Shown here one piece after another: positions 1-64,000 of a stretch of DNA of 64,000 nt. The notes under the pieces are model-generated. The model worked only from the letters and a program-made list of their open reading frames with translations. It had not been told where the DNA came from and ran no database searches. Source of the DNA: a virus (Duplodnaviria; Caudoviricetes); the IMG/VR virus record IMGVR_UViG_3300042332_000866, positions 1,517 to 65,516 of that record; one strand, written 5' to 3'. Both the position numbers and the translations under genes were made by a program. Numbering within the stretch: position 1 is the stretch's first letter; the number at the start of each line of letters is the position of its first letter.

Positions 1-1
1 A

Positions 2-598
2 AGCAACACCCTTGCTCGCGCCCGAGCCATCAAAGTAGCTCTCGAATCCAACTTAGAAGGCCCGGAAATCTCCTCAGAAGAGATTGGCATCGTCGTCAGA
101 GCCGCAGACGAGCTTCACGCCAACGTGTTTCCCAAGGATCGCGAACTTCGTGACAAAGCCTTGGAGATCCAGAACTCGTTGAAAGGCCAACAGGAAACGC
201 TGACAGCCAAACAACAAGAAGCCCGTGAACAGACGCTCCAGACTTCCGCATCAGAGCTTTACTCGGTCATGGAAGCCAAACTCAAACCGATGGGTATCTT
301 CAATAATCAGGATCTTGTCGAAGCCTTGAAGACGGCTCGACCAGCCGACCCTTCTAAAGAACCGATGACGGCAGTCGGCCAAGCGATGTCAGCGAAGCTG
401 GTGCCTGTGCTTGTCGGTGAATACAACAAACTCGCTACCCAACTCAAAGAAGCTAAGGCCGCTCTCCGTGCCCGTGGCGAAGCCGGAGCAGGCCCAGGCG
501 AAGGCGGTCGTCAGTCTGAGATCAAAAAGACTTCCGAAGAACCGGACGAAGGTCGCTCGCTGATGAGCGGTCTGAGTGGACTGCTTCGCAGACCATAA
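2..598 (+). CDS. Capsid scaffolding protein, 5'-truncated by the window edge
   Basis: Frame is open from position 2. Coiled-coil, charged sequence with a C-terminal amphipathic helix; last CDS before the major capsid gene. Confidence 0.6.
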   Translation, partial: SNTLARARAIKVALESNLEGPEISSEEIGIVVRAADELHANVFPKDRELRDKALEIQNSLKGQQETLTAKQQEAREQTLQTSASELYSVMEAKLKPMGIFNNQDLVEALKTARPADPSKEPMTAVGQAMSAKLVPVLVGEYNKLATQLKEAKAALRARGEAGAGPGEGGRQSEIKKTSEEPDEGRSLMSGLSGLLRRP

Positions 599-619
599 AA
601 CTGTCCGTGTGTTGTTCAG

Positions 620-656
620 AGCCTCGTTGCGAGAAATTGCAGCGAGGCTTCTTTTT
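620..656 (+). terminator. Intrinsic terminator
   Basis: Stem AGCCTCGTTGCGA-GAAA-TTGCAGCGAGGCT followed by TCTTTTT. Confidence 0.85.
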
Positions 657-660
657 GTAC

Positions 661-688
661 TTGAACAAAGCTCAAAATGTATTAGCGT
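661..688 (+). promoter_or_regulatory. Sigma70-like promoter for the RNA cluster
   Basis: TTGAAC-16 nt-TAGCGT directly upstream of the permuted tRNA-like element. Confidence 0.45.
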
Positions 689-693
689 TTAAA

Positions 694-770
694 GGTTAGA
701 GGAAACGTTGGTGCAAATCCAACCGGGACCGATTGGTCGCGTCGTCTAGCTAGTTAGGACACCTCCATTT
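694..770 (+). ncRNA. Circularly permuted tRNA-like RNA (YrlA/Y-RNA-like topology)
   Basis: T-arm GTTGG-TGCAAAT-CCAAC (707-723), acceptor stem CGGGACC-GATT-GGTCGCG closed by a loop (724-741), D-arm GTCTAGCTAGTTAGGAC (744-760), flanks GAGG/CCTC pair. Confidence 0.7.
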
Positions 771-835
771 TTTATCCATGAAATTCAGTTTCCATTTCCG
801 ACCGACTAACCCCTGATGGGGTTGTTTGTGTTAAT

Positions 836-912
836 CGGGTGGTAGCTCAGCTTGGTAGAGTACGGCGCTTGGAACGCTGTGGTCGTCGGTTCAAATCCGG
901 CTCACCCGACCA
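836..912 (+). tRNA. tRNA-Pro (anticodon UGG)
   Basis: Full cloverleaf: CGGGTGG/TCACCCG acceptor, CGGCG-CTTGGAA-CGCTG anticodon arm, GTCGG-TTCAAAT-CCGGC T-arm, encoded CCA. Confidence 0.95.
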
Positions 913-1056
913 AATTTGCATAGGTTAGAAACCAGTATCACGCGGCAGTCTTTCGATAGGTGGCAGTCGTGCTCTGTTGAGTTTCTCAATACCATAAATA
1001 TCTCACCACACTGAAAGCACCCAGCGGTGACAGAGACCCCGTCACCCCATAGAAAA

Positions 1057-1085
1057 GCCGCACACTGCCAAGTGCGGTCTTTTTA
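1057..1085 (+). terminator. Intrinsic terminator after the tRNA region
   Basis: GCCGCAC-ACTGCCAA-GTGCGGT followed by a T-run. Confidence 0.7.
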
Positions 1086-1100
1086 TTTGTAATTTTGTTG

Positions 1101-1129
1101 TTGACTATCTTCAACACCTGTTACAAACT
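1101..1129 (+). promoter_or_regulatory. Putative capsid gene promoter
   Basis: TTGACT-17 nt-CAAACT. Confidence 0.45.
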
Positions 1130-1330
1130 GCCGACGAGCATAAACCCGCAGCCTGCGGTTAGACCCAGCTCAGTCTGAGGTAAGGCACAATTCAAAGAGC
1201 GTTTTCATAGTTGGGTAGCTCCCCGACGCAAGCATCGAGACTTTCCGGTCTCTGTTCTGTGTCGGCCTCTTACGAGAGCACCCAAAGCAGCAGGGACGGA
1301 TAAAACCCAAATCCACCCCCCACTACTACT

Positions 1331-2509
1331 ATGGCTGACAACATCAATCAGATGTTCGCTGAAGACGCTTCTCGCATCCAAGGCGACGTTTACTTCATTC
1401 AACGTGACCAAGGTCGCGTTTCTGCACTCATCAAGAAGGACACCCTGCCAGAAGGCATGGGCCACAACTTCACCACTCCTGTCGTCCAGCGCTCCAATCG
1501 CACTGGCGGATCTGGCTGGGTAGAAGTAGCTGACCCTACTGGCGCAGAAAACAACTGCGTTCCTTCCCCTGGCACCACGACCTCTGCTATTGACCTCCTT
1601 AGCTGGACGGCCAGCAAGCGCGTCGAGCGTTCGGACACCATCTGTCTTGACGACGCATGGGCCGCTTACGACTTCGGCGAACAGGTCATGCGCAAACGTG
1701 AAGAGTTCGTCAACACCATCGTTGACCTCTGGGAAGACCGCGACAAAGACCGCTTCTTCCACTACGCAGGCCACAAAATCGTCTTCAACAGCTCTCTGAC
1801 TGAAGGCAACTCCACCACGATGCCCGCCACGGCAGCTACCTCCCAGATCACTCAAGGTCTGCTTGATAGTATCCGCAGCCGCGCCATCCGTGACGGTGCC
1901 GGACGTGAGCCTTACGCCATGAAGAACGGTGCTCCGCTTCTGCCCCTCATCCTCTCCGATGAAGCACAGCGCACACTGCTCCTCAACGACGCTTCTATCC
2001 GCAGCGACTTCAACTTCGCTGAAATGGGTAAAGGCTCTGAAGGTTCCAAGATCCTCCAGCGCTGGGGCGTTGACACCGGATACGGTGGCTACCTCCACAT
2101 CATCGACACAAAGATGCCTCGCTACAACTTCACTGGTGGAGCCTGGGTCGAAGTGCCTTTCTACACCACTGCTGCTGCCACCATCGGCACGAAGCTCGTC
2201 CTCAACCCAGCTTACCTCACAGCTGAATACGAAGACGCTTATGTCTGGCATCCAGACGTGGTGCATCGCATGGTTCCGAAGACCCGCACCACCGTCGGTG
2301 CCGACACCCGTTTCGGCGGATTCGACTACAACGGCACGGTCAAATGGACCAACATCCCAAGCCTCGACAACAACCCTCTGGAGAACCAAGGCCAGTGGTT
2401 TGCACAGCTCTACGCTGCCTACAAACCAATCAAGGTTCAATACGGTTACGTCATCCGCTTCAAGCGCTGCCCGAACATCGTAACCAGCCCTTGCCCTAGC
2501 TACGCATAA
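1331..2509 (+). CDS. Major capsid protein
   Basis: 392 aa, strongly biased codons, follows the scaffold gene, followed by a strong hairpin; composition fits an HK97-fold capsid. Confidence 0.8.
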   Translation: MADNINQMFAEDASRIQGDVYFIQRDQGRVSALIKKDTLPEGMGHNFTTPVVQRSNRTGGSGWVEVADPTGAENNCVPSPGTTTSAIDLLSWTASKRVERSDTICLDDAWAAYDFGEQVMRKREEFVNTIVDLWEDRDKDRFFHYAGHKIVFNSSLTEGNSTTMPATAATSQITQGLLDSIRSRAIRDGAGREPYAMKNGAPLLPLILSDEAQRTLLLNDASIRSDFNFAEMGKGSEGSKILQRWGVDTGYGGYLHIIDTKMPRYNFTGGAWVEVPFYTTAAATIGTKLVLNPAYLTAEYEDAYVWHPDVVHRMVPKTRTTVGADTRFGGFDYNGTVKWTNIPSLDNNPLENQGQWFAQLYAAYKPIKVQYGYVIRFKRCPNIVTSPCPSYA

Positions 2510-2528
2510 GTGCTAGGTAGGTAACACC

Positions 2529-2565
2529 CCTCGGGCGGAGCTTAAACTCTCCGCCCGAGGTTTCC
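2529..2565 (+). terminator. Hairpin/terminator after the capsid gene
   Basis: 12-bp perfect stem CCTCGGGCGGAG/CTCCGCCCGAGG with a short T tail. Confidence 0.7.
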
Positions 2566-2576
2566 TCTTAAATACT

Positions 2577-2882
2577 ATGGAAGATCTACCACCAGCTATG
2601 TCGATGGACGAAGAAGTCGAGGACGAGTTCTCCTTCAACGTACCACAAAACTTCTCTCCACCTGAAGGCTACGAAGAAGGCAAGCCCTTCGAGATGGTAG
2701 CCTCCCTGACCATGGAGAATGGCCGTCTCAAAATTAATTCACTCAACGGCGCGAAGCTCGCGGATGAAGAGGCCGAAGAGGAAGATGAGACTGAAGAAGA
2801 CGAGGCTGAGGTCGCTGAAGAAGCACCGATGATGCCCGACGGCGGCGAAAGTCTGATGAAAGCCCTTGGAACTCTTGGATAA
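2577..2882 (+). CDS. Highly acidic hypothetical protein (head-associated?)
   Basis: 101-aa E/D-rich ORF directly after the capsid gene. Confidence 0.65.
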   Translation: MEDLPPAMSMDEEVEDEFSFNVPQNFSPPEGYEEGKPFEMVASLTMENGRLKINSLNGAKLADEEAEEEDETEEDEAEVAEEAPMMPDGGESLMKALGTLG

Positions 2883-3124
2883 TGACTGTTTCACCATACG
2901 CATCCCAAGCTAAAATATCTGCCGCTTTGGCAGTCATTGGGTTGTCGTATATGCCGCAGACCAGACAACAGTTGTTACAAGCAGTTGCTCTCGCTTTTGC
3001 TAACAGAAATGCAGGTGGCGGAGATCCCCAAACTAATGTGTATAATGCCCTTGGGGGGTCGCCACTTGCTTCAAATGACCAAGCTCTTTTACAGCAAAAT
3101 TTAGTACTCGCGGCTACGACATGA
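2882..3124 (+). CDS. Small virion protein, SPYAS paralog 1
   Basis: N-terminus MTVSPYASQAKISAAL...QQLLQ shared with the next two genes; overlapping stop/start. Confidence 0.7.
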   Translation: MTVSPYASQAKISAALAVIGLSYMPQTRQQLLQAVALAFANRNAGGGDPQTNVYNALGGSPLASNDQALLQQNLVLAATT

Positions 3125-3357
3125 CAAGCTCCCCATACGCATCCGAGGCTAAAATAGACGAAGCTCTTGCAGCTATCGGAGCTGAACTTATAGGGCAAAC
3201 GGAGCAGCAGCTACTTCAACAACTCGTCGTAGCCGCAGTCGTAGGGGCAGGATCAACTGTTAATACAGGCACTAAATTTGATGGCGGAATAGGCGGTAAC
3301 TCATATACTGTAGATGAGGTTGTAAAAGCGCTTAAAGATCTAAGCCTGTTAGTATAA
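3121..3357 (+). CDS. Small virion protein, SPYAS paralog 2
   Basis: MTSSPYASEAKIDEAL...QQLLQQL; ATGA overlap. Confidence 0.7.
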   Translation: MTSSPYASEAKIDEALAAIGAELIGQTEQQLLQQLVVAAVVGAGSTVNTGTKFDGGIGGNSYTVDEVVKALKDLSLLV

Positions 3358-3374
3358 ACAAATTAAGAATCACT

Positions 3375-4823
3375 ATGAGCGTCTCCCCTTACGCATCCGA
3401 AGCAAAAGTAAACCAAGCTCTTACGGCTATTGGAGCTGAGTTAATCGGTCGAAATGAACAGCAGCTTCTTCAACAGCTAGTCGTAGCTGCGGCTACAGCG
3501 TCTGGAGGCGGTGGGGGAGGCTCAGTCGCTTTTTCGGCAATCACAGGGAGCCCTACAGATAACACCAATCTAGCCGCAGCGCTAAATGCTAAACTTCCGA
3601 TAGTTGATCCAAACGCAACAAACAGTTTAACGGTCACGGGTATTGGTGAAGGGGAGTCCCCCATCTTCGCCCTCGTCACACCAAGAGCAGGCAGCGACGA
3701 CATTTCAAGGTATTTGCCTAGCCAAGCTCCTGGTATTTCTGAATTCGTGAGTCCCGCAGAGAGCGGAACACTGCTTACTAACAACTCAATTATTCAAGGC
3801 ACGCAGTTAGCTGACACAACGGTTCCCACCGCAAAACTGGAAAACCCAGGCATCGAGATTAACGGGGTGGGAGTTAATCTAGGCGGGTCGATTACTGTCA
3901 CAGCTAACTTGCCTACTGGGGGCACCACAGGTCAAATTTTAGCCAAACAATCCAACGCCGACGGCGATGCGGACTGGGAGACGCCACCTTCACTCGGGCC
4001 AGACGTGCGCGTTTACACAGCCGATGCAACGTGGGACAATCCAAGCCCGTCCACAGCTCGTCGCGTATTCGTTCGCCTCGTCGGCGGTGGTGGTGGAGGC
4101 GGATCAGGTCGCAAAGGCGTGGCAGGCGTTAACCGTTTTGGCGGTGGCGGTGCAGCCGCTGGCGCTGTTACTGAGTTTTGGACTTTAACAACAGAATTAG
4201 CCTCCACAAGACCTGTCACTATTGGTGCGGGCGGGATCGGTGGAACAGCAGTTACCACAGACAGCACGAATGGAAACTCCGGAACGGCTGGTGGAGATAC
4301 TAATTTTGCAGGGGTAACAGCTATCGGCGGCGCTTTTGGAGTAGGTGGAGGATCAAGCTCTGGCACTGCTGGAGCAACTACTGCTAACTCATGCGTATCT
4401 GGAGTCGCTGTTGCAAATAACGGCTCAGGTGGAGCAGGTGGCGCTGTTGCTGGCGCGGCAGGAACAACAGTTAATACCCTCACCCCAACTGGAGGCGGCG
4501 GAGGTGGTGGACTAGATACCTCAAACACTAACCGAGCTGGAGGCACTGGCGGCCCTATGGGTGCAGCGGCAATTATCACGCTCGCAGGCGGCACAGCCGG
4601 ACTTTCTGGAGGCGGCAACGGCGGCAATGGCAACGATAACCGAGGCTCAGGCACAGGTGGCGGTGGTGGCGGCTCAAACAATCTAGGCGCAGGCGGAAGG
4701 GGCGGCAATGGCGGCGGTTTTGGCGCAGGCGGCGGCGGCGGTGCTGCTGGAACTAATATCGTCGGAGACTCTGGAGCTGGCGGAAATGGCGCCCAAGGTT
4801 ACGCGCTCATTATTACTTACTAA
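3375..4823 (+). CDS. Glycine-rich fibre protein, SPYAS paralog 3
   Basis: Shared N-terminal module; LPTGGTTGQILAKQS fibre motif; C-terminal Gly-rich domain (VRLVGGGGGGG...GGNGAQGYALIITY). Confidence 0.8.
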   Translation: MSVSPYASEAKVNQALTAIGAELIGRNEQQLLQQLVVAAATASGGGGGGSVAFSAITGSPTDNTNLAAALNAKLPIVDPNATNSLTVTGIGEGESPIFALVTPRAGSDDISRYLPSQAPGISEFVSPAESGTLLTNNSIIQGTQLADTTVPTAKLENPGIEINGVGVNLGGSITVTANLPTGGTTGQILAKQSNADGDADWETPPSLGPDVRVYTADATWDNPSPSTARRVFVRLVGGGGGGGSGRKGVAGVNRFGGGGAAAGAVTEFWTLTTELASTRPVTIGAGGIGGTAVTTDSTNGNSGTAGGDTNFAGVTAIGGAFGVGGGSSSGTAGATTANSCVSGVAVANNGSGGAGGAVAGAAGTTVNTLTPTGGGGGGGLDTSNTNRAGGTGGPMGAAAIITLAGGTAGLSGGGNGGNGNDNRGSGTGGGGGGSNNLGAGGRGGNGGGFGAGGGGGAAGTNIVGDSGAGGNGAQGYALIITY

Positions 4824-4824
4824 T

Positions 4825-5214
4825 ATGAAACGAATCGCTCACATCGACGGAACCACGATCACCAATGTTTCTTTGGCACCTAATGACGCGCCATTGGCAC
4901 CGAATACCATGCTAGAAAGCGATGCTCTGGCTGCTGGTTATACTTACAAAAGCGCCACTGAAACACAGCCAGTCGTCGTTTCCATGCGGAGCTTCCGTGA
5001 GGCTTGCGGACGGGAACTAACTTCAGAAATTAGTGCTTATATCGCCACCATTGAAGATCTCGATGAAAGGTTCAAAGCTCAGAATGATTTTGAGTTTGCC
5101 GCCACAGTCTCCAGCGTTAATTTTCGTGTTTCGCAGATTGCATCAGCTTTGGGCAAGACTGAACCTGAGATTGACGAAGTGTTTGCTTTGGCTCAACAAT
5201 TAGACGCTGCTTAA
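4825..5214 (+). CDS. Putative fibre assembly/chaperone protein
   Basis: ATG at 4825 just after the fibre stop; C-terminus 'ALGKTEPEIDEVFALA' resembles fibre-associated proteins. Confidence 0.55.
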   Translation: MKRIAHIDGTTITNVSLAPNDAPLAPNTMLESDALAAGYTYKSATETQPVVVSMRSFREACGRELTSEISAYIATIEDLDERFKAQNDFEFAATVSSVNFRVSQIASALGKTEPEIDEVFALAQQLDAA

Positions 5215-5217
5215 TTT

Positions 5218-5385
5218 ATGCAAGACAACCATGTCACTCCTTTCATCGGTTCACTAATTGCCTTTGCAAGCACGGTGACAAGCCTTGCGGAAATCGAAGT
5301 TTGGTTAAAGCTCAGTTCTCTTGCAGTCGGAACTCTAGCTGGTATATTAGGCTGCATTTCAGCAATCAAAAACCTGACTAAATGA
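5218..5385 (+). CDS. Small membrane protein (holin/antiholin candidate)
   Basis: 55 aa read by hand (MQDNHVTPFIGSLIAFAS...ISAIKNLTK), two hydrophobic segments. Confidence 0.6.
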   Translation: MQDNHVTPFIGSLIAFASTVTSLAEIEVWLKLSSLAVGTLAGILGCISAIKNLTK

Positions 5386-5558
5386 AAGCATATCTACTCA
5401 AAAACTGGAAAACTTCACTTGTTGGCGTGTTCGCCATCCTCGCTGTGATTACCTCGACATGGCTGCCGCAATACAAAGACGAGCTTGAAACCGTCGCCGG
5501 AGTCCTTGCTGGTCTTGGTCTGCTTGCCGCAAAAGACAGCGACAAGACTGGAGTATGA
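5382..5558 (+). CDS. Holin candidate
   Basis: 58 aa read by hand (MKAYLLKNWKTSLVGVFAILAVI...GLLAAKDSDKTGV), two TM segments and a charged tail. Confidence 0.65.
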   Translation: MKAYLLKNWKTSLVGVFAILAVITSTWLPQYKDELETVAGVLAGLGLLAAKDSDKTGV

Positions 5559-5779
5559 TAGGTATTATTGAACTGCTCAACCTGGCTTTGCGAGTCTGGC
5601 TGGCAGTCAATGCCTCGAAACCTTTTCAACGACTCCATGAAATTGATCGCGAAATACGCCGTTTGTCTATCGGCGCTAATGAGTCTGCTCTCTTGCAAAT
5701 CGAAGCGCTCGACCGAGAGCGAAGAGTCCTTGATAAACTCGTCGGCACTCTACACACCGACCTCAGTAACAAGTCTTGA
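5555..5779 (+). CDS. i-spanin (Rz-like) candidate
   Basis: N-terminal hydrophobic segment followed by coiled coil; overlapped by a lipoprotein gene. Confidence 0.55.
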   Translation: MIGIIELLNLALRVWLAVNASKPFQRLHEIDREIRRLSIGANESALLQIEALDRERRVLDKLVGTLHTDLSNKS

Positions 5780-5885
5780 GGGCGTCGAATATCAATTTGC
5801 TGAAGGACGCTGGAGAGGCACTGGCGAGCATCTTTATTCACAGGCCGCGTTCACTCGCGCCTTAACCATAGGAAGAGGCAAGTAA
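5637..5885 (+). CDS. o-spanin (Rz1-like) lipoprotein candidate
   Basis: MKLIAKYAVCLSALMSLLSC signal peptide with lipobox; starts inside the preceding gene in another frame. Confidence 0.6.
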   Translation: MKLIAKYAVCLSALMSLLSCKSKRSTESEESLINSSALYTPTSVTSLEGVEYQFAEGRWRGTGEHLYSQAAFTRALTIGRGK

Positions 5886-5889
5886 CACC

Positions 5890-6873
5890 ATGACTAAAGC
5901 CGAAATCGTTAGATCCTATCTTGAGCGTTTTCCTAATACAGAAAACCTCACACTTGCCAAGGTTTTGCATAAAGAGTTACCCAAGGTTTTTCTATCGCCC
6001 GAATCGGCTCGCGACATTGTGCGGAGGCTGCGAGGTGCAAAAGGGGACTACCACAGCAAGTACACCCCGGATAAATCAGCCTTTAAGCCGCTTGGCTGGC
6101 AGAAAGATGTCATGCCTAAGACGCTCGCAAGAACACGGGAGCCAATCGTTTTGAGCGGGGCCTTAAAGGTTCTGATTTTGTCAGACATCCACATCCCGTA
6201 TCACGACGAGATTGCAGTCGCTGCCGCTATCGCGCACGGCAAAAAGAAAAAGCCGGACGTGATTATTCTCAACGGTGACATCGGTGACTTCTATGGCGTG
6301 TCCCGTCACGACAAAGACCCACGTCGCTCGCTTGCTGATGAGTTGGACGCCATTCGCCAGTTCTTATTCCACCTCCGCAAGCAGTTCCCAAACGCCCGCA
6401 TTCTCTACAAAATCGGAAACCACGAAGCGCGGATGGAGATGTTTCTGATTAAGAATGCTCCCGTGCTTCTCGGAGTTTCAGACTTCGAGCTTCCCGTGTT
6501 GCTTAAATTTGATGAGGCTAGGATTGAGCTTGTGCCATCGCTGACACTCATTCGACTCGGCAGCCTGCCAATTTACCACGGGCATGAACTACCTCAGGGT
6601 ATGTCCTCGCCAGTCAATCCAGCCAGAGGAATATGGATGCGCGTTCAGGAATCGCTTATTTGCGGCCACTGGCACCGAACAAGCGAGCACACTGAAAGCA
6701 CGGGGCTAAACAAAAAACTCTCATCCTGTTGGAGCACTGGGTGCCTCTGCGATTTGACTCCCGACTACGCTATTGTGAATCGCTGGAATCACGGCTTTGC
6801 ATGGGTGGAAACGCAGGCCGATGGCAACTACGAGGTGACTAATCACAAGATTATTAACGGGAGAGTTTATTAA
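5890..6873 (+). CDS. Calcineurin-like metallophosphoesterase
   Basis: Motifs SDIH, NGDIGD, GNHE, HGHE, GHWH. Confidence 0.85.
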   Translation: MTKAEIVRSYLERFPNTENLTLAKVLHKELPKVFLSPESARDIVRRLRGAKGDYHSKYTPDKSAFKPLGWQKDVMPKTLARTREPIVLSGALKVLILSDIHIPYHDEIAVAAAIAHGKKKKPDVIILNGDIGDFYGVSRHDKDPRRSLADELDAIRQFLFHLRKQFPNARILYKIGNHEARMEMFLIKNAPVLLGVSDFELPVLLKFDEARIELVPSLTLIRLGSLPIYHGHELPQGMSSPVNPARGIWMRVQESLICGHWHRTSEHTESTGLNKKLSSCWSTGCLCDLTPDYAIVNRWNHGFAWVETQADGNYEVTNHKIINGRVY

Positions 6874-6888
6874 CAATCATCAATCAAT

Positions 6889-7446
6889 ATGATCCCTTCA
6901 TCTACCCCTAAAGCCAGTTTGGTTCGTATCAGCAAGGCTATCTCCAAAGCGAAGCTGACCGATAACGTCATCCTTGTCGGGGTTCGTGGTTACTACAAAG
7001 ACACGATGGGTAAACCAGGCGTTAATGATCGAGGTATCTACGATGACGCTCTTTTTATCGTCTCACCAACCCACTTTTCAGCTTGGAATGCAAACACCGA
7101 CCCTTCTATACACCGTCAAGGTATTGCCAGCCTTGTTACTGGAGTGCATCGTTATCGCCGCGGCAATCATGGTATCAGTCGTCCTGGAGGTGGGTATCCA
7201 GCTTTTCGTCCCGCTACGAAAAATGAAGAACTTCCTGTTGTCCGCGACGGAGTAACTAATCCAACCCCCGGAGTCGCTATCAATATTCATAAAGGATCTC
7301 GGAATAGCACCAGCAGTGAAGGCTGTCAGACAGTTCCTCCGCAGCAGTGGGACTCATTCTACGCAGCGCTTAGCGGGGAAATGAAGCGGCACAACGTCAA
7401 AGACTTTCCCTACCTGTTAATCAACGAGAGTGATTTACCATCTTGA
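6889..7446 (+). CDS. Putative endolysin, L,D-transpeptidase (YkuD)-like Cys peptidase
   Basis: INIHKG...SEGC His/Cys motif; located in the lysis block. Confidence 0.6.
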   Translation: MIPSSTPKASLVRISKAISKAKLTDNVILVGVRGYYKDTMGKPGVNDRGIYDDALFIVSPTHFSAWNANTDPSIHRQGIASLVTGVHRYRRGNHGISRPGGGYPAFRPATKNEELPVVRDGVTNPTPGVAINIHKGSRNSTSSEGCQTVPPQQWDSFYAALSGEMKRHNVKDFPYLLINESDLPS

Positions 7447-7471
7447 TCTAATCAAACTCACCGAGTAGTCT
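7443..7471 (+). promoter_or_regulatory. Sigma70-like promoter, near-leaderless
   Basis: TTGATC-17 nt-TAGTCT, 8 nt before ATG 7480. Confidence 0.5.
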
Positions 7472-7479
7472 GTCGCACC

Positions 7480-10400
7480 ATGTCCGACGCCATCAGCGCC
7501 AAAAAGCTACTCCCGCCACAGAGAGTTCCATTCACTCCGCTTTCGACGGACGTTTTTGTCGTCGAACAGTTCAATGTCGTCCAGTCTCCGAATGACAGCA
7601 TTCCTGCGTACGGCACAGCCCACGATACGATCAGTAAACTGAAGTCGTGGCCGAATCATAAGTTCTGTCATCAGACTGATCCTGACGAGCAAGGTAACTA
7701 CCAGCGGGTTTATGTTGCCGACCAAGGCACGCAGCACCTTTATAACTGGGAGACTAGCGACGCTCCTGACTGGCCGACGATCACTCAGACATTCATTGTT
7801 CCGAGAGCGACCTACGTCTTCCGCCCAACCACACCCGACACGACTTACCCACCACCACCAAGCGGGAACGTCAACACGACAGGCTACTCGATAACCAGCG
7901 TCGAAGAACAACGGATTGGAGAGCCAAGACTCGACAGTCTTTATGTAGCAGTCAAAATTACTCGGGAGAACGTCGCACTGACACAAGTCCGCCGCTACGT
8001 CGATCTAGACACCAACACCGTTCAAGAGGAGACAGTTCAGAAAGTCCCAGCTGGAACTTCTGGTTCGGCGGTCGGCGCATCAGGCACCTACACAGATGTC
8101 TCGCCGCTGAACTCATACTGGTCCACGTCCTCAACCAAAAAAGCTCAAGGATTAGCGGGTAATGCCGTTCTTGGAGTAGCTTCCCGAACGATGTATTACC
8201 GGGACAACTACACCTGGCCCAGAGTTTTAAACTACATCGACATCCAGCCTATCTTGGCAGACCCCAGCGATATTTATTCGCCTGCAAGAGGGTTCGCTTG
8301 GAGACCTGTTTGGCTAGCGGATGCTTTTGACGGGCCGTGCAACTACACTCTTGTCGAGCGGTGGACGTTGGCGAAACCGATCTTTGGCGGCAACCCAAGC
8401 TGGAACACGACGACTGGAGGCAGTCCTGATATTCCTGAAGAGACGCCAATGTTAAGGCAAGAGATCGTCTTCAACGGGGTCGATTTAAATATCAATATTC
8501 CCGCCTGTCTGCACCGGGAGATTCAGATCTGGGACACTCAGTTCTACGGCAGCTACCCGGCTACAACGCCGACAAACTGGCCTGCAACTGTTCTAGCTAG
8601 GGTAACTATATCCCCGGATCAAGGCGGCTGGTTGACCCGCATGTTCTACGTTGATTCTCCCGATAGCTCAGGAGTGGCTACTGGAATCGACCTAGCTCAG
8701 ACCTCAGCAACCGCTAATACCTTTACGCTAACTTGGTCGATAGACGCCGCTGTCCCCGCAGGGACAATCAAGCTGAACGTAGCTACGGACCCAAGTTTTA
8801 GTAATGGATTCCTATCCGGGTATCAAAATCTGACGGTAACAGGCACGACGATTCAGGTTTTAGGGGCGGCAAGAGGACAGATTTACTATGCCCAAGTGTC
8901 GCGTGGAGGGGTAAAGTCCAACATCACTGTGTGTTTGACAGACCCACAACCTGAACTGTCTGTTACTAAGAGCAAACAGAACTTGCTGTCGGGCGGAACT
9001 CTAGCAGTAGGTTCAGCCGAACTAGGAGCTTCAGTATCAGATACCATAACACTTGAAAGTGTTGGTCTTGAAGCGCTCACAGGCATAAAAGCCTTAATAG
9101 CAGATATTCCGCTAGACCCAGATTCAAGCGCAGGCTCATTTAGCATCACAGCACCTCCAGTAACGCTTTCTCCGACCACAACAGCGAACCTAAATATACA
9201 GTTCACACCCAAAGCCGTAGGTTCTAAGACGGCTAGGCTGACGATCACTTCGAGCGATGCTGCTTCCCCCTACACGCTAACGCTGACAGGCATCGGAGTT
9301 GCCGCAGAAGTTCAAATCGAGCAACCTGTTGGAAACATCTTAGTAGATGGTTCCAGCACCGTTGATTTCGGCACAGTTACAACTGGAAGTGCAACTAAGA
9401 CTTTCCGAATCACTAACATCGGGAATACAACTCTTCGTTTGATTGAAGCTACCATAACTGGGGATAATGCTGATGACTATACGTTAACTACTCCGATAGC
9501 TTCGACAGAACTAGCTCCTAGCGCCTACGAAGACTTTATCGTAACTTTCGACCCAGTAGTGAACGCTAACGCTAGCGAGGCCCGCATAGCCACACTCTCA
9601 GTCACCAGCTCTGACGGCGATGAGAATCCGTTCACAGTATCTCTGACAGGGGTTTCAGACAGTCCATCTGCCCCAGGAGCGCCGGATCTCACTTACAACC
9701 CGAATGCAAACGGAACGATATTAAGTGCTGCGGTGCAGGCAGATGGAGAGGTTATCGTGGTGGGCGAGTTCACAAACATCGTCTCGACAGCGAGGAATTA
9801 CATTGCCCGACTCAATACAGATGGGACACTCGACGCCTTCAACCCGAATGCCAACGGCATCGTTAGGTGTGTTGCCATTCAGGAGGATGGAAAGATAATC
9901 GTTGGGGGCGACTTCACTAACATTGCTTCTACCGCTCGAAACTACATCGCTCGTCTCAATACTGATGGGACCATAGATGCGGGCTACAACCCTAGTGCAG
10001 ATGGCTCAGTGTATTGTCTTGCCATCAAAGAGGACGGAGAGTTAATTGTCGGCGGCGGGTTCGCCAATATCGGCGGTGGCGCTAAAGCCTATTTAGCTCG
10101 CCTCAATACTGATGGGACGTTGGATGCCGCATTCACTTCCGAAGTCGGCACTGTAACAAACCCTGGGGCAGTCTACGGTGTTCAAGTTCTGAGTGATAAC
10201 CGCGTGGCTATTGTTGGAGACTGGTACGACACTGGAAATACAACTACCACGACGACCACAACAACTACGACTACTACGACTACTACGACTACTACGACCA
10301 CTGAGGAGCCAACTACTACGACTACTACGACTACTACGACCACTGAGGAGCCAACTACTACGACTACTACGACTACTACGACCACGGAGGAGCCAACAAC

Positions 10401-10578
10401 TACAACTACGACTACGACGACCACGGAGGAGCCAACAACTACAACTACGACTACGACGACCACGGAGGAGCCAACAACTACGACTACTACAACCACGGAG
10501 GAGCCAACCACCACGACGACTACTACGGAAGAGCCTACAACTACTACGGAAGAGCCGACAACTACAACACCTCCATGA
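7480..10578 (+). CDS. Tail protein with Ig-like (ASH/choice-of-anchor D) domains, delta-60 repeats and a Thr-rich C-terminal tract
   Basis: VDFG...TFRITNIG Ig-like motifs; repeated QxDGKIIVGGDF...RNYIARLNTDGTLD; (EEP-Tn)x8. Confidence 0.8.
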   Translation: MSDAISAKKLLPPQRVPFTPLSTDVFVVEQFNVVQSPNDSIPAYGTAHDTISKLKSWPNHKFCHQTDPDEQGNYQRVYVADQGTQHLYNWETSDAPDWPTITQTFIVPRATYVFRPTTPDTTYPPPPSGNVNTTGYSITSVEEQRIGEPRLDSLYVAVKITRENVALTQVRRYVDLDTNTVQEETVQKVPAGTSGSAVGASGTYTDVSPLNSYWSTSSTKKAQGLAGNAVLGVASRTMYYRDNYTWPRVLNYIDIQPILADPSDIYSPARGFAWRPVWLADAFDGPCNYTLVERWTLAKPIFGGNPSWNTTTGGSPDIPEETPMLRQEIVFNGVDLNINIPACLHREIQIWDTQFYGSYPATTPTNWPATVLARVTISPDQGGWLTRMFYVDSPDSSGVATGIDLAQTSATANTFTLTWSIDAAVPAGTIKLNVATDPSFSNGFLSGYQNLTVTGTTIQVLGAARGQIYYAQVSRGGVKSNITVCLTDPQPELSVTKSKQNLLSGGTLAVGSAELGASVSDTITLESVGLEALTGIKALIADIPLDPDSSAGSFSITAPPVTLSPTTTANLNIQFTPKAVGSKTARLTITSSDAASPYTLTLTGIGVAAEVQIEQPVGNILVDGSSTVDFGTVTTGSATKTFRITNIGNTTLRLIEATITGDNADDYTLTTPIASTELAPSAYEDFIVTFDPVVNANASEARIATLSVTSSDGDENPFTVSLTGVSDSPSAPGAPDLTYNPNANGTILSAAVQADGEVIVVGEFTNIVSTARNYIARLNTDGTLDAFNPNANGIVRCVAIQEDGKIIVGGDFTNIASTARNYIARLNTDGTIDAGYNPSADGSVYCLAIKEDGELIVGGGFANIGGGAKAYLARLNTDGTLDAAFTSEVGTVTNPGAVYGVQVLSDNRVAIVGDWYDTGNTTTTTTTTTTTTTTTTTTTTTEEPTTTTTTTTTTTEEPTTTTTTTTTTTEEPTTTTTTTTTTEEPTTTTTTTTTTEEPTTTTTTTTEEPTTTTTTTEEPTTTTEEPTTTTPP
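10240..10575 (+). repeat. ACN-rich coding repeat (poly-Thr with eight EEP spacers)
   Basis: Tandem ACTACG/ACAACT units interrupted by GA(G/A)GAGCCN. Confidence 0.95.
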
Positions 10579-11162
10579 TCCCTCTTGATAGCGTTCCTCC
10601 AGCCCGACCTTACACAGAGAACAGTGAGCACAGCCTTCCTTGGCATACTCACTTCATAGGTCAGCACATGCAGCACAATTATTGGCTTTACGCCATTATC
10701 GACCGTGTGATGATGGCGAACCCACAAATCCGCAGCATAGTGGAGTTAGGGACGGGAGCAGGAGCTGTTTCCACGGTATTTGGTCTGTGGGGTATCAAAA
10801 AGGGAATGTCTGTGCTGACCTTAGACAACGTGATTCGGCACGACACCAAGATCCTTGCCGCGTTGAAAGTCCGTTTTCGCCAACTCGACATTTTCAGTGA
10901 AGATGCAGCTAACGAGATACAAGGTTGCGTCGGAGACTCCCCAACTTGGCTATTCTGCGACGGAGGTTTCAAAGGTAAAGAACTGCAAACCTTTTCTCCT
11001 AGTCTACCTAAAGGCTCTATTATCAGCGCTCACGATCTCGGCGTAGAGTTCAAGCACGACTATCACGCAGCTGCTCTTTGCCGAGAAGGCGTTATCGAAC
11101 CGTACCGCCCTGAGTGGTGGATGGAGAATAACATCCAGTTAGCGATTTACAAAAAGCTATGA
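10575..11162 (+). CDS. Class I SAM-dependent methyltransferase
   Basis: IVELGTGAG SAM motif; LFCDGG and AHD motifs as in Methyltransf_24/CmcI-like enzymes. Confidence 0.75.
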   Translation: MIPLDSVPPARPYTENSEHSLPWHTHFIGQHMQHNYWLYAIIDRVMMANPQIRSIVELGTGAGAVSTVFGLWGIKKGMSVLTLDNVIRHDTKILAALKVRFRQLDIFSEDAANEIQGCVGDSPTWLFCDGGFKGKELQTFSPSLPKGSIISAHDLGVEFKHDYHAAALCREGVIEPYRPEWWMENNIQLAIYKKL

Positions 11163-11992
11163 AATTAACGATCTCTATGGCGGTTTATGACGATTTCGAT
11201 GGTGTTTTCTTCACCATCCAGTCGTTACGTATGCACCACAATCTTCCTGCCGATACAGAGTTTGTGGTGATCGACAATAATCCCGTCGGCCAAAATTCTG
11301 AAGCCACAAAAAGATTCCTGAAGGCGATCCCCAACACTAAACTCATTGAAGAAAAAAGCCGGAAGAGCAGTTTCGTCAAATATGATGCCTTTAAGCACGC
11401 AACAGGTGATGTCATCCTCGGCCTTGATTGTCACGTCCTCTTGCAGACAGGTTTTATAGACTCCCTCTTAGCTTGGTGGGAGAACAACCAAGGAAGCCCT
11501 AACCTACTCACAGGCCCACTTCTTTACAACGACCTTATTTCTAAGTCCTCCCACTTGTCGGAGACATGGCGCGGCAACGACTTTGGCACTTGGGCCACGA
11601 ATAGCGAGGCTATGGAGACAGGAGAACCATTTGAAATCCCTATGCAAGGGATGGGTTGTTTCTCCTTTTGGAGAGCTACCGCGCCCCACCCCAACCCGGA
11701 TTTCCGGTGCTTTGGGGCCGAAGAGTGGTACATGGCCGAACGCACACGTCGCAACGGTGGACGAGTTATATGTCACCCTCAGATGGGCTGGATGCACCGA
11801 TTTAATTGGCCCCCTCGCACGTTTCCGATGGCACTCAACGACAAAATAGTGAACTACTATCGAGGCTGGTTGGAGCTGTATGAAGACGTTAACCGTCCAC
11901 GTATGCAGGAGATGACCCAACATTGGTTAACGCTCATTCCGCAAGACAAACTGGACGAACTGATTAAAAAAGCTAAATTGCCTCCCGTATGA
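11159..11992 (+). CDS. Glycosyltransferase family 2-like (GT-A)
   Basis: LTISMAVYD, FVVIDNN, GLDCH (DxD-like), FGAEE motifs. Confidence 0.8.
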   Translation: MKLTISMAVYDDFDGVFFTIQSLRMHHNLPADTEFVVIDNNPVGQNSEATKRFLKAIPNTKLIEEKSRKSSFVKYDAFKHATGDVILGLDCHVLLQTGFIDSLLAWWENNQGSPNLLTGPLLYNDLISKSSHLSETWRGNDFGTWATNSEAMETGEPFEIPMQGMGCFSFWRATAPHPNPDFRCFGAEEWYMAERTRRNGGRVICHPQMGWMHRFNWPPRTFPMALNDKIVNYYRGWLELYEDVNRPRMQEMTQHWLTLIPQDKLDELIKKAKLPPV

Positions 11993-14900
11993 GTATCCCT
12001 AACCGAATCGCCGTCCTTAATTCTGATGGGACAACTGACACCTCTTTCGCCCCCGGAGCAGGTTTGGATGCCGCAGGATACAGTGTCCAGGCTACTCCTG
12101 ACGGCACGGTAATCGCAGGCGGTGCCTTCAATATGGTGAGTGGTTCAGTACAAGCTAAACTGGCTTTCTTTGATGCTGATGGTGCCCTTCAAGAGGGTAC
12201 ACCGACACCCAACAACACCGTCCGCACCCTCGCACTGCAAACAGACGGATCTGTGATATTCGGCGGGGAGTTCACCAACGTCAACGGCACAACTCGTAAC
12301 CGAATTGCCCGTCTCGAAAGCGACCTGACACTAGAGTCTGCCTACAATCCCAACGCAGGAGGCACCGTGTATGGGTTGCTCAACCAAGAAGACGGAAAAA
12401 CCGTCGCTGTTGGAGCCTTCACGACCGTGGGAGGAATAACCAGAAACAGGATTGCACGGCTCTATAATGACGAGGCACCTAAAACACTTTCGGTTCTGTC
12501 AGTCGATCTTATTCAATGGTTGCGAGGAGGTTCATCTCCAGAAGTTGAGCGTGTCTCCTTTGAACTTAGCACCAACGGCGGAACGACGTACGCAGACATC
12601 GCAGGAGTAACCACTCGGATCGAAGGCGGCTGGCAGCTTGTGCCCGCTTCCTCTTTGACTGGTGACGGGATTATTCGCGCCAGAGCCTACCCGACAGACT
12701 CCCACAGCGAGGGTATTCTTGAAGACACGGTCACGTTCGACGTAAATCCCGAGATCGAAGTGTCGCAAGGTTCCACAATCCTAGTAGATGGCTCCAGCAC
12801 CGTCACTTTCGACGACACCCAACTCGGATCATCCCGAGACGTGACTATAACCATTACGAATACCGGGCTCACACACCTTGATCTGCAAGGGGCGACTAAA
12901 GTTCATCTTACAACCGGAACACAGTGGTCAGTAGTTTCCCAACCGACTTCACCTATTGAGTTCGGCGATTCAGTCAATTTTACCCTTCGTTTCACTCCAA
13001 CTTCCGCAGGAGCTAAAACAGACACCGTCACTATTGACAACAGTGACCCTGATGAAGACCCATTCACGTTTGGCCTGAGTGGCGAGTGTCTCCCAGGCCC
13101 CGGCTCGGTCGATAATTCATGGCAGGTGACGCCTAATGCTACAACCTATGCTATAGCTTTGAATGCCACTGATGACACCCGGATCGGCGGCGAGTTCACA
13201 ACGGTCAATGCGTTGAATCGGAAGCGTTTTGCCAGTATCCGAGACACAATACCAGTATCAGTTTTGTCTCAGACAGGTAGTATAGATAATGGTGTCGTAT
13301 TTTGCTTCTGCCAGCTCCCAGACGGTAAAGTGCTGGTCGGTGGAACATTCACATCGGTAAATGGTGTCACACGTAATCGTCTAGCTAGGTTTACTTCAAG
13401 CGGAGAGTTCGATGCCTCTTTTAATATAGCTGCAAATGGTGACGTACGTTCACTCGCTTTACAAGCTGACGGCTCAGTTATCGTGGGGGGCTTTTTTACC
13501 ACTTTTTCAGGTGTGGCAAGACAAGGCTTAGCTAAAATCACTCCAACAGGCAGTCTCGATAACAGGTTTAACCCAGTATCTTCTTCTTCCTTTATTTATA
13601 ACATTGCCACACAAACAGACGGAAAAATACTAGTCTGTGGATTATCAGGAATTGATCTAGCTTTTCCAGCTATACAACGGTTGAACAGCGACGGGTCGAG
13701 AGATTCTACCTTCGAGGCCAACGCAAACAGCACTGTTTGGACATCTTTGGTAGCTGCAAACGGACACATCTATGTTGCAGGCAGCTACACTAGTATCGGA
13801 GGAGTCAGCAAAAGAGGTCTTAACCGACTCAATTCAACAGGAGCACTTGATGCAACCTTTAGCGAGGTTCAAACTGCGGCTGTATCTTTAGCTTTGCAAT
13901 GCGACGGAAGGTTGATTGCAGGTAGCACCTCTGCGGGTTCCTTGTCTTCTACTGAAAGATTAGTTCGTCTCAGCGCGACCGGAACTAATGACTCTACATT
14001 CGTAGCTACCGCACGAAACAACGTATTCGGTCTTGGGTTACAATATGACGGTAAGGTAATTGTTGCAGGTAATTTTACCTTAGCTGGAGGAACTACTAAA
14101 TATGCCTCACGCCTAATAAACGATCTTGGCGCATCTGTATCTTCCCTATCCGTAGTAAGCGAAACAGAAGTTCAATGGCTGCGTGGAGGCACAGCTCCAG
14201 AAACTCAAATAGTGGTTTTCCACTATAGCCAAGACGCAGGTATAACTTGGACGAGTCTAGGACAAGGGACACGTATAGCCGGAGGATGGAGGCTGTCTTC
14301 AATAGCTCTCCCTATTTCTGGCCTACTTCGAGCACAAGCATACATCCCTTGCGGTTTGTACAACGGCAGCACGTCAATTCACGAAGAGCAGGTGACGTTC
14401 TCCAATTTACCTTCGCCAGACCTTGTTGTAGAGTATCCAGTAGGTACAGTCATCGCGGACAACGGAACAGCAACACTGCCGGGAACCCTAGCTCAACAGA
14501 CATCCGACGCAATCATCACTTTGCGTAATACCGGAAATGCTAATCTGAGCAGCATCGTAGCTTCCTTTGCGGGAAGCGCCGGAGACTTCTCTATTGTCAG
14601 CGCTCCAGCCTCCTCGGTGGCCCCCAACGGAACAACAACGCTGACGTTGAGGTTCTCCCCGCCAACTAATGCTATCGGCGTGAAGGTGGCAGCAGTTAAC
14701 ATCACCTCTAATTTGCCCGGAACAAAAAATCCCTACAAAGTCAATCTTCGGGCCAGCGCCGTAGGCGTACCTATAGCTACGACCGGATCTAGCTCAGCCC
14801 CAGCTTCAGGACAAAGGACTTTGAACGGAACTTTCCGAGCAAACCACGACACAGCTTCCGCTTACTTCCAATACAAACTAGCTTCTGCAACCACTTGGAC

Positions 14901-15078
14901 TAATTCAAGTGCTACGACAATATCTGGATTTACAGATGTGCCTGTATCACAGGTAATCACAGGGCTTACTCCCGGACAGGCTTACCAATACCGAGCTATC
15001 ATCTACAATGCGGTGAATGCAGGTCAGTTGCCTGCCTCACCATTCGTCGGAAGCACCTCATCCTTTACCGCGACATGA
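11989..15078 (+). CDS. Tail/receptor-binding protein with delta-60 beta-propellers, Ig-like and FN3-like domains
   Basis: Many LQxDGxVxxGGxF...NRIARL repeats; two WLRGGxxPE...RIxGGW modules; C-terminal GLTPGQAYQYR FN3-like motif. Confidence 0.8.
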   Translation: MSIPNRIAVLNSDGTTDTSFAPGAGLDAAGYSVQATPDGTVIAGGAFNMVSGSVQAKLAFFDADGALQEGTPTPNNTVRTLALQTDGSVIFGGEFTNVNGTTRNRIARLESDLTLESAYNPNAGGTVYGLLNQEDGKTVAVGAFTTVGGITRNRIARLYNDEAPKTLSVLSVDLIQWLRGGSSPEVERVSFELSTNGGTTYADIAGVTTRIEGGWQLVPASSLTGDGIIRARAYPTDSHSEGILEDTVTFDVNPEIEVSQGSTILVDGSSTVTFDDTQLGSSRDVTITITNTGLTHLDLQGATKVHLTTGTQWSVVSQPTSPIEFGDSVNFTLRFTPTSAGAKTDTVTIDNSDPDEDPFTFGLSGECLPGPGSVDNSWQVTPNATTYAIALNATDDTRIGGEFTTVNALNRKRFASIRDTIPVSVLSQTGSIDNGVVFCFCQLPDGKVLVGGTFTSVNGVTRNRLARFTSSGEFDASFNIAANGDVRSLALQADGSVIVGGFFTTFSGVARQGLAKITPTGSLDNRFNPVSSSSFIYNIATQTDGKILVCGLSGIDLAFPAIQRLNSDGSRDSTFEANANSTVWTSLVAANGHIYVAGSYTSIGGVSKRGLNRLNSTGALDATFSEVQTAAVSLALQCDGRLIAGSTSAGSLSSTERLVRLSATGTNDSTFVATARNNVFGLGLQYDGKVIVAGNFTLAGGTTKYASRLINDLGASVSSLSVVSETEVQWLRGGTAPETQIVVFHYSQDAGITWTSLGQGTRIAGGWRLSSIALPISGLLRAQAYIPCGLYNGSTSIHEEQVTFSNLPSPDLVVEYPVGTVIADNGTATLPGTLAQQTSDAIITLRNTGNANLSSIVASFAGSAGDFSIVSAPASSVAPNGTTTLTLRFSPPTNAIGVKVAAVNITSNLPGTKNPYKVNLRASAVGVPIATTGSSSAPASGQRTLNGTFRANHDTASAYFQYKLASATTWTNSSATTISGFTDVPVSQVITGLTPGQAYQYRAIIYNAVNAGQLPASPFVGSTSSFTAT

Positions 15079-15266
15079 CCAACGAGCAAGAAGAGCGCCT
15101 AGCAGCTATGGAAGGTGAGCAAGGCGACGAACGCCAGTTTGAAGCTGTCCAAGACCGTACCAAAGAGTTGATAGAGCAGAGTTTCGACCTGTTCAGAATC
15201 ATCTCAGGCGGGAGTCATACTTCCGTGCTGAAAGGCGAAAACCACTTAGTTAGTTACATGCCGTGA
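15075..15266 (+). CDS. Hypothetical protein
   Basis: 63 aa, ATGA overlap with the upstream gene. Confidence 0.55.
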   Translation: MTNEQEERLAAMEGEQGDERQFEAVQDRTKELIEQSFDLFRIISGGSHTSVLKGENHLVSYMP

Positions 15267-15442
15267 ACGAAGAAGAATTTAACCAAATGACCGCTCAACA
15301 ACAAGCTGATGCTTGGTTCGCGGAACTTGGGCAAATGCTTCGGGAAGCCCAGCAGGACATCTTCTTTCGAGCCGATAACGAAGAAACGATTGTCGTAACC
15401 GGGCTAACCACTATCGTCGCTGAAAGAGAGGACGTGTACTGA
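15263..15442 (+). CDS. Hypothetical protein
   Basis: 59 aa from GTG (MNEEEFNQMTAQQQADAWF...), fills the gap with overlapping stop/starts. Confidence 0.55.
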   Translation: MNEEEFNQMTAQQQADAWFAELGQMLREAQQDIFFRADNEETIVVTGLTTIVAEREDVY

Positions 15443-16062
15443 TGACTTTCTCCCAATACCAACAGCTTCAAGGATTTGCCAGAAAAATGATCGCTGACAA
15501 AATAGCGGCGATACAACCGAGAGCAGGCAACTTATTCAGCGTCGTAGGCGATGGAATTGCCGTTGAATTACCAAAGGATTCTACAGTAGACGAACAAACC
15601 GAAGAGCGATGGGTGTTTACTCTGTACTGCCGACGCCGATACATAAATATCGGACAAGGAGAGTATGATACCGAATGGTCCGACTGGGTTGTTGCTGCTT
15701 GGGCACCGAGAACTAACTCTGCGATCCTATCGACGAGTTTCTGGGAGCAAACATCTTTCTTCAACGTCATTCCAGACGAAGAGGAAGCTCAGCCGTTCGG
15801 TAGGTCGGTAGAGGTGGATTTTCAGATCCGCACGTCACCAAGACCTTTTCCAGGCGGCGGCTGGCCAAGTTTTGAAGATGCGGAGTACCGATCGCCTATC
15901 GAACTCACTCTAGATGAAAACATCATGGAGCAAGGCCGACCCATAGAAACCGTAGAGACCTACAAAATAAAACTCCATCGCAGCGGGCATCAACAGACAT
16001 TTAACCCCGAAACACCCAACACGTTCTATGAGTTGAGGCCCACAGCTTTTACGAGACTTTGA
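15442..16062 (+). CDS. Hypothetical virion protein
   Basis: 206-aa ORF coupled to the previous gene. Confidence 0.6.
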   Translation: MTFSQYQQLQGFARKMIADKIAAIQPRAGNLFSVVGDGIAVELPKDSTVDEQTEERWVFTLYCRRRYINIGQGEYDTEWSDWVVAAWAPRTNSAILSTSFWEQTSFFNVIPDEEEAQPFGRSVEVDFQIRTSPRPFPGGGWPSFEDAEYRSPIELTLDENIMEQGRPIETVETYKIKLHRSGHQQTFNPETPNTFYELRPTAFTRL

Positions 16063-16073
16063 TCGTATCCAGC

Positions 16074-16101
16074 TTGACTCCTACAGTGCGTCAACTAAAA
16101 T
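16074..16101 (+). promoter_or_regulatory. Sigma70-like promoter
   Basis: TTGACT-16 nt-TAAAAT, 12 nt before ATG 16114. Confidence 0.55.
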
Positions 16102-16113
16102 CAGCATCAAAAT

Positions 16114-17178
16114 ATGGCTTATCCACAAGAACGCAGAACTCAAGTCTTTACCGGCCCTCGGTTTGATAACCGCGTGTACCGAAAAGGTAAAATACAAGGT
16201 TACAGTCAAAATCAAAACCTAGATCCACGGCGATCAGGTGCTGATGCCGCAGCTATGTTGGAAGATCAGGCAGGTATCAAAGCCGATAGTCAGGGAAATT
16301 GGGGGTCAGTTAGAGATTATCAACGAGATCTGCTTTTAGGGTCTCAACAGCGTAATTCTCTGTCTCCCGGAGTCAAAGCTGGGTATGGCTCGACGCTGCG
16401 TACGCCGTTAAACTCGAACCTTACTCCTCGAAACTTCTCTGAAGGTATCCGTCAACGTAACCAGACTCTTACCCCCGGAGCACCGGCTATGTCCCGCGAA
16501 CAACGTATTGCTCAATCGCAGCAGGAAGGGACTTTCGACACCATTCGCGACAAGTACAATGCTGAGAACGCTGGTTCTGGCCTACGGATGAACCGTTTCG
16601 GAAATATCCGTCAGGTAGCTCCGCAGACTGAAGGAATGAATGCTGCTTCGCTACCAGACTATCTAAAACGCCCTAACCAAGCTCTTGACCCAGACACTCC
16701 GGGAGGAGCTTCCGCAGCTGCTAGGGCCAAAATGATGCAGCCCCGTTCAGCTCTTGGAGCCTTGACTAAAGGGCTAGATTACAGTCTAACAGCTGGAAAA
16801 ACAGGTTCTGCGCCAGCAGGAACTTCAGCCACACCGACATCAGTGTCGGCGGCTACGACAGCAGCCCCAAGTCAACAAGACATGAACCGAGCTGCTCTTG
16901 AAGATCGCGCTTCAGGTTTGCGTCTCCTGCGTGAGATGAGCCAAACGCCACTTCAAGTTACAGCTACTGAAGGCGGTAAGAGTCTCGTCGGCAAGTATGG
17001 AACAGGTTCATCTACGGCTACTACCGGATCGGGTAGAAAAGAAGGCATGATCAACGGGAAACCCGCTTCAGAAGCTCTTCAAGAACTCGCCAATAAACCT
17101 GGGATCGCTCGCAAAGGTGACAAATATCAGCCACAGAAATGGTCAGCAGAAGATCTTCGCAAACTGAAAGCTAAATAA
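16114..17178 (+). CDS. Putative internal virion protein
   Basis: 354-aa low-complexity Q/A/G/S-rich ORF in the structural block. Confidence 0.55.
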   Translation: MAYPQERRTQVFTGPRFDNRVYRKGKIQGYSQNQNLDPRRSGADAAAMLEDQAGIKADSQGNWGSVRDYQRDLLLGSQQRNSLSPGVKAGYGSTLRTPLNSNLTPRNFSEGIRQRNQTLTPGAPAMSREQRIAQSQQEGTFDTIRDKYNAENAGSGLRMNRFGNIRQVAPQTEGMNAASLPDYLKRPNQALDPDTPGGASAAARAKMMQPRSALGALTKGLDYSLTAGKTGSAPAGTSATPTSVSAATTAAPSQQDMNRAALEDRASGLRLLREMSQTPLQVTATEGGKSLVGKYGTGSSTATTGSGRKEGMINGKPASEALQELANKPGIARKGDKYQPQKWSAEDLRKLKAK

Positions 17179-18119
17179 TGGACACACGTTTCACCGTCGC
17201 CGATTGCCGAGCCGCCCTCTATACCGAGGTCGATGCGACGGACATCAATTCGGCCTTGTTCCTGCCTGCGCTGAACGAAGTGGTTGAGTTTTTCACCTAC
17301 AACGGAGCTTGGAAAGGCAACACCCCAAAGGTGACTATCCCAGCCTCAGACGGTTTTTTCACTCTTCCACGTTGGTATAGCAGCGTGTTGACTCTTCGCT
17401 ATCAACGAGTTCCGCGTCCCATCTTCTCGCAATTCTACGAGTTCTCTGAGTCTGGCCCTGGGGAACTCCTAGATACAGATTCGTTTTATGGCGTGCTGGC
17501 TGATATGGGGGATGGATTCGCCACTCAATCAGACATCGCTACCGCAGGAACGCTTCGAGTAACTATCGGCGGTGCTGGAGATGCAGCCAAAGTTATCCGA
17601 CTCTACGGGACGGATGCTTCTGGTAACGTCATTTACGATACGTCAGGAAACCAAGGCATCAACCTGACGACAGCAAATCCCTCAGCAGATACAACTCAGG
17701 TATTCGCCACAGTGACAGGTATCCAAGCTCCAGCCAACATGACGTTGCCTTGGACGCTGAGCGTGGTAAACGGCGGCATCCCGACGCAGATCGGTTCATA
17801 CTACCCTGGCGAAACTCGCCCATCCTACAAACGCTATCGTGTGGGTAAAACTGACGAAGCGATCCACACTATCTGCCGCCGTCGATTCATCCCTTTAGTC
17901 GCCGAGACAGATTGGGTAATACCCGGCACTCTCCGAGCTTTACGTTACGGGCTCAAAGGACTGGCTTTTGAGAAAGCCGGACAACTCGCTGAAGCAGATG
18001 CGTGTTTTACCCGAGCACTTGGTTTCCTCAACGATGAAGCCAAAGCCTCCCGTGGCGGTGCTCGCCCGATGCTAAATATCACCACTGAATTGTCCCGAGG
18101 AGTTCAAATCGGAGCTTAA
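17178..18119 (+). CDS. Putative head-tail adaptor / tail tubular protein
   Basis: 313 aa with helical termini and beta-rich core; position before the internal proteins. Confidence 0.45.
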   Translation: MDTRFTVADCRAALYTEVDATDINSALFLPALNEVVEFFTYNGAWKGNTPKVTIPASDGFFTLPRWYSSVLTLRYQRVPRPIFSQFYEFSESGPGELLDTDSFYGVLADMGDGFATQSDIATAGTLRVTIGGAGDAAKVIRLYGTDASGNVIYDTSGNQGINLTTANPSADTTQVFATVTGIQAPANMTLPWTLSVVNGGIPTQIGSYYPGETRPSYKRYRVGKTDEAIHTICRRRFIPLVAETDWVIPGTLRALRYGLKGLAFEKAGQLAEADACFTRALGFLNDEAKASRGGARPMLNITTELSRGVQIGA

Positions 18120-18121
18120 TT

Positions 18122-19453
18122 ATGCCTAAAACCCCTAGTTTTGAAGAGATGTTTGGAGTTGGCAGCGTGCCGATTGCGAGCTATTTCAACCTGCCGGAAG
18201 GCGCTTCAGCAGATACTCGTTTCTCGCCTGAAGCTCGCGCTCTGCTCGGACAAGGGGAGGAGTATGCTCGCGAACAAGCCGCTAGAGAAGCGGAACTCGC
18301 TGCCGAAGAACTGCTTGGCGGAGCGGCTGGAATGTCAGATGAGCAGATCCAGCAACAGTTGATCCAGAATCCGAGGATGTTTGGGACTCAGGCAATCCAG
18401 CCGTTGAGTGGCTACATGCAGTATCGGCAGAGCACATCTCCAATGAGTGACGAGGTGCTTGGACCAGTCATCGAAGCAAAAATCACCGATCCCTACCATA
18501 AAGAGCGCTTCCGCAACCGGATGCTGCAAGATGGTTTGTCGGCAAACGATGCTTACGACGCTTACCTCACGGACGAGTACAATAACAAGTTCGAAGTGCA
18601 GCTGGCTGAAGCAGGTGTCCCAGAGACTGAGTATGGGAAGCTGAAGACAGCTTCAGGTAAGTTCGACCCCGTCGCCGTGCCTCGCGCAGTGGCAGCAGCG
18701 AAAGCGGCTGTTAAGCTGAGCGGAACAGGTAAAAAAGTTGCTCCTATAGATGAAGAAGTCGAGTTCCTCAAAGACGCGATTGAGCAACGCCAGAAGATCT
18801 TTGAAGCAACGGGCCGAGCCGACAAACTAGCTGAAGATCCAGTGATGGCTGACTATATCACTCGTTATGAGAGAGCTGCTACGGAGAAACTTGCGGGGTT
18901 ACGACAAGCCCCTAAAGCAAAAGTCACAGAACTTCCTAGCACAAGCGGAGCACCCCAAGTTGCCCCTACAGCAGCTACTCCTACACAAGGTTTCAGAACG
19001 CCAGAAGAACGTCTGAAAGCAGTAGCTGAGGCGGAGAAAGAAGCTCCTGTAAAACAAGCTATAGATAGCGCTTGGACTCAACAGAAAGCAAACTTAGCAG
19101 AACAGATACGGAAAGTCTATGGGGATAACCCAGAAGACATTGTGTTAGCCGCCAGAGCAGTTCTCAGCGGTGAATCTGATCCTGAAGCTAATCCTGCTGA
19201 AATCGAAGGTGGTCAAGCTAGCTACCTAGATTACCTTCTTCGTAAAACAGGTCGCAAAGCTAATGAAACAGCTTTTGAGGAACCTGGGAACAGACGAAAA
19301 ACTCTTGGTATAGGAACTCAAAAAGTCAAAAATGACGAACTTCTACAAGCGTGGGCAAGAGATGTCCTAGCTCTAGCAGCTCAGTTACAACAATCTCCTA
19401 CAACAACTCAAAAACCCGCTGGCAATATCAAAGGTTTGCAGCAGATTGAGTAA
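18122..19453 (+). CDS. Putative internal (ejected) virion protein
   Basis: 443 aa, helical and A/E/Q-rich, coupled to the giant ORF. Confidence 0.55.
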   Translation: MPKTPSFEEMFGVGSVPIASYFNLPEGASADTRFSPEARALLGQGEEYAREQAAREAELAAEELLGGAAGMSDEQIQQQLIQNPRMFGTQAIQPLSGYMQYRQSTSPMSDEVLGPVIEAKITDPYHKERFRNRMLQDGLSANDAYDAYLTDEYNNKFEVQLAEAGVPETEYGKLKTASGKFDPVAVPRAVAAAKAAVKLSGTGKKVAPIDEEVEFLKDAIEQRQKIFEATGRADKLAEDPVMADYITRYERAATEKLAGLRQAPKAKVTELPSTSGAPQVAPTAATPTQGFRTPEERLKAVAEAEKEAPVKQAIDSAWTQQKANLAEQIRKVYGDNPEDIVLAARAVLSGESDPEANPAEIEGGQASYLDYLLRKTGRKANETAFEEPGNRRKTLGIGTQKVKNDELLQAWARDVLALAAQLQQSPTTTQKPAGNIKGLQQIE

Positions 19454-22400
19454 TGCCAAACTACCTTGTAGAACTTGACGATGGACGAAAATTTCGTGTA
19501 GAAGCTGAAACACCTCCGACAACAGAGGAAATTTTAGCCTATCTACAAGCTCCCGCAGCTGCACCCGCTGCCGACCAACCCGGTCGTCTCGGCAGTTTCG
19601 CTTCCAGCGTAGGTCGAGGCGCGTTGTCTGTCGTCCCAGGCACGGTTGGAGGAGTCGGCTACGCTCTAGGCTCGGACACACTGACAGGCGCTGCCGACAC
19701 CATCGAAGGTGGTATCAACCGAATGCTTCCAGTGAATCCTGAATATCAAGACGAGTTCTTGATGAAGGCAGGCGGAGCTATTGGTCAAGCTGGGGGCATG
19801 TTGGCTACAGGCGGCTTGCTAGGTGCGGCGGGTAAAGGTCTTGCCTTGTCCAGAGGTCTTGCTCAAGGTGCCGCAGCCGCTAAAGGTGCCGACCTAGCTA
19901 AAAACGTGCTTCTAGGCACTGGGATCGCACAAGGCATTCGCGGAGGCGGTCAGGAAGCTGAGAAGTACGGTCTGCAAGGTGGGTCTGCCTACGCCCGTGC
20001 TCTTCTTGGAGGAGCCATCGAAGGTCTGTCAGAGCGCTACTTGTTTGGAATGGGAACAGAGCTTGCACCTGTGAAGAAACTTCTCGGTGACGCTGCGGAG
20101 AAAGGCGTTGGCGGTATCGTCAAAGCCGCAGGCACAGAAGCAGGTGAAGAAGCCGCAGCCCAGATTGGCGGTAACGTCGCCACCTCTATTCTTGCACCCT
20201 ACGGTGTTCAGACTCCAGGCGCTTTTGAAGGCGCTGGAGAAGCTGCTCTACTCGGCGGTATTGCTGGTGGAACAATCGGAGGAATCAACGCACTTATCCA
20301 GCCATCACCCACTATCGAAGGTGAAACGATGGTTCCACCAGCAGGCACCGAGCCACCAGCTACTGCTGCCCAAGAACCCGAGGACGACTTCGGACTGGCC
20401 GCGTTCCAACAGGAGATTGAACAGATCGTTCAGAATCCAGACCCTATTGTTCCTCTCCAGCAGACAATCAATCAAGCCGCTGTCACATCAGTTAAAGCTA
20501 AAGCTGACTTGTTGCCTGCGACCGCAGCAGTGATCGAGGCTGGCGGATTGGCACCAGCACCGACACCTGTTGCAGCGCAACCAGCGGTTGTCGCACAAGC
20601 CACCAGAGAGGAACAGCTTGCACAGCTGAGAAATAAAATTCGGCTCGGATTAAGCGCAAAAGAGCGTGCAGACATGGAGCAGCAACTCGCACAGGCAGAG
20701 GACGAAGGTGTCCTATCTGATGTATTTGCTGAAGAGCGTCGTAAAGCCGTGCAACGAGAAGACTTCCTTCGCCGTCAACGAGATCTCGAAGATGAACGCC
20801 AGAGACTCGCCGACCAAGGTATTCTCAAAGACGTATTTGCTGAAGAGCGTCAAAAAGCTATTTCCCGTGAACAACCCACCCCAACAATCGAGGAAACCAC
20901 CCCGCCCGAGCAGCCAATACCAGCAGTCGAAGAGGCTCCTGCGCCTACTCAGCGGGCCATCGCTGAAGAAGACAAAGCCGAGCTTGCAGAACTGGAAGAT
21001 TTGATGAGCCGCCGTGGACAGGCGCAGAACAAAGTCAAAGGGGTGAAGTTCTCCAAGAAAGACGAAGCCCGGTTTCAAGAACTCGGAGCTAAGCTCCGTC
21101 GTTATTTTTTCGAGACGGTTGACCCAGTCAATGACCCGGTTGTGGGGGAGGACATCTATGACCAACCCATTCGCCAGTCTGCGCAAGGGACATACTACAC
21201 GGTTGAAAAAGGTCGAATCCGCACAGGCCCATGGTTCAAACTCGACCCTGAATATGTACGTCAACAGGATGAGCTTCTCCGTCAGGAAAAGGCGGTAAAA
21301 GAGGCTCCTGCGCCTGAAATCACCTCCGAAGAATTTCCGAATGTCGAAAATGTGATTGACGAGCCGGGGGCGGCTGAGGTAGTTTCGGGGATGGAAGAAC
21401 TAAACGAGACCTACCAGCAATTCAGAGATCGTAAATTGCGGGAACTTGAGAGTGAAGATACTTTTCAAGACTTAGAAGCATCAGAGAAAGCAGACATCTT
21501 AGATGATTACGCTGACTTAGGAACCTGGGGAGAATCTTTGGTCAAAAGAGCCGAAACAGAACAACTCAGCGAAGAGGTGCTTGATGATTATGTCGATAGA
21601 TTTGGATTAGATACCTATGCCATTCGTTTTCGTGGAAAAGCGGAGCAGCGGCAATATAAGCCAAAAGCAGCTAGACAACAGCTCGGTAAAGAATCTTTGG
21701 ATGTCAGAACCAGAGGACAAAAAGCGGCAGACACTCGAAAGGCGAAGCAAGCTCAACCCCCAAAAACCCAACCCGCCGCCGAGAAACAGGCTGCGGAGAC
21801 GCAGGGAAAGAAAGGTCGCGCACTACCGACCTTCTCTCCTCCACCGAAAGAACCTTTCAAACCTTCTGCGGAACGGTTTACTCAATTCTACGTTGACGCA
21901 GGTATCCCCGAAGCAACAGCCGCCAAGAACGGGGCAAAGCTGATGCAAGTGGTTGAGACAGGGGAGTGGTCTGATTTACTCCATCCAGACAACAAAAAGT
22001 CCCGAGCTATATGGGAGACTTGGACTGGTAAGAAGTTGCCAAAGGGACTGGCTGCCAGTAAAGCTGCCGTCGCTGAGTTCGTCGCTGAGTATCGAGCTGA
22101 GAACTTCACCACACCTGCTTCAGAACTTTCGGACACAGAACTCAATGCAGAAATTCTGCGTCTTGCCGAGCAGGGAATGAAGCCATCCGCTTCGCAGACT
22201 CTCAAAGACCGGGCTTTGGAGCTTTCAAAAGAGTTCCAACTTCGCCAAGAAACAGGAAAGGCGAAGGCCGAAGACTCTTCAATCAAAACTCGTAGAGCAG
22301 CCATTGCTCGAAAGGCACTAGCCTTCACAGGTGGTAAAGGAACTGTGGGCAACCTAGCAGGAGATTCCTTTGCGCAGATGCGTGCTGATCTTCTGTCGGA

Positions 22401-25400
22401 GATAACAGGAACGAAGGTGCCTAAAGCAAAAGCTGGTATCAACGCTTTGATGAAAGCATTCTACCAAGAGTTCGGCATCGCGTCTGACACTGAAGCTGGG
22501 ATGCAGAAAAAGTTGTCTCAAGCTCTTCAAGAGGCTGTAGCACCCACCGCCCCAGCCCCACAGGCCGAGCAGCCTGCGCCCCAGCGTGACACGTCGAAGC
22601 CTGAGATACCCGCTGAATTGAAGGAAAAAGGAGTGTTGAGTTTTGTAGAGAAGAGCAAAGATGCGGAGACCTTCGACAAATGGCTCACAGACCAAGGTGT
22701 TTCTGATGCGCAAATAAACCCTGAAAAAGGGGACGGTGGAGCTGGCTACTTGTATTTAGATCGGGGGACTGAAAAAGTAGGACAGTTTTCATGGAGTCCG
22801 AAATCAAAAACCGGAGTGGATTCACGCTTAGTTTTCAAACTACCTGATGGCAGGAACGTCGTCTGGCTTATAGAGACACAGAGTATCTACGAGGTCGATC
22901 CAACCAAGATTGATCCGAATCCTTACTTCAAAGAGGAGACTGCTTTCGAAAAGCCATCAGAACAGATGTCTCCTGAAGAGGCTTGGGCAGAAGAACAATC
23001 CGTGATGGGAAAAGCAGCGTCAAAAGCTGATACACGCATGGTTCACGAAATGGATGTGAACACAGCTCTCGGTAAAAAGAAACCAGTCTCCAAAGCCGCC
23101 GTGGACGCCTACGGCATCACTCTCCCAGAAGGCTACGTCGCCGAGGGCGAGCTTTATGTGTATCGTCCGGGAGGTGAGGTGAAGGCGGATAAAACTGAGC
23201 TAGCCCAAGTAGGTGATGAAGTAACGTGGGTAGCTGCGGGGAAAGAGGCTCAAGGTACTGTTTACGCGATCCGAGGTGATTCTGCAGACATCGACTATTT
23301 CGGACCAAAAACTGTCCCGCTATCAGATTTGAGTATTGTCCGCAAATCTGGTCGCAGGATTGCTCAAGAAAAAAGAGACGCAGAATCAGCTAAATCTGAA
23401 TCACCGCAAAAAACCCAAGAACAAGAGCAACTAAAACCGAAACGTAAATTCACTAAGGATGAGGTAGCTTCTTTGGAGCAAGGAAAGACACCTGAAGGCT
23501 GGACGTTTGATAAAGACAGATCATCTACAGAAGGTGTTTTTATCACCGATAAGAAAGGTCAGACGTGGAAAGTCGAGGTGCAGTTTTCACCGACTAAAAT
23601 ACTAACCTTAGTCAAAGGTGACGAAACCTACTCTTTCAGTGCGCAACCTACAGCTCCGGTTGAGTTCGGTTCCACCAACGCTACTATCTCCACTCCAGAA
23701 GGCTACCAAGCCGCTAGAAAAAGGGTTGCCAAAAAGATCGGAGGTCAGACGAACGTCGGCGGGATGCTCGACCCTGTTCTCTTGAAGGATATTATCGCCA
23801 TCGGCGCTTTCTACATCGAAGGTGGGGCACGCAGTTTTGCATCATTCTCCGCCAAGATGATCGAAGATTTAGGGGAAGGTGTGCGCAAATACATCCAGCC
23901 TGCCTACGACGAGCTACGCAAACGCACAGACATTGACACGACGGGGATGGACCCGGTAGAAGCCGTGGAGACAGCTCCTGTGGCTGAAGCGCCACCAGCG
24001 CCTGCTCCTGCTAAAGTAGAGGCCGAAGCACCTAAAGCACCTAAAGCGGCTCCGGCCCAAGCTGCTCCGAAACCTGCTCCTGCCGCAGCAGCGGAGCCAG
24101 GCGTTGTCCCCATTGCCAATGACCCAGTTGACGTGCAACGGGCAGCACTTGGTCTTCCTCCAATTATGCGAATGACAAAGGAAGCCTACACATTCCAGCA
24201 GATGTGGTCTGATGCTGAGGCGGCAATGGCAGCTAACCCAGAACGAGGTAAAACACTCGTCAATACGCTGAACGATAAACCTCGCAATATCAGCGCTCTG
24301 GAAGATGCGATCCTTCTGCGTGAACGTGTGAACCGAGTAAATGCTCTTGACCTCGCTATGATCGAGTTCAACGAAGCTCCGAAAGGCAACAACGAAGATC
24401 AGAGAAAAGCGCTGGACAACGCTATCACGTCGCTCACGGAACTCGACAACGCTCTTGCGGTAGCAGGCACCGAGCAGGGACGTTCTTTGAATGCCCGCAA
24501 GATGCTAGCGAGACAGGACTACACACTAGCTAAGATGATCTCTACGCTACGTGCGGCGAACGACGGAAATTTGTCAGAGGCAGATATAGCTACGGTCACA
24601 CGTCTTCAGAAACAGCTCGAAGAAACTCAGAAGAAACTCGCAGAAGTGGAATCTGGGCAAGCTGATCTCTTAGCAGACCGTCTAGCTGAAGCTGAGAAAG
24701 TCGCTTTTGAAGCAGGTCGTCAGGAAGTTCTTAAAGACATCGAAGACCGCGCTAAAGCGGACGCTGCGAAGGTAGCTGAGATGCAGAAACGTAAGGCTGA
24801 GTATCTGGCCGCAAAGAAAGAAGCTGCCAAGACTCCAAACAAATGGGAAGAAATTCGTGCTGCTGCCCGAGCTAGAAACGCTGAACTCCGCAGCAATCTT
24901 TACAGTGACGTGGTGCTCGTCAAAGCCGCTTCGATGGCTGTGAACGATGTTATCATCGGCGCTACCTACATCGCTGAAGGCGTCACTAAGTTCGCTGACT
25001 GGGTCTCCAAAATGCGTAGTGAGGACATCAACCTCACGGATGACGAGATGCAGCAACTTTTCAAAGAGTCTAAAGCATTCGATGCAGGTGAAGAATTACC
25101 TGCTTCAGAAGCTCCTCTCAAGACTCGGAAAACAAAAGCTCCAGCTATCGACAAGGTCAAAGCTATTGCGGCTGATGAAGAGCAACTCGACTCCCGCACG
25201 GTTTACAACCTGGTTGTGGAGAAGATGAAGAAACGGGCAGAGGAGAGCAAAGCTGCCAAGCTGCTTGAAATGAGTCCTGCTGACCTGACCAGCGTCATCA
25301 GTGAAGTCACTGAAGACGTTCGAGAGTTCTTCCCCGACATCACTGAGCGTGAAATCCGTGACTTGTTCTCTGGCTACGGTAAGATCCTGATGCCTTCGCA

Positions 25401-27813
25401 GGACGAACTCTCGAAGCAAATGCGCCAGCTTAGTGCGCTTGGTAAACTGCAATCCGCCATCGAAGATGCTGAAGCAAAACGTGCGCCTCTGAAGTCCGGT
25501 CCTCAGCGAGACAAAGCCACTCAAGCAATCCGTCTCCAACAGAAGAAACTCGCTCGCGAGCTTCGTATGATGGGTCGCGATTATGAAGCAGGAGAGGATC
25601 AACTTCGCTCCCCGCTCGACGCCATCAAAGCCCGTCTAAACAATCAGATAGACGACCTAGCTTTCGAGATCAATAATCGGAAAAAAATTCAACGTCGTCC
25701 AACTGTAGAATATGATGCTGAAACCAAAAAACTGGTTGAACTTCGCGACGAGCTGAAACGCATCTCTGACTTCGTCAACGCACCTGCTGGACCCACCTTC
25801 GCGGAGTTGGTGAACGAGGAGATGAAGAAACTGGACGCTCGCATCGCAGAACTTCAGAAGACGCTAGCTGAAGGAAAATTCGCTCCGAAAGAGGACACTC
25901 GGATCTACACTGAGGAACTCGCTAAAAAGAGAGCACAGCGGGACGAACTTAACGCCCAAGTAGCGAAACTCCGCAAGATCGAGGCTGACAAGTCCAAAAC
26001 GCAAGAAGACATCGACAAAGCGGCTGTTGAGTCCGTGAAGGAGTCCATCAAAGAGCTTCAACGCAAAATCGACGAGAAAGACTTCACACGCCCCGAGCGC
26101 CGGACACCAACTGAGACTGCGGAGTATCTAGCCTTGGTGGCACAGAAAGAGGCACTGCAAGACCAAATTAAAGCCGAGCGGCTGAAGTTGTTCGGACGCC
26201 AAGGAATGTCTGACGAGCAGCGAATCAAGATGGCCACCGCAGCCCTCGACAAGTCGATTGAGCGTATGCAGAAAATGCTCACTTCTGGCAACTATGACGT
26301 TCCAAAGCGGACATCGAAGACGCCGGAGACGCCAGAACTTGCCCAAAAACGTGAGATTAAGAATACTCTCCGAAAACAGCTTCTTGAATTGAGAAAGCTG
26401 AAACGCGAAGCTGCGATTGACCCAATCGCCAAGCAGCTCAAAACCGACAAGAAGCGCATCCAGACACGGATGAAGAAGCTGAAGGAACGCATGGATAAGG
26501 GCGACTTCAGCAAACCTGTGAAGCGTCAGAAAGCCACAGATCAAGAGCTTCTAGACCTTCAAGTTAAAGAGGAGGAGCTAAAAGAGCAGTGGGCAAAGAT
26601 GGTTTTCGAGCGTTATCTGGCTTCTCGCGGACCTGGTAAAAAGATTCTGGATGCCGGACAGCAGATCATCAATACTGCTCGCGCAGTTCTTACCAGTTTC
26701 GACGTTAGTGCCGTGCTGCGTCAAGGCGGTTTCATTGTTCTAGGTAATCCTGTTCGAGGTTTTCGTAATCTTGGACCTATGTTCCAAGCTTTTGGCTCAG
26801 ATAAATTCGCCAAGGAAGAGAAATTTCGTTTGCAGAACCGAGAAAACTTCAAAAACGGTGCTTACCAGCAGTCGAAACTGTTCTTGGCTGATGTCAACAA
26901 AGTGGATCAGCTGAGCAAACAGGAGGAAGCCTTCATGTCTCGGTGGATCGACAAACTTCCGAAAGGTGCTCGCGGCTTGTATCTTGGCAGCGCCATTCAA
27001 GGTTCCCAGAGAGCTTATACCGTGTTCCTGAATCGTCTCCGCATGGATACCTTTGATGCCATGGTTGCCAACCTGAAGAAGGGATCTGAGCCTACTCCGC
27101 AAGAGATGAGTGCTGTGGCAAACTTCATCAATATCGCCACTGGGCGCGGTGATCTCGGCAAGTTCAACCAAGCCGGAACGGCGCTGAATACCGTTTTCTT
27201 CGCCCCACGTCTCGTAGCTAGCCGTTTCCAGATCCTAGCCGGATACCCCTACTTCACGGCTTCTGGCCGCACGAAAGCTCTCGTTCTCCGCGAATACGCA
27301 AAGTTCTTCACAGGAGCTTTGCTGGTTTACGCTCTCGGGATGCTCGCCCAAGATGACGAAGATGAACCTATTGAAACTGACCCACGTTCCAGCGACTTCT
27401 TAAAGATTCGTTTCGGTGACACCCGAGTTGATCCTCTAAGTGGTTTGATTCAAGCCACGGTGCTAGTTTCTCGTTTGGTCTCAGGCGAGAAGAAACAGGC
27501 TTCTGGTAAAATCGTCCCGATCAGAGGCGAAAAAGTCCCTTACGGAGCTGATGACTCTTTTGACGTTATGGGTAACTTCGCTAGAACCAAGTTCAGCCCT
27601 ATCGTCGGTTCCTTAGTGAACGTGATTACTGGGAAGAACGTCGTTGGTGAGACTACCGATGTGGTCGAGGAAACCAAACGTATGCTCATCCCCATGTCAT
27701 TTACCGAAATGAAAGAGACATTTGAGTCTCAAGGGATACCAGAAGCTACTGCTTTGACGACTCTTCAGTTGTTCGGTATGGGTGTTCAGACTTATACTCC
27801 TGGTAAGAAATGA
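19453..27813 (+). CDS. Giant internal virion / DNA-ejection protein (2786 aa)
   Basis: Gly/Ala-rich hydrophobic N-terminus, long coiled coils, C-terminal DPRSSDFLKIRFGDTR motif typical of large podophage internal proteins. Confidence 0.65.
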   Translation: MPNYLVELDDGRKFRVEAETPPTTEEILAYLQAPAAAPAADQPGRLGSFASSVGRGALSVVPGTVGGVGYALGSDTLTGAADTIEGGINRMLPVNPEYQDEFLMKAGGAIGQAGGMLATGGLLGAAGKGLALSRGLAQGAAAAKGADLAKNVLLGTGIAQGIRGGGQEAEKYGLQGGSAYARALLGGAIEGLSERYLFGMGTELAPVKKLLGDAAEKGVGGIVKAAGTEAGEEAAAQIGGNVATSILAPYGVQTPGAFEGAGEAALLGGIAGGTIGGINALIQPSPTIEGETMVPPAGTEPPATAAQEPEDDFGLAAFQQEIEQIVQNPDPIVPLQQTINQAAVTSVKAKADLLPATAAVIEAGGLAPAPTPVAAQPAVVAQATREEQLAQLRNKIRLGLSAKERADMEQQLAQAEDEGVLSDVFAEERRKAVQREDFLRRQRDLEDERQRLADQGILKDVFAEERQKAISREQPTPTIEETTPPEQPIPAVEEAPAPTQRAIAEEDKAELAELEDLMSRRGQAQNKVKGVKFSKKDEARFQELGAKLRRYFFETVDPVNDPVVGEDIYDQPIRQSAQGTYYTVEKGRIRTGPWFKLDPEYVRQQDELLRQEKAVKEAPAPEITSEEFPNVENVIDEPGAAEVVSGMEELNETYQQFRDRKLRELESEDTFQDLEASEKADILDDYADLGTWGESLVKRAETEQLSEEVLDDYVDRFGLDTYAIRFRGKAEQRQYKPKAARQQLGKESLDVRTRGQKAADTRKAKQAQPPKTQPAAEKQAAETQGKKGRALPTFSPPPKEPFKPSAERFTQFYVDAGIPEATAAKNGAKLMQVVETGEWSDLLHPDNKKSRAIWETWTGKKLPKGLAASKAAVAEFVAEYRAENFTTPASELSDTELNAEILRLAEQGMKPSASQTLKDRALELSKEFQLRQETGKAKAEDSSIKTRRAAIARKALAFTGGKGTVGNLAGDSFAQMRADLLSEITGTKVPKAKAGINALMKAFYQEFGIASDTEAGMQKKLSQALQEAVAPTAPAPQAEQPAPQRDTSKPEIPAELKEKGVLSFVEKSKDAETFDKWLTDQGVSDAQINPEKGDGGAGYLYLDRGTEKVGQFSWSPKSKTGVDSRLVFKLPDGRNVVWLIETQSIYEVDPTKIDPNPYFKEETAFEKPSEQMSPEEAWAEEQSVMGKAASKADTRMVHEMDVNTALGKKKPVSKAAVDAYGITLPEGYVAEGELYVYRPGGEVKADKTELAQVGDEVTWVAAGKEAQGTVYAIRGDSADIDYFGPKTVPLSDLSIVRKSGRRIAQEKRDAESAKSESPQKTQEQEQLKPKRKFTKDEVASLEQGKTPEGWTFDKDRSSTEGVFITDKKGQTWKVEVQFSPTKILTLVKGDETYSFSAQPTAPVEFGSTNATISTPEGYQAARKRVAKKIGGQTNVGGMLDPVLLKDIIAIGAFYIEGGARSFASFSAKMIEDLGEGVRKYIQPAYDELRKRTDIDTTGMDPVEAVETAPVAEAPPAPAPAKVEAEAPKAPKAAPAQAAPKPAPAAAAEPGVVPIANDPVDVQRAALGLPPIMRMTKEAYTFQQMWSDAEAAMAANPERGKTLVNTLNDKPRNISALEDAILLRERVNRVNALDLAMIEFNEAPKGNNEDQRKALDNAITSLTELDNALAVAGTEQGRSLNARKMLARQDYTLAKMISTLRAANDGNLSEADIATVTRLQKQLEETQKKLAEVESGQADLLADRLAEAEKVAFEAGRQEVLKDIEDRAKADAAKVAEMQKRKAEYLAAKKEAAKTPNKWEEIRAAARARNAELRSNLYSDVVLVKAASMAVNDVIIGATYIAEGVTKFADWVSKMRSEDINLTDDEMQQLFKESKAFDAGEELPASEAPLKTRKTKAPAIDKVKAIAADEEQLDSRTVYNLVVEKMKKRAEESKAAKLLEMSPADLTSVISEVTEDVREFFPDITEREIRDLFSGYGKILMPSQDELSKQMRQLSALGKLQSAIEDAEAKRAPLKSGPQRDKATQAIRLQQKKLARELRMMGRDYEAGEDQLRSPLDAIKARLNNQIDDLAFEINNRKKIQRRPTVEYDAETKKLVELRDELKRISDFVNAPAGPTFAELVNEEMKKLDARIAELQKTLAEGKFAPKEDTRIYTEELAKKRAQRDELNAQVAKLRKIEADKSKTQEDIDKAAVESVKESIKELQRKIDEKDFTRPERRTPTETAEYLALVAQKEALQDQIKAERLKLFGRQGMSDEQRIKMATAALDKSIERMQKMLTSGNYDVPKRTSKTPETPELAQKREIKNTLRKQLLELRKLKREAAIDPIAKQLKTDKKRIQTRMKKLKERMDKGDFSKPVKRQKATDQELLDLQVKEEELKEQWAKMVFERYLASRGPGKKILDAGQQIINTARAVLTSFDVSAVLRQGGFIVLGNPVRGFRNLGPMFQAFGSDKFAKEEKFRLQNRENFKNGAYQQSKLFLADVNKVDQLSKQEEAFMSRWIDKLPKGARGLYLGSAIQGSQRAYTVFLNRLRMDTFDAMVANLKKGSEPTPQEMSAVANFINIATGRGDLGKFNQAGTALNTVFFAPRLVASRFQILAGYPYFTASGRTKALVLREYAKFFTGALLVYALGMLAQDDEDEPIETDPRSSDFLKIRFGDTRVDPLSGLIQATVLVSRLVSGEKKQASGKIVPIRGEKVPYGADDSFDVMGNFARTKFSPIVGSLVNVITGKNVVGETTDVVEETKRMLIPMSFTEMKETFESQGIPEATALTTLQLFGMGVQTYTPGKK

Positions 27814-28400
27814 AGCAGTTACTAGACACTTCTCGCCCCGTCTCTGGCATGTGGACTTACACGCAGCCGGAGACGGGAGTATCGTTCAAAGACATACACT
27901 GGGGTGGATTCATCAAGCGAATTCGAGCCCATAGACTAGCTAATGATCTGCCTCTGCAAGGCGGCTGGGTAGAAGAGCTTCAAGACACTCTTTGTCAGGA
28001 AAACCCGGATCTTCCGTGTGCGGAAGTCGGTCATATCGCCCGTTACTACACGCAGGACGATGTCCAGCGGTTTGTCTCCACCATGCTTGAACTGAACGCT
28101 TCTAAAACCGTGGTAGGTGAGGAGGAACAACGTCGTCGCATCGACATCTGCGCTACCTGCCCAAAGAATATCAACATGGGTGGGTGCAAGTTCTGTGTCT
28201 GGATCGCACAAAAAACGACCGAGCTACTAGCTGGACGGAAACTCTACCGAGTCTCTGAGACACATAAACGTGCTTGCGGAGCCTGTGGATGCGACATCAC
28301 CGCCAAGACAGCAGTGCCGTTGGCGGTGTTGAAGGTTGTAGATGAGAAGTTGGGGACTACTCCCGACTATGCTGAGGGGTGCTGGATGCTTACAGAGTGA
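27810..28400 (+). CDS. Cys-rich putative Zn-binding protein
   Basis: CATC, CKFC, CGACGC and terminal CW motifs. Confidence 0.65.
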   Translation: MKQLLDTSRPVSGMWTYTQPETGVSFKDIHWGGFIKRIRAHRLANDLPLQGGWVEELQDTLCQENPDLPCAEVGHIARYYTQDDVQRFVSTMLELNASKTVVGEEEQRRRIDICATCPKNINMGGCKFCVWIAQKTTELLAGRKLYRVSETHKRACGACGCDITAKTAVPLAVLKVVDEKLGTTPDYAEGCWMLTE

Positions 28401-28659
28401 TGATCCGTTTCTCCAAGGCTGTGTGAACCTGATACCCTTCCTCAGTGACGAGGATCTGGAAGTGAAGTTTCCCAGGCACGCCGGGGATGTCTTCAAGGCT
28501 ATTGAGAGCTAGCTCAATGCCTTTAGCTGTCTTTTGCTCCAGTTGCGAGTCTTCTGCTTTACGGGCGAGGAGCTTCTGCATAGGTGTTTTTACCCGCTCC
28601 AAGAATGGGTGTTGGGTAGGTAGTGCGTGAGATGAGTTGGTAGTAGCTGTTTTTGACAT
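28390..28659 (-). CDS. Hypothetical protein
   Basis: 89-aa ORF, last gene of the minus-strand block. Confidence 0.55.
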   Translation of the reverse strand: MSKTATTNSSHALPTQHPFLERVKTPMQKLLARKAEDSQLEQKTAKGIELALNSLEDIPGVPGKLHFQILVTEEGYQVHTALEKRIITL

Positions 28660-28664
28660 GGTGA

Positions 28665-29810
28665 TTATTTATCTGGGAGTTTTCTGACCCATCCTGCGTG
28701 AAGAACCTCGTAACCGAGTGTCGGCAGGATCTTTTTGACAGTCGCTTTATCCAGTTTGCTCAACTCGACGATAGCGCCGACACGAGGTTGATCCATCGTG
28801 TTTAATGCTTCGAGGACACGCTGTTCTTTGGTGAGTGAGACGGATTTTGATTTATCAGGCAGAGGCTGCTTTTCGATCAAGGTATTGATTGGTTGTGCGG
28901 TTTCCGCAGGGGTTACCCAATCTTTGAAATCCTCTTTCAAGGCTTCTTCATTTACCAGCACGCCATCTGTCTGACTCTCCACTATTTTTTTGAGGAATGT
29001 TTTACCTGCGCCTTCCGGCCCTTGTATCACTTTAGGCCATACTGCTTTCTCACCGATCACTAACCGATGCAGTGATCCGTCTTTGCATCCATGCACGATA
29101 ACAGCTTCGTCAGGAATAGTGCCTCCGACGGCGTTCTTCTCAGTAGGTAGAGGCTCACAGATGATTTCATCAAACTCACCACGGACGTAGTTGCAGGTGC
29201 GCCAGCGGTCGTAGATGACGTGAGCACCGTGGACTCCTTTGCGGAAGAACGCCCAGCGAAGATAGATGTCCCAAGGAACGGGCGGATGTGATACTGGGTC
29301 TGGAAGACTGAGATCGTTCAACAGTGGAGCCAGTTCCTTATCCTTGTGCATGTTCGGTGGGTAGATCGCCACACCGAGTAGCATGTCGTCACCTTCGATA
29401 GGCGTCAGATTACCTTCTGCATCACGCCATGCTGTAGGACGAGTGTAGCCGAAGTAAGGCTTCCCAGCCGCGTGATACTCATTTCGGAGCATCACATCCC
29501 ATCCTGTCTTGATTGGGCAAGCATCCGGCTCCAGCCACAACCAAGGCTGGTCGTTACCGATCTCAGCGAGGTGGCGAATAATCCAGACAAACATGCGATC
29601 AGGTCCGACAGGCCAGCCGTTCGCAAACTCGTCTTCGGTGAGGACTACCGTTGCGTTGAGCAGGGCAGCTGCTGACTCCGCTTCAGTTTGTAACGAAGGC
29701 ACGGAGACGATGAGAATCGGAGCCTCAACAACTCCAAGGCGGTTGATCGCCTGAGTTAGGAGGCGAAGATTTTGGGCGTCGGACGGGCCGACAGGAATGA
29801 CGATTAGCAT
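28665..29810 (-). CDS. Putative GT-A glycosyltransferase-like protein with C-terminal HTH-like extension
   Basis: Probable start MLIVIPVG; WLWLEPDACP (DxD-like), GVAIYP and HGCKDGS motifs. Confidence 0.5.
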   Translation of the reverse strand: MLIVIPVGPSDAQNLRLLTQAINRLGVVEAPILIVSVPSLQTEAESAAALLNATVVLTEDEFANGWPVGPDRMFVWIIRHLAEIGNDQPWLWLEPDACPIKTGWDVMLRNEYHAAGKPYFGYTRPTAWRDAEGNLTPIEGDDMLLGVAIYPPNMHKDKELAPLLNDLSLPDPVSHPPVPWDIYLRWAFFRKGVHGAHVIYDRWRTCNYVRGEFDEIICEPLPTEKNAVGGTIPDEAVIVHGCKDGSLHRLVIGEKAVWPKVIQGPEGAGKTFLKKIVESQTDGVLVNEEALKEDFKDWVTPAETAQPINTLIEKQPLPDKSKSVSLTKEQRVLEALNTMDQPRVGAIVELSKLDKATVKKILPTLGYEVLHAGWVRKLPDK

Positions 29811-29811
29811 A

Positions 29812-30198
29812 TCAAGCGAGCTTCCCTCCATGTTTATGTGAACGTGTCAGGTTGTATTCGTGCTTCGCCTTGATGGCGTCGCCGATACGTAGGCCCAAAG
29901 CTGCGGAGGTATCAAGTGCGCGGATGATGATGTCAGCCAGTTCCTCTTCTGCGCAGGTCAGAGAGCGAGACCCACCGAGATCTTGCACGACTGCGTCTTT
30001 ATCGCAAGGAGATTGAAGCTGTCCTTTCCGAGCAGCTTCCCAAAGTTCACTCACCTCACCATGGAGATTGGCTGTGTAGCGAGCCAGTTTTTGAACTTCA
30101 GTTTCTGTTTTACCAGCTTCGTGAAAGCCTTTGGCTACAGCGTTTTGATATACGACGTGTGATAGTCGGTTGATATTTTGATAGTCGATGTCGATCAT
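29812..30198 (-). CDS. MazG-like NTP pyrophosphohydrolase
   Basis: HGEVSELWEA...EEELADIIIR...KHEYNLTRSHKHG. Confidence 0.8.
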   Translation of the reverse strand: MIDIDYQNINRLSHVVYQNAVAKGFHEAGKTETEVQKLARYTANLHGEVSELWEAARKGQLQSPCDKDAVVQDLGGSRSLTCAEEELADIIIRALDTSAALGLRIGDAIKAKHEYNLTRSHKHGGKLA

Positions 30199-30206
30199 AG
30201 GTTTTC

Positions 30207-30235
30207 AGTATATCGAAACTATACAACTTCGTCAA
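30207..30235 (-). promoter_or_regulatory. Sigma70-like promoter with overlapping operator
   Basis: TTGACG-17 nt-TATACT; TTTCGATATACTGAAA overlaps the -10 box. Confidence 0.65.
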
Positions 30236-31254
30236 CCTGCATTTTGTTTTGCACGTTTGAATCTTTCTAAATGAGCTTTTTCCGCAGCGAAGAACTCCGG
30301 CAAACGAGCGCATTGATATTCGTAAACCATCTCTCTGGCTTGCTGGAACGGGATGTTTTTCGTCTTGGCTACTTCTGAAGCGACTGGGTTGATCGAAAGG
30401 TTTTTCTTCACTCCTGGGTATTGCCAGAAACCTGGCGGCGCGGTGATTAGATCTAAAGGTTTGAAGACTGGATCGCAGGAAGCCAGAGACAAAGCTGGTA
30501 GGTTGCCTATAGCTGGAAGTACAACTTCCCCGTTCGCGACGTGTTGAACCTCTGGCAGACCAGCGGCTTGCGGGAATACGCAGTCGGGAAATATGAGACT
30601 CGTCTCTTGGATTCGGCGGTGTTTGAGTCCTTCAGCAATGGCTCCGGCACTGCTCTGATTCCCGATGAATAGCTCCGAGCCTGCAATTAACTCAGCGACT
30701 TGGAGCAGGTTGTCTGTTTTAGCGTGCTCCACTTTGCCGTAGTCGCGGCAGAAATAGTGGTGTTCATGCTCTAGGCCGACGAACAGAATGAGATCCTTGT
30801 AGTGGTCGGTGATCTTTTGCCACGGGAAAGAAGGGTTCCGGTAGCGTTCTGTCAGGTTCACGACAACTCGACCTTTGGACTCCTTCGACGGTTTGACCGT
30901 CAGCCAAGGTGAAGCCCCGTTTATCTTCAACCGAGACTGCTTGACCATGTTGTAGTGGTTCAAATGAGCCTGCATCAACGTCTCACCTTCTGTAAAGTGT
31001 TTCAGGCTTCTGAAGTCCTCGCTTACCCAGTCAACTTTATCAGACGGTTCTAGGATCTTGAACTCTTTGATGTAGCCCTGCTGTGCGACGAGTGGCTCCA
31101 GCAGCTTGAACAACAGAACAGCTTTGTCTGCCGTCTTTGCTTTGGTCATCTGGGAGTGACGTAGGCCAAGCGAATGCGGTCCTCCGGGAATATGCTTCAG
31201 CAGATTCAGGAGGAAAATTATGTCACCTGCGTCACCTGTGGATGAGACCAGCAT
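30232..31254 (-). CDS. GT-B glycosyltransferase, GT9/heptosyltransferase-like
   Basis: N-terminal GDAGDII; LLQVAELIAGSELFIGNQSS motif. Confidence 0.65.
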   Translation of the reverse strand: MLVSSTGDAGDIIFLLNLLKHIPGGPHSLGLRHSQMTKAKTADKAVLLFKLLEPLVAQQGYIKEFKILEPSDKVDWVSEDFRSLKHFTEGETLMQAHLNHYNMVKQSRLKINGASPWLTVKPSKESKGRVVVNLTERYRNPSFPWQKITDHYKDLILFVGLEHEHHYFCRDYGKVEHAKTDNLLQVAELIAGSELFIGNQSSAGAIAEGLKHRRIQETSLIFPDCVFPQAAGLPEVQHVANGEVVLPAIGNLPALSLASCDPVFKPLDLITAPPGFWQYPGVKKNLSINPVASEVAKTKNIPFQQAREMVYEYQCARLPEFFAAEKAHLERFKRAKQNAG

Positions 31255-31258
31255 ACAT

Positions 31259-31831
31259 TTACGCTTTGAGGTAAATAAACGTCACCTGCGCCAATGCGTC
31301 CTGCATGGTCTGGTCGAGGCTCAGATCGTTCGTCTTGTGAAGTTTGTAGTGATCCAATTCGAGACGTGCGTCCACAAGCGTCAAGCCGCAGGATAAACCG
31401 ATCTCCCGCATCTCTTTCATACCGTAGAATGGGTGTTGCGGTTTTGTTTCAGGGTCAACTAAGTCGAAACTAGCTTTGTGATCTCCGTTGTAACGAGAAG
31501 GCCATTGACGACGTTCGTAGAAAGTCCACGAAGGGACGTAAATTAGCATGTATCCACCTTCTTTTAGAACTCGGCTCCAGTTCTTCAATGCTGTACGGAC
31601 ATCGACCATGTGTTCTAGGCAGTGCGAAGCAGTCACGGCATCGAACTTCCCATCCTGAATAGTTTCAAGATACTGAGCATCTCCATCACCCAGATCCCAA
31701 CCGACTACTTTAGTTGGGTGAGGCAGTTTGATCGGGTCAGGCCCGCAACCAATGTCAAGAACCGAGCCTCGGAGAAAACGGTAGTCATCGTTGCGTAGCC
31801 GAGTAATGTGGGATTTAGATTGTTCGTTCAT
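31259..31831 (-). CDS. SAM-dependent methyltransferase (Methyltransf_11-like)
   Basis: VLDIGCG, FDAVTASHCLEH, RVLKEGG. Confidence 0.85.
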   Translation of the reverse strand: MNEQSKSHITRLRNDDYRFLRGSVLDIGCGPDPIKLPHPTKVVGWDLGDGDAQYLETIQDGKFDAVTASHCLEHMVDVRTALKNWSRVLKEGGYMLIYVPSWTFYERRQWPSRYNGDHKASFDLVDPETKPQHPFYGMKEMREIGLSCGLTLVDARLELDHYKLHKTNDLSLDQTMQDALAQVTFIYLKA

Positions 31832-31873
31832 AATAGCTTTTTCAGATTATCGAAGATAGCTTTACAGTCAACT

Positions 31874-33787
31874 TTATTCCCCCCAACCGCTGCTACTTCC
31901 GCCACTACTCCACCCTGCGTCTCCAACGAGATCGTCTCGGAACGAAGGTTTCGGAGGAGGCGACGGTTCCCACCAAGGTAGTTGTGGTGAGGTGACTTTT
32001 GGTCGTGCTGCGGCCTTAGATGCCGCTATGAACTTGTGTCTGCGTCGGCAAATCTCGATAAGCCCTACCCATGAGTCAGCTCGGTCGGGACTGTGAACGC
32101 CTGTGCGCTTCTTCATGTCGTCCTTCGGCTCGACCTGAACTTTATTCCCTCGCTCTGAGTAGGTGCGATCACACATCTCAGCCATTGTCTCGGCATCCAG
32201 ACCGCGAATTTGCCCACTGGCGACGAACTCTTTCCCGACATACCAAAGCTCGGAGACACGGTTCACGAAGCGCTCTTTGCCTTTCCGTTTGTCAGTCGTG
32301 CTGACGACCATATCAGAAGCAGCCCCTCCGAAAGACACAAGCTGGAAGCCATGACCCATCTTCATAGCAAGGATTGTGGCAAACGGATCTCCGCCACCAG
32401 TAGCGTCAGTGCCTCGATCCTCGACGGCGACGTTTCTTTTCACGCACTCCGCAATGAATGCTTCCGCGAGTTGCTCGTTTCGGTCTTTGGTCTTGTGTCG
32501 TGCATCTACCTGCTTCATCAGATCCAACGTGTCAGTCTTCAGGAGTATCTGACGGTTGCTTCCATTGATCTGGGCAATACCGAAAAGTCCAAAACTGGCT
32601 GCGGCGGCATCTCCACCTTTGGAGAAAGATGGATCTAAGAAAGCTACGGGGGTAGGTTTGTAAAGCCACTGGTTGACCCCGTGAGCGCACAGATTCGCTG
32701 TCAGTTCAGGCTCCGAATAGATGGTGTCGGTGGCTCCTGTTGGACACGGGAAAGACTTCACCATTCGGTAGTAGCCTGGGGATCGAGGGCCGAAACGAGC
32801 TTTGATCTCATCCAACCCTTCTCGGGTCAAAAGACCGGGATACACCTGTTTTCCTGCTCGCACGTTCGGCGAAAGCTCTCCATCGAAGCGAATGCAGAAG
32901 CCGTTGACTTTGGTTCTCCACTCGAAGGTATTCTCATCGACGCTGTTCCACCCTTCTTTGGGTTCACAGAAAAGCCCCATCGGGTCGAACTGGGAACTGA
33001 AGTTGCCAGAAGCTAGCATTTTGAAGCCGTCATTAGCCATCAAGTTCGAGGTGGCGTCGTAAAGAGCGTGAGTCAGGAGCGGAAGCTCATCAGCCAGCAG
33101 CAAGAGGTTTTTAGCTTTGAAGCCGATCAGACTGCTGACATCGTCATTACCTTTACCGCCAGCTACCAGAGCGATGCCGACGAGGTCGTTGGCTTTTCCT
33201 TCAGGCGTGAGACCTGTGATCTTACCTGCGGATGATACCAGTTTGCCAGGCATTACCGGAGGTAGTTTCAAAGCGGTGTATAGAGATAGGAAGTAGCGGT
33301 TCGCTTCATTCCACATCCGTTCGACCTCACCCCAGACTCGGTTTCGAGAGTCTTTGAGCGAGGTCGAAGTGATTAAGACTTTTGTGCTCTCTGGGAATAT
33401 CAGGAACATGCAGACTGCATACATGGAGAGAAATGCAGACTTACCGGAACTGGCGTGACCGGAAATAGCCATGAGTTTCTCGTCCCTTACGTGTCGGAGA
33501 ATGGTCTCTGAGTATGGGTTCCAATGCCACTTGAAAGGCCAGTCTTGTCTTCCTAGAACATGGTTGACGAACAGCTTAAAATGCTCCTCCCAAGGCATCA
33601 GATCACTTTCTGGGATGCGAAGGATCTTGTCGTAATCCCTGAGAATTTGCATCTCGATTAAGACATCTGGCAACCTAGCCTGTATCTTACCCGTGTTTAA
33701 ATCACAGATGGGATTCCATTTTATCCCATACTTCAGTCGTTTGGCTGAATCAGGAATTGGCGGTCGCTTGGGAGGAGTTTTTAGCAT
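31874..33787 (-). CDS. terL: Terminase large subunit
   Basis: Walker A GHASSGKS, Walker B LLLADE, motif III SGN, RNase H-like FLDPS and C-terminal SPDRAD. Confidence 0.85.
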   Translation of the reverse strand: MLKTPPKRPPIPDSAKRLKYGIKWNPICDLNTGKIQARLPDVLIEMQILRDYDKILRIPESDLMPWEEHFKLFVNHVLGRQDWPFKWHWNPYSETILRHVRDEKLMAISGHASSGKSAFLSMYAVCMFLIFPESTKVLITSTSLKDSRNRVWGEVERMWNEANRYFLSLYTALKLPPVMPGKLVSSAGKITGLTPEGKANDLVGIALVAGGKGNDDVSSLIGFKAKNLLLLADELPLLTHALYDATSNLMANDGFKMLASGNFSSQFDPMGLFCEPKEGWNSVDENTFEWRTKVNGFCIRFDGELSPNVRAGKQVYPGLLTREGLDEIKARFGPRSPGYYRMVKSFPCPTGATDTIYSEPELTANLCAHGVNQWLYKPTPVAFLDPSFSKGGDAAAASFGLFGIAQINGSNRQILLKTDTLDLMKQVDARHKTKDRNEQLAEAFIAECVKRNVAVEDRGTDATGGGDPFATILAMKMGHGFQLVSFGGAASDMVVSTTDKRKGKERFVNRVSELWYVGKEFVASGQIRGLDAETMAEMCDRTYSERGNKVQVEPKDDMKKRTGVHSPDRADSWVGLIEICRRRHKFIAASKAAARPKVTSPQLPWWEPSPPPKPSFRDDLVGDAGWSSGGSSSGWGE

Positions 33788-33796
33788 TAGCTCAAT

Positions 33797-34432
33797 TTAA
33801 TAGGCCCACTTAGCATCGCCAAGAATTTCGTCGGAGTCGAGCCAACTTTCATCCCATCGTGCGTTAGTTGCAGCGTCCCAATCTGGGATAGCTGATGCAG
33901 CGTCTTTCCCAGTCAATGAAACTGGTAGCCACTTGATGCGATTGTTTGGGTAGATGGCTAACTGCCCATTCTCCAGTTTGATCACGTTGGCTTCTTTGTG
34001 TTCTTCGAGCAGTTCGGCATCCCCAATGTCGAACAACCCAGAGGATTGACCCTCTGGAAGGTAGTCGATAGTGAACCAGTAATGACCTCTAGCTGGAGCG
34101 AAGCCTTTTCCTAGATTGATAAGCACCGGAACATCAGCCAGTTGGTCTTTGCGCCAAACTTCGATAGAACCGGAAAGACACTCCCACATCTGGACTTTGT
34201 GCAAAGGCAGATTGCGTTTGTCGTCTTCGTCTGGCTCAAACCAGAACACGCAATGTGGAGGCACTTTGTCGAAACAAGCAGCATACTTGTCCACCCACAC
34301 TTGGAAACAAAGTGGTCGGTTTCGCATAGCTCGCACTGATACCAGCCAAGCTGGTTCGTATTCAGATTCTGATCCTCCGAAGGCATCGCAACGGATATAG
34401 ACTCGGGCTTTGGGACAGTTTACATTTCTCAT
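33797..34432 (-). CDS. Hypothetical phage protein
   Basis: 211-aa ORF, aromatic-rich, EEHK...YPNNR motif. Confidence 0.65.
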   Translation of the reverse strand: MRNVNCPKARVYIRCDAFGGSESEYEPAWLVSVRAMRNRPLCFQVWVDKYAACFDKVPPHCVFWFEPDEDDKRNLPLHKVQMWECLSGSIEVWRKDQLADVPVLINLGKGFAPARGHYWFTIDYLPEGQSSGLFDIGDAELLEEHKEANVIKLENGQLAIYPNNRIKWLPVSLTGKDAASAIPDWDAATNARWDESWLDSDEILGDAKWAY

Positions 34433-34435
34433 ACG

Positions 34436-35131
34436 TCAGTTTTTTTCAGTAGTTGATTCAAGTTCAGATCCCAATGCAGCATAACCAATAATATCCACCC
34501 AGTTGTCGTGTTTAGGACTGGTGACGCTACGCGAGATTTTCAAGAGGATCATCATATCCGCCACGTCTTTTGCTGTGATGGTGAATCCTTTATAGATACT
34601 CCAGAGCGCCGCGATACGTTCAAAACTAGCTCGGGCTTCTCCGTAGCTTTCAGCTCGGTCTCCGCGAATCAAGTCTCTGGCCTCCTCCAATATGTCTGTT
34701 GTCGTCTCTGGAGCTTTGTAGTTTGGCGGCAGCGTGACGTTAATCGGGATGGCGTAATAGTCTTCGGGATCTGCTAGCAGTAACTGGCTTGAACCATCCC
34801 AAACTTCCGTTCGTTCATCCCAGACCAAAGATCCGTGAGGCAGTTTCTGCCAAGAGCGTAGTCCAGCATACAGGATATGTGTCGATGGAGGTGGAGGTAT
34901 CGTATGTGTCGATGGAGGTGGAGGTATCGTATCCGGCGCTGAAGAGTTTGCGGGAACGGCGTAGTAGGAGCCTTTGCATGGAATAGCAGTAGTGGTGCCG
35001 CCAGTCCATACTTCGTTTGAAGATGACCAGAACAGTGATCCTGGCGGCAGGGTTTGCCACTTTTTTGGTCCGGTGTAAATAATGTGGGTTGCGGGTGGTG
35101 TCGGTATTTTTTCTTCAGTCATAAGTATCAA
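34436..35131 (-). CDS. DUF6378-like protein with duplicated N-terminal module
   Basis: ILEEARDLIRGDRAESYG...DNWVDIIGYAALG C-terminal domain. Confidence 0.7.
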   Translation of the reverse strand: MILMTEEKIPTPPATHIIYTGPKKWQTLPPGSLFWSSSNEVWTGGTTTAIPCKGSYYAVPANSSAPDTIPPPPSTHTIPPPPSTHILYAGLRSWQKLPHGSLVWDERTEVWDGSSQLLLADPEDYYAIPINVTLPPNYKAPETTTDILEEARDLIRGDRAESYGEARASFERIAALWSIYKGFTITAKDVADMMILLKISRSVTSPKHDNWVDIIGYAALGSELESTTEKN

Positions 35132-35415
35132 AATGGTTCGTTTTCTTCTTTCTCCTGCTGACGTTTGAGGTCAGCAACATTTTTCTTTTTGTGGCATTTG
35201 TGGCGACAGAGTAACTGGAGATTACCTTCGCGGTGTTGGTGCCGGTAAAAACTGATTCGTCTCGCTGTGTCCAATCGGTGATGAGCGTCTCCTTGGGGCA
35301 GGATGCAGTCGAAGTCGAGATTCTTGTCTGTTCCGCACTCAAAACAAGTGCCTCCCAGCTTGAACAGAAGTTCAAACCTAGCTTTCTTAGCCCACTCTTT
35401 CTGTCTCTTAGCCAT
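35128..35415 (-). CDS. Small HNH-like nuclease
   Basis: CFECG...LDFD...NLQLLCRHKCH. Confidence 0.7.
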   Translation of the reverse strand: MAKRQKEWAKKARFELLFKLGGTCFECGTDKNLDFDCILPQGDAHHRLDTARRISFYRHQHREGNLQLLCRHKCHKKKNVADLKRQQEKEENEPF

Positions 35416-35662
35416 TGACTACTTTGAGTAAGGCTCTGGCTTCTGAAGGTTTCAGCGTGGCGGTGTTGTAGGTGACAGACACCACTCGGGACATTTTCAT
35501 CTTGGCTTTAGCTGCCAGTTCGCGAATCAGCATTTCTTGCTTGCCTCGTCCTAGGTTGACCCGGTTGACGATCTCCTTTTGGAGTTTTTCAATTTCAGCG
35601 AGAAGGGTGTCGTATTCGTGATAGCGTTTGGTAAAGGTTTCGAGTAGTTTTTGATCAGTCAT
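35408..35662 (-). CDS. Hypothetical protein
   Basis: 84-aa ORF in the operon. Confidence 0.6.
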   Translation of the reverse strand: MTDQKLLETFTKRYHEYDTLLAEIEKLQKEIVNRVNLGRGKQEMLIRELAAKAKMKMSRVVSVTYNTATLKPSEARALLKVVNG

Positions 35663-35665
35663 AGG

Positions 35666-35743
35666 TTAGCAAAAGTCCTCTTCGTGTTTTATTGTTAGGG
35701 GTTTTTTCGCAACCGTACCTTCGCGGTTTAAATATGTGCCCAT
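35666..35743 (-). CDS. 25-aa micro-ORF ending EEDFC, or frameshifted tail of the upstream HNH gene
   Basis: Read by hand: MGTYLNREGTVAKKPLTIKHEEDFC*. Confidence 0.4.
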   Translation of the reverse strand: MGTYLNREGTVAKKPLTIKHEEDFC

Positions 35744-36363
35744 AGAGCACGCCGAACAACCTTACTGATAACTGAGGCTGTCACTCCAACTCGTTCGGCT
35801 AACATTTGCTGCGTAATACCCCCCTCTGCATACCTTCGACGAATGCGTTTGACCGCAGCGGGTGTGAGCTTGGCGAGACCGTTTCTTTCGCCTCTAGCTA
35901 AACATTCAGGACAACGTATTGCGTGGTGCCTAGCTCCTCGTGGACGGCTTTTTGGATGTATCCTAGACCCGTTTGCATCGCCTTTAGCTTGCCTGTTTTT
36001 AGCTACCATATCGCACACGTTATCTAAAAGGGTTCCAAGTTGAAGGTGTAGTGGGTTGCAGCAATCTCTTTGGTCACATTTGTGTAGGATACACGTTTTA
36101 TTCGGGGAGTGGGTGTCTGGTATTAGCCCATACTCAAGAACCCAGGCTATCCGATGCGCTTGCAGTTGATGCCTGTTTGCCCATAACTGCCCGTAACCAG
36201 TTGTGTCTTTATTCCCTAGCCACAACCAGCACCTATCCAAACCTTTATAATGCTTGTTGGTTTGGTCTGGTAAAGGGCCGTTTATCTTGTCAACTCGACT
36301 CCAAAATCTTGCGGTGTCTTTGGCATTCAGTTTTAATAAGTTTGAAGGTTGGCTCATGTTCAA
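35728..36363 (-). CDS. HNH homing endonuclease with C-terminal HTH
   Basis: CWLW, GYG, AHRIAW, LHKCDQRDCCNPLHL motifs. Confidence 0.85.
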   Translation of the reverse strand: MNMSQPSNLLKLNAKDTARFWSRVDKINGPLPDQTNKHYKGLDRCWLWLGNKDTTGYGQLWANRHQLQAHRIAWVLEYGLIPDTHSPNKTCILHKCDQRDCCNPLHLQLGTLLDNVCDMVAKNRQAKGDANGSRIHPKSRPRGARHHAIRCPECLARGERNGLAKLTPAAVKRIRRRYAEGGITQQMLAERVGVTASVISKVVRRALWAHI

Positions 36364-36387
36364 TTATTCCACGGTTACACATAAAAG

Positions 36388-37845
36388 TCAGCAAAAATCT
36401 TCGTCTTCCGCATCAGTTTTGTTTGATGCGCTTATGCGACTTGGGAGGCGCATTCCTTTTTCTCTGAACGACTCTAGCAACTGTAAAGCGGTGAGCAGTC
36501 GGTCCTCGATCATCTTCTTCTCTTCGATGACACTCGCTACAGCGTAGTCAACTGTGTCAGGGCAGAGGATACGGTAAACAGTCACCACGGTGTCTTGTCC
36601 TCGACGGTCGAGACGGGCGATCATCTGCTCGTAGTCTTCACGGCTATAGGTGAGAGTCATCCATACCAACGTGTTGCCGCCGTGCTGTAGGTTGAGTCCG
36701 TGGCCGACACTCTTGGGGTGAGCTACGAGGATGGGGATCTTCTTGTTGTTCCAGTCCTCCAACAACTGTTTCTGTGAGGTCTGGTTCTTGGCGTCCGCAA
36801 AGAACTTAGCCTGTGGGAACGCTTTGCGCAGTCGCTCTTGTTCATGTCTGAAGGCGCACGCTACGAGAACAGGCCCATCTGTCTGCTTGATGATCTTCTC
36901 CAGAGCTTTGATTTTCAGATCGTGGATGTCGTGCCACTTGCTATCGGCGTCGTAGATGCTGCCAGACGTGAACTGGAGCAGTTTGGCGACTAGAGCCGCT
37001 GCATTCGGCGCGGTGATCTCAGCAGACTTCAACTGAAGAACTAGCTCCTTCTCAAACTCCTTGTAGTCGTGGACAAGATTCGGTGGGAGTTTGACTTCCA
37101 CGTCCTCGACCACTGTCTCGGGCAGGTTGAGCCAATCTTTCGAACGAAGAGTGAGCGTGATGTCAGCTAGCCTTTTTTCGATGGCCTCATTGGAGCCAGG
37201 TAGTTCCTTCCACTTGTAGCCTCCGTAACCTGTCTGCTTGAAGTAGGTCTGCTTGAAGTGCTCGAAGGCTCGTCCAAGACGTTTTCCGTTATCGACGAAG
37301 CGAGCTTGGGCGAATAGGTCGAGGAGTGAGTTTGGAGCTGGTGTTCCTGTGAGCGCCCAGATCCTTTTGTGTTGATCATGGGGTATTTCTCGTCTATAGA
37401 GATTTGCCCTACGTCCGGTAGGGTTTTTTAGTTTTGTTGATTCATCTATGATCGTAAGATCAAACGGAAGTCCGAGACCCAGGCTCTTCCGAGTCTTCAC
37501 TAACTCTACGAGCTTGGGTATAGACTCGTAGTTGCAGACATAGATGTGGGCTTGGTTACGCAGGAATGCCCGTTTGCCAGCCGGAGAGCGCAGGTTCGCC
37601 ACCTTCATCCATTTGAAGTCGTCCCACCGCTCGACCTCCAAAGGCCATGTTAGGTTGGCAACGCGCATAGGAGCCAGCACCAGAGCGCCAATGGTCTTCT
37701 TCTGGTGGAATAGCTTGTTCAGTGCGTTGAGCGTCGCTGCGGTCTTACCGATACCCACGCCGACGAAGCCGAGGGCGTGTTCGTGGTCGAGCAGGTGCTG
37801 GGTCAACAGATCCTGTGGTTCTGAGGAGGGGAACTTCATCAGCAA
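36388..37845 (-). CDS. SNF2-like superfamily 2 helicase
   Basis: GIGKT, IIDES, LTGTP, GHGLNLQ, QMIARLDRRGQ; ends EDEDFC. Confidence 0.9.
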   Translation of the reverse strand: MLMKFPSSEPQDLLTQHLLDHEHALGFVGVGIGKTAATLNALNKLFHQKKTIGALVLAPMRVANLTWPLEVERWDDFKWMKVANLRSPAGKRAFLRNQAHIYVCNYESIPKLVELVKTRKSLGLGLPFDLTIIDESTKLKNPTGRRANLYRREIPHDQHKRIWALTGTPAPNSLLDLFAQARFVDNGKRLGRAFEHFKQTYFKQTGYGGYKWKELPGSNEAIEKRLADITLTLRSKDWLNLPETVVEDVEVKLPPNLVHDYKEFEKELVLQLKSAEITAPNAAALVAKLLQFTSGSIYDADSKWHDIHDLKIKALEKIIKQTDGPVLVACAFRHEQERLRKAFPQAKFFADAKNQTSQKQLLEDWNNKKIPILVAHPKSVGHGLNLQHGGNTLVWMTLTYSREDYEQMIARLDRRGQDTVVTVYRILCPDTVDYAVASVIEEKKMIEDRLLTALQLLESFREKGMRLPSRISASNKTDAEDEDFC

Positions 37846-38153
37846 AATTCAGTTGTTTGTCCTAATAGTTTCCGAATGAAGGCTTGCCCGCCTTCGACAT
37901 CGTCGCACCAAGTCACGTTGCAGTTATGTGACGCGAGCAGCTCCATCTCTTTCAGCTGTAGTGTGGTCGGCTTTTTGCCTTTGGCCTTCACTTCGAGGAA
38001 CCCAATCACACCTTGCGAGGTGATGATCATCCGATCCGGCACGGCTCGCCTCGCCGGACTAGTGAACTTCATATACAAGCAACTGTGTTTCTTGGCGAAG
38101 TCACCGATCTTGCGTTCGATGTCTTTTTCGAGCTGGGGACCGATGAGTTTCAT
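37839..38153 (-). CDS. VRR-NUC nuclease
   Basis: EKDIE...VPDR...FLEVKAKGKKPTTLQ; probable start MKLIG; ends TEFC. Confidence 0.85.
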   Translation of the reverse strand: MKLIGPQLEKDIERKIGDFAKKHSCLYMKFTSPARRAVPDRMIITSQGVIGFLEVKAKGKKPTTLQLKEMELLASHNCNVTWCDDVEGGQAFIRKLLGQTTEFC

Positions 38154-38323
38154 AGTCTTGCCTCCTCGACTCGGACGTTCTTCTCCAAGCGTTCGATCCA
38201 CTTTGGAGCCGAGCACCGGACTAGGACATACGAAACCAAGGCAAAAGTGAACCCGAGCAGGAACACAGGCGGAACGAAGTTCGTAATAATGCGGTTGAGT
38301 TGCTGACGGAGATCAGGTTTCAT
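38150..38323 (-). CDS. Small membrane protein
   Basis: 57 aa read by hand (MKPDLRQQLNRIITNFVPPVFLLGFTFALVSYVLV...). Confidence 0.5.
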   Translation of the reverse strand: MKPDLRQQLNRIITNFVPPVFLLGFTFALVSYVLVRCSAPKWIERLEKNVRVEEARL

Positions 38324-38619
38324 GTCTCGACCCCTGAAGTTAAAGCGTCTGCAATCTCATAGGCTTTTTTAACCCCTTCTTTTACATCGAGATCCAGTCT
38401 ATAGCTAGGATTTTTAGACTGAATCATAGCGACAATAATGCTATAAGCTCGTTCTTCGCGTTTACTGATAATGTAATTTTCGTGAAAAGCTACAGTTTTA
38501 CGAAGCTGTTCGTTTTCAGCTTCTAAAGCTGCTATTTTACGGCTGGAATTTTTTACCACTTCTTTGAGTTGGTATTCTTTTTCTTCATGCCAATCTTTTG
38601 CTTGTTGGTGTAGGATCAT
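38320..38619 (-). CDS. Hypothetical coiled-coil protein
   Basis: ORF in the operon, probable start MILHQQ. Confidence 0.55.
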   Translation of the reverse strand: MILHQQAKDWHEEKEYQLKEVVKNSSRKIAALEAENEQLRKTVAFHENYIISKREERAYSIIVAMIQSKNPSYRLDLDVKEGVKKAYEIADALTSGVET

Positions 38620-38620
38620 A

Positions 38621-39220
38621 TTAAAACGTCTCCAGTTTGAGTTGTTGTTCTGCATCTGCCGCAGCTTGGTTTTCCGCTGCGCACAGTTCCTGAAAGCATG
38701 GTAGCAAGATCAGGTGGTTCACTTGCGAGATGGCGTCGTCGAGAGCGTTGTGGTGCGTCCCAACGCGCTTTGGCATCTTGATGTGCGGATACATCGCCTT
38801 GAGAGTACGGTAGCAACGGTCATGCCAGAAAGCCCAAGGTGCTTTTAGGCCGATATTGTCGTAGGCAGCTTTCAGGAGAGCGTTGTCGAAGTTGGCTCCA
38901 TTGCCCCAGAGTTCAACGACGTTGCTTGGGTAGCCTAACCATTCAGTGAAAGAATTGAGAACGTCGTCTATAGCGAAAGCCTCTTTCTGAAATTCAGAAC
39001 GAGCTTCGTCCGACTGACGCATCCACCATTTGATCGTCTCGATGTCGATGAGCATTCCAACATCGACGCAGCTTTGCAGGTCGATACGCATGTAGAAGGG
39101 CTCGCCGTAAGGTCCGTTTTCGTCGAACTTGGTTGCTCCAATGGAGGTGATAACTCCGCCCGGACGGGTCGAAAGTGTCTCCAGATCGCACATAACGCGG
39201 GTTGGTTTTAGCTTTTGCAT
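38621..39220 (-). CDS. DEDD 3'-5' exonuclease (exonuclease VIII N-terminal / DUF5051-like)
   Basis: CDLETL, WGNGANFD, HNALDDA. Confidence 0.85.
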   Translation of the reverse strand: MQKLKPTRVMCDLETLSTRPGGVITSIGATKFDENGPYGEPFYMRIDLQSCVDVGMLIDIETIKWWMRQSDEARSEFQKEAFAIDDVLNSFTEWLGYPSNVVELWGNGANFDNALLKAAYDNIGLKAPWAFWHDRCYRTLKAMYPHIKMPKRVGTHHNALDDAISQVNHLILLPCFQELCAAENQAAADAEQQLKLETF

Positions 39221-39225
39221 AAATG

Positions 39226-39453
39226 TTATTTTTTGAAAGTTACGCTCGATTTGAACAGCAGATTGCTAAGAAGCAAGATGCCGAAGGCTTGGGTTAAAGT
39301 GATCTTCGTGAGTCCAAAAATTACTGGCATGAGCCAGTTCCAAAGAAGCCACACAGGCAAGCTGATGATCAGAGAAATGAGCCCTGCAAGCATCAGAGAA
39401 CCGACGATTGCTGCGGAGAATACAAGGAATTTTTCAAGTAGGGTAGGTTTCAT
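39226..39453 (-). CDS. Small membrane protein
   Basis: 75 aa, hydrophobic, LWNWLMPVIFGL motif. Confidence 0.7.
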   Translation of the reverse strand: MKPTLLEKFLVFSAAIVGSLMLAGLISLIISLPVWLLWNWLMPVIFGLTKITLTQAFGILLLSNLLFKSSVTFKK

Positions 39454-39466
39454 AGTTTAGACAGTA

Positions 39467-39495
39467 ACTTTATTTCAGTTTCTCGAAACTGTCTA
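39467..39495 (-). promoter_or_regulatory. Sigma70-like promoter with operator in the spacer
   Basis: TAGACA-17 nt-TAAAGT; spacer contains TTTCGAGAAACTGAAA. Confidence 0.55.
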
Positions 39496-39498
39496 GTT

Positions 39499-41703
39499 TC
39501 ATTTCTGATAAAATTCAACCTCCCCGCCCTCAGCGGCAAGAGGCATTCCTTCAGCCCAAGGTGGCAGTTTGGTGAGGCACTCGACGAAGTGATTCGGAGA
39601 ACGATCTTCAGATAGGTCATACTGAGCTAAATCTTCATCGTGAATAATCATCAGGGTTGGATAGCCCGCTGCTTCGGCTTGTAGTAATCCGTTCGCCATG
39701 AAGTCACCTGCGATTCCTTGAATCTGATTGTTGCAAAAAATGCCTGGATGGGTCTCGACACGTCCCCAGTGAACGCTGGCGGGTAGCTGAGAAAAGATGG
39801 TGATGGCTTCACCGAGACGAACTCCTTTGATGTAAGGCTTCTTGGCTTGTTTTAGCGCCGTTCCTTCCAGTTCCTTCTGCTTTTTTGCTTCAATCTGTGA
39901 AGGTGTCGGGTTGAACAGTTTTTTGACTGTCGGTTCCTCGACCAGTTCGCCATTTTCATCTTTGACGAAATTTATCTCGGTCCACCGTAACTGAGGAATG
40001 ATCTCAGGTCTTGGATAAGCTATCTTCCGTCCGCTTGGCAGACGCATGAAGAGATACTTCATCCCTGCGGTGTGGGTGCTAAAGAACGAGCATCCTTTGC
40101 CAAACGGGAATACTTTTCCTGGAGTCCTGATGGCTGTTTTAGATGCTCGTTCGATGTCTCCCCACATCTTGACAATGGATGGGTTGGCCTCTCTCCAAGA
40201 CATGATGATTCCTGGGAGTTCCTTCTTGGTGAGTCCTTGCTTGAGAGCGCCCATTCGGACAAGTGCGCCTGTCCCGCCTGCGTACCCACAGGCCAGCTCG
40301 CCAGCCTTCGCTTTTTGACGTAATGGGTGATGCTTTCCGTGCTCCTTTTTGTAATCGTCAAAATCCTTCATCGTGACTCCGAACATCTGGCAGGCAGCGG
40401 CTTCATAGATCTTTCCGTGACCTTTGAATACTTCGAGCTTCCACTTTTCATCAGCTTGCCACGCTAGTAGGCGTGCTTCAATAGCTGAGTAGTCGGCGCT
40501 AAGCATCGGTTTACCGTCTTGGATAAAATGACGGATACAGGAAGCAATAACTTCCAGCGGGGGTCCATAGTTAAGACGCAGCCAGTCAGTATTACAACCT
40601 TCTTGAATGTCTTTGTAAGCGGATGGAGATAGACTCTCCATATATGGCGCGGGCTTCTTGAAGTTCTGCGGCTGCACCAAAGATGCGCTCCATCTTCCTG
40701 TGCCTGCTCCATGGTAGGTATGTGTTCCTCGGACGCGATTGTCCTGCGGCCCAGCGCAACTTATCATAGTTGGGATCTTCTTCAGAGATGCGAAACTGAT
40801 ATGCTTCTTGATCTTTAGCACCTCCTTCAGTTCAGGTGAAGCTGCTTCGTCCTCTTCATCAAAAGTCTCAAAAAACTCCTCCAACGTAACTGCCTGTAGA
40901 TTGTCGTGTTTAAACCCACGCTCTTTCAACCAAACAAGCAGCTTGGCACCTTGGGATGGTTTCAAACCTGTAAGAGCTAAAAATTCTGTTTCCAATCTCT
41001 CAGTCTCCTCGTTCACCAGCTTCTCAGCCTTCCGCAGCGCGTCCAGATTTACTGGGAAACCGCGACAGTTGATCTCAATATCGAGCAGGAAAGTTTGAAG
41101 CGGAAAGCCTGTTAGCTCGAAGTCTTTGAGTAAAGTTTTTGCTTCTCTTTCGGTCCTAGAATCTTGTAAACAATACTGACAAAAATCTCTGAATGCTTCT
41201 GGATCATCATTCGGATCAATGAACTGACCTTTATGCTTGCCTGCTGTCTGAGGCACAGAGAATTTTCGTATAAGACCCTTCCCTTTACTGTCCTTCAAGT
41301 TTGTTAGATTCAAAGTCTCGGCTAGTTTCTCCAAACTACCTGGGAGAGCGGCTCGTCTAGCCATAGCCGCAACACACCTCCACTGTTTGTGAGGGATAGC
41401 CGGGTATCCGGTAGTGCTTTCAAAAAGAGAATCTGTGATTGCAATCTCAAACCCAGCGTTGAATGCTGACACAACAGCTTCTGGCTTGCTTAAATCAGCA
41501 AGCTCATTGTCTGGAACTATAGGAAGGTAGCCTTGAACAATAGAACGCCATTTCTTCGGAACCCAGATTCTAGGCTCTTGATTTTCCTTCAATAAACTGA
41601 AGCATAGAATCTCTGTGGTATTATCTCGCGCATATCTGTGTGCCCCACTTTTGCGAAGATCAACACGACTCCTAGTTTCATAATCAAAAGAGTACTCAGG
41701 CAT
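39499..41703 (-). CDS. Family A DNA polymerase with 3'-5' exonuclease domain
   Basis: DYETRS exo I, TGRWS, DYSAIEAR (motif A), RQKAKAGELACGY (motif B), IHDE (motif C). Confidence 0.92.
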   Translation of the reverse strand: MPEYSFDYETRSRVDLRKSGAHRYARDNTTEILCFSLLKENQEPRIWVPKKWRSIVQGYLPIVPDNELADLSKPEAVVSAFNAGFEIAITDSLFESTTGYPAIPHKQWRCVAAMARRAALPGSLEKLAETLNLTNLKDSKGKGLIRKFSVPQTAGKHKGQFIDPNDDPEAFRDFCQYCLQDSRTEREAKTLLKDFELTGFPLQTFLLDIEINCRGFPVNLDALRKAEKLVNEETERLETEFLALTGLKPSQGAKLLVWLKERGFKHDNLQAVTLEEFFETFDEEDEAASPELKEVLKIKKHISFASLKKIPTMISCAGPQDNRVRGTHTYHGAGTGRWSASLVQPQNFKKPAPYMESLSPSAYKDIQEGCNTDWLRLNYGPPLEVIASCIRHFIQDGKPMLSADYSAIEARLLAWQADEKWKLEVFKGHGKIYEAAACQMFGVTMKDFDDYKKEHGKHHPLRQKAKAGELACGYAGGTGALVRMGALKQGLTKKELPGIIMSWREANPSIVKMWGDIERASKTAIRTPGKVFPFGKGCSFFSTHTAGMKYLFMRLPSGRKIAYPRPEIIPQLRWTEINFVKDENGELVEEPTVKKLFNPTPSQIEAKKQKELEGTALKQAKKPYIKGVRLGEAITIFSQLPASVHWGRVETHPGIFCNNQIQGIAGDFMANGLLQAEAAGYPTLMIIHDEDLAQYDLSEDRSPNHFVECLTKLPPWAEGMPLAAEGGEVEFYQK

Positions 41704-42616
41704 ATTGCAAAGGTTGTGTTAGAGATTTTTCAACGGTCCAGCCAAAAACACGCAGTCTAGCTGCCAAAGTCTGAGGTTTTAACCCAACTGTTTCGGCCCA
41801 CTGCGTTAGAGTTTTAGTCTGCCCTTTGAAAGTTAAAATCTTATTGCGGCATTGGTTGTTCATTTGTTCTTTGTGGGTGGCCCACCGAACATTTCCTGGT
41901 TCGTAATGTCCGTTATTGTTGATCCTCTCAACTGTATGCTGCTCTGAAATAGGCTGTCCTATGTCGTCAACAAAACACAAGAACCCTGACTTTGATCCAT
42001 CTCCTTCCTGCCATCTTTTGCATACCTGTATGCCACGCTCTTTGTATCGGTGATTTATCGGTTCATCTTTGTAGCAACGAATATGCATAGCTTTCCATGC
42101 TTGGAGTATCTTTGAATATTTCCGGCCTACAGTGTGCCCGTGCGAAAGGTTTAACTTACGGACAGTTTCTTTCTGCAAACACCCGCAAGACTTGGTGCTC
42201 CCTGACAGCACGTGGTACCTGTTTCCTTTCCAGAACTTGCCGCAGGAGCAAACTCCTTCTGCTCTCATCCCATCATCGGCAGTAATGGTTAGTTGGTGGT
42301 ATGTTTTTCCTACCATTTCCCTAGGTTTTGTGTGTCGAGGTGAACGTGAGCATCCACAGGAAGTTGATTTTCCTTTCAGGACGTTACCATACCGACCAGC
42401 CCACTTTGTCCCGCACGCACAAATAGCTTCTACATGCCTCTCTTTATTGTACCGGATGCCTGTGATGGTAAGACTACCGTACGTCTTTCCCAGCATTTGA
42501 TTTCGGACGCCCACCTTTCCGACCGTTATTCCTGGAGGCCGACCTCTTCGCTTCGGACTTGGAAGAGCCGCCAATTTTTCCGAGTGTGGCCGCTGCTTTG
42601 CTGATTTTTGTTTCAT
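41696..42616 (-). CDS. HNH homing endonuclease with duplicated CxCG N-terminal modules
   Basis: CACG/SCGC repeats, ERINNNGHYEPGNVRWAT. Confidence 0.85.
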   Translation of the reverse strand: MKQKSAKQRPHSEKLAALPSPKRRGRPPGITVGKVGVRNQMLGKTYGSLTITGIRYNKERHVEAICACGTKWAGRYGNVLKGKSTSCGCSRSPRHTKPREMVGKTYHQLTITADDGMRAEGVCSCGKFWKGNRYHVLSGSTKSCGCLQKETVRKLNLSHGHTVGRKYSKILQAWKAMHIRCYKDEPINHRYKERGIQVCKRWQEGDGSKSGFLCFVDDIGQPISEQHTVERINNNGHYEPGNVRWATHKEQMNNQCRNKILTFKGQTKTLTQWAETVGLKPQTLAARLRVFGWTVEKSLTQPLQYA

Positions 42617-42622
42617 TTTTCA

Positions 42623-42651
42623 TGTGTAACCTAAGCGTATGAGTTTGTCAA
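42623..42651 (-). promoter_or_regulatory. Sigma70-like promoter, near-leaderless
   Basis: TTGACA-17 nt-TACACA, 6 nt before ATG 42616. Confidence 0.55.
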
Positions 42652-42668
42652 TACTTTGTTGGAAAACA

Positions 42669-42793
42669 GAATCCAACGGGCAGGCTAGCGGATGTGGCAC
42701 CGCCTGCAACGCTTATGCTTTGACCGACAAGACCGAACATCAGCGCTTACTGGGTCTTGCCGCTGGGCTTTCTCGCGTCTGGCCGCTGGATTC
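42669..42793 (-). ncRNA. Unassigned multi-stem structured RNA
   Basis: 11-bp closing stem GAATCCAGCGG/CCGTTGGATTC; internal stems GGCAAGACC/GGTCTTGTC and GCAGGC/GCCTGC. Confidence 0.5.
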
Positions 42794-42804
42794 TATTTTC
42801 AAAA

Positions 42805-42977
42805 TGGGTGAGCCACCACATTGTCAGCAGGTTGCCCAGTCTCTTGTGCAGGCCTTTGATACCCGTGAGTTATACTGCCTCCCTCACACAGGTTTTCTAC
42901 CCACCTGTCGCTCTTTTCGGTTTATAAGCCGCGTGAGATCGCTGACACAGTGTTGAGTCCTTGCGGACTGCGGGAGG
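42805..42977 (-). ncRNA. Unassigned structured RNA with GNRA loops
   Basis: AGTCC-GCAA-GGACT hairpin; TGTCAGC/GCTGACA, ACAGGT/ACCTGT and GTGAG/CTCAC stems. Confidence 0.4.
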
Positions 42978-42982
42978 AAATT

Positions 42983-43093
42983 AGTGACTCAGGCAGGAAT
43001 TGCACCTGCTACAAGTTCTTGGGCTGTGGGTTTACTCCACTTACGGTAATTATTCCGTCGCTTGTAGCGTGTCGCTGTCCACGCCGCTGAGTC
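42983..43093 (-). ncRNA. tRNA-like RNA with an expanded, branched anticodon arm
   Basis: GACTCAG/CTGAGTC acceptor, GCGTG/CACGC D-stem, TACAAG/CTTGTA stem enclosing about 45 nt, GCAGG-TGCAATT-CCTGC T-arm. Confidence 0.7.
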
Positions 43094-43101
43094 AAATTGG
43101 T

Positions 43102-43668
43102 TTAGACATCGTCTCCTGAGTCTTCGGACTCGTCGGAGAACACGTCTTCAGCGCGGACACGGGTTCCGCCACCGCTGAGAGGCTCACCATCACGAAGGAA
43201 CTGAATAGCCTCGAAGCCTGCGAATAGACCACGACCACCGTTCTCCGTGCCGTAGAAACGAACGACGACCTTGGCGTAGCAACCAGAGTAGGGTTTGTTG
43301 TCTTCGGCAGCGAGCGGTGTGCGACCGTCTGTATCGACGATGACCGGGCGATTCTTGTTGCTGGCGGAGACGACCTTCATACCAGCGTAAGCAGGTTTGA
43401 TCTCGTCGTCCTTGTCGGTGTGGGTGTTGCCATCAGAAACACAGAAGCGTTTTGGGTCTTTCCAGGTAAGCGGATATTTCTTCCACTTGTCGAGGGAGAC
43501 GTGCTTCACGGCGGCGTCGATGGCTGCGATGGAGGCTTTGTCTTTGGGATCGACAATGCAGGTAATTTTGTACTTGGGGTTGCCTTGGTTAAGTTGTCCC
43601 TCGAACGGCTTGAAGCAGTGAAGGTAATCGACGCGGCATTTGATGATGGCGGTTGCTGGATCAGACAT
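43102..43668 (-). CDS. Single-stranded DNA-binding protein (DUF2815 / Enc34-like)
   Basis: PKY, DG, RPVIVD, YSGCY, IQFLRDGEPLSGG motifs; acidic tail. Confidence 0.85.
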   Translation of the reverse strand: MSDPATAIIKCRVDYLHCFKPFEGQLNQGNPKYKITCIVDPKDKASIAAIDAAVKHVSLDKWKKYPLTWKDPKRFCVSDGNTHTDKDDEIKPAYAGMKVVSASNKNRPVIVDTDGRTPLAAEDNKPYSGCYAKVVVRFYGTENGGRGLFAGFEAIQFLRDGEPLSGGGTRVRAEDVFSDESEDSGDDV

Positions 43669-43734
43669 AGTGGTATCAGTATTGTAGTTTGGATTGAGTG
43701 TATAAGAGGCGCATTGTTGCGCTTTAACGAAGTA

Positions 43735-43763
43735 ACTTTAGTTCGAGAAACGGAAACTGTCAA
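43735..43763 (-). promoter_or_regulatory. Sigma70-like promoter with inverted operator in the spacer
   Basis: TTGACA-17 nt-TAAAGT; spacer reads GTTCGAGAAACGGAAAC on the + strand. Confidence 0.65.
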
Positions 43764-43771
43764 GAGGATAT

Positions 43772-44983
43772 TTAACAGAAATCTTCAGCTCCCGTTTCAT
43801 CGGAAAACACGTTCACCAGATTCTCCGATCCATAGACAGGTCGTGGATCGTCAATCGAAACGAGCGTCGGGCCGCCCTCCGGCTTGACGATGAGTTTCTG
43901 GATGACACTCCACTCTTCTTTCTCGAAGTCGTGCTCGAACTCAGAAACTTGCGTCGGGGTGATCAGATCTTCGGTGATGATGTCTTCCCGTTTGAGCTTG
44001 GTCAGCAGCTTCTCTTTAGCGAGGTCTGGATTGCCCCATTTACGGTGCCCGCCTTTGCCTTTGACTAGCTTCAAACCAGGTAGAGCTTTGCCGTTGAGGG
44101 CCATCGAAGTTGCATATTTCTCAGCGGAAGATAACCACTTCTTGATGTCGTCGATCTTGAGCACGATCTTGGATAGAACATCGTCCGATATGCTGTCCGC
44201 TTTCGGCAGTTTTGGCACTTCCCCAGTCGTGATCGTCTCCAGTGGCGTGTCGTCAAGCAACCACTTTGTCCGGGCCTCGCAGAATGACTCGCAGGGGCAA
44301 AACTGACAGGTCTTGGTGCCTGGGCGAAATTCCAACGTGAGAGCTTTGGCTTGGATGTCTTCAGCTGGTCCGAGAACTCGGTCATCGGTGAACTGAACAA
44401 GCTCTTTGTAGTCGATGGTCCAAGTGCTCTGCTTGTCTCCCTGACGCACTCGCGGCTGGTAAATGTGCATGTGGACAGTTTCAGGCTTGAGCTTGAGTTG
44501 CTCGATCATCGACCGTGCGTAGATCGCCATCTGTATGTTCTCGAAGGCGGATACAGCCACACCTTGACCATACTTGTAGTCGGCAATGTGAACACCGTCG
44601 TCAGCGATGCAGCAGAAATCTACGAAGCCGTTGCGAGCAGGCATGTAGAATAAACTGACTTTCAGTTCGCTCCACCATCTGTCGTTCATACCTGTGCGTT
44701 TCAGGTGATCCGTTGCGCCGGGGGCTTTCTTATCGAGGCAGAAATCGACGAACATCTGTCCGTGTTTCTTCATCTCAGGAGTAGCTTTATCAGACAGTTT
44801 AGTCTTCTTGAATAACGACTCGACGACTCCGTGAGCTACCGTGCCTTCGACCGAGAACTCGGTGTCTTGCGGCGGTATGCGATTAGCATTAGCTACGACG
44901 TAGTGCGGTTGAGCCGTGCAGGAACTCCAAGTGCTTGCGGCTGAAGCATTTAGATTTAATTTTAGGTATCGGGATGTGCTCAT
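43772..44983 (-). CDS. DUF2800 family Cas4-like PD-(D/E)xK nuclease
   Basis: EGTVAH, GFVD, IADYKYGQG, QMAIYA, YQPR, CQFC; ends AEDFC. Confidence 0.85.
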   Translation of the reverse strand: MSTSRYLKLNLNASAASTWSSCTAQPHYVVANANRIPPQDTEFSVEGTVAHGVVESLFKKTKLSDKATPEMKKHGQMFVDFCLDKKAPGATDHLKRTGMNDRWWSELKVSLFYMPARNGFVDFCCIADDGVHIADYKYGQGVAVSAFENIQMAIYARSMIEQLKLKPETVHMHIYQPRVRQGDKQSTWTIDYKELVQFTDDRVLGPAEDIQAKALTLEFRPGTKTCQFCPCESFCEARTKWLLDDTPLETITTGEVPKLPKADSISDDVLSKIVLKIDDIKKWLSSAEKYATSMALNGKALPGLKLVKGKGGHRKWGNPDLAKEKLLTKLKREDIITEDLITPTQVSEFEHDFEKEEWSVIQKLIVKPEGGPTLVSIDDPRPVYGSENLVNVFSDETGAEDFC

Positions 44984-44996
44984 AGGCTTGTACTGC

Positions 44997-45026
44997 CAAA
45001 AGGCGCAGATCCGAAGACCTGCGCCC
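44997..45026 (-). terminator. Intrinsic terminator with UUCG loop
   Basis: GGGCGCAGGTC-TTCG-GATCTGCGCCT followed by a short T-run. Confidence 0.7.
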
Positions 45027-45043
45027 GATGACGGCGGAACGGT

Positions 45044-45733
45044 TTAGACTTCCTTCTGATCTTCTTCGTTGGCGGCGAGATACTCGCGGATCTTGGCCTC
45101 CATCTGACGGAGCATGTCAGGGTCAGACATCTCACGGGTCATCTTGGCGAAGCCGAGAGTATCGTTGCGGAAATCGACGAGCAGCTTGGTGTACTTGGTG
45201 TCCTTGAGAGGCTTCATCAGTTCGACAAGCTCCGTGCCGGACAGGTAAGGCTCCTCTTCCACGGCTGGCGCTGGTTCTGGCGTTGGCTCAGGAGCAGGTG
45301 CTGCCTCAGCTTTTGCCTTAGTACCGCGCTTCTTGACGGGTTCGGCGGGTTTGTCTTCGGACTCATTGGTGCCAACAGAGCCTACAGAGCCTACACAAAC
45401 GTCGTTCGGAATGATGACTCCTTTGGCGGTGGTGTTGCGGTCGATAGCTTCGACGAGTGGCTTGATGAGGATTTCGTAGATGTCGTTAAACAGGGTATTC
45501 ATAGATGTATGTTTTCGTGTTTTTTGTTGTGGTTTTTCTGTCGCGTCTTGTGACGCTACTGGAAAGGTTTTTAGGCTGGCTTGGATATAAGCCTTGTGGA
45601 AGTCGCCTCCGCGTTCGTTGGCTACTTTGATGAGTAGTGAAATGCTCTCGGTGTCTCGCTCATCTTGGCTGTGCCATTTCGCTTGGGACAGGCACTTGCG
45701 GTAAAAGTCAATCGTAAAGTCGGCTGGTTGCAT
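45044..45733 (-). CDS. Hypothetical protein with Pro/Ala linker
   Basis: ATG 45733 overlaps the primase stop; alternative start at 45502 (MNTLF). Confidence 0.6.
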   Translation of the reverse strand: MQPADFTIDFYRKCLSQAKWHSQDERDTESISLLIKVANERGGDFHKAYIQASLKTFPVASQDATEKPQQKTRKHTSMNTLFNDIYEILIKPLVEAIDRNTTAKGVIIPNDVCVGSVGSVGTNESEDKPAEPVKKRGTKAKAEAAPAPEPTPEPAPAVEEEPYLSGTELVELMKPLKDTKYTKLLVDFRNDTLGFAKMTREMSDPDMLRQMEAKIREYLAANEEDQKEV

Positions 45734-48369
45734 TAGCAAAAGTCCTCCTCGTCGTTTTTCGGTTTCGGTTCTTTTCCTTCCAGTCGATCTCTTGCGATCT
45801 GGAATACTTCTGCGGGCATCTTGCCGTCGAACTTGCCCTGCTTGATCCACAGGTATCCTCTCATGCCGTCGATCATCGGTCGGCCCGGAACTCGTAGGAA
45901 GTGCTCTTCTCTGAGCAACTTGCCGATACGCTGCGGACTCTCTTTGACCCCTTCCATGGTGAGTGCTCCTGAGAGGCTAGGCTCCCAGATCATGTCGTCT
46001 CTGAGCAGAGGTGACTCGGACTCCCGAATGGTGCGACGGATAGCTGAGGTAGCCTCGTCAGCAGAGTCTTCGATCATTTCGTCGAGATACTTGGTCTTCG
46101 GTGCTCGTCCATTAGCGTTGAAGCTAGGACTGATTTCCCACGTCTCGAAGAAGCTGCGGAGTCCGCCGCCGAGATTCGCCAGCATACCGAACATGCGGTC
46201 GAAGTATCCTGGGCCGAGAGCCGCTACCTGTTCTTCAGTCTGTAGCTTCAACTTCAGGACGAAGTATCTGCGACTGCCGGACATCACCGCGAGCGCGTCG
46301 TGGTGGTTGGTGAACATGATGTAGTTGGTGATGTTCCGGCATTTCTTGGTGTCGGCATGTTTCCGGTTCACTGGGACGAAGTCGTCTGTGACCAGATCCT
46401 TCAACTTGTTCATCACGTCATGGCGGTTGTGTCCCGAGATGCGAACTTCGCCAATCACAGTAATCTGAGATCCGACGGCCCATTCATTCCAGTTGCCTCG
46501 GATAGCTTCATTGTTGACGTACATCACGTTTTCTTCCCCGAGCAGCGTTCCAAGCAGGAGGGCTAGAAACGTCTTTCCGCAGCCTTCCGCTCCTTGAAAA
46601 AGCGGTGCCCAACGACATTTTTTACCGGGGTGTTGGACGTGGTAAGCGATGTAGTCGAGCACGACTCTCTGATATTCCGTCTCGATGATTAGATTGCGCA
46701 GGTGCTCTTGGAAAATGGCTCCGGCTGCTTCAGCGTCAGACGCTTTGGGTTTTACATGGCAAGCTCGGTAAGTGTTTACAAGTTTGAGACCGTTTGCGTC
46801 TTCGCTGTAAATTTCTTTCGGTGAGGTTGGATCGTAGGTAGTGTCGTCAACGACCGGACACTCAATCTTGTTGAGCAGGTATTGGTGAGGGAGAATCGGC
46901 GGGACATACAGAGCGGCGTCCGACGTGTCTTTTCCCTGAGATTCGAGTTGCTCGGCGGTGTTGAGCAGGAAGCGAGAGTATTCAGCATTGAATGCTTCTT
47001 TCGTGCGCCATTGGTGAGAGGCTGGACGGAAAAACTGCTCGCGACAGGCGACGTAATACCACCCTTTCGTCCAAGCGGGGTCTTTCTTGATGGACTCTTC
47101 CGGTGTTTTTGACTTGAGTTGCGCTTTACGGAGCTTGTCGAGGTCTTGACGGAGATCTCCGAGGCGTCCTTTTTCCCCGATCTTGGTGAGTGCTCGCAAA
47201 ATGGAGTTGAGCAGGGTGCCTTCCTCGACGTGAGTCAAAATCGGCAACTGGGCGATCTTCTCCAACGCAATATGCGTCATCTCATGGAACGTCTTGGCGG
47301 TGTCGTTGATCCAATCGTTGACGACTTTGAAGCAGTCTTCTTTGACCTTCCCTGCGTTCCAGCCTGCGTCCGCCGCACGTTTGATGAGGGTACGGATGGT
47401 GACGGGGACTCGACCTCTTGGGGTCGTATAGACTTGGTTCCACTTCGCCAGGGTTCCGTCTGGGCCAGGATAGCCATCACCTTCGCCAGACCACTTATCG
47501 AACAATTCGTAGGCTGCGTCTTCCTGCTCAGTATCTGAGTATTGGTGACGGAGTGCGCAGCATACTTCAAACCACTCTTGATAGTTGCAGTTCGGTGACA
47601 AGCTGTTGAGTGCCTCCACGACATCCTTGAACTCGACCCCCATCAGCGGTGCTCGAAGGTATTCGAGTCCGTCGTCTTCGCTGTAGATCTTCTTGCTCGA
47701 CTTCTCGGGATTGATCGTCGCGTCTTGGATGTCAGATAGTGTGAAAGCGTCACCCTTCAAAAAACTGACCACCATGGGATGCTCTGAATCAGGATCTTGA
47801 TCCAAGAACAAGCTCGGGCAGATCATCGGCTGGTTCGGAGTCAGAGACTCGCGGGTGATATTTGCCAGTCCGATTCTCGTCGCTATGGTCTTAACGGCGG
47901 CTGGATAAGCCTCCAACGTGATGTTGTCTGCGTCCACCACGATCCGCATACGAGGCTTGGCAGGTGTCGAGCTTGCCGTCGTATAGGCTGCGAAGTTGAA
48001 GGGCCGCATGGCCTTCAGCAGGATGTCTGGGTTCGCCAGAAATGGAGCCGCAGGACTAGTTCCACCTTTCTCGGTGTCTAGGTCGAGGAAAAGCAGGTTA
48101 CAGCAGTTGGCTTTGTCGGCGAACTGACGCTCGCGACTGGTCTCGTCGTCTGAATAAACGCAGGCAACAAGGTAGGTCGTGTCTTTTGCAGACAGCCTCG
48201 CAGCTCTACCTTCCGACGTGTCAGAAGGGATAGAATTATACTCGTCCCGTGTCAGGTGCAGGGGCACAGCCGTATCCAGATGCTTTTTGACAAGCTCACT
48301 GAACGTGCGGGCAGCCGTCAGCTTAACGCGGTTGCTCTTGACTGAGCTACCGTAGAAGTATTTTGCCAT
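45733..48369 (-). CDS. Primase-helicase (AEP/PriCT-2 plus SF3 DUF5906-like helicase)
   Basis: LFLDLD, YTTASS, PriCT-2-like YQEWFEV...DKWS, Walker A GAEGCGKT, FTNH; ends EEDFC. Confidence 0.88.
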   Translation of the reverse strand: MAKYFYGSSVKSNRVKLTAARTFSELVKKHLDTAVPLHLTRDEYNSIPSDTSEGRAARLSAKDTTYLVACVYSDDETSRERQFADKANCCNLLFLDLDTEKGGTSPAAPFLANPDILLKAMRPFNFAAYTTASSTPAKPRMRIVVDADNITLEAYPAAVKTIATRIGLANITRESLTPNQPMICPSLFLDQDPDSEHPMVVSFLKGDAFTLSDIQDATINPEKSSKKIYSEDDGLEYLRAPLMGVEFKDVVEALNSLSPNCNYQEWFEVCCALRHQYSDTEQEDAAYELFDKWSGEGDGYPGPDGTLAKWNQVYTTPRGRVPVTIRTLIKRAADAGWNAGKVKEDCFKVVNDWINDTAKTFHEMTHIALEKIAQLPILTHVEEGTLLNSILRALTKIGEKGRLGDLRQDLDKLRKAQLKSKTPEESIKKDPAWTKGWYYVACREQFFRPASHQWRTKEAFNAEYSRFLLNTAEQLESQGKDTSDAALYVPPILPHQYLLNKIECPVVDDTTYDPTSPKEIYSEDANGLKLVNTYRACHVKPKASDAEAAGAIFQEHLRNLIIETEYQRVVLDYIAYHVQHPGKKCRWAPLFQGAEGCGKTFLALLLGTLLGEENVMYVNNEAIRGNWNEWAVGSQITVIGEVRISGHNRHDVMNKLKDLVTDDFVPVNRKHADTKKCRNITNYIMFTNHHDALAVMSGSRRYFVLKLKLQTEEQVAALGPGYFDRMFGMLANLGGGLRSFFETWEISPSFNANGRAPKTKYLDEMIEDSADEATSAIRRTIRESESPLLRDDMIWEPSLSGALTMEGVKESPQRIGKLLREEHFLRVPGRPMIDGMRGYLWIKQGKFDGKMPAEVFQIARDRLEGKEPKPKNDEEDFC

Positions 48370-48374
48370 GTTGG

Positions 48375-48596
48375 CTATGCTCCCGTCAGGGTGTTTAGTG
48401 ATACTCTGAGAGCTTTAGCTAGCTTTATCAGAGTGGTTGTGTTTGGTTGGCGGATGCCGGACTCGACATCTGAGATCGTTCCGACACCTACCTCAGCTTT
48501 GGCGTGTAACTGCACTATCGTCAGCTCACGCCACTGGCGAATGCTTCGGAGTCGTACGCCGATTGGTGTGGAAGAATCAAAAATTGGTTTAGCCAT
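48375..48596 (-). CDS. XRE-family HTH transcriptional regulator
   Basis: RLRSIR...LTIVQL...TISDVESGIRQP...LAKAL; probable start MAKPIF. Confidence 0.85.
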   Translation of the reverse strand: MAKPIFDSSTPIGVRLRSIRQWRELTIVQLHAKAEVGVGTISDVESGIRQPNTTTLIKLAKALRVSLNTLTGA

Positions 48597-48634
48597 GGTA
48601 ATTCGGGTTATCGAAACACCGAATGATACGTAGG

Positions 48635-48925
48635 TCAAACGAAATCGTCTTCCGGTTCGACTTTCTTCGTCGCAGGTATTTTGGCGATCAATATTGTGCG
48701 CCAGCCGCCGTGTTGACCGAGCGACACGCGATCCAGGAGCGCGACGTTTTTACCTGAGTTGGCGGTGTTGGTGATGAAGTCGTTCACTTTGGGTAGAGCT
48801 AGGTGAATGATCTCAGGGTAAACGGTGTATCCCTCCGCTTCAGGGAATAGCCAAACGTCGCAGTCTGGCGCGGCTCGTCGCATCTCGGCAACTTTGTTTT
48901 TGATGAATTGATCAATGTTGTCCAT
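48635..48925 (-). CDS. Hypothetical protein (ends EDDFV)
   Basis: 96-aa ORF in the operon. Confidence 0.6.
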   Translation of the reverse strand: MDNIDQFIKNKVAEMRRAAPDCDVWLFPEAEGYTVYPEIIHLALPKVNDFITNTANSGKNVALLDRVSLGQHGGWRTILIAKIPATKKVEPEDDFV

Positions 48926-49223
48926 AGTCGATAATATTTTTTAGTCTGTCGATCTCGACGGCCTGCTGTTGGATGGTTTGCACGTCTCGGGCTGACGCTG
49001 CAAGGTGTGACTCGGTGCGTTCGCGGAGACGCTCTAAAAGCTCGGCGTTGGCGGTTAGTGCTGCGTCTCGCTCGCGTTCTAGTTTTATGACAAGCCTCCT
49101 ATCGGCCGCGTAACTAAACTCCCATTCCTGCATACCTTGTGTCTCAAAGTAAACATGTAAAGTTAGAGCAGCGTTTGAAATTTCTTCTGGGATGTGATTT
49201 AAGGGAATATAATTCGGTATCAT
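48912..49223 (-). CDS. Hypothetical protein
   Basis: 103 aa with a coiled-coil C-terminus. Confidence 0.6.
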   Translation of the reverse strand: MIPNYIPLNHIPEEISNAALTLHVYFETQGMQEWEFSYAADRRLVIKLERERDAALTANAELLERLRERTESHLAASARDVQTIQQQAVEIDRLKNIIDYGQH

Positions 49224-49480
49224 GGTGTGATGAATGGTCGAAGTTTGGCGAGGGCAAGATGAACAGATTCCATTGTTTCCGATTCTCGTTCAATGTCGCT
49301 GTTATTGCGTGTAAAGATTGGTTGAACGATCAGGTAATTTAAGCATTTGTGCAAAGCCAAGTCGGCATCGCGGATGGCTTTGATTGACTCGTTGAGTTCG
49401 CGTTCCAGTTGTCGGGCAAAGTCAACACTAACTCGACCTGTGCCAAACTGCGCTGCGTCTGTTCTCGGTGTATCGCTCAT
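49220..49480 (-). CDS. Hypothetical protein (SDTPRTD...FARQLERELN type)
   Basis: Motif common in small phage proteins; start MSDTPRTD. Confidence 0.65.
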   Translation of the reverse strand: MSDTPRTDAAQFGTGRVSVDFARQLERELNESIKAIRDADLALHKCLNYLIVQPIFTRNNSDIERESETMESVHLALAKLRPFITP

Positions 49481-49494
49481 GTTGTAATAAAGAG

Positions 49495-49785
49495 TTAAGG
49501 TTTGGCAAAAGCTGCGTATTTTTCCATCCACTCGTTGGCTCGCGGCCAGCTCTCCTTGTGGTGGTCGAGTGCGTCCATATAGAGCACCTGAATGATTTTG
49601 TGCGCCTCCCTGATAGCCTCGCGCATCGCCTGAATCTCCTCAGCCGGATCAACCATGCCAGCGCAGGCGTTGACGCATTCTGCTATTCGGCGCTCATCTC
49701 CAGCGTTGCCGTTGCGGGTTAGCGCAAGATCGAGGTCGTAGTTATAATTCCACGGCTCGCCGTAGTCGGGTGTTGGTGCGTTCAT
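49495..49785 (-). CDS. Hypothetical protein
   Basis: RRIAECVNACAG motif common in small phage proteins. Confidence 0.65.
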   Translation of the reverse strand: MNAPTPDYGEPWNYNYDLDLALTRNGNAGDERRIAECVNACAGMVDPAEEIQAMREAIREAHKIIQVLYMDALDHHKESWPRANEWMEKYAAFAKP

Positions 49786-50093
49786 GGCTGTTCTCCTTTC
49801 GAGAATTCATAGGCTTTTATGGCTGCAAAAGCAGTAGGCAAAGGGTTATTGCCTTCGTGCTTTTGCCATAAATATTCGTCACCGAACTGGAACCTTCGGT
49901 CTTCATATTCCTCTGTGATTAAAGCCAAGGCATTTGCCAAAGTTCTAATCATGACATTTTGATCCTTAATCGTCGCCATATCTTCCGCTCGAAGGTTGGC
50001 CAGTTGGAGAGCAAGCTCTGCAAGCTCGTCATACTCGCGCTGTTCGACGAGTTCAATCAGCTGGTCGCCGTCCATGTAGGGGTAGGTTTTCAT
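49782..50093 (-). CDS. Hypothetical protein
   Basis: Probable start MKTYPYMDG. Confidence 0.55.
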   Translation of the reverse strand: MKTYPYMDGDQLIELVEQREYDELAELALQLANLRAEDMATIKDQNVMIRTLANALALITEEYEDRRFQFGDEYLWQKHEGNNPLPTAFAAIKAYEFSKGEQP

Positions 50094-50260
50094 TTCAATG
50101 CCTCCTCGCAATTTATAACCTCGCAAGCATACAGGAAATCGTCATAGTTACGATCCCCTTCCATGGTTTGCGCTAGATCTTTAGCTTCGCGTTCACTTTC
50201 GGCGACAACTTCAACAGTTTCCGAGTATTGGTATATTTTTTTAACGGTGTAGGTTTTCAT
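50090..50260 (-). CDS. Hypothetical protein
   Basis: 56 aa read by hand (MKTYTVKKIYQYSETVEVVAESEREA...). Confidence 0.6.
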   Translation of the reverse strand: MKTYTVKKIYQYSETVEVVAESEREAKDLAQTMEGDRNYDDFLYACEVINCEEALK

Positions 50261-50580
50261 TGTTTCCAAAGGTTGAGGGTTAAGCCGATTGCTTCGGCGC
50301 GTTGGGCTGCGGTTGCGTGAACTGCTGTTTCGCGCCCAAATGGAGTTGGGTTGAGGCGATTAATGCGATTAACGTATTCCCACCATGCGTTTACTCCTTT
50401 TTCAGTCAGCAACTTCTCCAACTCATGCACCGCGTTAAGGTCGGTGTAGAAGTCGGGAATAGTTGACAGAGGCTGGACACTGTGTGGAGAGTTTGGAGGG
50501 ATGACAACGAAGCGGTCTTTAGGATGCACTTTCCACCCACCAGCTTCGGCTAGTTTGATTCGTTTTTCTTCTTGGGTCAT
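50257..50580 (-). CDS. Hypothetical protein
   Basis: PDFYTDLNAVHELE...HATAAQRAEA motif. Confidence 0.65.
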   Translation of the reverse strand: MTQEEKRIKLAEAGGWKVHPKDRFVVIPPNSPHSVQPLSTIPDFYTDLNAVHELEKLLTEKGVNAWWEYVNRINRLNPTPFGRETAVHATAAQRAEAIGLTLNLWKQ

Positions 50581-50930
50581 TTCGCTGCCTCCCAGATGGT
50601 GATGATTTGTTGGAGTTGTTGGTTGGCGCTTTCAACGGGGACTGCGTATTGCTCCAGCCATTCGATCTGGCCTAACAAACACTCCGCCGTCGCTGGTGAG
50701 ATGTTGCGGGAACGGGCGATGAAGGTGGCGTCATTAATTCCAGTTCTAACGCCAGAGCTGTCCTCAGCTTTACTACCAAGGACAACTACTGACGTATCGC
50801 CAGCTTCAATACCCGGACAGTCAAAATATCCGACACATTTAAAAACACGCCACTTCCCATGCGTGATCGTCTTCGACAGTTCAAGGAACTCGCGGAGTTC
50901 TTGTTTTAGGTTTTCGATTTGTGTTTTCAT
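50577..50930 (-). CDS. Hypothetical protein (Ead/Ea22-like N-terminus)
   Basis: Probable start MKTQIENLK; THGKW...DATFIARSR. Confidence 0.6.
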   Translation of the reverse strand: MKTQIENLKQELREFLELSKTITHGKWRVFKCVGYFDCPGIEAGDTSVVVLGSKAEDSSGVRTGINDATFIARSRNISPATAECLLGQIEWLEQYAVPVESANQQLQQIITIWEAAK

Positions 50931-50937
50931 CGTTTTC

Positions 50938-51540
50938 TTATGCAAAGTTTGGTTTGGTGTTGTCGCGAAGCCATTGGGCTTGGGCGGATTCAGCTTCGGC
51001 AACGCGGGCAGCAGCAGTGGCAGCAGCATCGGCAGCAGCATAGGCAGCAGCATGGGCGTCGGCGTCGGCAGCAGCATCGGCAGCAGCATAGGCAGCAGCA
51101 TGGGCGGTAGCACGGGCAGCGTAGGCAGCGTAGGCAGCGTAGGCAGCATCGTAGGCAGAAGCACTGGCAGCAGCATAGGCAGCAGCACGGGCAGCAGCAT
51201 AGGCAGCAGCATCGGCAGCACGGGCAGCAGCACGGGCAGCAGCATGGGCGGTAGCATGGGCAGCGTAGGCAGCAGCGCCATTAGCATAACGCTCAGCAAC
51301 GTCGAGGGCGTTGAGGCTGCGCTCGTCGGTCATTAAATGTTGCACCTGCCTAGCCGACCATACGGCGAACCGCCTAAGCTCAACGTCGGTCAGCACTCCT
51401 TCTCGGGTGGCTATCCACACCAGCCAGTTGGGCCTCGCAGTTTGCCACACCTCATTCATGTCCTTGCAGTGGGTGAGTGCCCATGTTCGACCGTCGCGGC
51501 AGGCATAGTGTTTGTCGCAGAATTCTTTGATCGTTTTCAT
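50938..51540 (-). CDS. Ala-rich repeat protein
   Basis: Start MKTIKEFC; LRRFAVWSARQV domain followed by AAAY/AARA repeats. Confidence 0.7.
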   Translation of the reverse strand: MKTIKEFCDKHYACRDGRTWALTHCKDMNEVWQTARPNWLVWIATREGVLTDVELRRFAVWSARQVQHLMTDERSLNALDVAERYANGAAAYAAHATAHAAARAAARAADAAAYAAARAAAYAAASASAYDAAYAAYAAYAARATAHAAAYAAADAAADADAHAAAYAAADAAATAAARVAEAESAQAQWLRDNTKPNFA

Positions 51541-51938
51541 CGTGCGTCCTCCTTGGCTGCGGGTTCGAGACAACAGAATTCAAAAGTGCCATTGTGAGGG
51601 GTGAAGTGCTCAAACCATCGGCACACAACATCGCCGTTAAACCGAAATCCTGATATAGCCATCAGCGGCCCGCCAGACTTGAGCCTGACGACATCGCCGA
51701 CTTGCGGTGTCCATTCTGATTTCGTTACCAAAGGGTCTAGCTTCTCTGTGGAAGGCAGGTGGATGTCGGAGAGTGGGCGGAGTTGGGAGAGGCTCAAAAC
51801 TTCCTGCTCAGTCTGCTCCGGCAGGTTGTCGAGAAAGGCGCGGGCGATGCCAATCCAAAATCCGTCGTCACCGCTTGATTCGTGAAAGGCCACGTCAATA
51901 GCTTCTTGGAGTTGTTCGTTTGTGTATGTCGTTTTCAT
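51537..51938 (-). CDS. YodC/DUF2158-domain protein
   Basis: VGDVVRLKSGGPLM...VVCRWF. Confidence 0.7.
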   Translation of the reverse strand: MKTTYTNEQLQEAIDVAFHESSGDDGFWIGIARAFLDNLPEQTEQEVLSLSQLRPLSDIHLPSTEKLDPLVTKSEWTPQVGDVVRLKSGGPLMAISGFRFNGDVVCRWFEHFTPHNGTFEFCCLEPAAKEDAR

Positions 51939-51961
51939 TTTGTTTGATGGGTGTTTGATCG

Positions 51962-52231
51962 TTACTTGCTGGAGACCGCGTCGATAAGCTGGAGCCACTC
52001 GGCTTCGGTTCGTAGCCCTTGATGCAGATGGATGATGTTGCCGACTTTGTCGGAAGACCATCCTTGGAGCTTCTTCAGGATGTGGCTACGCCTTAGCTTG
52101 TTGGTTTTCATGGCGTCATATATGGCCACTGTCAGGTCAACGCGGGCTGCGTTTCTGATCTCCTTGGCTTTAGCCAGCGCGGCCTCGGTGCGCTGGAGTT
52201 TTCGTAGGTGCTTGATGAGTTTTGTTTTCAT
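51962..52231 (-). CDS. Hypothetical basic protein
   Basis: Probable start MKTKLIKH. Confidence 0.55.
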   Translation of the reverse strand: MKTKLIKHLRKLQRTEAALAKAKEIRNAARVDLTVAIYDAMKTNKLRRSHILKKLQGWSSDKVGNIIHLHQGLRTEAEWLQLIDAVSSK

Positions 52232-52238
52232 GCTGTCG

Positions 52239-52523
52239 TTATGCGAAGTCGGTTTCTTTGCGACTACGACGCAAGATCGTGATGTAGGATGGGGTGCAGC
52301 CGAGTTTCTTGGCATTTTCGTTGTTGCTGAGTGACCAGTCGATCTCGTTAAGCGCGAGCTTCTGAGGTCTGCCTGAGCCTGGACTGCGCGGTCCTTTAGG
52401 CTTCCCACGGAGACGGCGGAACTGGCTAACGACGGCGCTGGTAGCTTGGTACTTAGCCGCGAGTGTGCGGTTGTCGTTTTGACTCCATTCGGAGTCGGAT
52501 ATGCTGTGCAAGTTTGAAGGCAT
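52239..52523 (-). CDS. Putative double-HTH DNA-binding protein
   Basis: Two similar units WSQNDNRTLA.../WSLSNNENAKKLG; own promoter. Confidence 0.55.
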   Translation of the reverse strand: MPSNLHSISDSEWSQNDNRTLAAKYQATSAVVSQFRRLRGKPKGPRSPGSGRPQKLALNEIDWSLSNNENAKKLGCTPSYITILRRSRKETDFA

Positions 52524-52530
52524 AGAGGTA

Positions 52531-52559
52531 TAATTACTCTTTCAGTTTATCGAAATCAA
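52531..52559 (-). promoter_or_regulatory. Sigma70-like promoter with operator
   Basis: TTGATT-17 nt-TAATTA, 7 nt before ATG; TTTCGATAAACTGAAA overlaps the -35 box and spacer. Confidence 0.55.
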
Positions 52560-52641
52560 GTGACAAAAGTTTTTTATTTTGTTCACCGCTTTGGGTCGGT
52601 TTTCGGAGTTGGTATTTAGCTGTTTGATGGGTGTGAGTGAG

Positions 52642-52983
52642 TTACAGATTGTCGGTAGTTGCCCGTTCTTGTTTCGGTAGACTTAGACCATTAATCCAAC
52701 GTACGGGTATAATATTGCGTGCAACTCCTTCTGTACACAGGAAGGCGGCAGACCAATGGCGCATGAACATATACAGCTTGTCTCTGCCGCCTTCGCTTTT
52801 TAATCCTTTACGGAAGTCCGCGTTGTTCTGGTAAATTCTCTCAGCTTTTTCCACAAGATGAGCGGTTAATCGGTCGGTTAGCTGCTTAGATCCTGAGATC
52901 GTATAGGCTTCCCCAGCCACGCTCTCTGCGATTAACCAGGGGATAATAGGCGTTTCATCTTCGATGATATATTTCTTTTTCAT
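52642..52983 (-). CDS. Early hypothetical protein
   Basis: 113-aa ORF between repeats. Confidence 0.65.
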   Translation of the reverse strand: MKKKYIIEDETPIIPWLIAESVAGEAYTISGSKQLTDRLTAHLVEKAERIYQNNADFRKGLKSEGGRDKLYMFMRHWSAAFLCTEGVARNIIPVRWINGLSLPKQERATTDNL

Positions 52984-53062
52984 GTGGGTAGGTTGTTCAC
53001 CACTTTGGGTCGGTTTTCGGAGTTGGTATTTAGCTGTTTGATGGGTGGGAGTGGGTTACAGA

Positions 53063-53299
53063 CTACTGTTTCACGTAGTCTAGGTATCCGCGAAGGATTT
53101 GGATCTGTATGTTTGCCCTACTGTCTGGCTTGATTTTACCTTCGATGCTTTGTTGCCAGCGCCAGCTTGAAAGATCCTTCTTGGTGAAAAAGTGGTGCCA
53201 GCGATTAGCTGCTAGGATCTCAGCTCTTAATCTTTGGACTTCAGTTTTTACTTCTTGTAGCCAAATTGCGTATTCGTGAGGGTGTGACAGGCATTTCAT
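53063..53299 (-). CDS. Early hypothetical protein
   Basis: 78-aa ORF between repeats. Confidence 0.6.
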   Translation of the reverse strand: MKCLSHPHEYAIWLQEVKTEVQRLRAEILAANRWHHFFTKKDLSSWRWQQSIEGKIKPDSRANIQIQILRGYLDYVKQ

Positions 53300-53342
53300 A
53301 AAATAATTTCGTTCACCGCTTTGGGTCGGTTTTCGGAATTGG

Positions 53343-53690
53343 TTAAACTTTGAATTTAACTGGTCTCCCTTTCCTAATCGGTTTAATTGGTTGAACTTCG
53401 CATATATCGGCTATCATTTTCGCTGCTTTAACCATATCGGCTATAGCTTGTGAGGAAAAAGGGTTAGGTACCTTTTCAGAGTTCTCGACCGAAAAAACCC
53501 TCATTCGATTGGTTCCCAACATTACCGCCATTTGAAAAACTGAGAGACCTGAGCGGGCGCGTTCCTTAGCGAAAAGTTTCCCTAGTTCTACACGAATAGC
53601 TAAACTGTCTCTTTTATAGGTGTTCTCGGCTTCTGTAAGTGCTTCACGCACTTGTTTTTCTTTTTCTAATAGTGATTCGATTGTGTGCAT
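53343..53690 (-). CDS. Early protein with HTH-like segment
   Basis: ERARSGLSVFQMAVMLG...VFSVEN resembles an XRE HTH. Confidence 0.55.
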   Translation of the reverse strand: MHTIESLLEKEKQVREALTEAENTYKRDSLAIRVELGKLFAKERARSGLSVFQMAVMLGTNRMRVFSVENSEKVPNPFSSQAIADMVKAAKMIADICEVQPIKPIRKGRPVKFKV

Positions 53691-53766
53691 AATCTATTGT
53701 TCACCGCTTTGGGTCGGTGTTTGCGGGTTGAATTGAGGTTGGTGAAGGTGTGGAGTGAGTTACAGA

Positions 53767-54120
53767 CTAAGCGCTCTGACTGAGCCACCAGACGGCGGCG
53801 ATTATTGCGCTCCAGGTAGCCAGGCAAGCCAGGATGAGGGGCCGGAAGCTGGCGCGGTCGCCTGCCTGCGCGTCGAAGTAGCGCTTGAGCTGGTAGTCTT
53901 CGAGCCGTTGAGGGAACAAGTGACGCTTGTCAGTGATTCGTACAGCCGGGGGCGCTGGCGCTGGCGCTGGCGCTGGCGCTGGCGCTGGCGCGGGCGCTGG
54001 ATCGTCTGGCATATAGGCCGGATTTCCAGTCTCTCGGGGGCGGCTGTAGTGCTTAGAAGCTAGCCTGAGTTTGATCAGGAAACGGGTTCGCTGAATGTGG
54101 AGAGGTAGGTATGAGGTCAT
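53767..54120 (-). CDS. Early membrane-anchored protein with (PA)n linker
   Basis: PAPAPA repeat and C-terminal hydrophobic segment. Confidence 0.55.
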   Translation of the reverse strand: MTSYLPLHIQRTRFLIKLRLASKHYSRPRETGNPAYMPDDPAPAPAPAPAPAPAPAPPAVRITDKRHLFPQRLEDYQLKRYFDAQAGDRASFRPLILACLATWSAIIAAVWWLSQSA

Positions 54121-54353
54121 GGGATGGTGGCTAGGATTTCATTAAACTGTCTGATTTCGTTTATCTGCCGACGGCTTGCCAGACTCATATCGCCGTTCGC
54201 GAAGTAGCCACCGCTTGCCAGTTTTATAATGCGTTCACGGTTATGAGGCTGAGGGTGCAACATGCAGCCTGTTTGGTAATCTGGATATATCACCCAGGCG
54301 GCTTTTAATTCTCGGGGGAAGTGATCCGGTGGAGATAGTTTTCTACGTTTCAT
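54117..54353 (-). CDS. Early hypothetical protein
   Basis: Probable start MKRRKLS after a repeat copy. Confidence 0.55.
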   Translation of the reverse strand: MKRRKLSPPDHFPRELKAAWVIYPDYQTGCMLHPQPHNRERIIKLASGGYFANGDMSLASRRQINEIRQFNEILATIP

Positions 54354-54435
54354 AGTTTCTAGGCGTGAGAGTTCGTTCACCGCTTTAGGTCGGTGCATGG
54401 ATCTGCTGAATACTTGGTTGAAGCTGTGGGGCGGG

Positions 54436-54603
54436 TTACAGAAACTTGATTTCCCCTTTCGGGTTTCTCTTGGCGCTTGTGATCGTGCTGCAATCCAGTT
54501 TCGGCCCGCGATAGGTGACGGTGTACCATCCTGCGTGAATGCGTTTGACCCCGGCTGCTCTGAGTAGTTCTGGGTTTCCGTGCGTGAGTGCGTTTATCTG
54601 CAT
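54436..54603 (-). CDS. Early hypothetical protein
   Basis: 55 aa read by hand (MQINALTHGNPELLRAAG...EIKFL); stop lies inside TCTGTAAC. Confidence 0.5.
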   Translation of the reverse strand: MQINALTHGNPELLRAAGVKRIHAGWYTVTYRGPKLDCSTITSAKRNPKGEIKFL

Positions 54604-54608
54604 GGTTT

Positions 54609-54809
54609 TCATGGCGTGGGTGCATGTTTAGTGGTTATTTCGTAGCCTGCTTTTATAAGTGCGTTCTCTGCTAATGAAGCCAGAGTGTCTAGATTGCCTA
54701 TTCCGTGGCCGTTCGCTGCGTTTCGTAAGTCCAGCGCCAAGGCTTCCAGAGCCTCCAATAGGTCGGGGATGGCTGAAATGATGCCGGCTTTGTTTCTAGG
54801 TCTTTTCAT
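54609..54809 (-). CDS. Early hypothetical protein
   Basis: IISAIPDLLEALE motif common in phage early proteins. Confidence 0.6.
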   Translation of the reverse strand: MKRPRNKAGIISAIPDLLEALEALALDLRNAANGHGIGNLDTLASLAENALIKAGYEITTKHAPTP

Positions 54810-54852
54810 AGCGTGGGTGCGTTTAGTTGCATGGTTTTCATGGCTTTAAAAA

Positions 54853-55089
54853 TCACCAGTTTACAGGTTTAATTTCAGGAAAGCCCATTGCTGAAGCGGT
54901 TCTAGAAGCCGAGCGGTGGCTTTTGAAGCGGTAGGCTTTTTCTAACCTGCCCATTTCAGGGGAGGGAGTGCCATCTTTTGCGATAGATCCATCAGCTAGA
55001 CGGCAGTATCCTTTAGGAGCAACCACAGCGCTAACCGATTCGTGCGCTCCCTTCGATAAGATAATATATTGAGTATTTTTAGTTTCCAT
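54853..55089 (-). CDS. Early hypothetical protein
   Basis: Probable start METKNTQ after a repeat copy. Confidence 0.55.
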   Translation of the reverse strand: METKNTQYIILSKGAHESVSAVVAPKGYCRLADGSIAKDGTPSPEMGRLEKAYRFKSHRSASRTASAMGFPEIKPVNW

Positions 55090-55184
55090 AGTTTCTAGGC
55101 GTGGTTTTCCGTTCACCGCTTTGATTCGGTGCATGGGGTTACTTTCTAGGCGTTTGAAAGTGTGAAATGAGTTACAGACTGGCG

Positions 55185-55601
55185 CTATTCAGCCCCGACT
55201 TCGTTTTTGTCCGTGACGTACAGATTAATTACGGGGTAACATTTCGCCAGTTTGGTGAACGTATCGCCGTACGTAGGATAATATCCATCCCAGAACCCGG
55301 CCCCGTGGCCGTTCTGAGTAAGCCAGAAGTCATGGCCTGCTTGGCTGGCCTCGGGCTTCTCGCCTTTCCTGCCTTCCTCATAATTGAGATAGTACCACAT
55401 GCGAGACCAGAACGAAAAAGCATGGGCGCGTAGGATTTCGCGTGATTCGTCCGTGAAGTCGTCCGTGCTGAAATGCCTGTCGAATGGATCGCCGTCACGT
55501 TCCCCAGGTTCGCCGTCGCTGTCTTCTGATATTGTAGACGACCACAGGGCCGCGTGTAAATAGGATCGAAAAAATTCAGGGAAGTCTGCTTTAGTTGTCA
55601 T
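55185..55601 (-). CDS. Early hypothetical phage protein
   Basis: YLHAALWSS...AGHDFWLTQNGHGAGFWDG motif. Confidence 0.7.
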   Translation of the reverse strand: MTTKADFPEFFRSYLHAALWSSTISEDSDGEPGERDGDPFDRHFSTDDFTDESREILRAHAFSFWSRMWYYLNYEEGRKGEKPEASQAGHDFWLTQNGHGAGFWDGYYPTYGDTFTKLAKCYPVINLYVTDKNEVGAE

Positions 55602-55708
55602 GGTAGTTTGGTTTTTTTTAGTGCGTGGTTTTCCGTTCACCGCTTTAGGTCGGTGCGTGAAAGTTGTTTTTGTGTGTCTGGATGTCGGGGGCGGGTTATA
55701 GAATGGCG

Positions 55709-56272
55709 CTATTCGGCAGAGCAGAGGGCCGCTTTTAGGTCTTCCGCTTCTCGGGCTTGTTCTTCAGCTTCTCGGGCTTGGTCTTCAGCTTCTTGCTGCT
55801 CCCTTTCATCTTCCGCGATGCTTTCGGCCAGGTCGTCGGCTGCGCGTGCTGCGTCGGTCTCAGTTTCGTAAATATCGCCTTCGATGGCTGAGGCCATGCC
55901 CTCGCCCATTGTCCAGCCTGCCAAGAATCCGCGTGAACGTGGCAAGCGGAAAACTAGGCCGCGTATTTTTGAATCCTGATAATTGTCCGCGTACCATCCT
56001 GTGTGTTTGATGCGCGTGCCTGCTACCTCATCGCAGTGTTGCCAGCGTAGCGCGAAAGGTGCGGATCTGTCACCGAGATAAAAGCCTTTGCCTTTTCCGG
56101 CCTGCTCGGGTTTCGGCGCATGGTAGCAGGGGCCACATATCGGCCTTTGATATTGTCGCAGCCTGTCAGACTTCGGCCCGCGTGGCAGGCTGGCAACGTA
56201 GCGAGGCCAAGAAAATCCGGCAAAGGTGAACTCGGGGGCAGGGAGAGTGAATCGGCTTGTGTGGGGTTTCAT
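55709..56272 (-). CDS. Early hypothetical phage protein
   Basis: IKHTGWYAD...IRGLVFRLP...AARAADDLAE; probable start MKPHTS. Confidence 0.65.
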   Translation of the reverse strand: MKPHTSRFTLPAPEFTFAGFSWPRYVASLPRGPKSDRLRQYQRPICGPCYHAPKPEQAGKGKGFYLGDRSAPFALRWQHCDEVAGTRIKHTGWYADNYQDSKIRGLVFRLPRSRGFLAGWTMGEGMASAIEGDIYETETDAARAADDLAESIAEDEREQQEAEDQAREAEEQAREAEDLKAALCSAE

Positions 56273-56374
56273 GGTGTCCTGATTTTCTTTGGGTGTGTGT
56301 GTGTGTTTCGGGCCGCGTTTGGCCTCGCTACCGCCCCTAGATTTCTGGGATCTGGGGGCGGGATGCGGGGTCAA

Positions 56375-56566
56375 TTAAGCAGCGTCACAAGCGTCTTGCC
56401 ATCCCTCGCCAGTTTTGAGGAAAAGAGCGGTCAGAGAGGCTTTTAGTGGGGAGTACCCGCATTCGTCTTGTAATGCGTGACGAATGGCGTTCTGGCTGTA
56501 CCGCTTGGCCTGCTTTCGTGCGGTTGTGATATTGCCGTTGATGAAGTTTTCAATTAAAGAGTTCAT
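56375..56566 (-). CDS. Early hypothetical protein
   Basis: Start MNSLIENFINGN. Confidence 0.6.
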   Translation of the reverse strand: MNSLIENFINGNITTARKQAKRYSQNAIRHALQDECGYSPLKASLTALFLKTGEGWQDACDAA

Positions 56567-56570
56567 AGAT

Positions 56571-56729
56571 TTAGTCTTTCCAGGTTTTGCAAGCACGGGT
56601 TGAAAGGTAATAATGCGCGGAGGGGTCCGAAAGTCGGTATTCTTTGAGCATTTCCCGCGCCTCTTTGCGCGTGTCGAATTGATCCACTGTTTCGAGGTCT
56701 TTCCCGTCTTTTCTTTGGATGTAGTACAT
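56571..56729 (-). CDS. Early hypothetical protein
   Basis: MYYIQRKDG...ETVDQFDTRKEAREMLKEY...RACKTW. Confidence 0.65.
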   Translation of the reverse strand: MYYIQRKDGKDLETVDQFDTRKEAREMLKEYRLSDPSAHYYLSTRACKTWKD

Positions 56730-56772
56730 GGTGTGGCTTTTCTTTGGTTTGGGTTTGATGGTGTGGGAAGTT

Positions 56773-57249
56773 TTAGAGCATGTTCGCGAGCGCTCCGAAA
56801 CGCTCAATCTGTGCGGATGTCAGACCAAGGGCGCGAAGTTTTGGGCCCAAATTCTGGCAGTCTTCATAAATGCGAAAGGCTTTCCGGCTGTCTTGATCGT
56901 ACCCGAAATCATCCGACCAGTCTGCAAAGCTGGCGTTGATTGTAGAGGTATAATCCGCACAGACCCGGCCTAGAACCTCTGCCGGATCGGGTTTTTTAGG
57001 GCCAAGTACGGTTTTACCGTCTCGGGCTTTGATGGTGTTTCCTACACCGCTTTTCCAATCAAAATAAACGGGAGTCTTCCCCGTAGGACAGAAACCTAGC
57101 TGGAAAGCGTAATGTTTCCAGCCGTCGGAATCGGTCGCGATGTGGCCGCCGTGAATCTGTGTACCATTTTTCCAGCCTAAAGCTGAAAATTCAGTGGCTA
57201 GGATTTCGGCGGCCTCTACGTGGTCGGTGATTTCTTCAATAGGTTTCAT
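56773..57249 (-). CDS. Early hypothetical protein
   Basis: FADWSDDFGYDQDSRKAFRIY motif. Confidence 0.7.
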   Translation of the reverse strand: MKPIEEITDHVEAAEILATEFSALGWKNGTQIHGGHIATDSDGWKHYAFQLGFCPTGKTPVYFDWKSGVGNTIKARDGKTVLGPKKPDPAEVLGRVCADYTSTINASFADWSDDFGYDQDSRKAFRIYEDCQNLGPKLRALGLTSAQIERFGALANML

Positions 57250-57290
57250 AGTGTCTTGTTTTCCTTTGTGTGTGGTGTGGTGTGGGGAGA

Positions 57291-57467
57291 TTAGGCTTTG
57301 TACTTGTCGTTTGTGGCATCCTGCCAGCCAGCATTATAAGCTTGCGTTTTGACGTGACGGAAGAGCTGCGCGTCGTGGCGCTCGCGTCTCCAGACTAGGA
57401 CAGTGAAAGCAGCCGTGGCTGCTAAAGAGCCACACAGGAAAGCGAGGATTGAGGGGAGGAATTCCAT
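57291..57467 (-). CDS. Small early membrane protein
   Basis: 58 aa read by hand (MEFLPSILAFLCGSLAATAAFTVLVW...). Confidence 0.5.
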   Translation of the reverse strand: MEFLPSILAFLCGSLAATAAFTVLVWRRERHDAQLFRHVKTQAYNAGWQDATNDKYKA

Positions 57468-57485
57468 GGTGTTTTTTGGGTGTGA

Positions 57486-57632
57486 TTAGCGAGTGAGGAA
57501 AAAGGCAGCGACTAGGCCGAAAGAGATCAAATATATGGCTGCATCTTCAAGGCTGCGACGGCGGGCTTCTTTGGCGCGGGCTTCGCAAATTGCGAACCAT
57601 TCGTTTGCATGGGCTTCGGATGAGTTTTTCAT
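57486..57632 (-). CDS. Small early membrane protein
   Basis: 48 aa read by hand, C-terminal TM segment; first gene after the promoter. Confidence 0.5.
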   Translation of the reverse strand: MKNSSEAHANEWFAICEARAKEARRRSLEDAAIYLISFGLVAAFFLTR

Positions 57633-57677
57633 TTTTTTGGTGGAGTTGAGTGTTTTTAGCTCGTTTGAGCGTCCCCA

Positions 57678-57730
57678 TCATTACCATACCGCCGAAAAGC
57701 TGACAAATGTTTTTTTATTTTATTTTCATT
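57678..57730 (-). promoter_or_regulatory. Major leftward (early) promoter with A-tract UP element
   Basis: TTGTCA-17 nt-TAATGA preceded by AATGAAAATAAAATAAAAAAA. Confidence 0.55.
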
Positions 57731-57734
57731 AGGA

Positions 57735-58320
57735 GGTTTAAACCGTTGGTTGTGAGTAAAAAAGAGTCAGTCAGAAATGGTGCCAAAAGTTTGGAATTGG
57801 TAGTATTTTAAACTGTGGCTTGGTCTCGGCTTATATTTTGACCATGTTTTTTCTGTCTCATATAACCACGGGCTTGGCTTTTTACGGTCGTAAATTCAAC
57901 CACGGTCAAAAAGCCAAACTTCTGGCAGTGTTTTGGCAGCTTGGGACTGCCACAATCGCTGCCAGCTTTATTTTCTGGCAGCGATTTGGCAGCTGTTTTG
58001 TCGCACTATCATTCGTTAGGCCAAATCTCTTGAAACCCTTATTTTATAAGGCTCGCAGCGTGTAGCTGTTTTTTTATTAACTGCATTTTTAGATAGCTTA
58101 TGGCTAATTATTTTGAATAAAGTGTCAGATTGCATACAGGAACGAAAAAGGAATTTACCGGTTATATAGAGCAATACATATTTATACATGCCCCACATTT
58201 GATTTCCATCCTGAAGGAAAATGCAAAAGAAACCTTATTTTCTGACATCTGACTGAGTGTTTTTTAGTTAACTATTTTTAAACTCAAAACAGACGTTTTT
58301 TAGTTTCTTATATATTCGGG
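57735..58320. other. AT-rich non-coding divergence region, candidate replication origin or genome end
   Basis: No credible ORF; clustered TGGCAG motifs in both orientations next to AT-rich tracts. Confidence 0.45.
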
Positions 58321-58348
58321 TTGAATGTTTTATAAATATAGTTAAACT
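58321..58348 (+). promoter_or_regulatory. Rightward promoter, near-leaderless
   Basis: TTGAAT-16 nt-TAAACT, 8 nt before ATG 58357. Confidence 0.55.
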
Positions 58349-58356
58349 CCTGATAT

Positions 58357-59073
58357 ATGGTCAAGAAGATTATGATGTCCCCTTTTCAGCTCCCCGAGGA
58401 GCTGGCTACTAAATTGCGCGATGCTGTGAGATCGCGCGGTCTCACACTGTCGAGCGTTTACGAACAAGCGCTGACACAGTGGCTCGAAGCTGGTGGAACG
58501 GGCGAAACTGAGACAAGCGAGAAAACGGAAAAGGTTTTCTGCCCGGCAGGTATGAAACTGGTTTCGGGTTTTCCGGCTCCTCCTGATATGGTGGATCGTC
58601 TCACGTCCTTTGCGCCGTCATTGGGCGGGCATGACAAGATGATGGCAGGCATGGTAAAAGGCTGGTTAAATGGTCGGAGATTGCCGGGTGAGAGCTACCA
58701 GAGACCACATGAGGAAAAGCTGACACCAGAGCAGGAAAGAGAGGTCGAACTAGAGCGACGGCGCAAAGTGGCCGCTGTGCGTTATTCTCGCGGGACTCCT
58801 CCCCTTGTGGGGCCAAGCGTCTTTTGGCATAGAAAAGCGCATCCTGCTCCGTGGGAGATTATTGGCCTAGCCTCGCCAGATTGGGACCATTTGAAAGACG
58901 AAATCAAAGCACTCTGTGAAAAGGAGCACGCCGAACACGTAAAAGCACAAGAAGCCGAAGTGAGAGCACGCGCAGCACTGGAACCCGTCGAACCTGCTAA
59001 AAAATACCGTGTAGAGATCCAAGGCACGCGGCTTGTGAAGATCGAGATTAAACCGGAGGGGGATTTCTGCTAA
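58357..59073 (+). CDS. Ribbon-helix-helix (CopG-like) domain protein
   Basis: FQLPEELATKLRDAVRSRGLTLSSVYEQALTQWL; ends EGDFC. Confidence 0.65.
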   Translation: MVKKIMMSPFQLPEELATKLRDAVRSRGLTLSSVYEQALTQWLEAGGTGETETSEKTEKVFCPAGMKLVSGFPAPPDMVDRLTSFAPSLGGHDKMMAGMVKGWLNGRRLPGESYQRPHEEKLTPEQEREVELERRRKVAAVRYSRGTPPLVGPSVFWHRKAHPAPWEIIGLASPDWDHLKDEIKALCEKEHAEHVKAQEAEVRARAALEPVEPAKKYRVEIQGTRLVKIEIKPEGDFC

Positions 59074-59074
59074 T

Positions 59075-59590
59075 ATGGCTGCAAAATCACTTGCCTCTCC
59101 TGACGTGTGGAGAGCTATCAAGCTGGCCTCAATTAGGGGCGTACCTGACGCCGAACTAGCTGAGCATTTCGGTGTGACTACAAATGCAATATCCAGTCGC
59201 CGTTTCGATGATGACGAATGGCGAGCAGCTAAACCGAAACTATCAGGCCTGCCTCCAGTAAGAAAAGCGCAAAGCAAAGCCCAAGACATTCAAGATGTCA
59301 CAGAGGCCAGTTTAGCCGAAATCGGAGAGCAAAATTCCCTGTTGCTTGCTCGCTACGTAGGGCAGAAAATTAAAAACAGCGTTGAAAGTGACCTCCTGCC
59401 CGACCCTGAAGACTGGGCGCAAATTAAAACAGCATCGGAGATCCTCAGAAAAGCGACGGGCCAAGACCGAGATCAGCCAGCTGTGAGCGTCAATCTGTTC
59501 TCAGCCTCCCAGTTTTACGACGACGTGGCCCCGACTTTTGAGGCTGATCTTGTTGAGACTGAGCCCGAAAATACACCAGATTTCTGTTAA
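59075..59590 (+). CDS. Putative terminase small subunit (N-terminal HTH)
   Basis: WRAIK...ELAEHFGVTTNAISSR HTH, helical core, acidic tail; upstream of the portal; ends TPDFC. Confidence 0.55.
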   Translation: MAAKSLASPDVWRAIKLASIRGVPDAELAEHFGVTTNAISSRRFDDDEWRAAKPKLSGLPPVRKAQSKAQDIQDVTEASLAEIGEQNSLLLARYVGQKIKNSVESDLLPDPEDWAQIKTASEILRKATGQDRDQPAVSVNLFSASQFYDDVAPTFEADLVETEPENTPDFC

Positions 59591-59706
59591 ATCACACCTA
59601 AGTCGTTGAGTATCAACGCACAAGCAACTTATCATTACGGTCGTTGTTAGTAGTTAATAAATACCATAACGATTTCGGCATTCAGCGCGGCTGGAAACGG
59701 GATGAG

Positions 59707-59750
59707 CAGGCACACAGGCACACAGGCACGCAGGCACAAGCGGGCACAAG
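59707..59750 (+). repeat. Tandem 8-mer CAGGCAC(A/G) x4 plus a degenerate copy
   Basis: CAGGCACA CAGGCACA CAGGCACG CAGGCACA AGCGGGCACAAG. Confidence 0.8.
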
Positions 59751-59916
59751 GGCCAAGCGCCTGTGTGCTCAGTGGAGGGTGCCTGGCTGCCAGCGACGGG
59801 GGGACGCCCGGCCTACCCTAGGGCTGGATTTGCGGGAGCGTCAGCGCTAGGTAGGGGTTGAGAAAAATTTTGTTTAAAATACACCTTTTCACTTTATCAA
59901 AATAGGTTTATAGGTC

Positions 59917-60666
59917 TTGATGCCAAAACCAAAAGACATACTTGGTCAGAAATTTAATTCTCTAACCGTAGTGGTACTCAATAAGCCCGCTAGTTTTAAG
60001 ATACTCCCAAACGGTCGTAGAGTAACAGTAAGCAACACTTGGGATTGTTTATGCGATTGCGGTAAGACTAGGAACAACGTATCTAGATACCACCTCCAAC
60101 ATGGCAGCATCAAGACTTGTGGATGTATCAAAGAGTTTAACTATGCTAAAACTAGACGCCATTTAACCGAAGGCACATTGACTACTCCACCGTATGCTTT
60201 CTCTAGAGGAGTAGGTAATTTTTACAAAGTGTGGGAAGCTATAAAAATGCGTTGCTACTGCAAGAATCACAAATCCTTCCACAACTACGGAGGTAGAGGC
60301 ATCAAGGTACATTCAGACTGGAAGAGTAGCTATCGTACTTTTGCTATAGCTGTAGGTCCGAGACCTTCACGGCTACATTCCATAGACAGAATCGACACCA
60401 ACAAAGACTATGAACCTGGGAATGTAAGGTGGAGCACCAGCGTAGAGCAGGCTAATAACAAGAGAACGAACATTTGGCTACGTTGGAAAAATGAATCAAT
60501 TACGTTAACAAAACTAGCTGAAAAAGAGCAGGTAAGTTACCGCCTTTTGCATCGACGTATTAAAAGATACAACATGCCTGTAGAAGAAGCTGTATTGAGC
60601 GCTAGAAAAACCGGAAAGCCTTTCATACCACATAGAAGACCAAAATACTCCGAAGATTTTTGTTAA
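59917..60666 (+). CDS. HNH homing endonuclease
   Basis: WDCLCDCG, YGGRGI, SIDRIDTNKDYEPGNVRWST; ends SEDFC. Confidence 0.85.
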   Translation: MMPKPKDILGQKFNSLTVVVLNKPASFKILPNGRRVTVSNTWDCLCDCGKTRNNVSRYHLQHGSIKTCGCIKEFNYAKTRRHLTEGTLTTPPYAFSRGVGNFYKVWEAIKMRCYCKNHKSFHNYGGRGIKVHSDWKSSYRTFAIAVGPRPSRLHSIDRIDTNKDYEPGNVRWSTSVEQANNKRTNIWLRWKNESITLTKLAEKEQVSYRLLHRRIKRYNMPVEEAVLSARKTGKPFIPHRRPKYSEDFC

Positions 60667-60709
60667 AATACGTCTTTACACTTTAAGGAACGTGTATATA
60701 GTTACTCAC

Positions 60710-60944
60710 ATGACCCCCTGCCCTCGAAAAACGCTTCCACGACCTATTGGTCAAAGACCTCAGAGGAGAGACCAGCCCCTCAGAAAAGAAGAAACTCGAC
60801 ATCCTCGAACGTAGGCGCTCAGCACCAACCGACTACGAGAAGAAACAGATCGCACGACTTGATTGGAGCACCTGAGAACTGAAGAGGATACTGGGCGCAA
60901 TCAACCGAACAACTAAAGGAGTCGTACTGCCGAGAAACCCGTGA
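60710..60944 (+). pseudogene. Frameshifted or recoded small gene
   Basis: ATG ACC CCC T; the +1 frame reads PALEKRFHDLLVKDL..., with an internal TGA at 60873. Confidence 0.35.
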
Positions 60945-60990
60945 ACACAACCATCCACCCCACCCACTCGCCTCACCCCCCATCCACCCC

Positions 60991-61239
60991 ATGACATCAT
61001 TCCCCACAGCAACTCAGTCCCGAGCAGCCTCCGTAGCCGCAGCACTCAGAAACAAGCTACAAGGAGAACTCAACGAAGTCGCAGCCCTCATCAACGAGAC
61101 CACCAGCATCAGGCAACTAGAGCTGACCATCATCCGAGCGATCAGCACCCAAGCAACTGAGTTCCTGACAGGGCTTGGTTATCAAGTGGTTCACTCTACA
61201 AGCCTTCACACCGAGGCAAAGACCACGATCAGTTGGTAA
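60991..61239 (+). CDS. Hypothetical protein
   Basis: 82-aa ORF. Confidence 0.55.
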   Translation: MTSFPTATQSRAASVAAALRNKLQGELNEVAALINETTSIRQLELTIIRAISTQATEFLTGLGYQVVHSTSLHTEAKTTISW

Positions 61240-61243
61240 CACT

Positions 61244-61513
61244 ATGCCCGCATTCCAGAAACACGACCTCACCAACCGCACAGTTGGCTACTGGACCGTG
61301 CTTCGCGAGAACAAAGCTCATCGGAAAGAAGTTCAACGCACCTATGCACCAGGCTCCATTGCTCCGACCTTCTGGATATGCAGGTGCATCTGCGGCAAGA
61401 TCAAACCCACCGTTCGCGGATCAGTTCTGATGGATGGACGCTCTCAATCATGTGGGTGCCAGCGGAAACACACCCTCAAGCGTCAAGCTCAACAGGACCA
61501 AGACTTTTGTTAA
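61244..61513 (+). CDS. Stand-alone HNH-endonuclease N-terminal Zn module
   Basis: DLTNRTVGYWTVL...WICRCICG...SQSCGC without a nuclease domain; ends DQDFC. Confidence 0.65.
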   Translation: MPAFQKHDLTNRTVGYWTVLRENKAHRKEVQRTYAPGSIAPTFWICRCICGKIKPTVRGSVLMDGRSQSCGCQRKHTLKRQAQQDQDFC

Positions 61514-61538
61514 TTCCACTTCTCGAAAACAAATATTC

Positions 61539-61567
61539 TTGACTCCCAAACCCACTAGCCTTAAATT
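61539..61567 (+). promoter_or_regulatory. Sigma70-like leaderless promoter
   Basis: TTGACT-17 nt-TAAATT, 5 nt before ATG 61573. Confidence 0.6.
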
Positions 61568-61572
61568 CAATC

Positions 61573-61842
61573 ATGGCCAAGAAAGCAGCAACTAAGAAAT
61601 CAGCATCAAAGAAGCCAAGCCTATCGGTAGGACGTGGTGAGAAGCTATCCATCGCTCAAGGTGGGGGTTTATCCGCGAAGGGCCGCGCACGTTATAACGC
61701 AGCCACAGGCAGCAACTTGAAGGCCCCAGCTCCGAAGCCCAAGACCGAGAAGGACAAAGCTAGGAAGAAAAGTTTCTGCGCTCGATCCCAAAGCTGGACA
61801 GGCGAGCGTGGCAAGGCCGCACGTAAGCGTTGGGCCTGCTAA
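61573..61842 (+). CDS. Small basic protein (DUF6321-like)
   Basis: GGLSAKGRARYN...NLKAP...RKKSFCAR...RKRWAC. Confidence 0.7.
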   Translation: MAKKAATKKSASKKPSLSVGRGEKLSIAQGGGLSAKGRARYNAATGSNLKAPAPKPKTEKDKARKKSFCARSQSWTGERGKAARKRWAC

Positions 61843-62065
61843 ACAATTTCCACGGTCCAGTCTTGTTCCTTCTTAAAGACTGGAATGCTTTCTCCCAAAG
61901 CACGCACTATCCACTCTTGTGCGCCGAGTCGGAGCTAGGTTCTTTTTAACCCTCAAACTTGCACCTGACCTTGTGCAAGAAGCTCTGCCAAAGGTGGACA
62001 AGGTCATTTTAGCCTTCAAACAACTTTCTTGACTACGCCTATCAATAAGTCGAAGATTGCAGACC

Positions 62066-64000
62066 ATGCCCACTTCTCCGCTCGTAGCCGACGCCAACCA
62101 AGTCGCAATATCCATACCTCCTGTCGTCTCACCTGACGACAACGAGATTGTGAAACGTCGGTTGAAGAGCGCGTCCGACCTATCTAATCTCTATCAAAGC
62201 CTCTTCAACGAGGACTTGGAATCGAGCCGCAAGCGTTCAATGGTGGACGCAGCGATTGGTGGAGAAGCTCCCTACGATCCACGGAAAGAACGAAAACTAG
62301 GCACTCTGGGCCGTTCAAATATCAACTTTGGCATCCTGCTTCAAAATGTTGAGGAGGCCCAAATGCCTTTTTTCAGGCTCCTTGAGAGTCTTGATACCCT
62401 CTGCACGATGCCGTTGAAGTCTGACTTCGCGGATGAAGAGACACGGCAGATGTGGGAGCCAGCTATTGCTGAAGAGTTCTCCAAGGTCATCAAGAACTGG
62501 GCGTCGTTCCACCCTCGCTGGGGGCAACTCAGCCTGCTGTATGTCATCGACGGCCTTGGTTTCACCCTCTTTTCTGACGGGATCGACTGGAGATGGCAGG
62601 TCAAAGGGCTCCAGCATCTCAAGTTCCCTCGCGATGCCGAAGCCGATGTGAACTATCTCGACGTAGTCGCTGTCGAGAGCAAGATGCGTCCTGACGAGCT
62701 TCTGCGGAAAGTCCAAGCCGAAGACAAGCTGCCTGAAGGCGACAAGCGCTACTGGAACAAACAAGCAGTTCTGCAAGCGGTCAAAGAGACGGCAGGATCA
62801 AGCTCTGTTAACACCAACAACCCCGAGGAAGTGGTGGATGCTTGGAAGAACAACGACATCTCCTTGAGCATGTCAGGAGTAACGGTGAAAGTCATTCACG
62901 GTTATGTTCGTGAAACCGACGGCACCGTCAGCCACTACGTATCCCGCTACGACGGCGTCGGGGATTTCCTCTATGTCTGCGAAAGCAAGTTCACCGATAT
63001 AAGCCAACTGATGACCGCATTCATTGGCAATGTCGGCACCAACGGAGATTTCCATTCGATTCGCGGACTTGGTTACAAGATGTTCGCCCCAACAACCGGG
63101 CAGAACCGAGCGATCAACAAGTTCCTCGATGCCGCCTTTACGGCAGCAACACCTCACCTGACAACTGATAACGAAGACGCCAATGTCGAGCAGTCTATCG
63201 TTCAGATGGGGCCATACAACATCATGGCGAAAGGGACAGCGTTCCAAGAAACGAACCTGCCTGACTTCAGCCAGACCCTCATCCCAGCGCTTTCAACCCT
63301 CGGACAACTTACCAGTTCACGGGCAGCAGCGTCTTCTCCAGTATCATCGAGCGACGTTTCCCGCACTCAGAAGACCAAGTTCCAAGTTCAGACGGAAACC
63401 GAGCAGAAGGGTGCTCTTCAATCCAGCAGTTTCGTGAACTTCACAGTCGCGTGGCAACGTCACCTTCAGTGTGTGGCTCGGCGCATCTGCCGCGAAGACT
63501 ACCAAGCTACCGACCCAGGCGGCAAGGAAGCGTGGGAGTTCCGTAACCGACTTGTCCGTCGTGGAGTGCCACTCGAAGCACTCAACCACATCGACTTCAT
63601 CTCCATCGAGGCAAACACTGGACTCGGGAAAGGTAGTTCAAACGAACGCCGCACCATCGTTGACGCTCTCAGTGAGCGAGTCGGCCCTTTCCTCGATCAG
63701 AAAGGCCAGCAACTGCTCCAACGCTGGACCGTTTCCGCCTACGCAGGTCCGCAGATCGCCAAGCTACTCGTTCCCGACCAGCCCGGCCTGCGTCCGCCAG
63801 TCGATGCGACGATTGCACAGATGGAGAACAGCCTCATGTCGATGGGCCAGCCGCCATCATTCGAGCCGAACCAAGATCACGTGGTCCATCTCGACAAGCA
63901 TCTCCAAAGGCTCTACGAAGTCAACACTCAGCTTACCGAGATGCAGATCGAGCTGCGTCCAGCCATCGACCAGATGCAACCTATCTGGGAGCACAGCATC
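62066..64000 (+). CDS. Portal protein, 3'-truncated by the window edge
   Basis: Long frame from ATG 62066 (MPTSPLVADANQ...GEAPYDP...SNINFG...HSIRGLG) running to the window end, so absent from the ORF track; would precede the scaffold on a circular map. Confidence 0.7.
   Translation, partial: MPTSPLVADANQVAISIPPVVSPDDNEIVKRRLKSASDLSNLYQSLFNEDLESSRKRSMVDAAIGGEAPYDPRKERKLGTLGRSNINFGILLQNVEEAQMPFFRLLESLDTLCTMPLKSDFADEETRQMWEPAIAEEFSKVIKNWASFHPRWGQLSLLYVIDGLGFTLFSDGIDWRWQVKGLQHLKFPRDAEADVNYLDVVAVESKMRPDELLRKVQAEDKLPEGDKRYWNKQAVLQAVKETAGSSSVNTNNPEEVVDAWKNNDISLSMSGVTVKVIHGYVRETDGTVSHYVSRYDGVGDFLYVCESKFTDISQLMTAFIGNVGTNGDFHSIRGLGYKMFAPTTGQNRAINKFLDAAFTAATPHLTTDNEDANVEQSIVQMGPYNIMAKGTAFQETNLPDFSQTLIPALSTLGQLTSSRAAASSPVSSSDVSRTQKTKFQVQTETEQKGALQSSSFVNFTVAWQRHLQCVARRICREDYQATDPGGKEAWEFRNRLVRRGVPLEALNHIDFISIEANTGLGKGSSNERRTIVDALSERVGPFLDQKGQQLLQRWTVSAYAGPQIAKLLVPDQPGLRPPVDATIAQMENSLMSMGQPPSFEPNQDHVVHLDKHLQRLYEVNTQLTEMQIELRPAIDQMQPIWEHSI

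Follow-up and report, generated by a model that had tools for sequence, protein, structure and literature searches.

A putative Phe-Cys docking tag at the C-termini of DNA-handling proteins in an uncultured phage

In this study, we found that about ten DNA-handling proteins of an uncultured phage (Duplodnaviria; Caudoviricetes) end in a common short acidic tail tipped Phe-Cys, which is enriched over chance and is under selection at the peptide level. The DNA analyzed (hereafter the window) is a stretch of 64,000 nucleotides, positions 1,517 to 65,516 of IMG/VR record IMGVR_UViG_3300042332_000866. Because the tail was kept or changed on several proteins together in related phages, it resembles a label by which the proteins would dock on a common partner. 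We hold with moderate confidence that it is a putative C-terminal docking tag, all carriers of which are read by one co-evolving partner; the original prediction of many clients and one hub is still the best reading.

Tail carriers and their enrichment over chance

Ten tail ends had been predicted, and the positions and sequences of all of them were confirmed. [DE]FC followed by a stop codon was the end of eight ORFs, and DFV or DFA was the end of two more (Table 1).

Table 1. Tail carriers, the inserted cassette and candidate readers in the window
Feature	Coordinates	Strand	C-terminus	Basis
Orphaned native SNF2 end (micro-ORF)	35666..35725	-	..EEDFC	Comparison with L002
Inserted HNH cassette (replacement SNF2 end and HNH_3/HTH endonuclease ORF, 35728-36363)	35726..36481	-
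SNF2-family helicase, 485 aa	36388..37845	-	..EDEDFC	Pfam SNF2-rel_dom, Helicase_C
Small endonuclease, 125 aa	37839..38216	-	..TTEFC	phrog_93 endonuclease, 1.4e-24
Family A DNA polymerase, 734 aa, untagged, candidate reader	39499..41703	-	..EFYQK	Pfam DNA_pol_A, phrog_17
gp2.5/Enc34-type SSB, 188 aa, second kind of acidic tail	43102..43668	-	..SGDDV	Pfam Enc34_ssDNA-bd 3.6e-36, phrog_112
DUF2800 PD-(D/E)XK exonuclease, 403 aa	43772..44983	-	..GAEDFC	Pfam DUF2800 1e-59, residues 11-382
229-aa protein between primase and exonuclease, candidate reader/adaptor	45044..45733	-	..QKEV
Primase-helicase, 878 aa	45733..48369	-	..NDEEDFC	Pfam PriCT_2, DUF5906, VapE-like; PHROG DNA primase
96-aa protein	48635..48925	-	..EDDFV	Orthologs DFV/DFA
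94-aa protein, member added here	52239..52523	-	..ETDFA	Orthologs in four lineages
238-aa protein, weak RHH-like N-terminus	58357..59073	+	..EGDFC	PHROG CopG-like, E=0.056
171-aa HTH protein, possible small terminase	59075..59590	+	..TPDFC	Model; PHROG HTH family, E=0.019
HNH endonuclease, 249 aa	59917..60666	+	..SEDFC	phrog_374
Zn-ribbon protein, 112 aa	61175..61513	+	..DQDFC	Kin to N-terminal part of HNH protein

When ORFs were called by a simple greedy longest-ORF rule (no gene finder), [DE]F[CAV] closed 9 of the 88 called ORFs, against 0.066 expected from internal tripeptide frequency (binomial 4e-17). Against a shuffled background (5000 residue shuffles), tailed ORFs averaged 0.06 per shuffle and never exceeded 2. 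The tail occurred on 1 of 244 non-chosen ORFs, namely the genuine 94-aa gene. At the nucleotide level, GAYTTYTGY was found 15 times over both strands, eight times with an in-frame stop directly after it, and GAYTTYTGYTRA had 26 matches in five related records (none for the reversed control). As predicted, the half of the window that holds the virion and lysis genes had no tailed ORF. The polymerase, a 199-aa exonuclease and two HNH proteins (306 and 211 aa) in the window also lacked it despite acting on DNA.

The carriers are not all mutually unrelated, because the Zn-ribbon and HNH proteins, both of which match phrog_374, are homologous in the Zn-ribbon region (BLASTP E=9e-6 over 29 aa); thus, the claim of eight non-homologous carriers stood for the shared end on eight ORFs but not for this pair. 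The protein previously labeled VRR-NUC was assigned as an endonuclease by PHROG, whereas the Pfam search gave no match, and the labels RHH and TerS correspond to weak matches only (Table 1). No PDB match at E<=0.001 was obtained for the model of the 171-aa protein, and the 96-aa protein had no Pfam or PHROG match. The tails are predicted to lie beyond the folded domains, on flexible C-termini: domain matches stopped at residue 382 of 403 in the DUF2800 exonuclease, 466 of 485 in the SNF2 helicase and 792 of 878 in the primase-helicase, and the model of the 171-aa protein placed the tail after an N-terminal HTH and a long helix, on a disordered segment (residues 135-171, pLDDT <50).

Conservation, change and insertion of tails in related phages

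First, in the close relatives (lineages A and B, 82-100% primase identity), [DE]F[C/A/V] was kept in 45 of 45 ortholog tails, whose last three codons differed by synonymous or Asp/Glu changes only. The tail codons varied (TTT/TTC, TGC/TGT, GAT/GAC/GAA/GAG and TAA/TGA), and the linker residues directly before the tail varied freely (e.g., GQTT, EKKI and KTDR). These comparisons support the earlier claim that selection acts on the peptide and not on a DNA repeat. The tail was kept by all seven A/B orthologs of the primase-helicase and all seven of the DUF2800 exonuclease; small endonuclease orthologs ended in ..DFC or ..EFC (5/5), those of the 96-aa protein in DFV or DFA (7/7) and those of the Zn-ribbon protein in ..QDFC (3/3). 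Orthologs of the 171-aa protein ended in ..DFC, ..DFC and ..DIC, and the ortholog of the 249-aa HNH protein in G001 ended in ..PEDFC. The positional counterpart of the 238-aa protein in G005 was barely alignable (E=0.005) and still ended in ..EGDFC. Throughout lineages A, B and C, the enzymes had Cys where the 94-aa protein had Ala, the latter protein ending in ..DFA (A/B), ..DIA (C) and ..SFV (D).

Second, another version of the tail or none was observed farther out, which agrees with the expectation that the tail is lineage-specific. In lineage C (51% primase identity), the primase ended in ..ED[LI]C, the exonuclease in ..SDIC, the endonuclease in ..NEIC, the 171-aa homolog in ..VDIC and the 94-aa homolog in ..EDIA, and ..EDFC was retained by SNF2 only. 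Lineage D (49%) had ..DEFV, ..EEWI, ..GEWV and ..DSFV, with ..EEWI also on a slot methylase, and lineage E (about 36%) had ..ELL on the primase and ..DLM on both the exonuclease and SSB. Judged from these sequences, the tail version switched on several proteins at once between lineages; because the lineages are few and related, this joint change represents about three tail-version changes, with no rooted tree. No common tail was seen in L042 (41%) and L006 (36%), so the system is not family-wide.

A broad survey of the replication module, grouped into 31 clusters at >=50% DUF2800 identity, revealed that primase and exonuclease tips had 13 positions in common within genomes versus 5.05 expected from shuffled pairings (P=1e-4), and exonuclease and SSB tips 20 versus 11.25 (P=0.003). 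Polymerase C-termini, used as controls in the same clusters, showed no matching (P=0.58 and 1.0). After clustering, exonuclease tips matched neither endonuclease tips (P=0.39) nor SNF2 tips (P=0.16), and primase tips did not match those of SSB (P=0.39). Many survey clusters had no common tail, such as a 31-locus cluster with ..ADFK on the exonuclease and ..DFLG on the SSB; L090 had ..DDLLG on both proteins alike. In the cultured relatives AH2 and JS26, acidic-x-Leu ends were present on 6/12 and 6/10 module proteins versus 1/11 and 1/14 structural proteins, respectively. Features of the present clade are the Phe-Cys tip, the stable division of carriers into those with Cys and those with Ala/Val at the tip, and cassette slots edged by tail-coding DNA.

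Third, inserted DNA-modification genes were both edged by tail-coding DNA and tailed at their own ends. Three unrelated bodies found after DUF2800 (N6_N4 methylases of 408 and 246 aa and a Mom-like protein) had identical last ten residues (..SAAYPNDDFC), two of them agreeing over 12, and in two lineages the primase was followed by an inserted, tailed gene of 262/265 aa. The HNH slot of G002 held instead a C-5 methylase ending in ..EDEDFC, and 40 nt downstream of it lay an orphaned ..RNPEDFC-stop. The G001 insert was flanked by a 24-27 nt repeat, and in L032 ..ETVEEWI closed both the exonuclease and the methylase. After DUF2800, all four cassette-free genomes had GAT TTC TGT TAA, the same 12 nt with which the L022 cassette closes, and the three genomes with a cassette had GAC TTT TGC TRA. 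By these comparisons inserted genes kept or acquired the tail, and some of their tails may be mere duplicates of the resident tail that arose upon insertion.

The SNF2 gene of the window is a further case. Relative to the intact, uninterrupted gene of L002 (477 aa), the last ~24 residues of the protein (..KGMRLPSRISASNKTDAEDEDFC) are a substitute linker and tail, the new ..EDEDFC end being supplied by an inserted cassette whose own ORF matched Pfam HNH_3 and a PHROG HNH endonuclease. The 19 residues of the orphan at 35666..35725 (..REGTVAKKPLTIKHEEDFC-stop) were identical to the final 19 of the L002 protein. The micro-ORF, which had been listed as a carrier, does end in EEDFC, but the comparison identifies it as the native SNF2 tail orphaned by the HNH cassette and not a gene of its own. 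This cassette was not found in L002, L003 or L004, and about 16 nt stood at its place in L002.

Known systems and candidate readers

The original prediction knew of no described phage system like this, which did not hold, since the tails of T7 gp2.5 and gp4 and the T4 clamp tails are in print (available text of PMC12339929 and PMC2988020). T7 gp2.5 ends in ..EDGDF and gp4 in ..NDTDF (both ..D-x-D-F). According to the available text of PMC12339929, simulations and tail truncation place the gp2.5 tail on the front basic patch of the gp5 polymerase, and PDB 6P7E contains a DTDF peptide mimicking the gp4 tail. As in T7, an acidic run with a hydrophobic or aromatic tip was found at the extreme C-terminus of unrelated replication proteins of one phage, in the same type of module (family A polymerase and gp2.5-type SSB), and one tip is common to the lineage E primase, exonuclease and SSB. 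However, there are at least ten carriers here versus two in T7, among them HNH endonucleases, DNA-modification enzymes and proteins that may take part in packaging; Phe is penultimate and Cys last; the SSB of this clade has a tail different from that of the other carriers; and an SF3/VapE-type primase-helicase takes the place of a DnaB-like one. In T4, interchangeable hydrophobic-acidic C-termini of gp43, gp55 and gp33 bind the gp45 clamp (available text of PMC2988020), an arrangement of many clients, one tag and one hub that resembles the one proposed here. The motif differs from that of T4 and the client set is larger, and a PHROG scan of 43 window ORFs gave no match to a clamp family.

Acidic ends tipped with hydrophobic residues are also a currency of the DNA-metabolism interactome in E. 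coli, where the hub itself, SSB, carries the tail (..DDDIPF), and in eukaryotes, where one hub, RPA70N, binds acidic-hydrophobic motifs of many clients that are internal helices, not free C-termini.

As predicted, the polymerase and SSB did not carry the Phe-Cys tail, and the polymerase was untagged throughout lineages A-E. We think that this T7-like family A polymerase would be the likeliest single candidate reader, the alternatives being the SSB OB-fold, the 229-aa protein or a host protein. Conservation of the T7 front basic patch was not evident in an alignment of this polymerase, and the polymerases of AH2 and JS26 have client-like ends, so that the polymerase fits poorly as a universal reader. 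The tails of SSB and the 229-aa protein changed in step (GDDV/QKEV in lineage A, EDAA/KDAA in B). The 229-aa protein has two small helical domains and a disordered KKRG..AKAE linker, and gave no PDB, Pfam or Atlas lead.

Alternative explanations and the proposed tag

The results did not favor modification or conjugation at the terminal Cys, as Ala, Val, Ile, Leu or Met stands there in other members of the set and in relatives. A C-terminal degradation signal, its non-polar end and free carboxylate read by a host AAA+ protease (ClpXP-like, for example) or a phage adaptor, could limit the lifetime of nucleases, helicases and methylases. The final two residues are indeed non-polar in every version (FC, FA, FV, IC, IA, WI and LM), several clients are potentially toxic nucleases, and lineage-specific versions could follow different hosts. 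We nevertheless regard this explanation as unlikely, considering that core replication proteins needed throughout replication (primase-helicase and exonuclease) are tailed, and that the closest tails studied so far in homologous modules, those of T7, are described in the available text of PMC12339929 as docking tails, not degrons.

It also seems improbable that there is no common reader, with each acidic tail mimicking DNA and folding back on the DNA-binding surface of its own protein to modulate binding, and the likeness within a genome reflecting shared descent of tail-coding DNA copied at cassette insertion. In the available text of PMC5686142, the acidic C-terminus of Enc34 SSB lies in the groove of a neighboring molecule in the crystal, and its removal alters DNA discrimination. 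Every carrier with a family assignment acts on or binds DNA, and tail duplication on insertion was seen directly (the G001 repeat and the two L032 ends). However, unrelated folds would hardly all need identical final two residues, tails in one genome are not recent copies of one another because their codons differ, and the Cys/Ala split persisted in lineages A, B and C.

More doubtful is that the DNA site is primary, GAYTTYTGYTRA being a recombination or homing junction for mobile cassettes and the peptide an in-frame by-product. The motif does lie on both sides of cassettes, at least five genes of the phage encode HNH endonucleases, and the codon sets after DUF2800 sort with cassette presence as described above. 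On the other hand, all eight window copies close long ORFs in frame, out-of-frame and non-coding copies are absent, and the one orphan is a displaced gene end. Moreover, changes were limited to synonymous and Asp/Glu positions, TTY gives way to ATT, ATC, CTC or TGG in other lineages with the peptide pattern retained, and DFA/DFV tails differ from DFC tails at 3 of 12 bases. Finally, it is very hard to believe that the acidic codons are the ribosome-binding site of the next gene or that the end residues tune translation termination: GAGGA-like strings stand 9-13 nt before the starts of the 229-aa, 84-aa and 171-aa genes, but by eye no such string precedes most of the 29 starts inspected, no start codon lies close behind five tails, and Phe-Cys is left unexplained.

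Returning to the docking tag, we infer tail binding, the identity of the reader and the destination of the tagged proteins alike. [DE]-[DE]-Phe-Cys-COOH would be a short docking label at the tip of flexible C-termini, with Ala or Val replacing Cys in two small proteins. A common reader would offer a pocket for the final two residues and hold the free carboxylate beside a basic surface. Binding of all carriers by one reader would gather them in one place, most likely the replicating phage DNA. The tail-coding DNA acts as, or at least coincides with, the entry and exit junction of gene cassettes, and new DNA-modification genes are therefore tagged from the start.

Membership and enrichment of the tail

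We located in the window all ten C-terminal ends that the original prediction had quoted as sharing a short acidic tail with a Phe-Cys tip ([DE]FC) or, in one case, a variant of it (DFV), and added an eleventh member, a 94-aa protein. Of the 88 ORFs that a longest-ORF rule selected, nine ended in [DE]F[CAV], compared with 0.066 predicted from internal tripeptide frequency (binomial 4e-17); 5000 shuffles reached at most two ORFs. As had been claimed, the tail was absent from the virion and lysis half. There were 15 copies of the nucleotide pattern GAYTTYTGY in the window; an in-frame stop followed eight of them. Where family models could be aligned, the tail lay beyond their ends (the last matched residue is 382 of 403 for DUF2800, 466 of 485 for the helicase and 792 of 878 for the primase), and the last 37 residues of the 171-aa protein were disordered in its model. 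Of the eight carriers described as non-homologous, the Zn-ribbon protein shares ancestry with the N-terminal region of the HNH protein, and the labels RHH, TerS and VRR-NUC could not be kept as firm names since the matches were weak or PHROG-only. The identification of the 171-aa protein as TerS was unconfirmed, its model being poor (pLDDT 61) and its best PDB row having E=0.54.

Coordinates of tail carriers and other features (window positions unless a related locus is named; single window positions mark C-terminal ends)
Feature	Position (strand)	C-terminus
95-aa HNH protein	35128-35415(-)	..EENEPF
SNF2 helicase	36388	
Small endonuclease	37839	
DUF2800 exonuclease	43772	
Primase-helicase	45733	
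96-aa protein	48635	
94-aa protein	52239-52523(-)	..ETDFA
238-aa protein	59073	
171-aa protein	59590	
HNH protein	60666	
Zn-ribbon protein	61513	
Terminase-like match	31874-33787(-)	
Family A polymerase	39499-41703(-)	
SSB	43102-43668(-)	
229-aa protein	45044-45733(-)	
89-aa protein	61573-61842(+)	..AARKRWAC
Long ORF	62057-64000(+)	
187/188-aa proteins, lineage E	L040:12713-13276; L037:15487-16053	..EENPF
89-aa protein, same end in lineage C	L029:7359; L031:11180	
SNF2 gene of G004 (843 aa)	L004:15579-16682	

The window covers 64,000 of the 65,516 bases of the phage record. The record begins and ends with the same 127 bases, as would be seen in a circular assembly or with a terminal repeat. 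When 4.6 kb of the replication module was searched as DNA against INPHARED, no cultured close relative was found; the primase-helicase matched proteins of Casjensviridae, among them those of Burkholderia phage AH2 and of Serratia phage JS26, always at less than 30% identity. The module is T7-like, lies on the minus strand and comprises, in order, an 87-aa HTH protein, the primase-helicase, a 229-aa protein of no known family, the DUF2800 exonuclease, a gp2.5/Enc34-type SSB, an HNH protein, a family A polymerase, a 199-aa exonuclease, the small endonuclease, the SNF2 helicase and further HNH genes. In two related records the polymerase was only 81% (G001) and 61% (G002) identical to that of the window though their primases were 97-98% identical, which indicates module exchange within the clade. 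The sole terminase-like match was weak (phrog_2, E=3.4e-7), with 25 kb separating it from the possible small terminase; no family matched the long ORF near the window end, and the 89-aa protein (phrog_10346) kept its C-terminus in lineage C. Most of 29 inspected starts (window gene starts, 6.8-61 kb) had no Shine-Dalgarno-like string upstream, which suggests that the host makes little use of such sites.

Lineage versions and wider survey

Relatives were found by scans with the primase, and lineages A to E were named by primase identity to the window; one further locus, L042 (41%), stood apart from them. All 45 orthologs of lineages A and B kept the tail. Their tail codons varied (TTT/TTC, TGC/TGT, GAT/GAC/GAA/GAG, TAA/TGA), residues just upstream varied freely, and the 12-mer with its stop occurred 26 times in five related records compared with 0 for the reversed control. 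Variable codons and free linkers around a constant end agree with the earlier proposal: selection acts on the tail peptide rather than on a DNA repeat. The distant lineages C, D and E carried other versions of the tail rather than none, and no shared tail was seen in L042 and L006. Through lineages A, B and C the enzymes kept their Cys and the 94-aa protein its Ala.

Tail versions by lineage (n.f., homolog not found in the stretches examined)
Protein	A and B, orthologs with tail	C	D	E
Primase identity to window	A 97-100%; B 82-84%	51-52%	48-49%	about 35-37%
Primase	7/7	..ED[LI]C	..DEFV	..ELL
Exonuclease	7/7	..SDIC	..EEWI	..DLM, ..DLI, ..DMM or ..DLL
Endonuclease	5/5	..NEIC	..GEWV	untagged
SNF2	5/5	..EDFC	n.f.	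untagged
171-aa protein	3/3	..VDIC	n.f.	n.f.
94-aa protein	6/6	..EDIA	..DSFV	n.f.
96-aa protein	7/7			
Zn-ribbon protein	3/3			
HNH protein	2/2			
SSB		..E[DE]DV	..SSEI	..DLM, ..SLM, ..SMM or ..DIL
Methylase behind exonuclease			..EEWI	
Small protein behind primase				..DLL or ..DLF

A second acidic tail class, without the hydrophobic residue, was found on the SSB and the 229-aa protein in lineages A to D, and it changed jointly on the two (GDDV and QKEV in A, EDAA and KDAA in B). A third type was observed on the 95-aa HNH protein in lineages A and B (4/4 relatives) and, in a slightly different form, on unrelated 187/188-aa proteins of lineage E; it resembles the bacterial SSB tip, ..DDDIPF.

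A scan with an exonuclease alignment yielded 80 loci, of which 78 were new and distant. The last three positions were compared with shuffled pairings, a single locus standing for each of 31 clusters (exonuclease identity of at least 50%). Identical positions numbered 13 between primase and exonuclease (5.05 expected, 15 clusters, P=1e-4) and 20 between exonuclease and SSB (11.25 expected, 30 clusters, P=0.003), P values that are generous because the shuffles ignore deeper relatedness. The polymerase controls matched neither the exonuclease (2 compared with 1.8 expected, P=0.58) nor the SSB (0 compared with 1.08, P=1.0). Among cluster representatives, exonuclease tips did not match those of the endonuclease (5 compared with 4.07, P=0.39) or SNF2 (6 compared with 3.76, P=0.16), and primase did not match SSB (7 compared with 6.08, 14 clusters, P=0.39). 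Dereplicating only identical tail pairs had overstated significance, and the endonuclease and SNF2 signals were gone with representatives. Many of the 31 clusters showed no shared tail. Based on the matching tips, the core of the phenomenon is old and widespread in this module, and its extension to many more proteins is special to the window's clade. Individual cases included IMG/VR locus L090 (exonuclease and SSB both ending ..DDLLG), locus L114 (..EDLV and ..DDLV) and a 12-locus cluster (exonuclease ..ADLI, SSB ..EGLV, endonuclease ..EGVI).

In cultured phages, acidic-x-Leu ends were present on 6/12 module proteins versus 1/11 structural proteins of AH2, and on 6/10 versus 1/14 of JS26; the polymerase belonged to the set in each phage, as did the small terminase or the protein in the corresponding place. 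Little of this pattern was seen in Salvo and Kokobel1.

Candidate readers and known docking tails

In T7 and T4, shared docking tails hold replication machines together on two or three proteins, whereas one label is present on ten or more in the window's clade. Features of such tails were present here: an acidic run with an aromatic residue at a free C-terminus, where Phe takes the penultimate position and a small residue (C/A/V) the final one, and highly similar hydrophobic-acidic ends on unrelated proteins, as in the T4 clamp-binding set. T7 gp2.5 ends ..EDGDF and gp4 ends ..NDTDF. The gp2.5 tail is reported to sit on the front basic patch of gp5, and PDB 6P7E is named as containing a gp4-like DTDF peptide (PMC12339929); interchangeable hydrophobic-acidic, clamp-binding ends common to T4 gp43, gp55 and gp33 are also reported (PMC2988020). 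The view that no phage system like this had been described should therefore be revised, because the principle is already in print. T7 has the same tail on SSB and primase-helicase, and the window differs in this respect (primase ..EEDFC versus SSB ..SGDDV), whereas lineage E shows T7-type sharing (primase ..ELL, SSB ..DLM).

A single reader contacting the final residues and the carboxylate is the simplest account of tips that stay constant inside a genome, vary from lineage to lineage and are carried by unrelated folds; both phage precedents work in this way. Among the readers considered, the polymerase is our favoured, if tentative, candidate because it is the conserved untagged member, being without the tail in all five lineages as the original prediction had noted for the window. 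T7 polymerase residues around 587-591 (KWKRRW) faced no clearly basic stretch in the alignment, and a co-fold of the polymerase with primase residues 815-878 (score 0.00, mark 0.32, run without controls) counts neither for nor against binding. An OB-fold reader is also conceivable, given that the acidic end is reported to sit in a neighbour's groove in the Enc34 SSB crystal (PMC5686142).

No sliding-clamp family was matched by PHROG among the 43 window ORFs between 28.6 and 64 kb, a search that a distant clamp could escape. The five-residue bacterial beta-clamp-binding motif, QL[SD]LF, opens with Gln followed by Leu, and Q-L occurred at positions -5 and -4 in 0/10 tails. For the 229-aa protein (model mean pLDDT 67) neither PDB folds (E<=0.001) nor Pfam gave a match, and no Atlas match exceeded 0.78. 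A link between its presence and wide tag use was dropped, as a protein of comparable build occupies the same place in lineage E, by eye with a short N-terminal helix, a charged linker and a helical C-terminal domain. The disordered linker of the window protein (KKRG..AKAE) lies between two small helical domains and reads KKRGRPAK, like an AT-hook, in two related loci (L032/L033).

Readings other than a docking tail should also be considered. A degradation signal is possible; the ssrA-like degron ends ..LAA and is recognised by ClpXP or a similar protease, and of its features only non-polar last residues fit the tails. It is likewise possible that the tails are self-binding DNA mimics without a common reader.

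Insertions and cassette junctions

Four independent rearrangements bear on tail function. First, the window SNF2 gene is broken after ..LLES[FY]RE by a 756-bp cassette, which supplies 24 new C-terminal residues (..EDEDFC-stop) followed by an HNH_3 endonuclease gene, and the native end ..REGTVAKKPLTIKHEEDFC-stop is stranded behind it, out of frame; the gene is uninterrupted in L002, L003 and L004. This explains the micro-ORF that had been listed as a carrier, which is the leftover SNF2 end and not a gene, and shows an invading element restoring the tail. Second, in G001 and L025 a 262/265-aa gene lies directly behind the primase, flanked in G001 by a 24-27 nt direct repeat encoding ..ENDEEDFC and bearing the tail ..NNEDFC in L025. 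Annotation of the 262-aa gene as a C-5 methylase was not retained for want of a Pfam match, leaving a gene of no known family. Third, a C-5 methylase ending ..EDEDFC replaces the window's HNH gene in G002, with an orphan ..RNPEDFC-stop 40 nt behind. Fourth, three unrelated bodies behind DUF2800 share the last ten residues ..SAAYPNDDFC: two N6_N4 methylases of 408 and 246 aa, and a Mom-like protein of 167 aa whose Pfam match (E=1.3e-4) does not reach the curated cut-off. The exonuclease tail is spelled GAT TTC TGT TAA in all four genomes without an insert there and GAC TTT TGC TRA in the three with one; the former spelling also ends the L022 insert, with the same flank next.

With inserts bounded by the motif and tail spellings matching in this way, tail-coding DNA appears to be a junction for cassette entry and exit, consistent with recombination between short repeats. 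Tails on inserted enzymes are by themselves no proof that these enzymes need them. The coincidence of junctions and motif is also what a repeated DNA element or recombination site as the origin of the tail would give; however, all eight 12-mers end long ORFs in frame and the changes are synonymous or Asp/Glu, so that variation follows the genetic code and such an origin is improbable. A ribosome-binding-site origin was rejected because most inspected starts have no such site. In G004 the SNF2 gene carries about 366 extra residues inserted in frame; this segment, whose Hint and intein-splicing matches stay sub-threshold (27.4, 25.8 and 24.9 bits), is probably an intein.

A more speculative version of the single-reader account, to which we give rather low credence, would be a private address code. 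The reader would recognise [DE]-hydrophobic-small-COOH tips with a specificity drifting by lineage (FC, IC/LC, WI/FV, LM). The code would have spread from a core trio made up of primase, exonuclease and SSB to HNH endonucleases, enzymes that modify DNA and possible packaging proteins; tag DNA would act as a plug-in slot by which incoming genes are tagged from the start, and Cys on enzymes versus Ala/Val on small proteins might represent two affinity tiers or a redox- or metal-sensitive switch.

In the literature outside subscription journals and supplements, we found no paper on tails common to many proteins in this phage group, and no description of the Phe-Cys tip, the size and make-up of the carrier set, the stable Cys versus Ala/Val split, the second tail class common to SSB and the 229-aa protein, or cassette slots bounded by tail-coding DNA. 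The window's clade presents a tag that is common to ten or more proteins; from one lineage to another it changes jointly on several of these, and newly acquired genes inherit it. If one reader exists, membership of the phage DNA factory would be definable from sequence alone, orphan proteins with the tag would gain hints of function, and tag and reader would form a portable pair. As cultured JS26 and AH2 show a related pattern, the question is open to bench testing.
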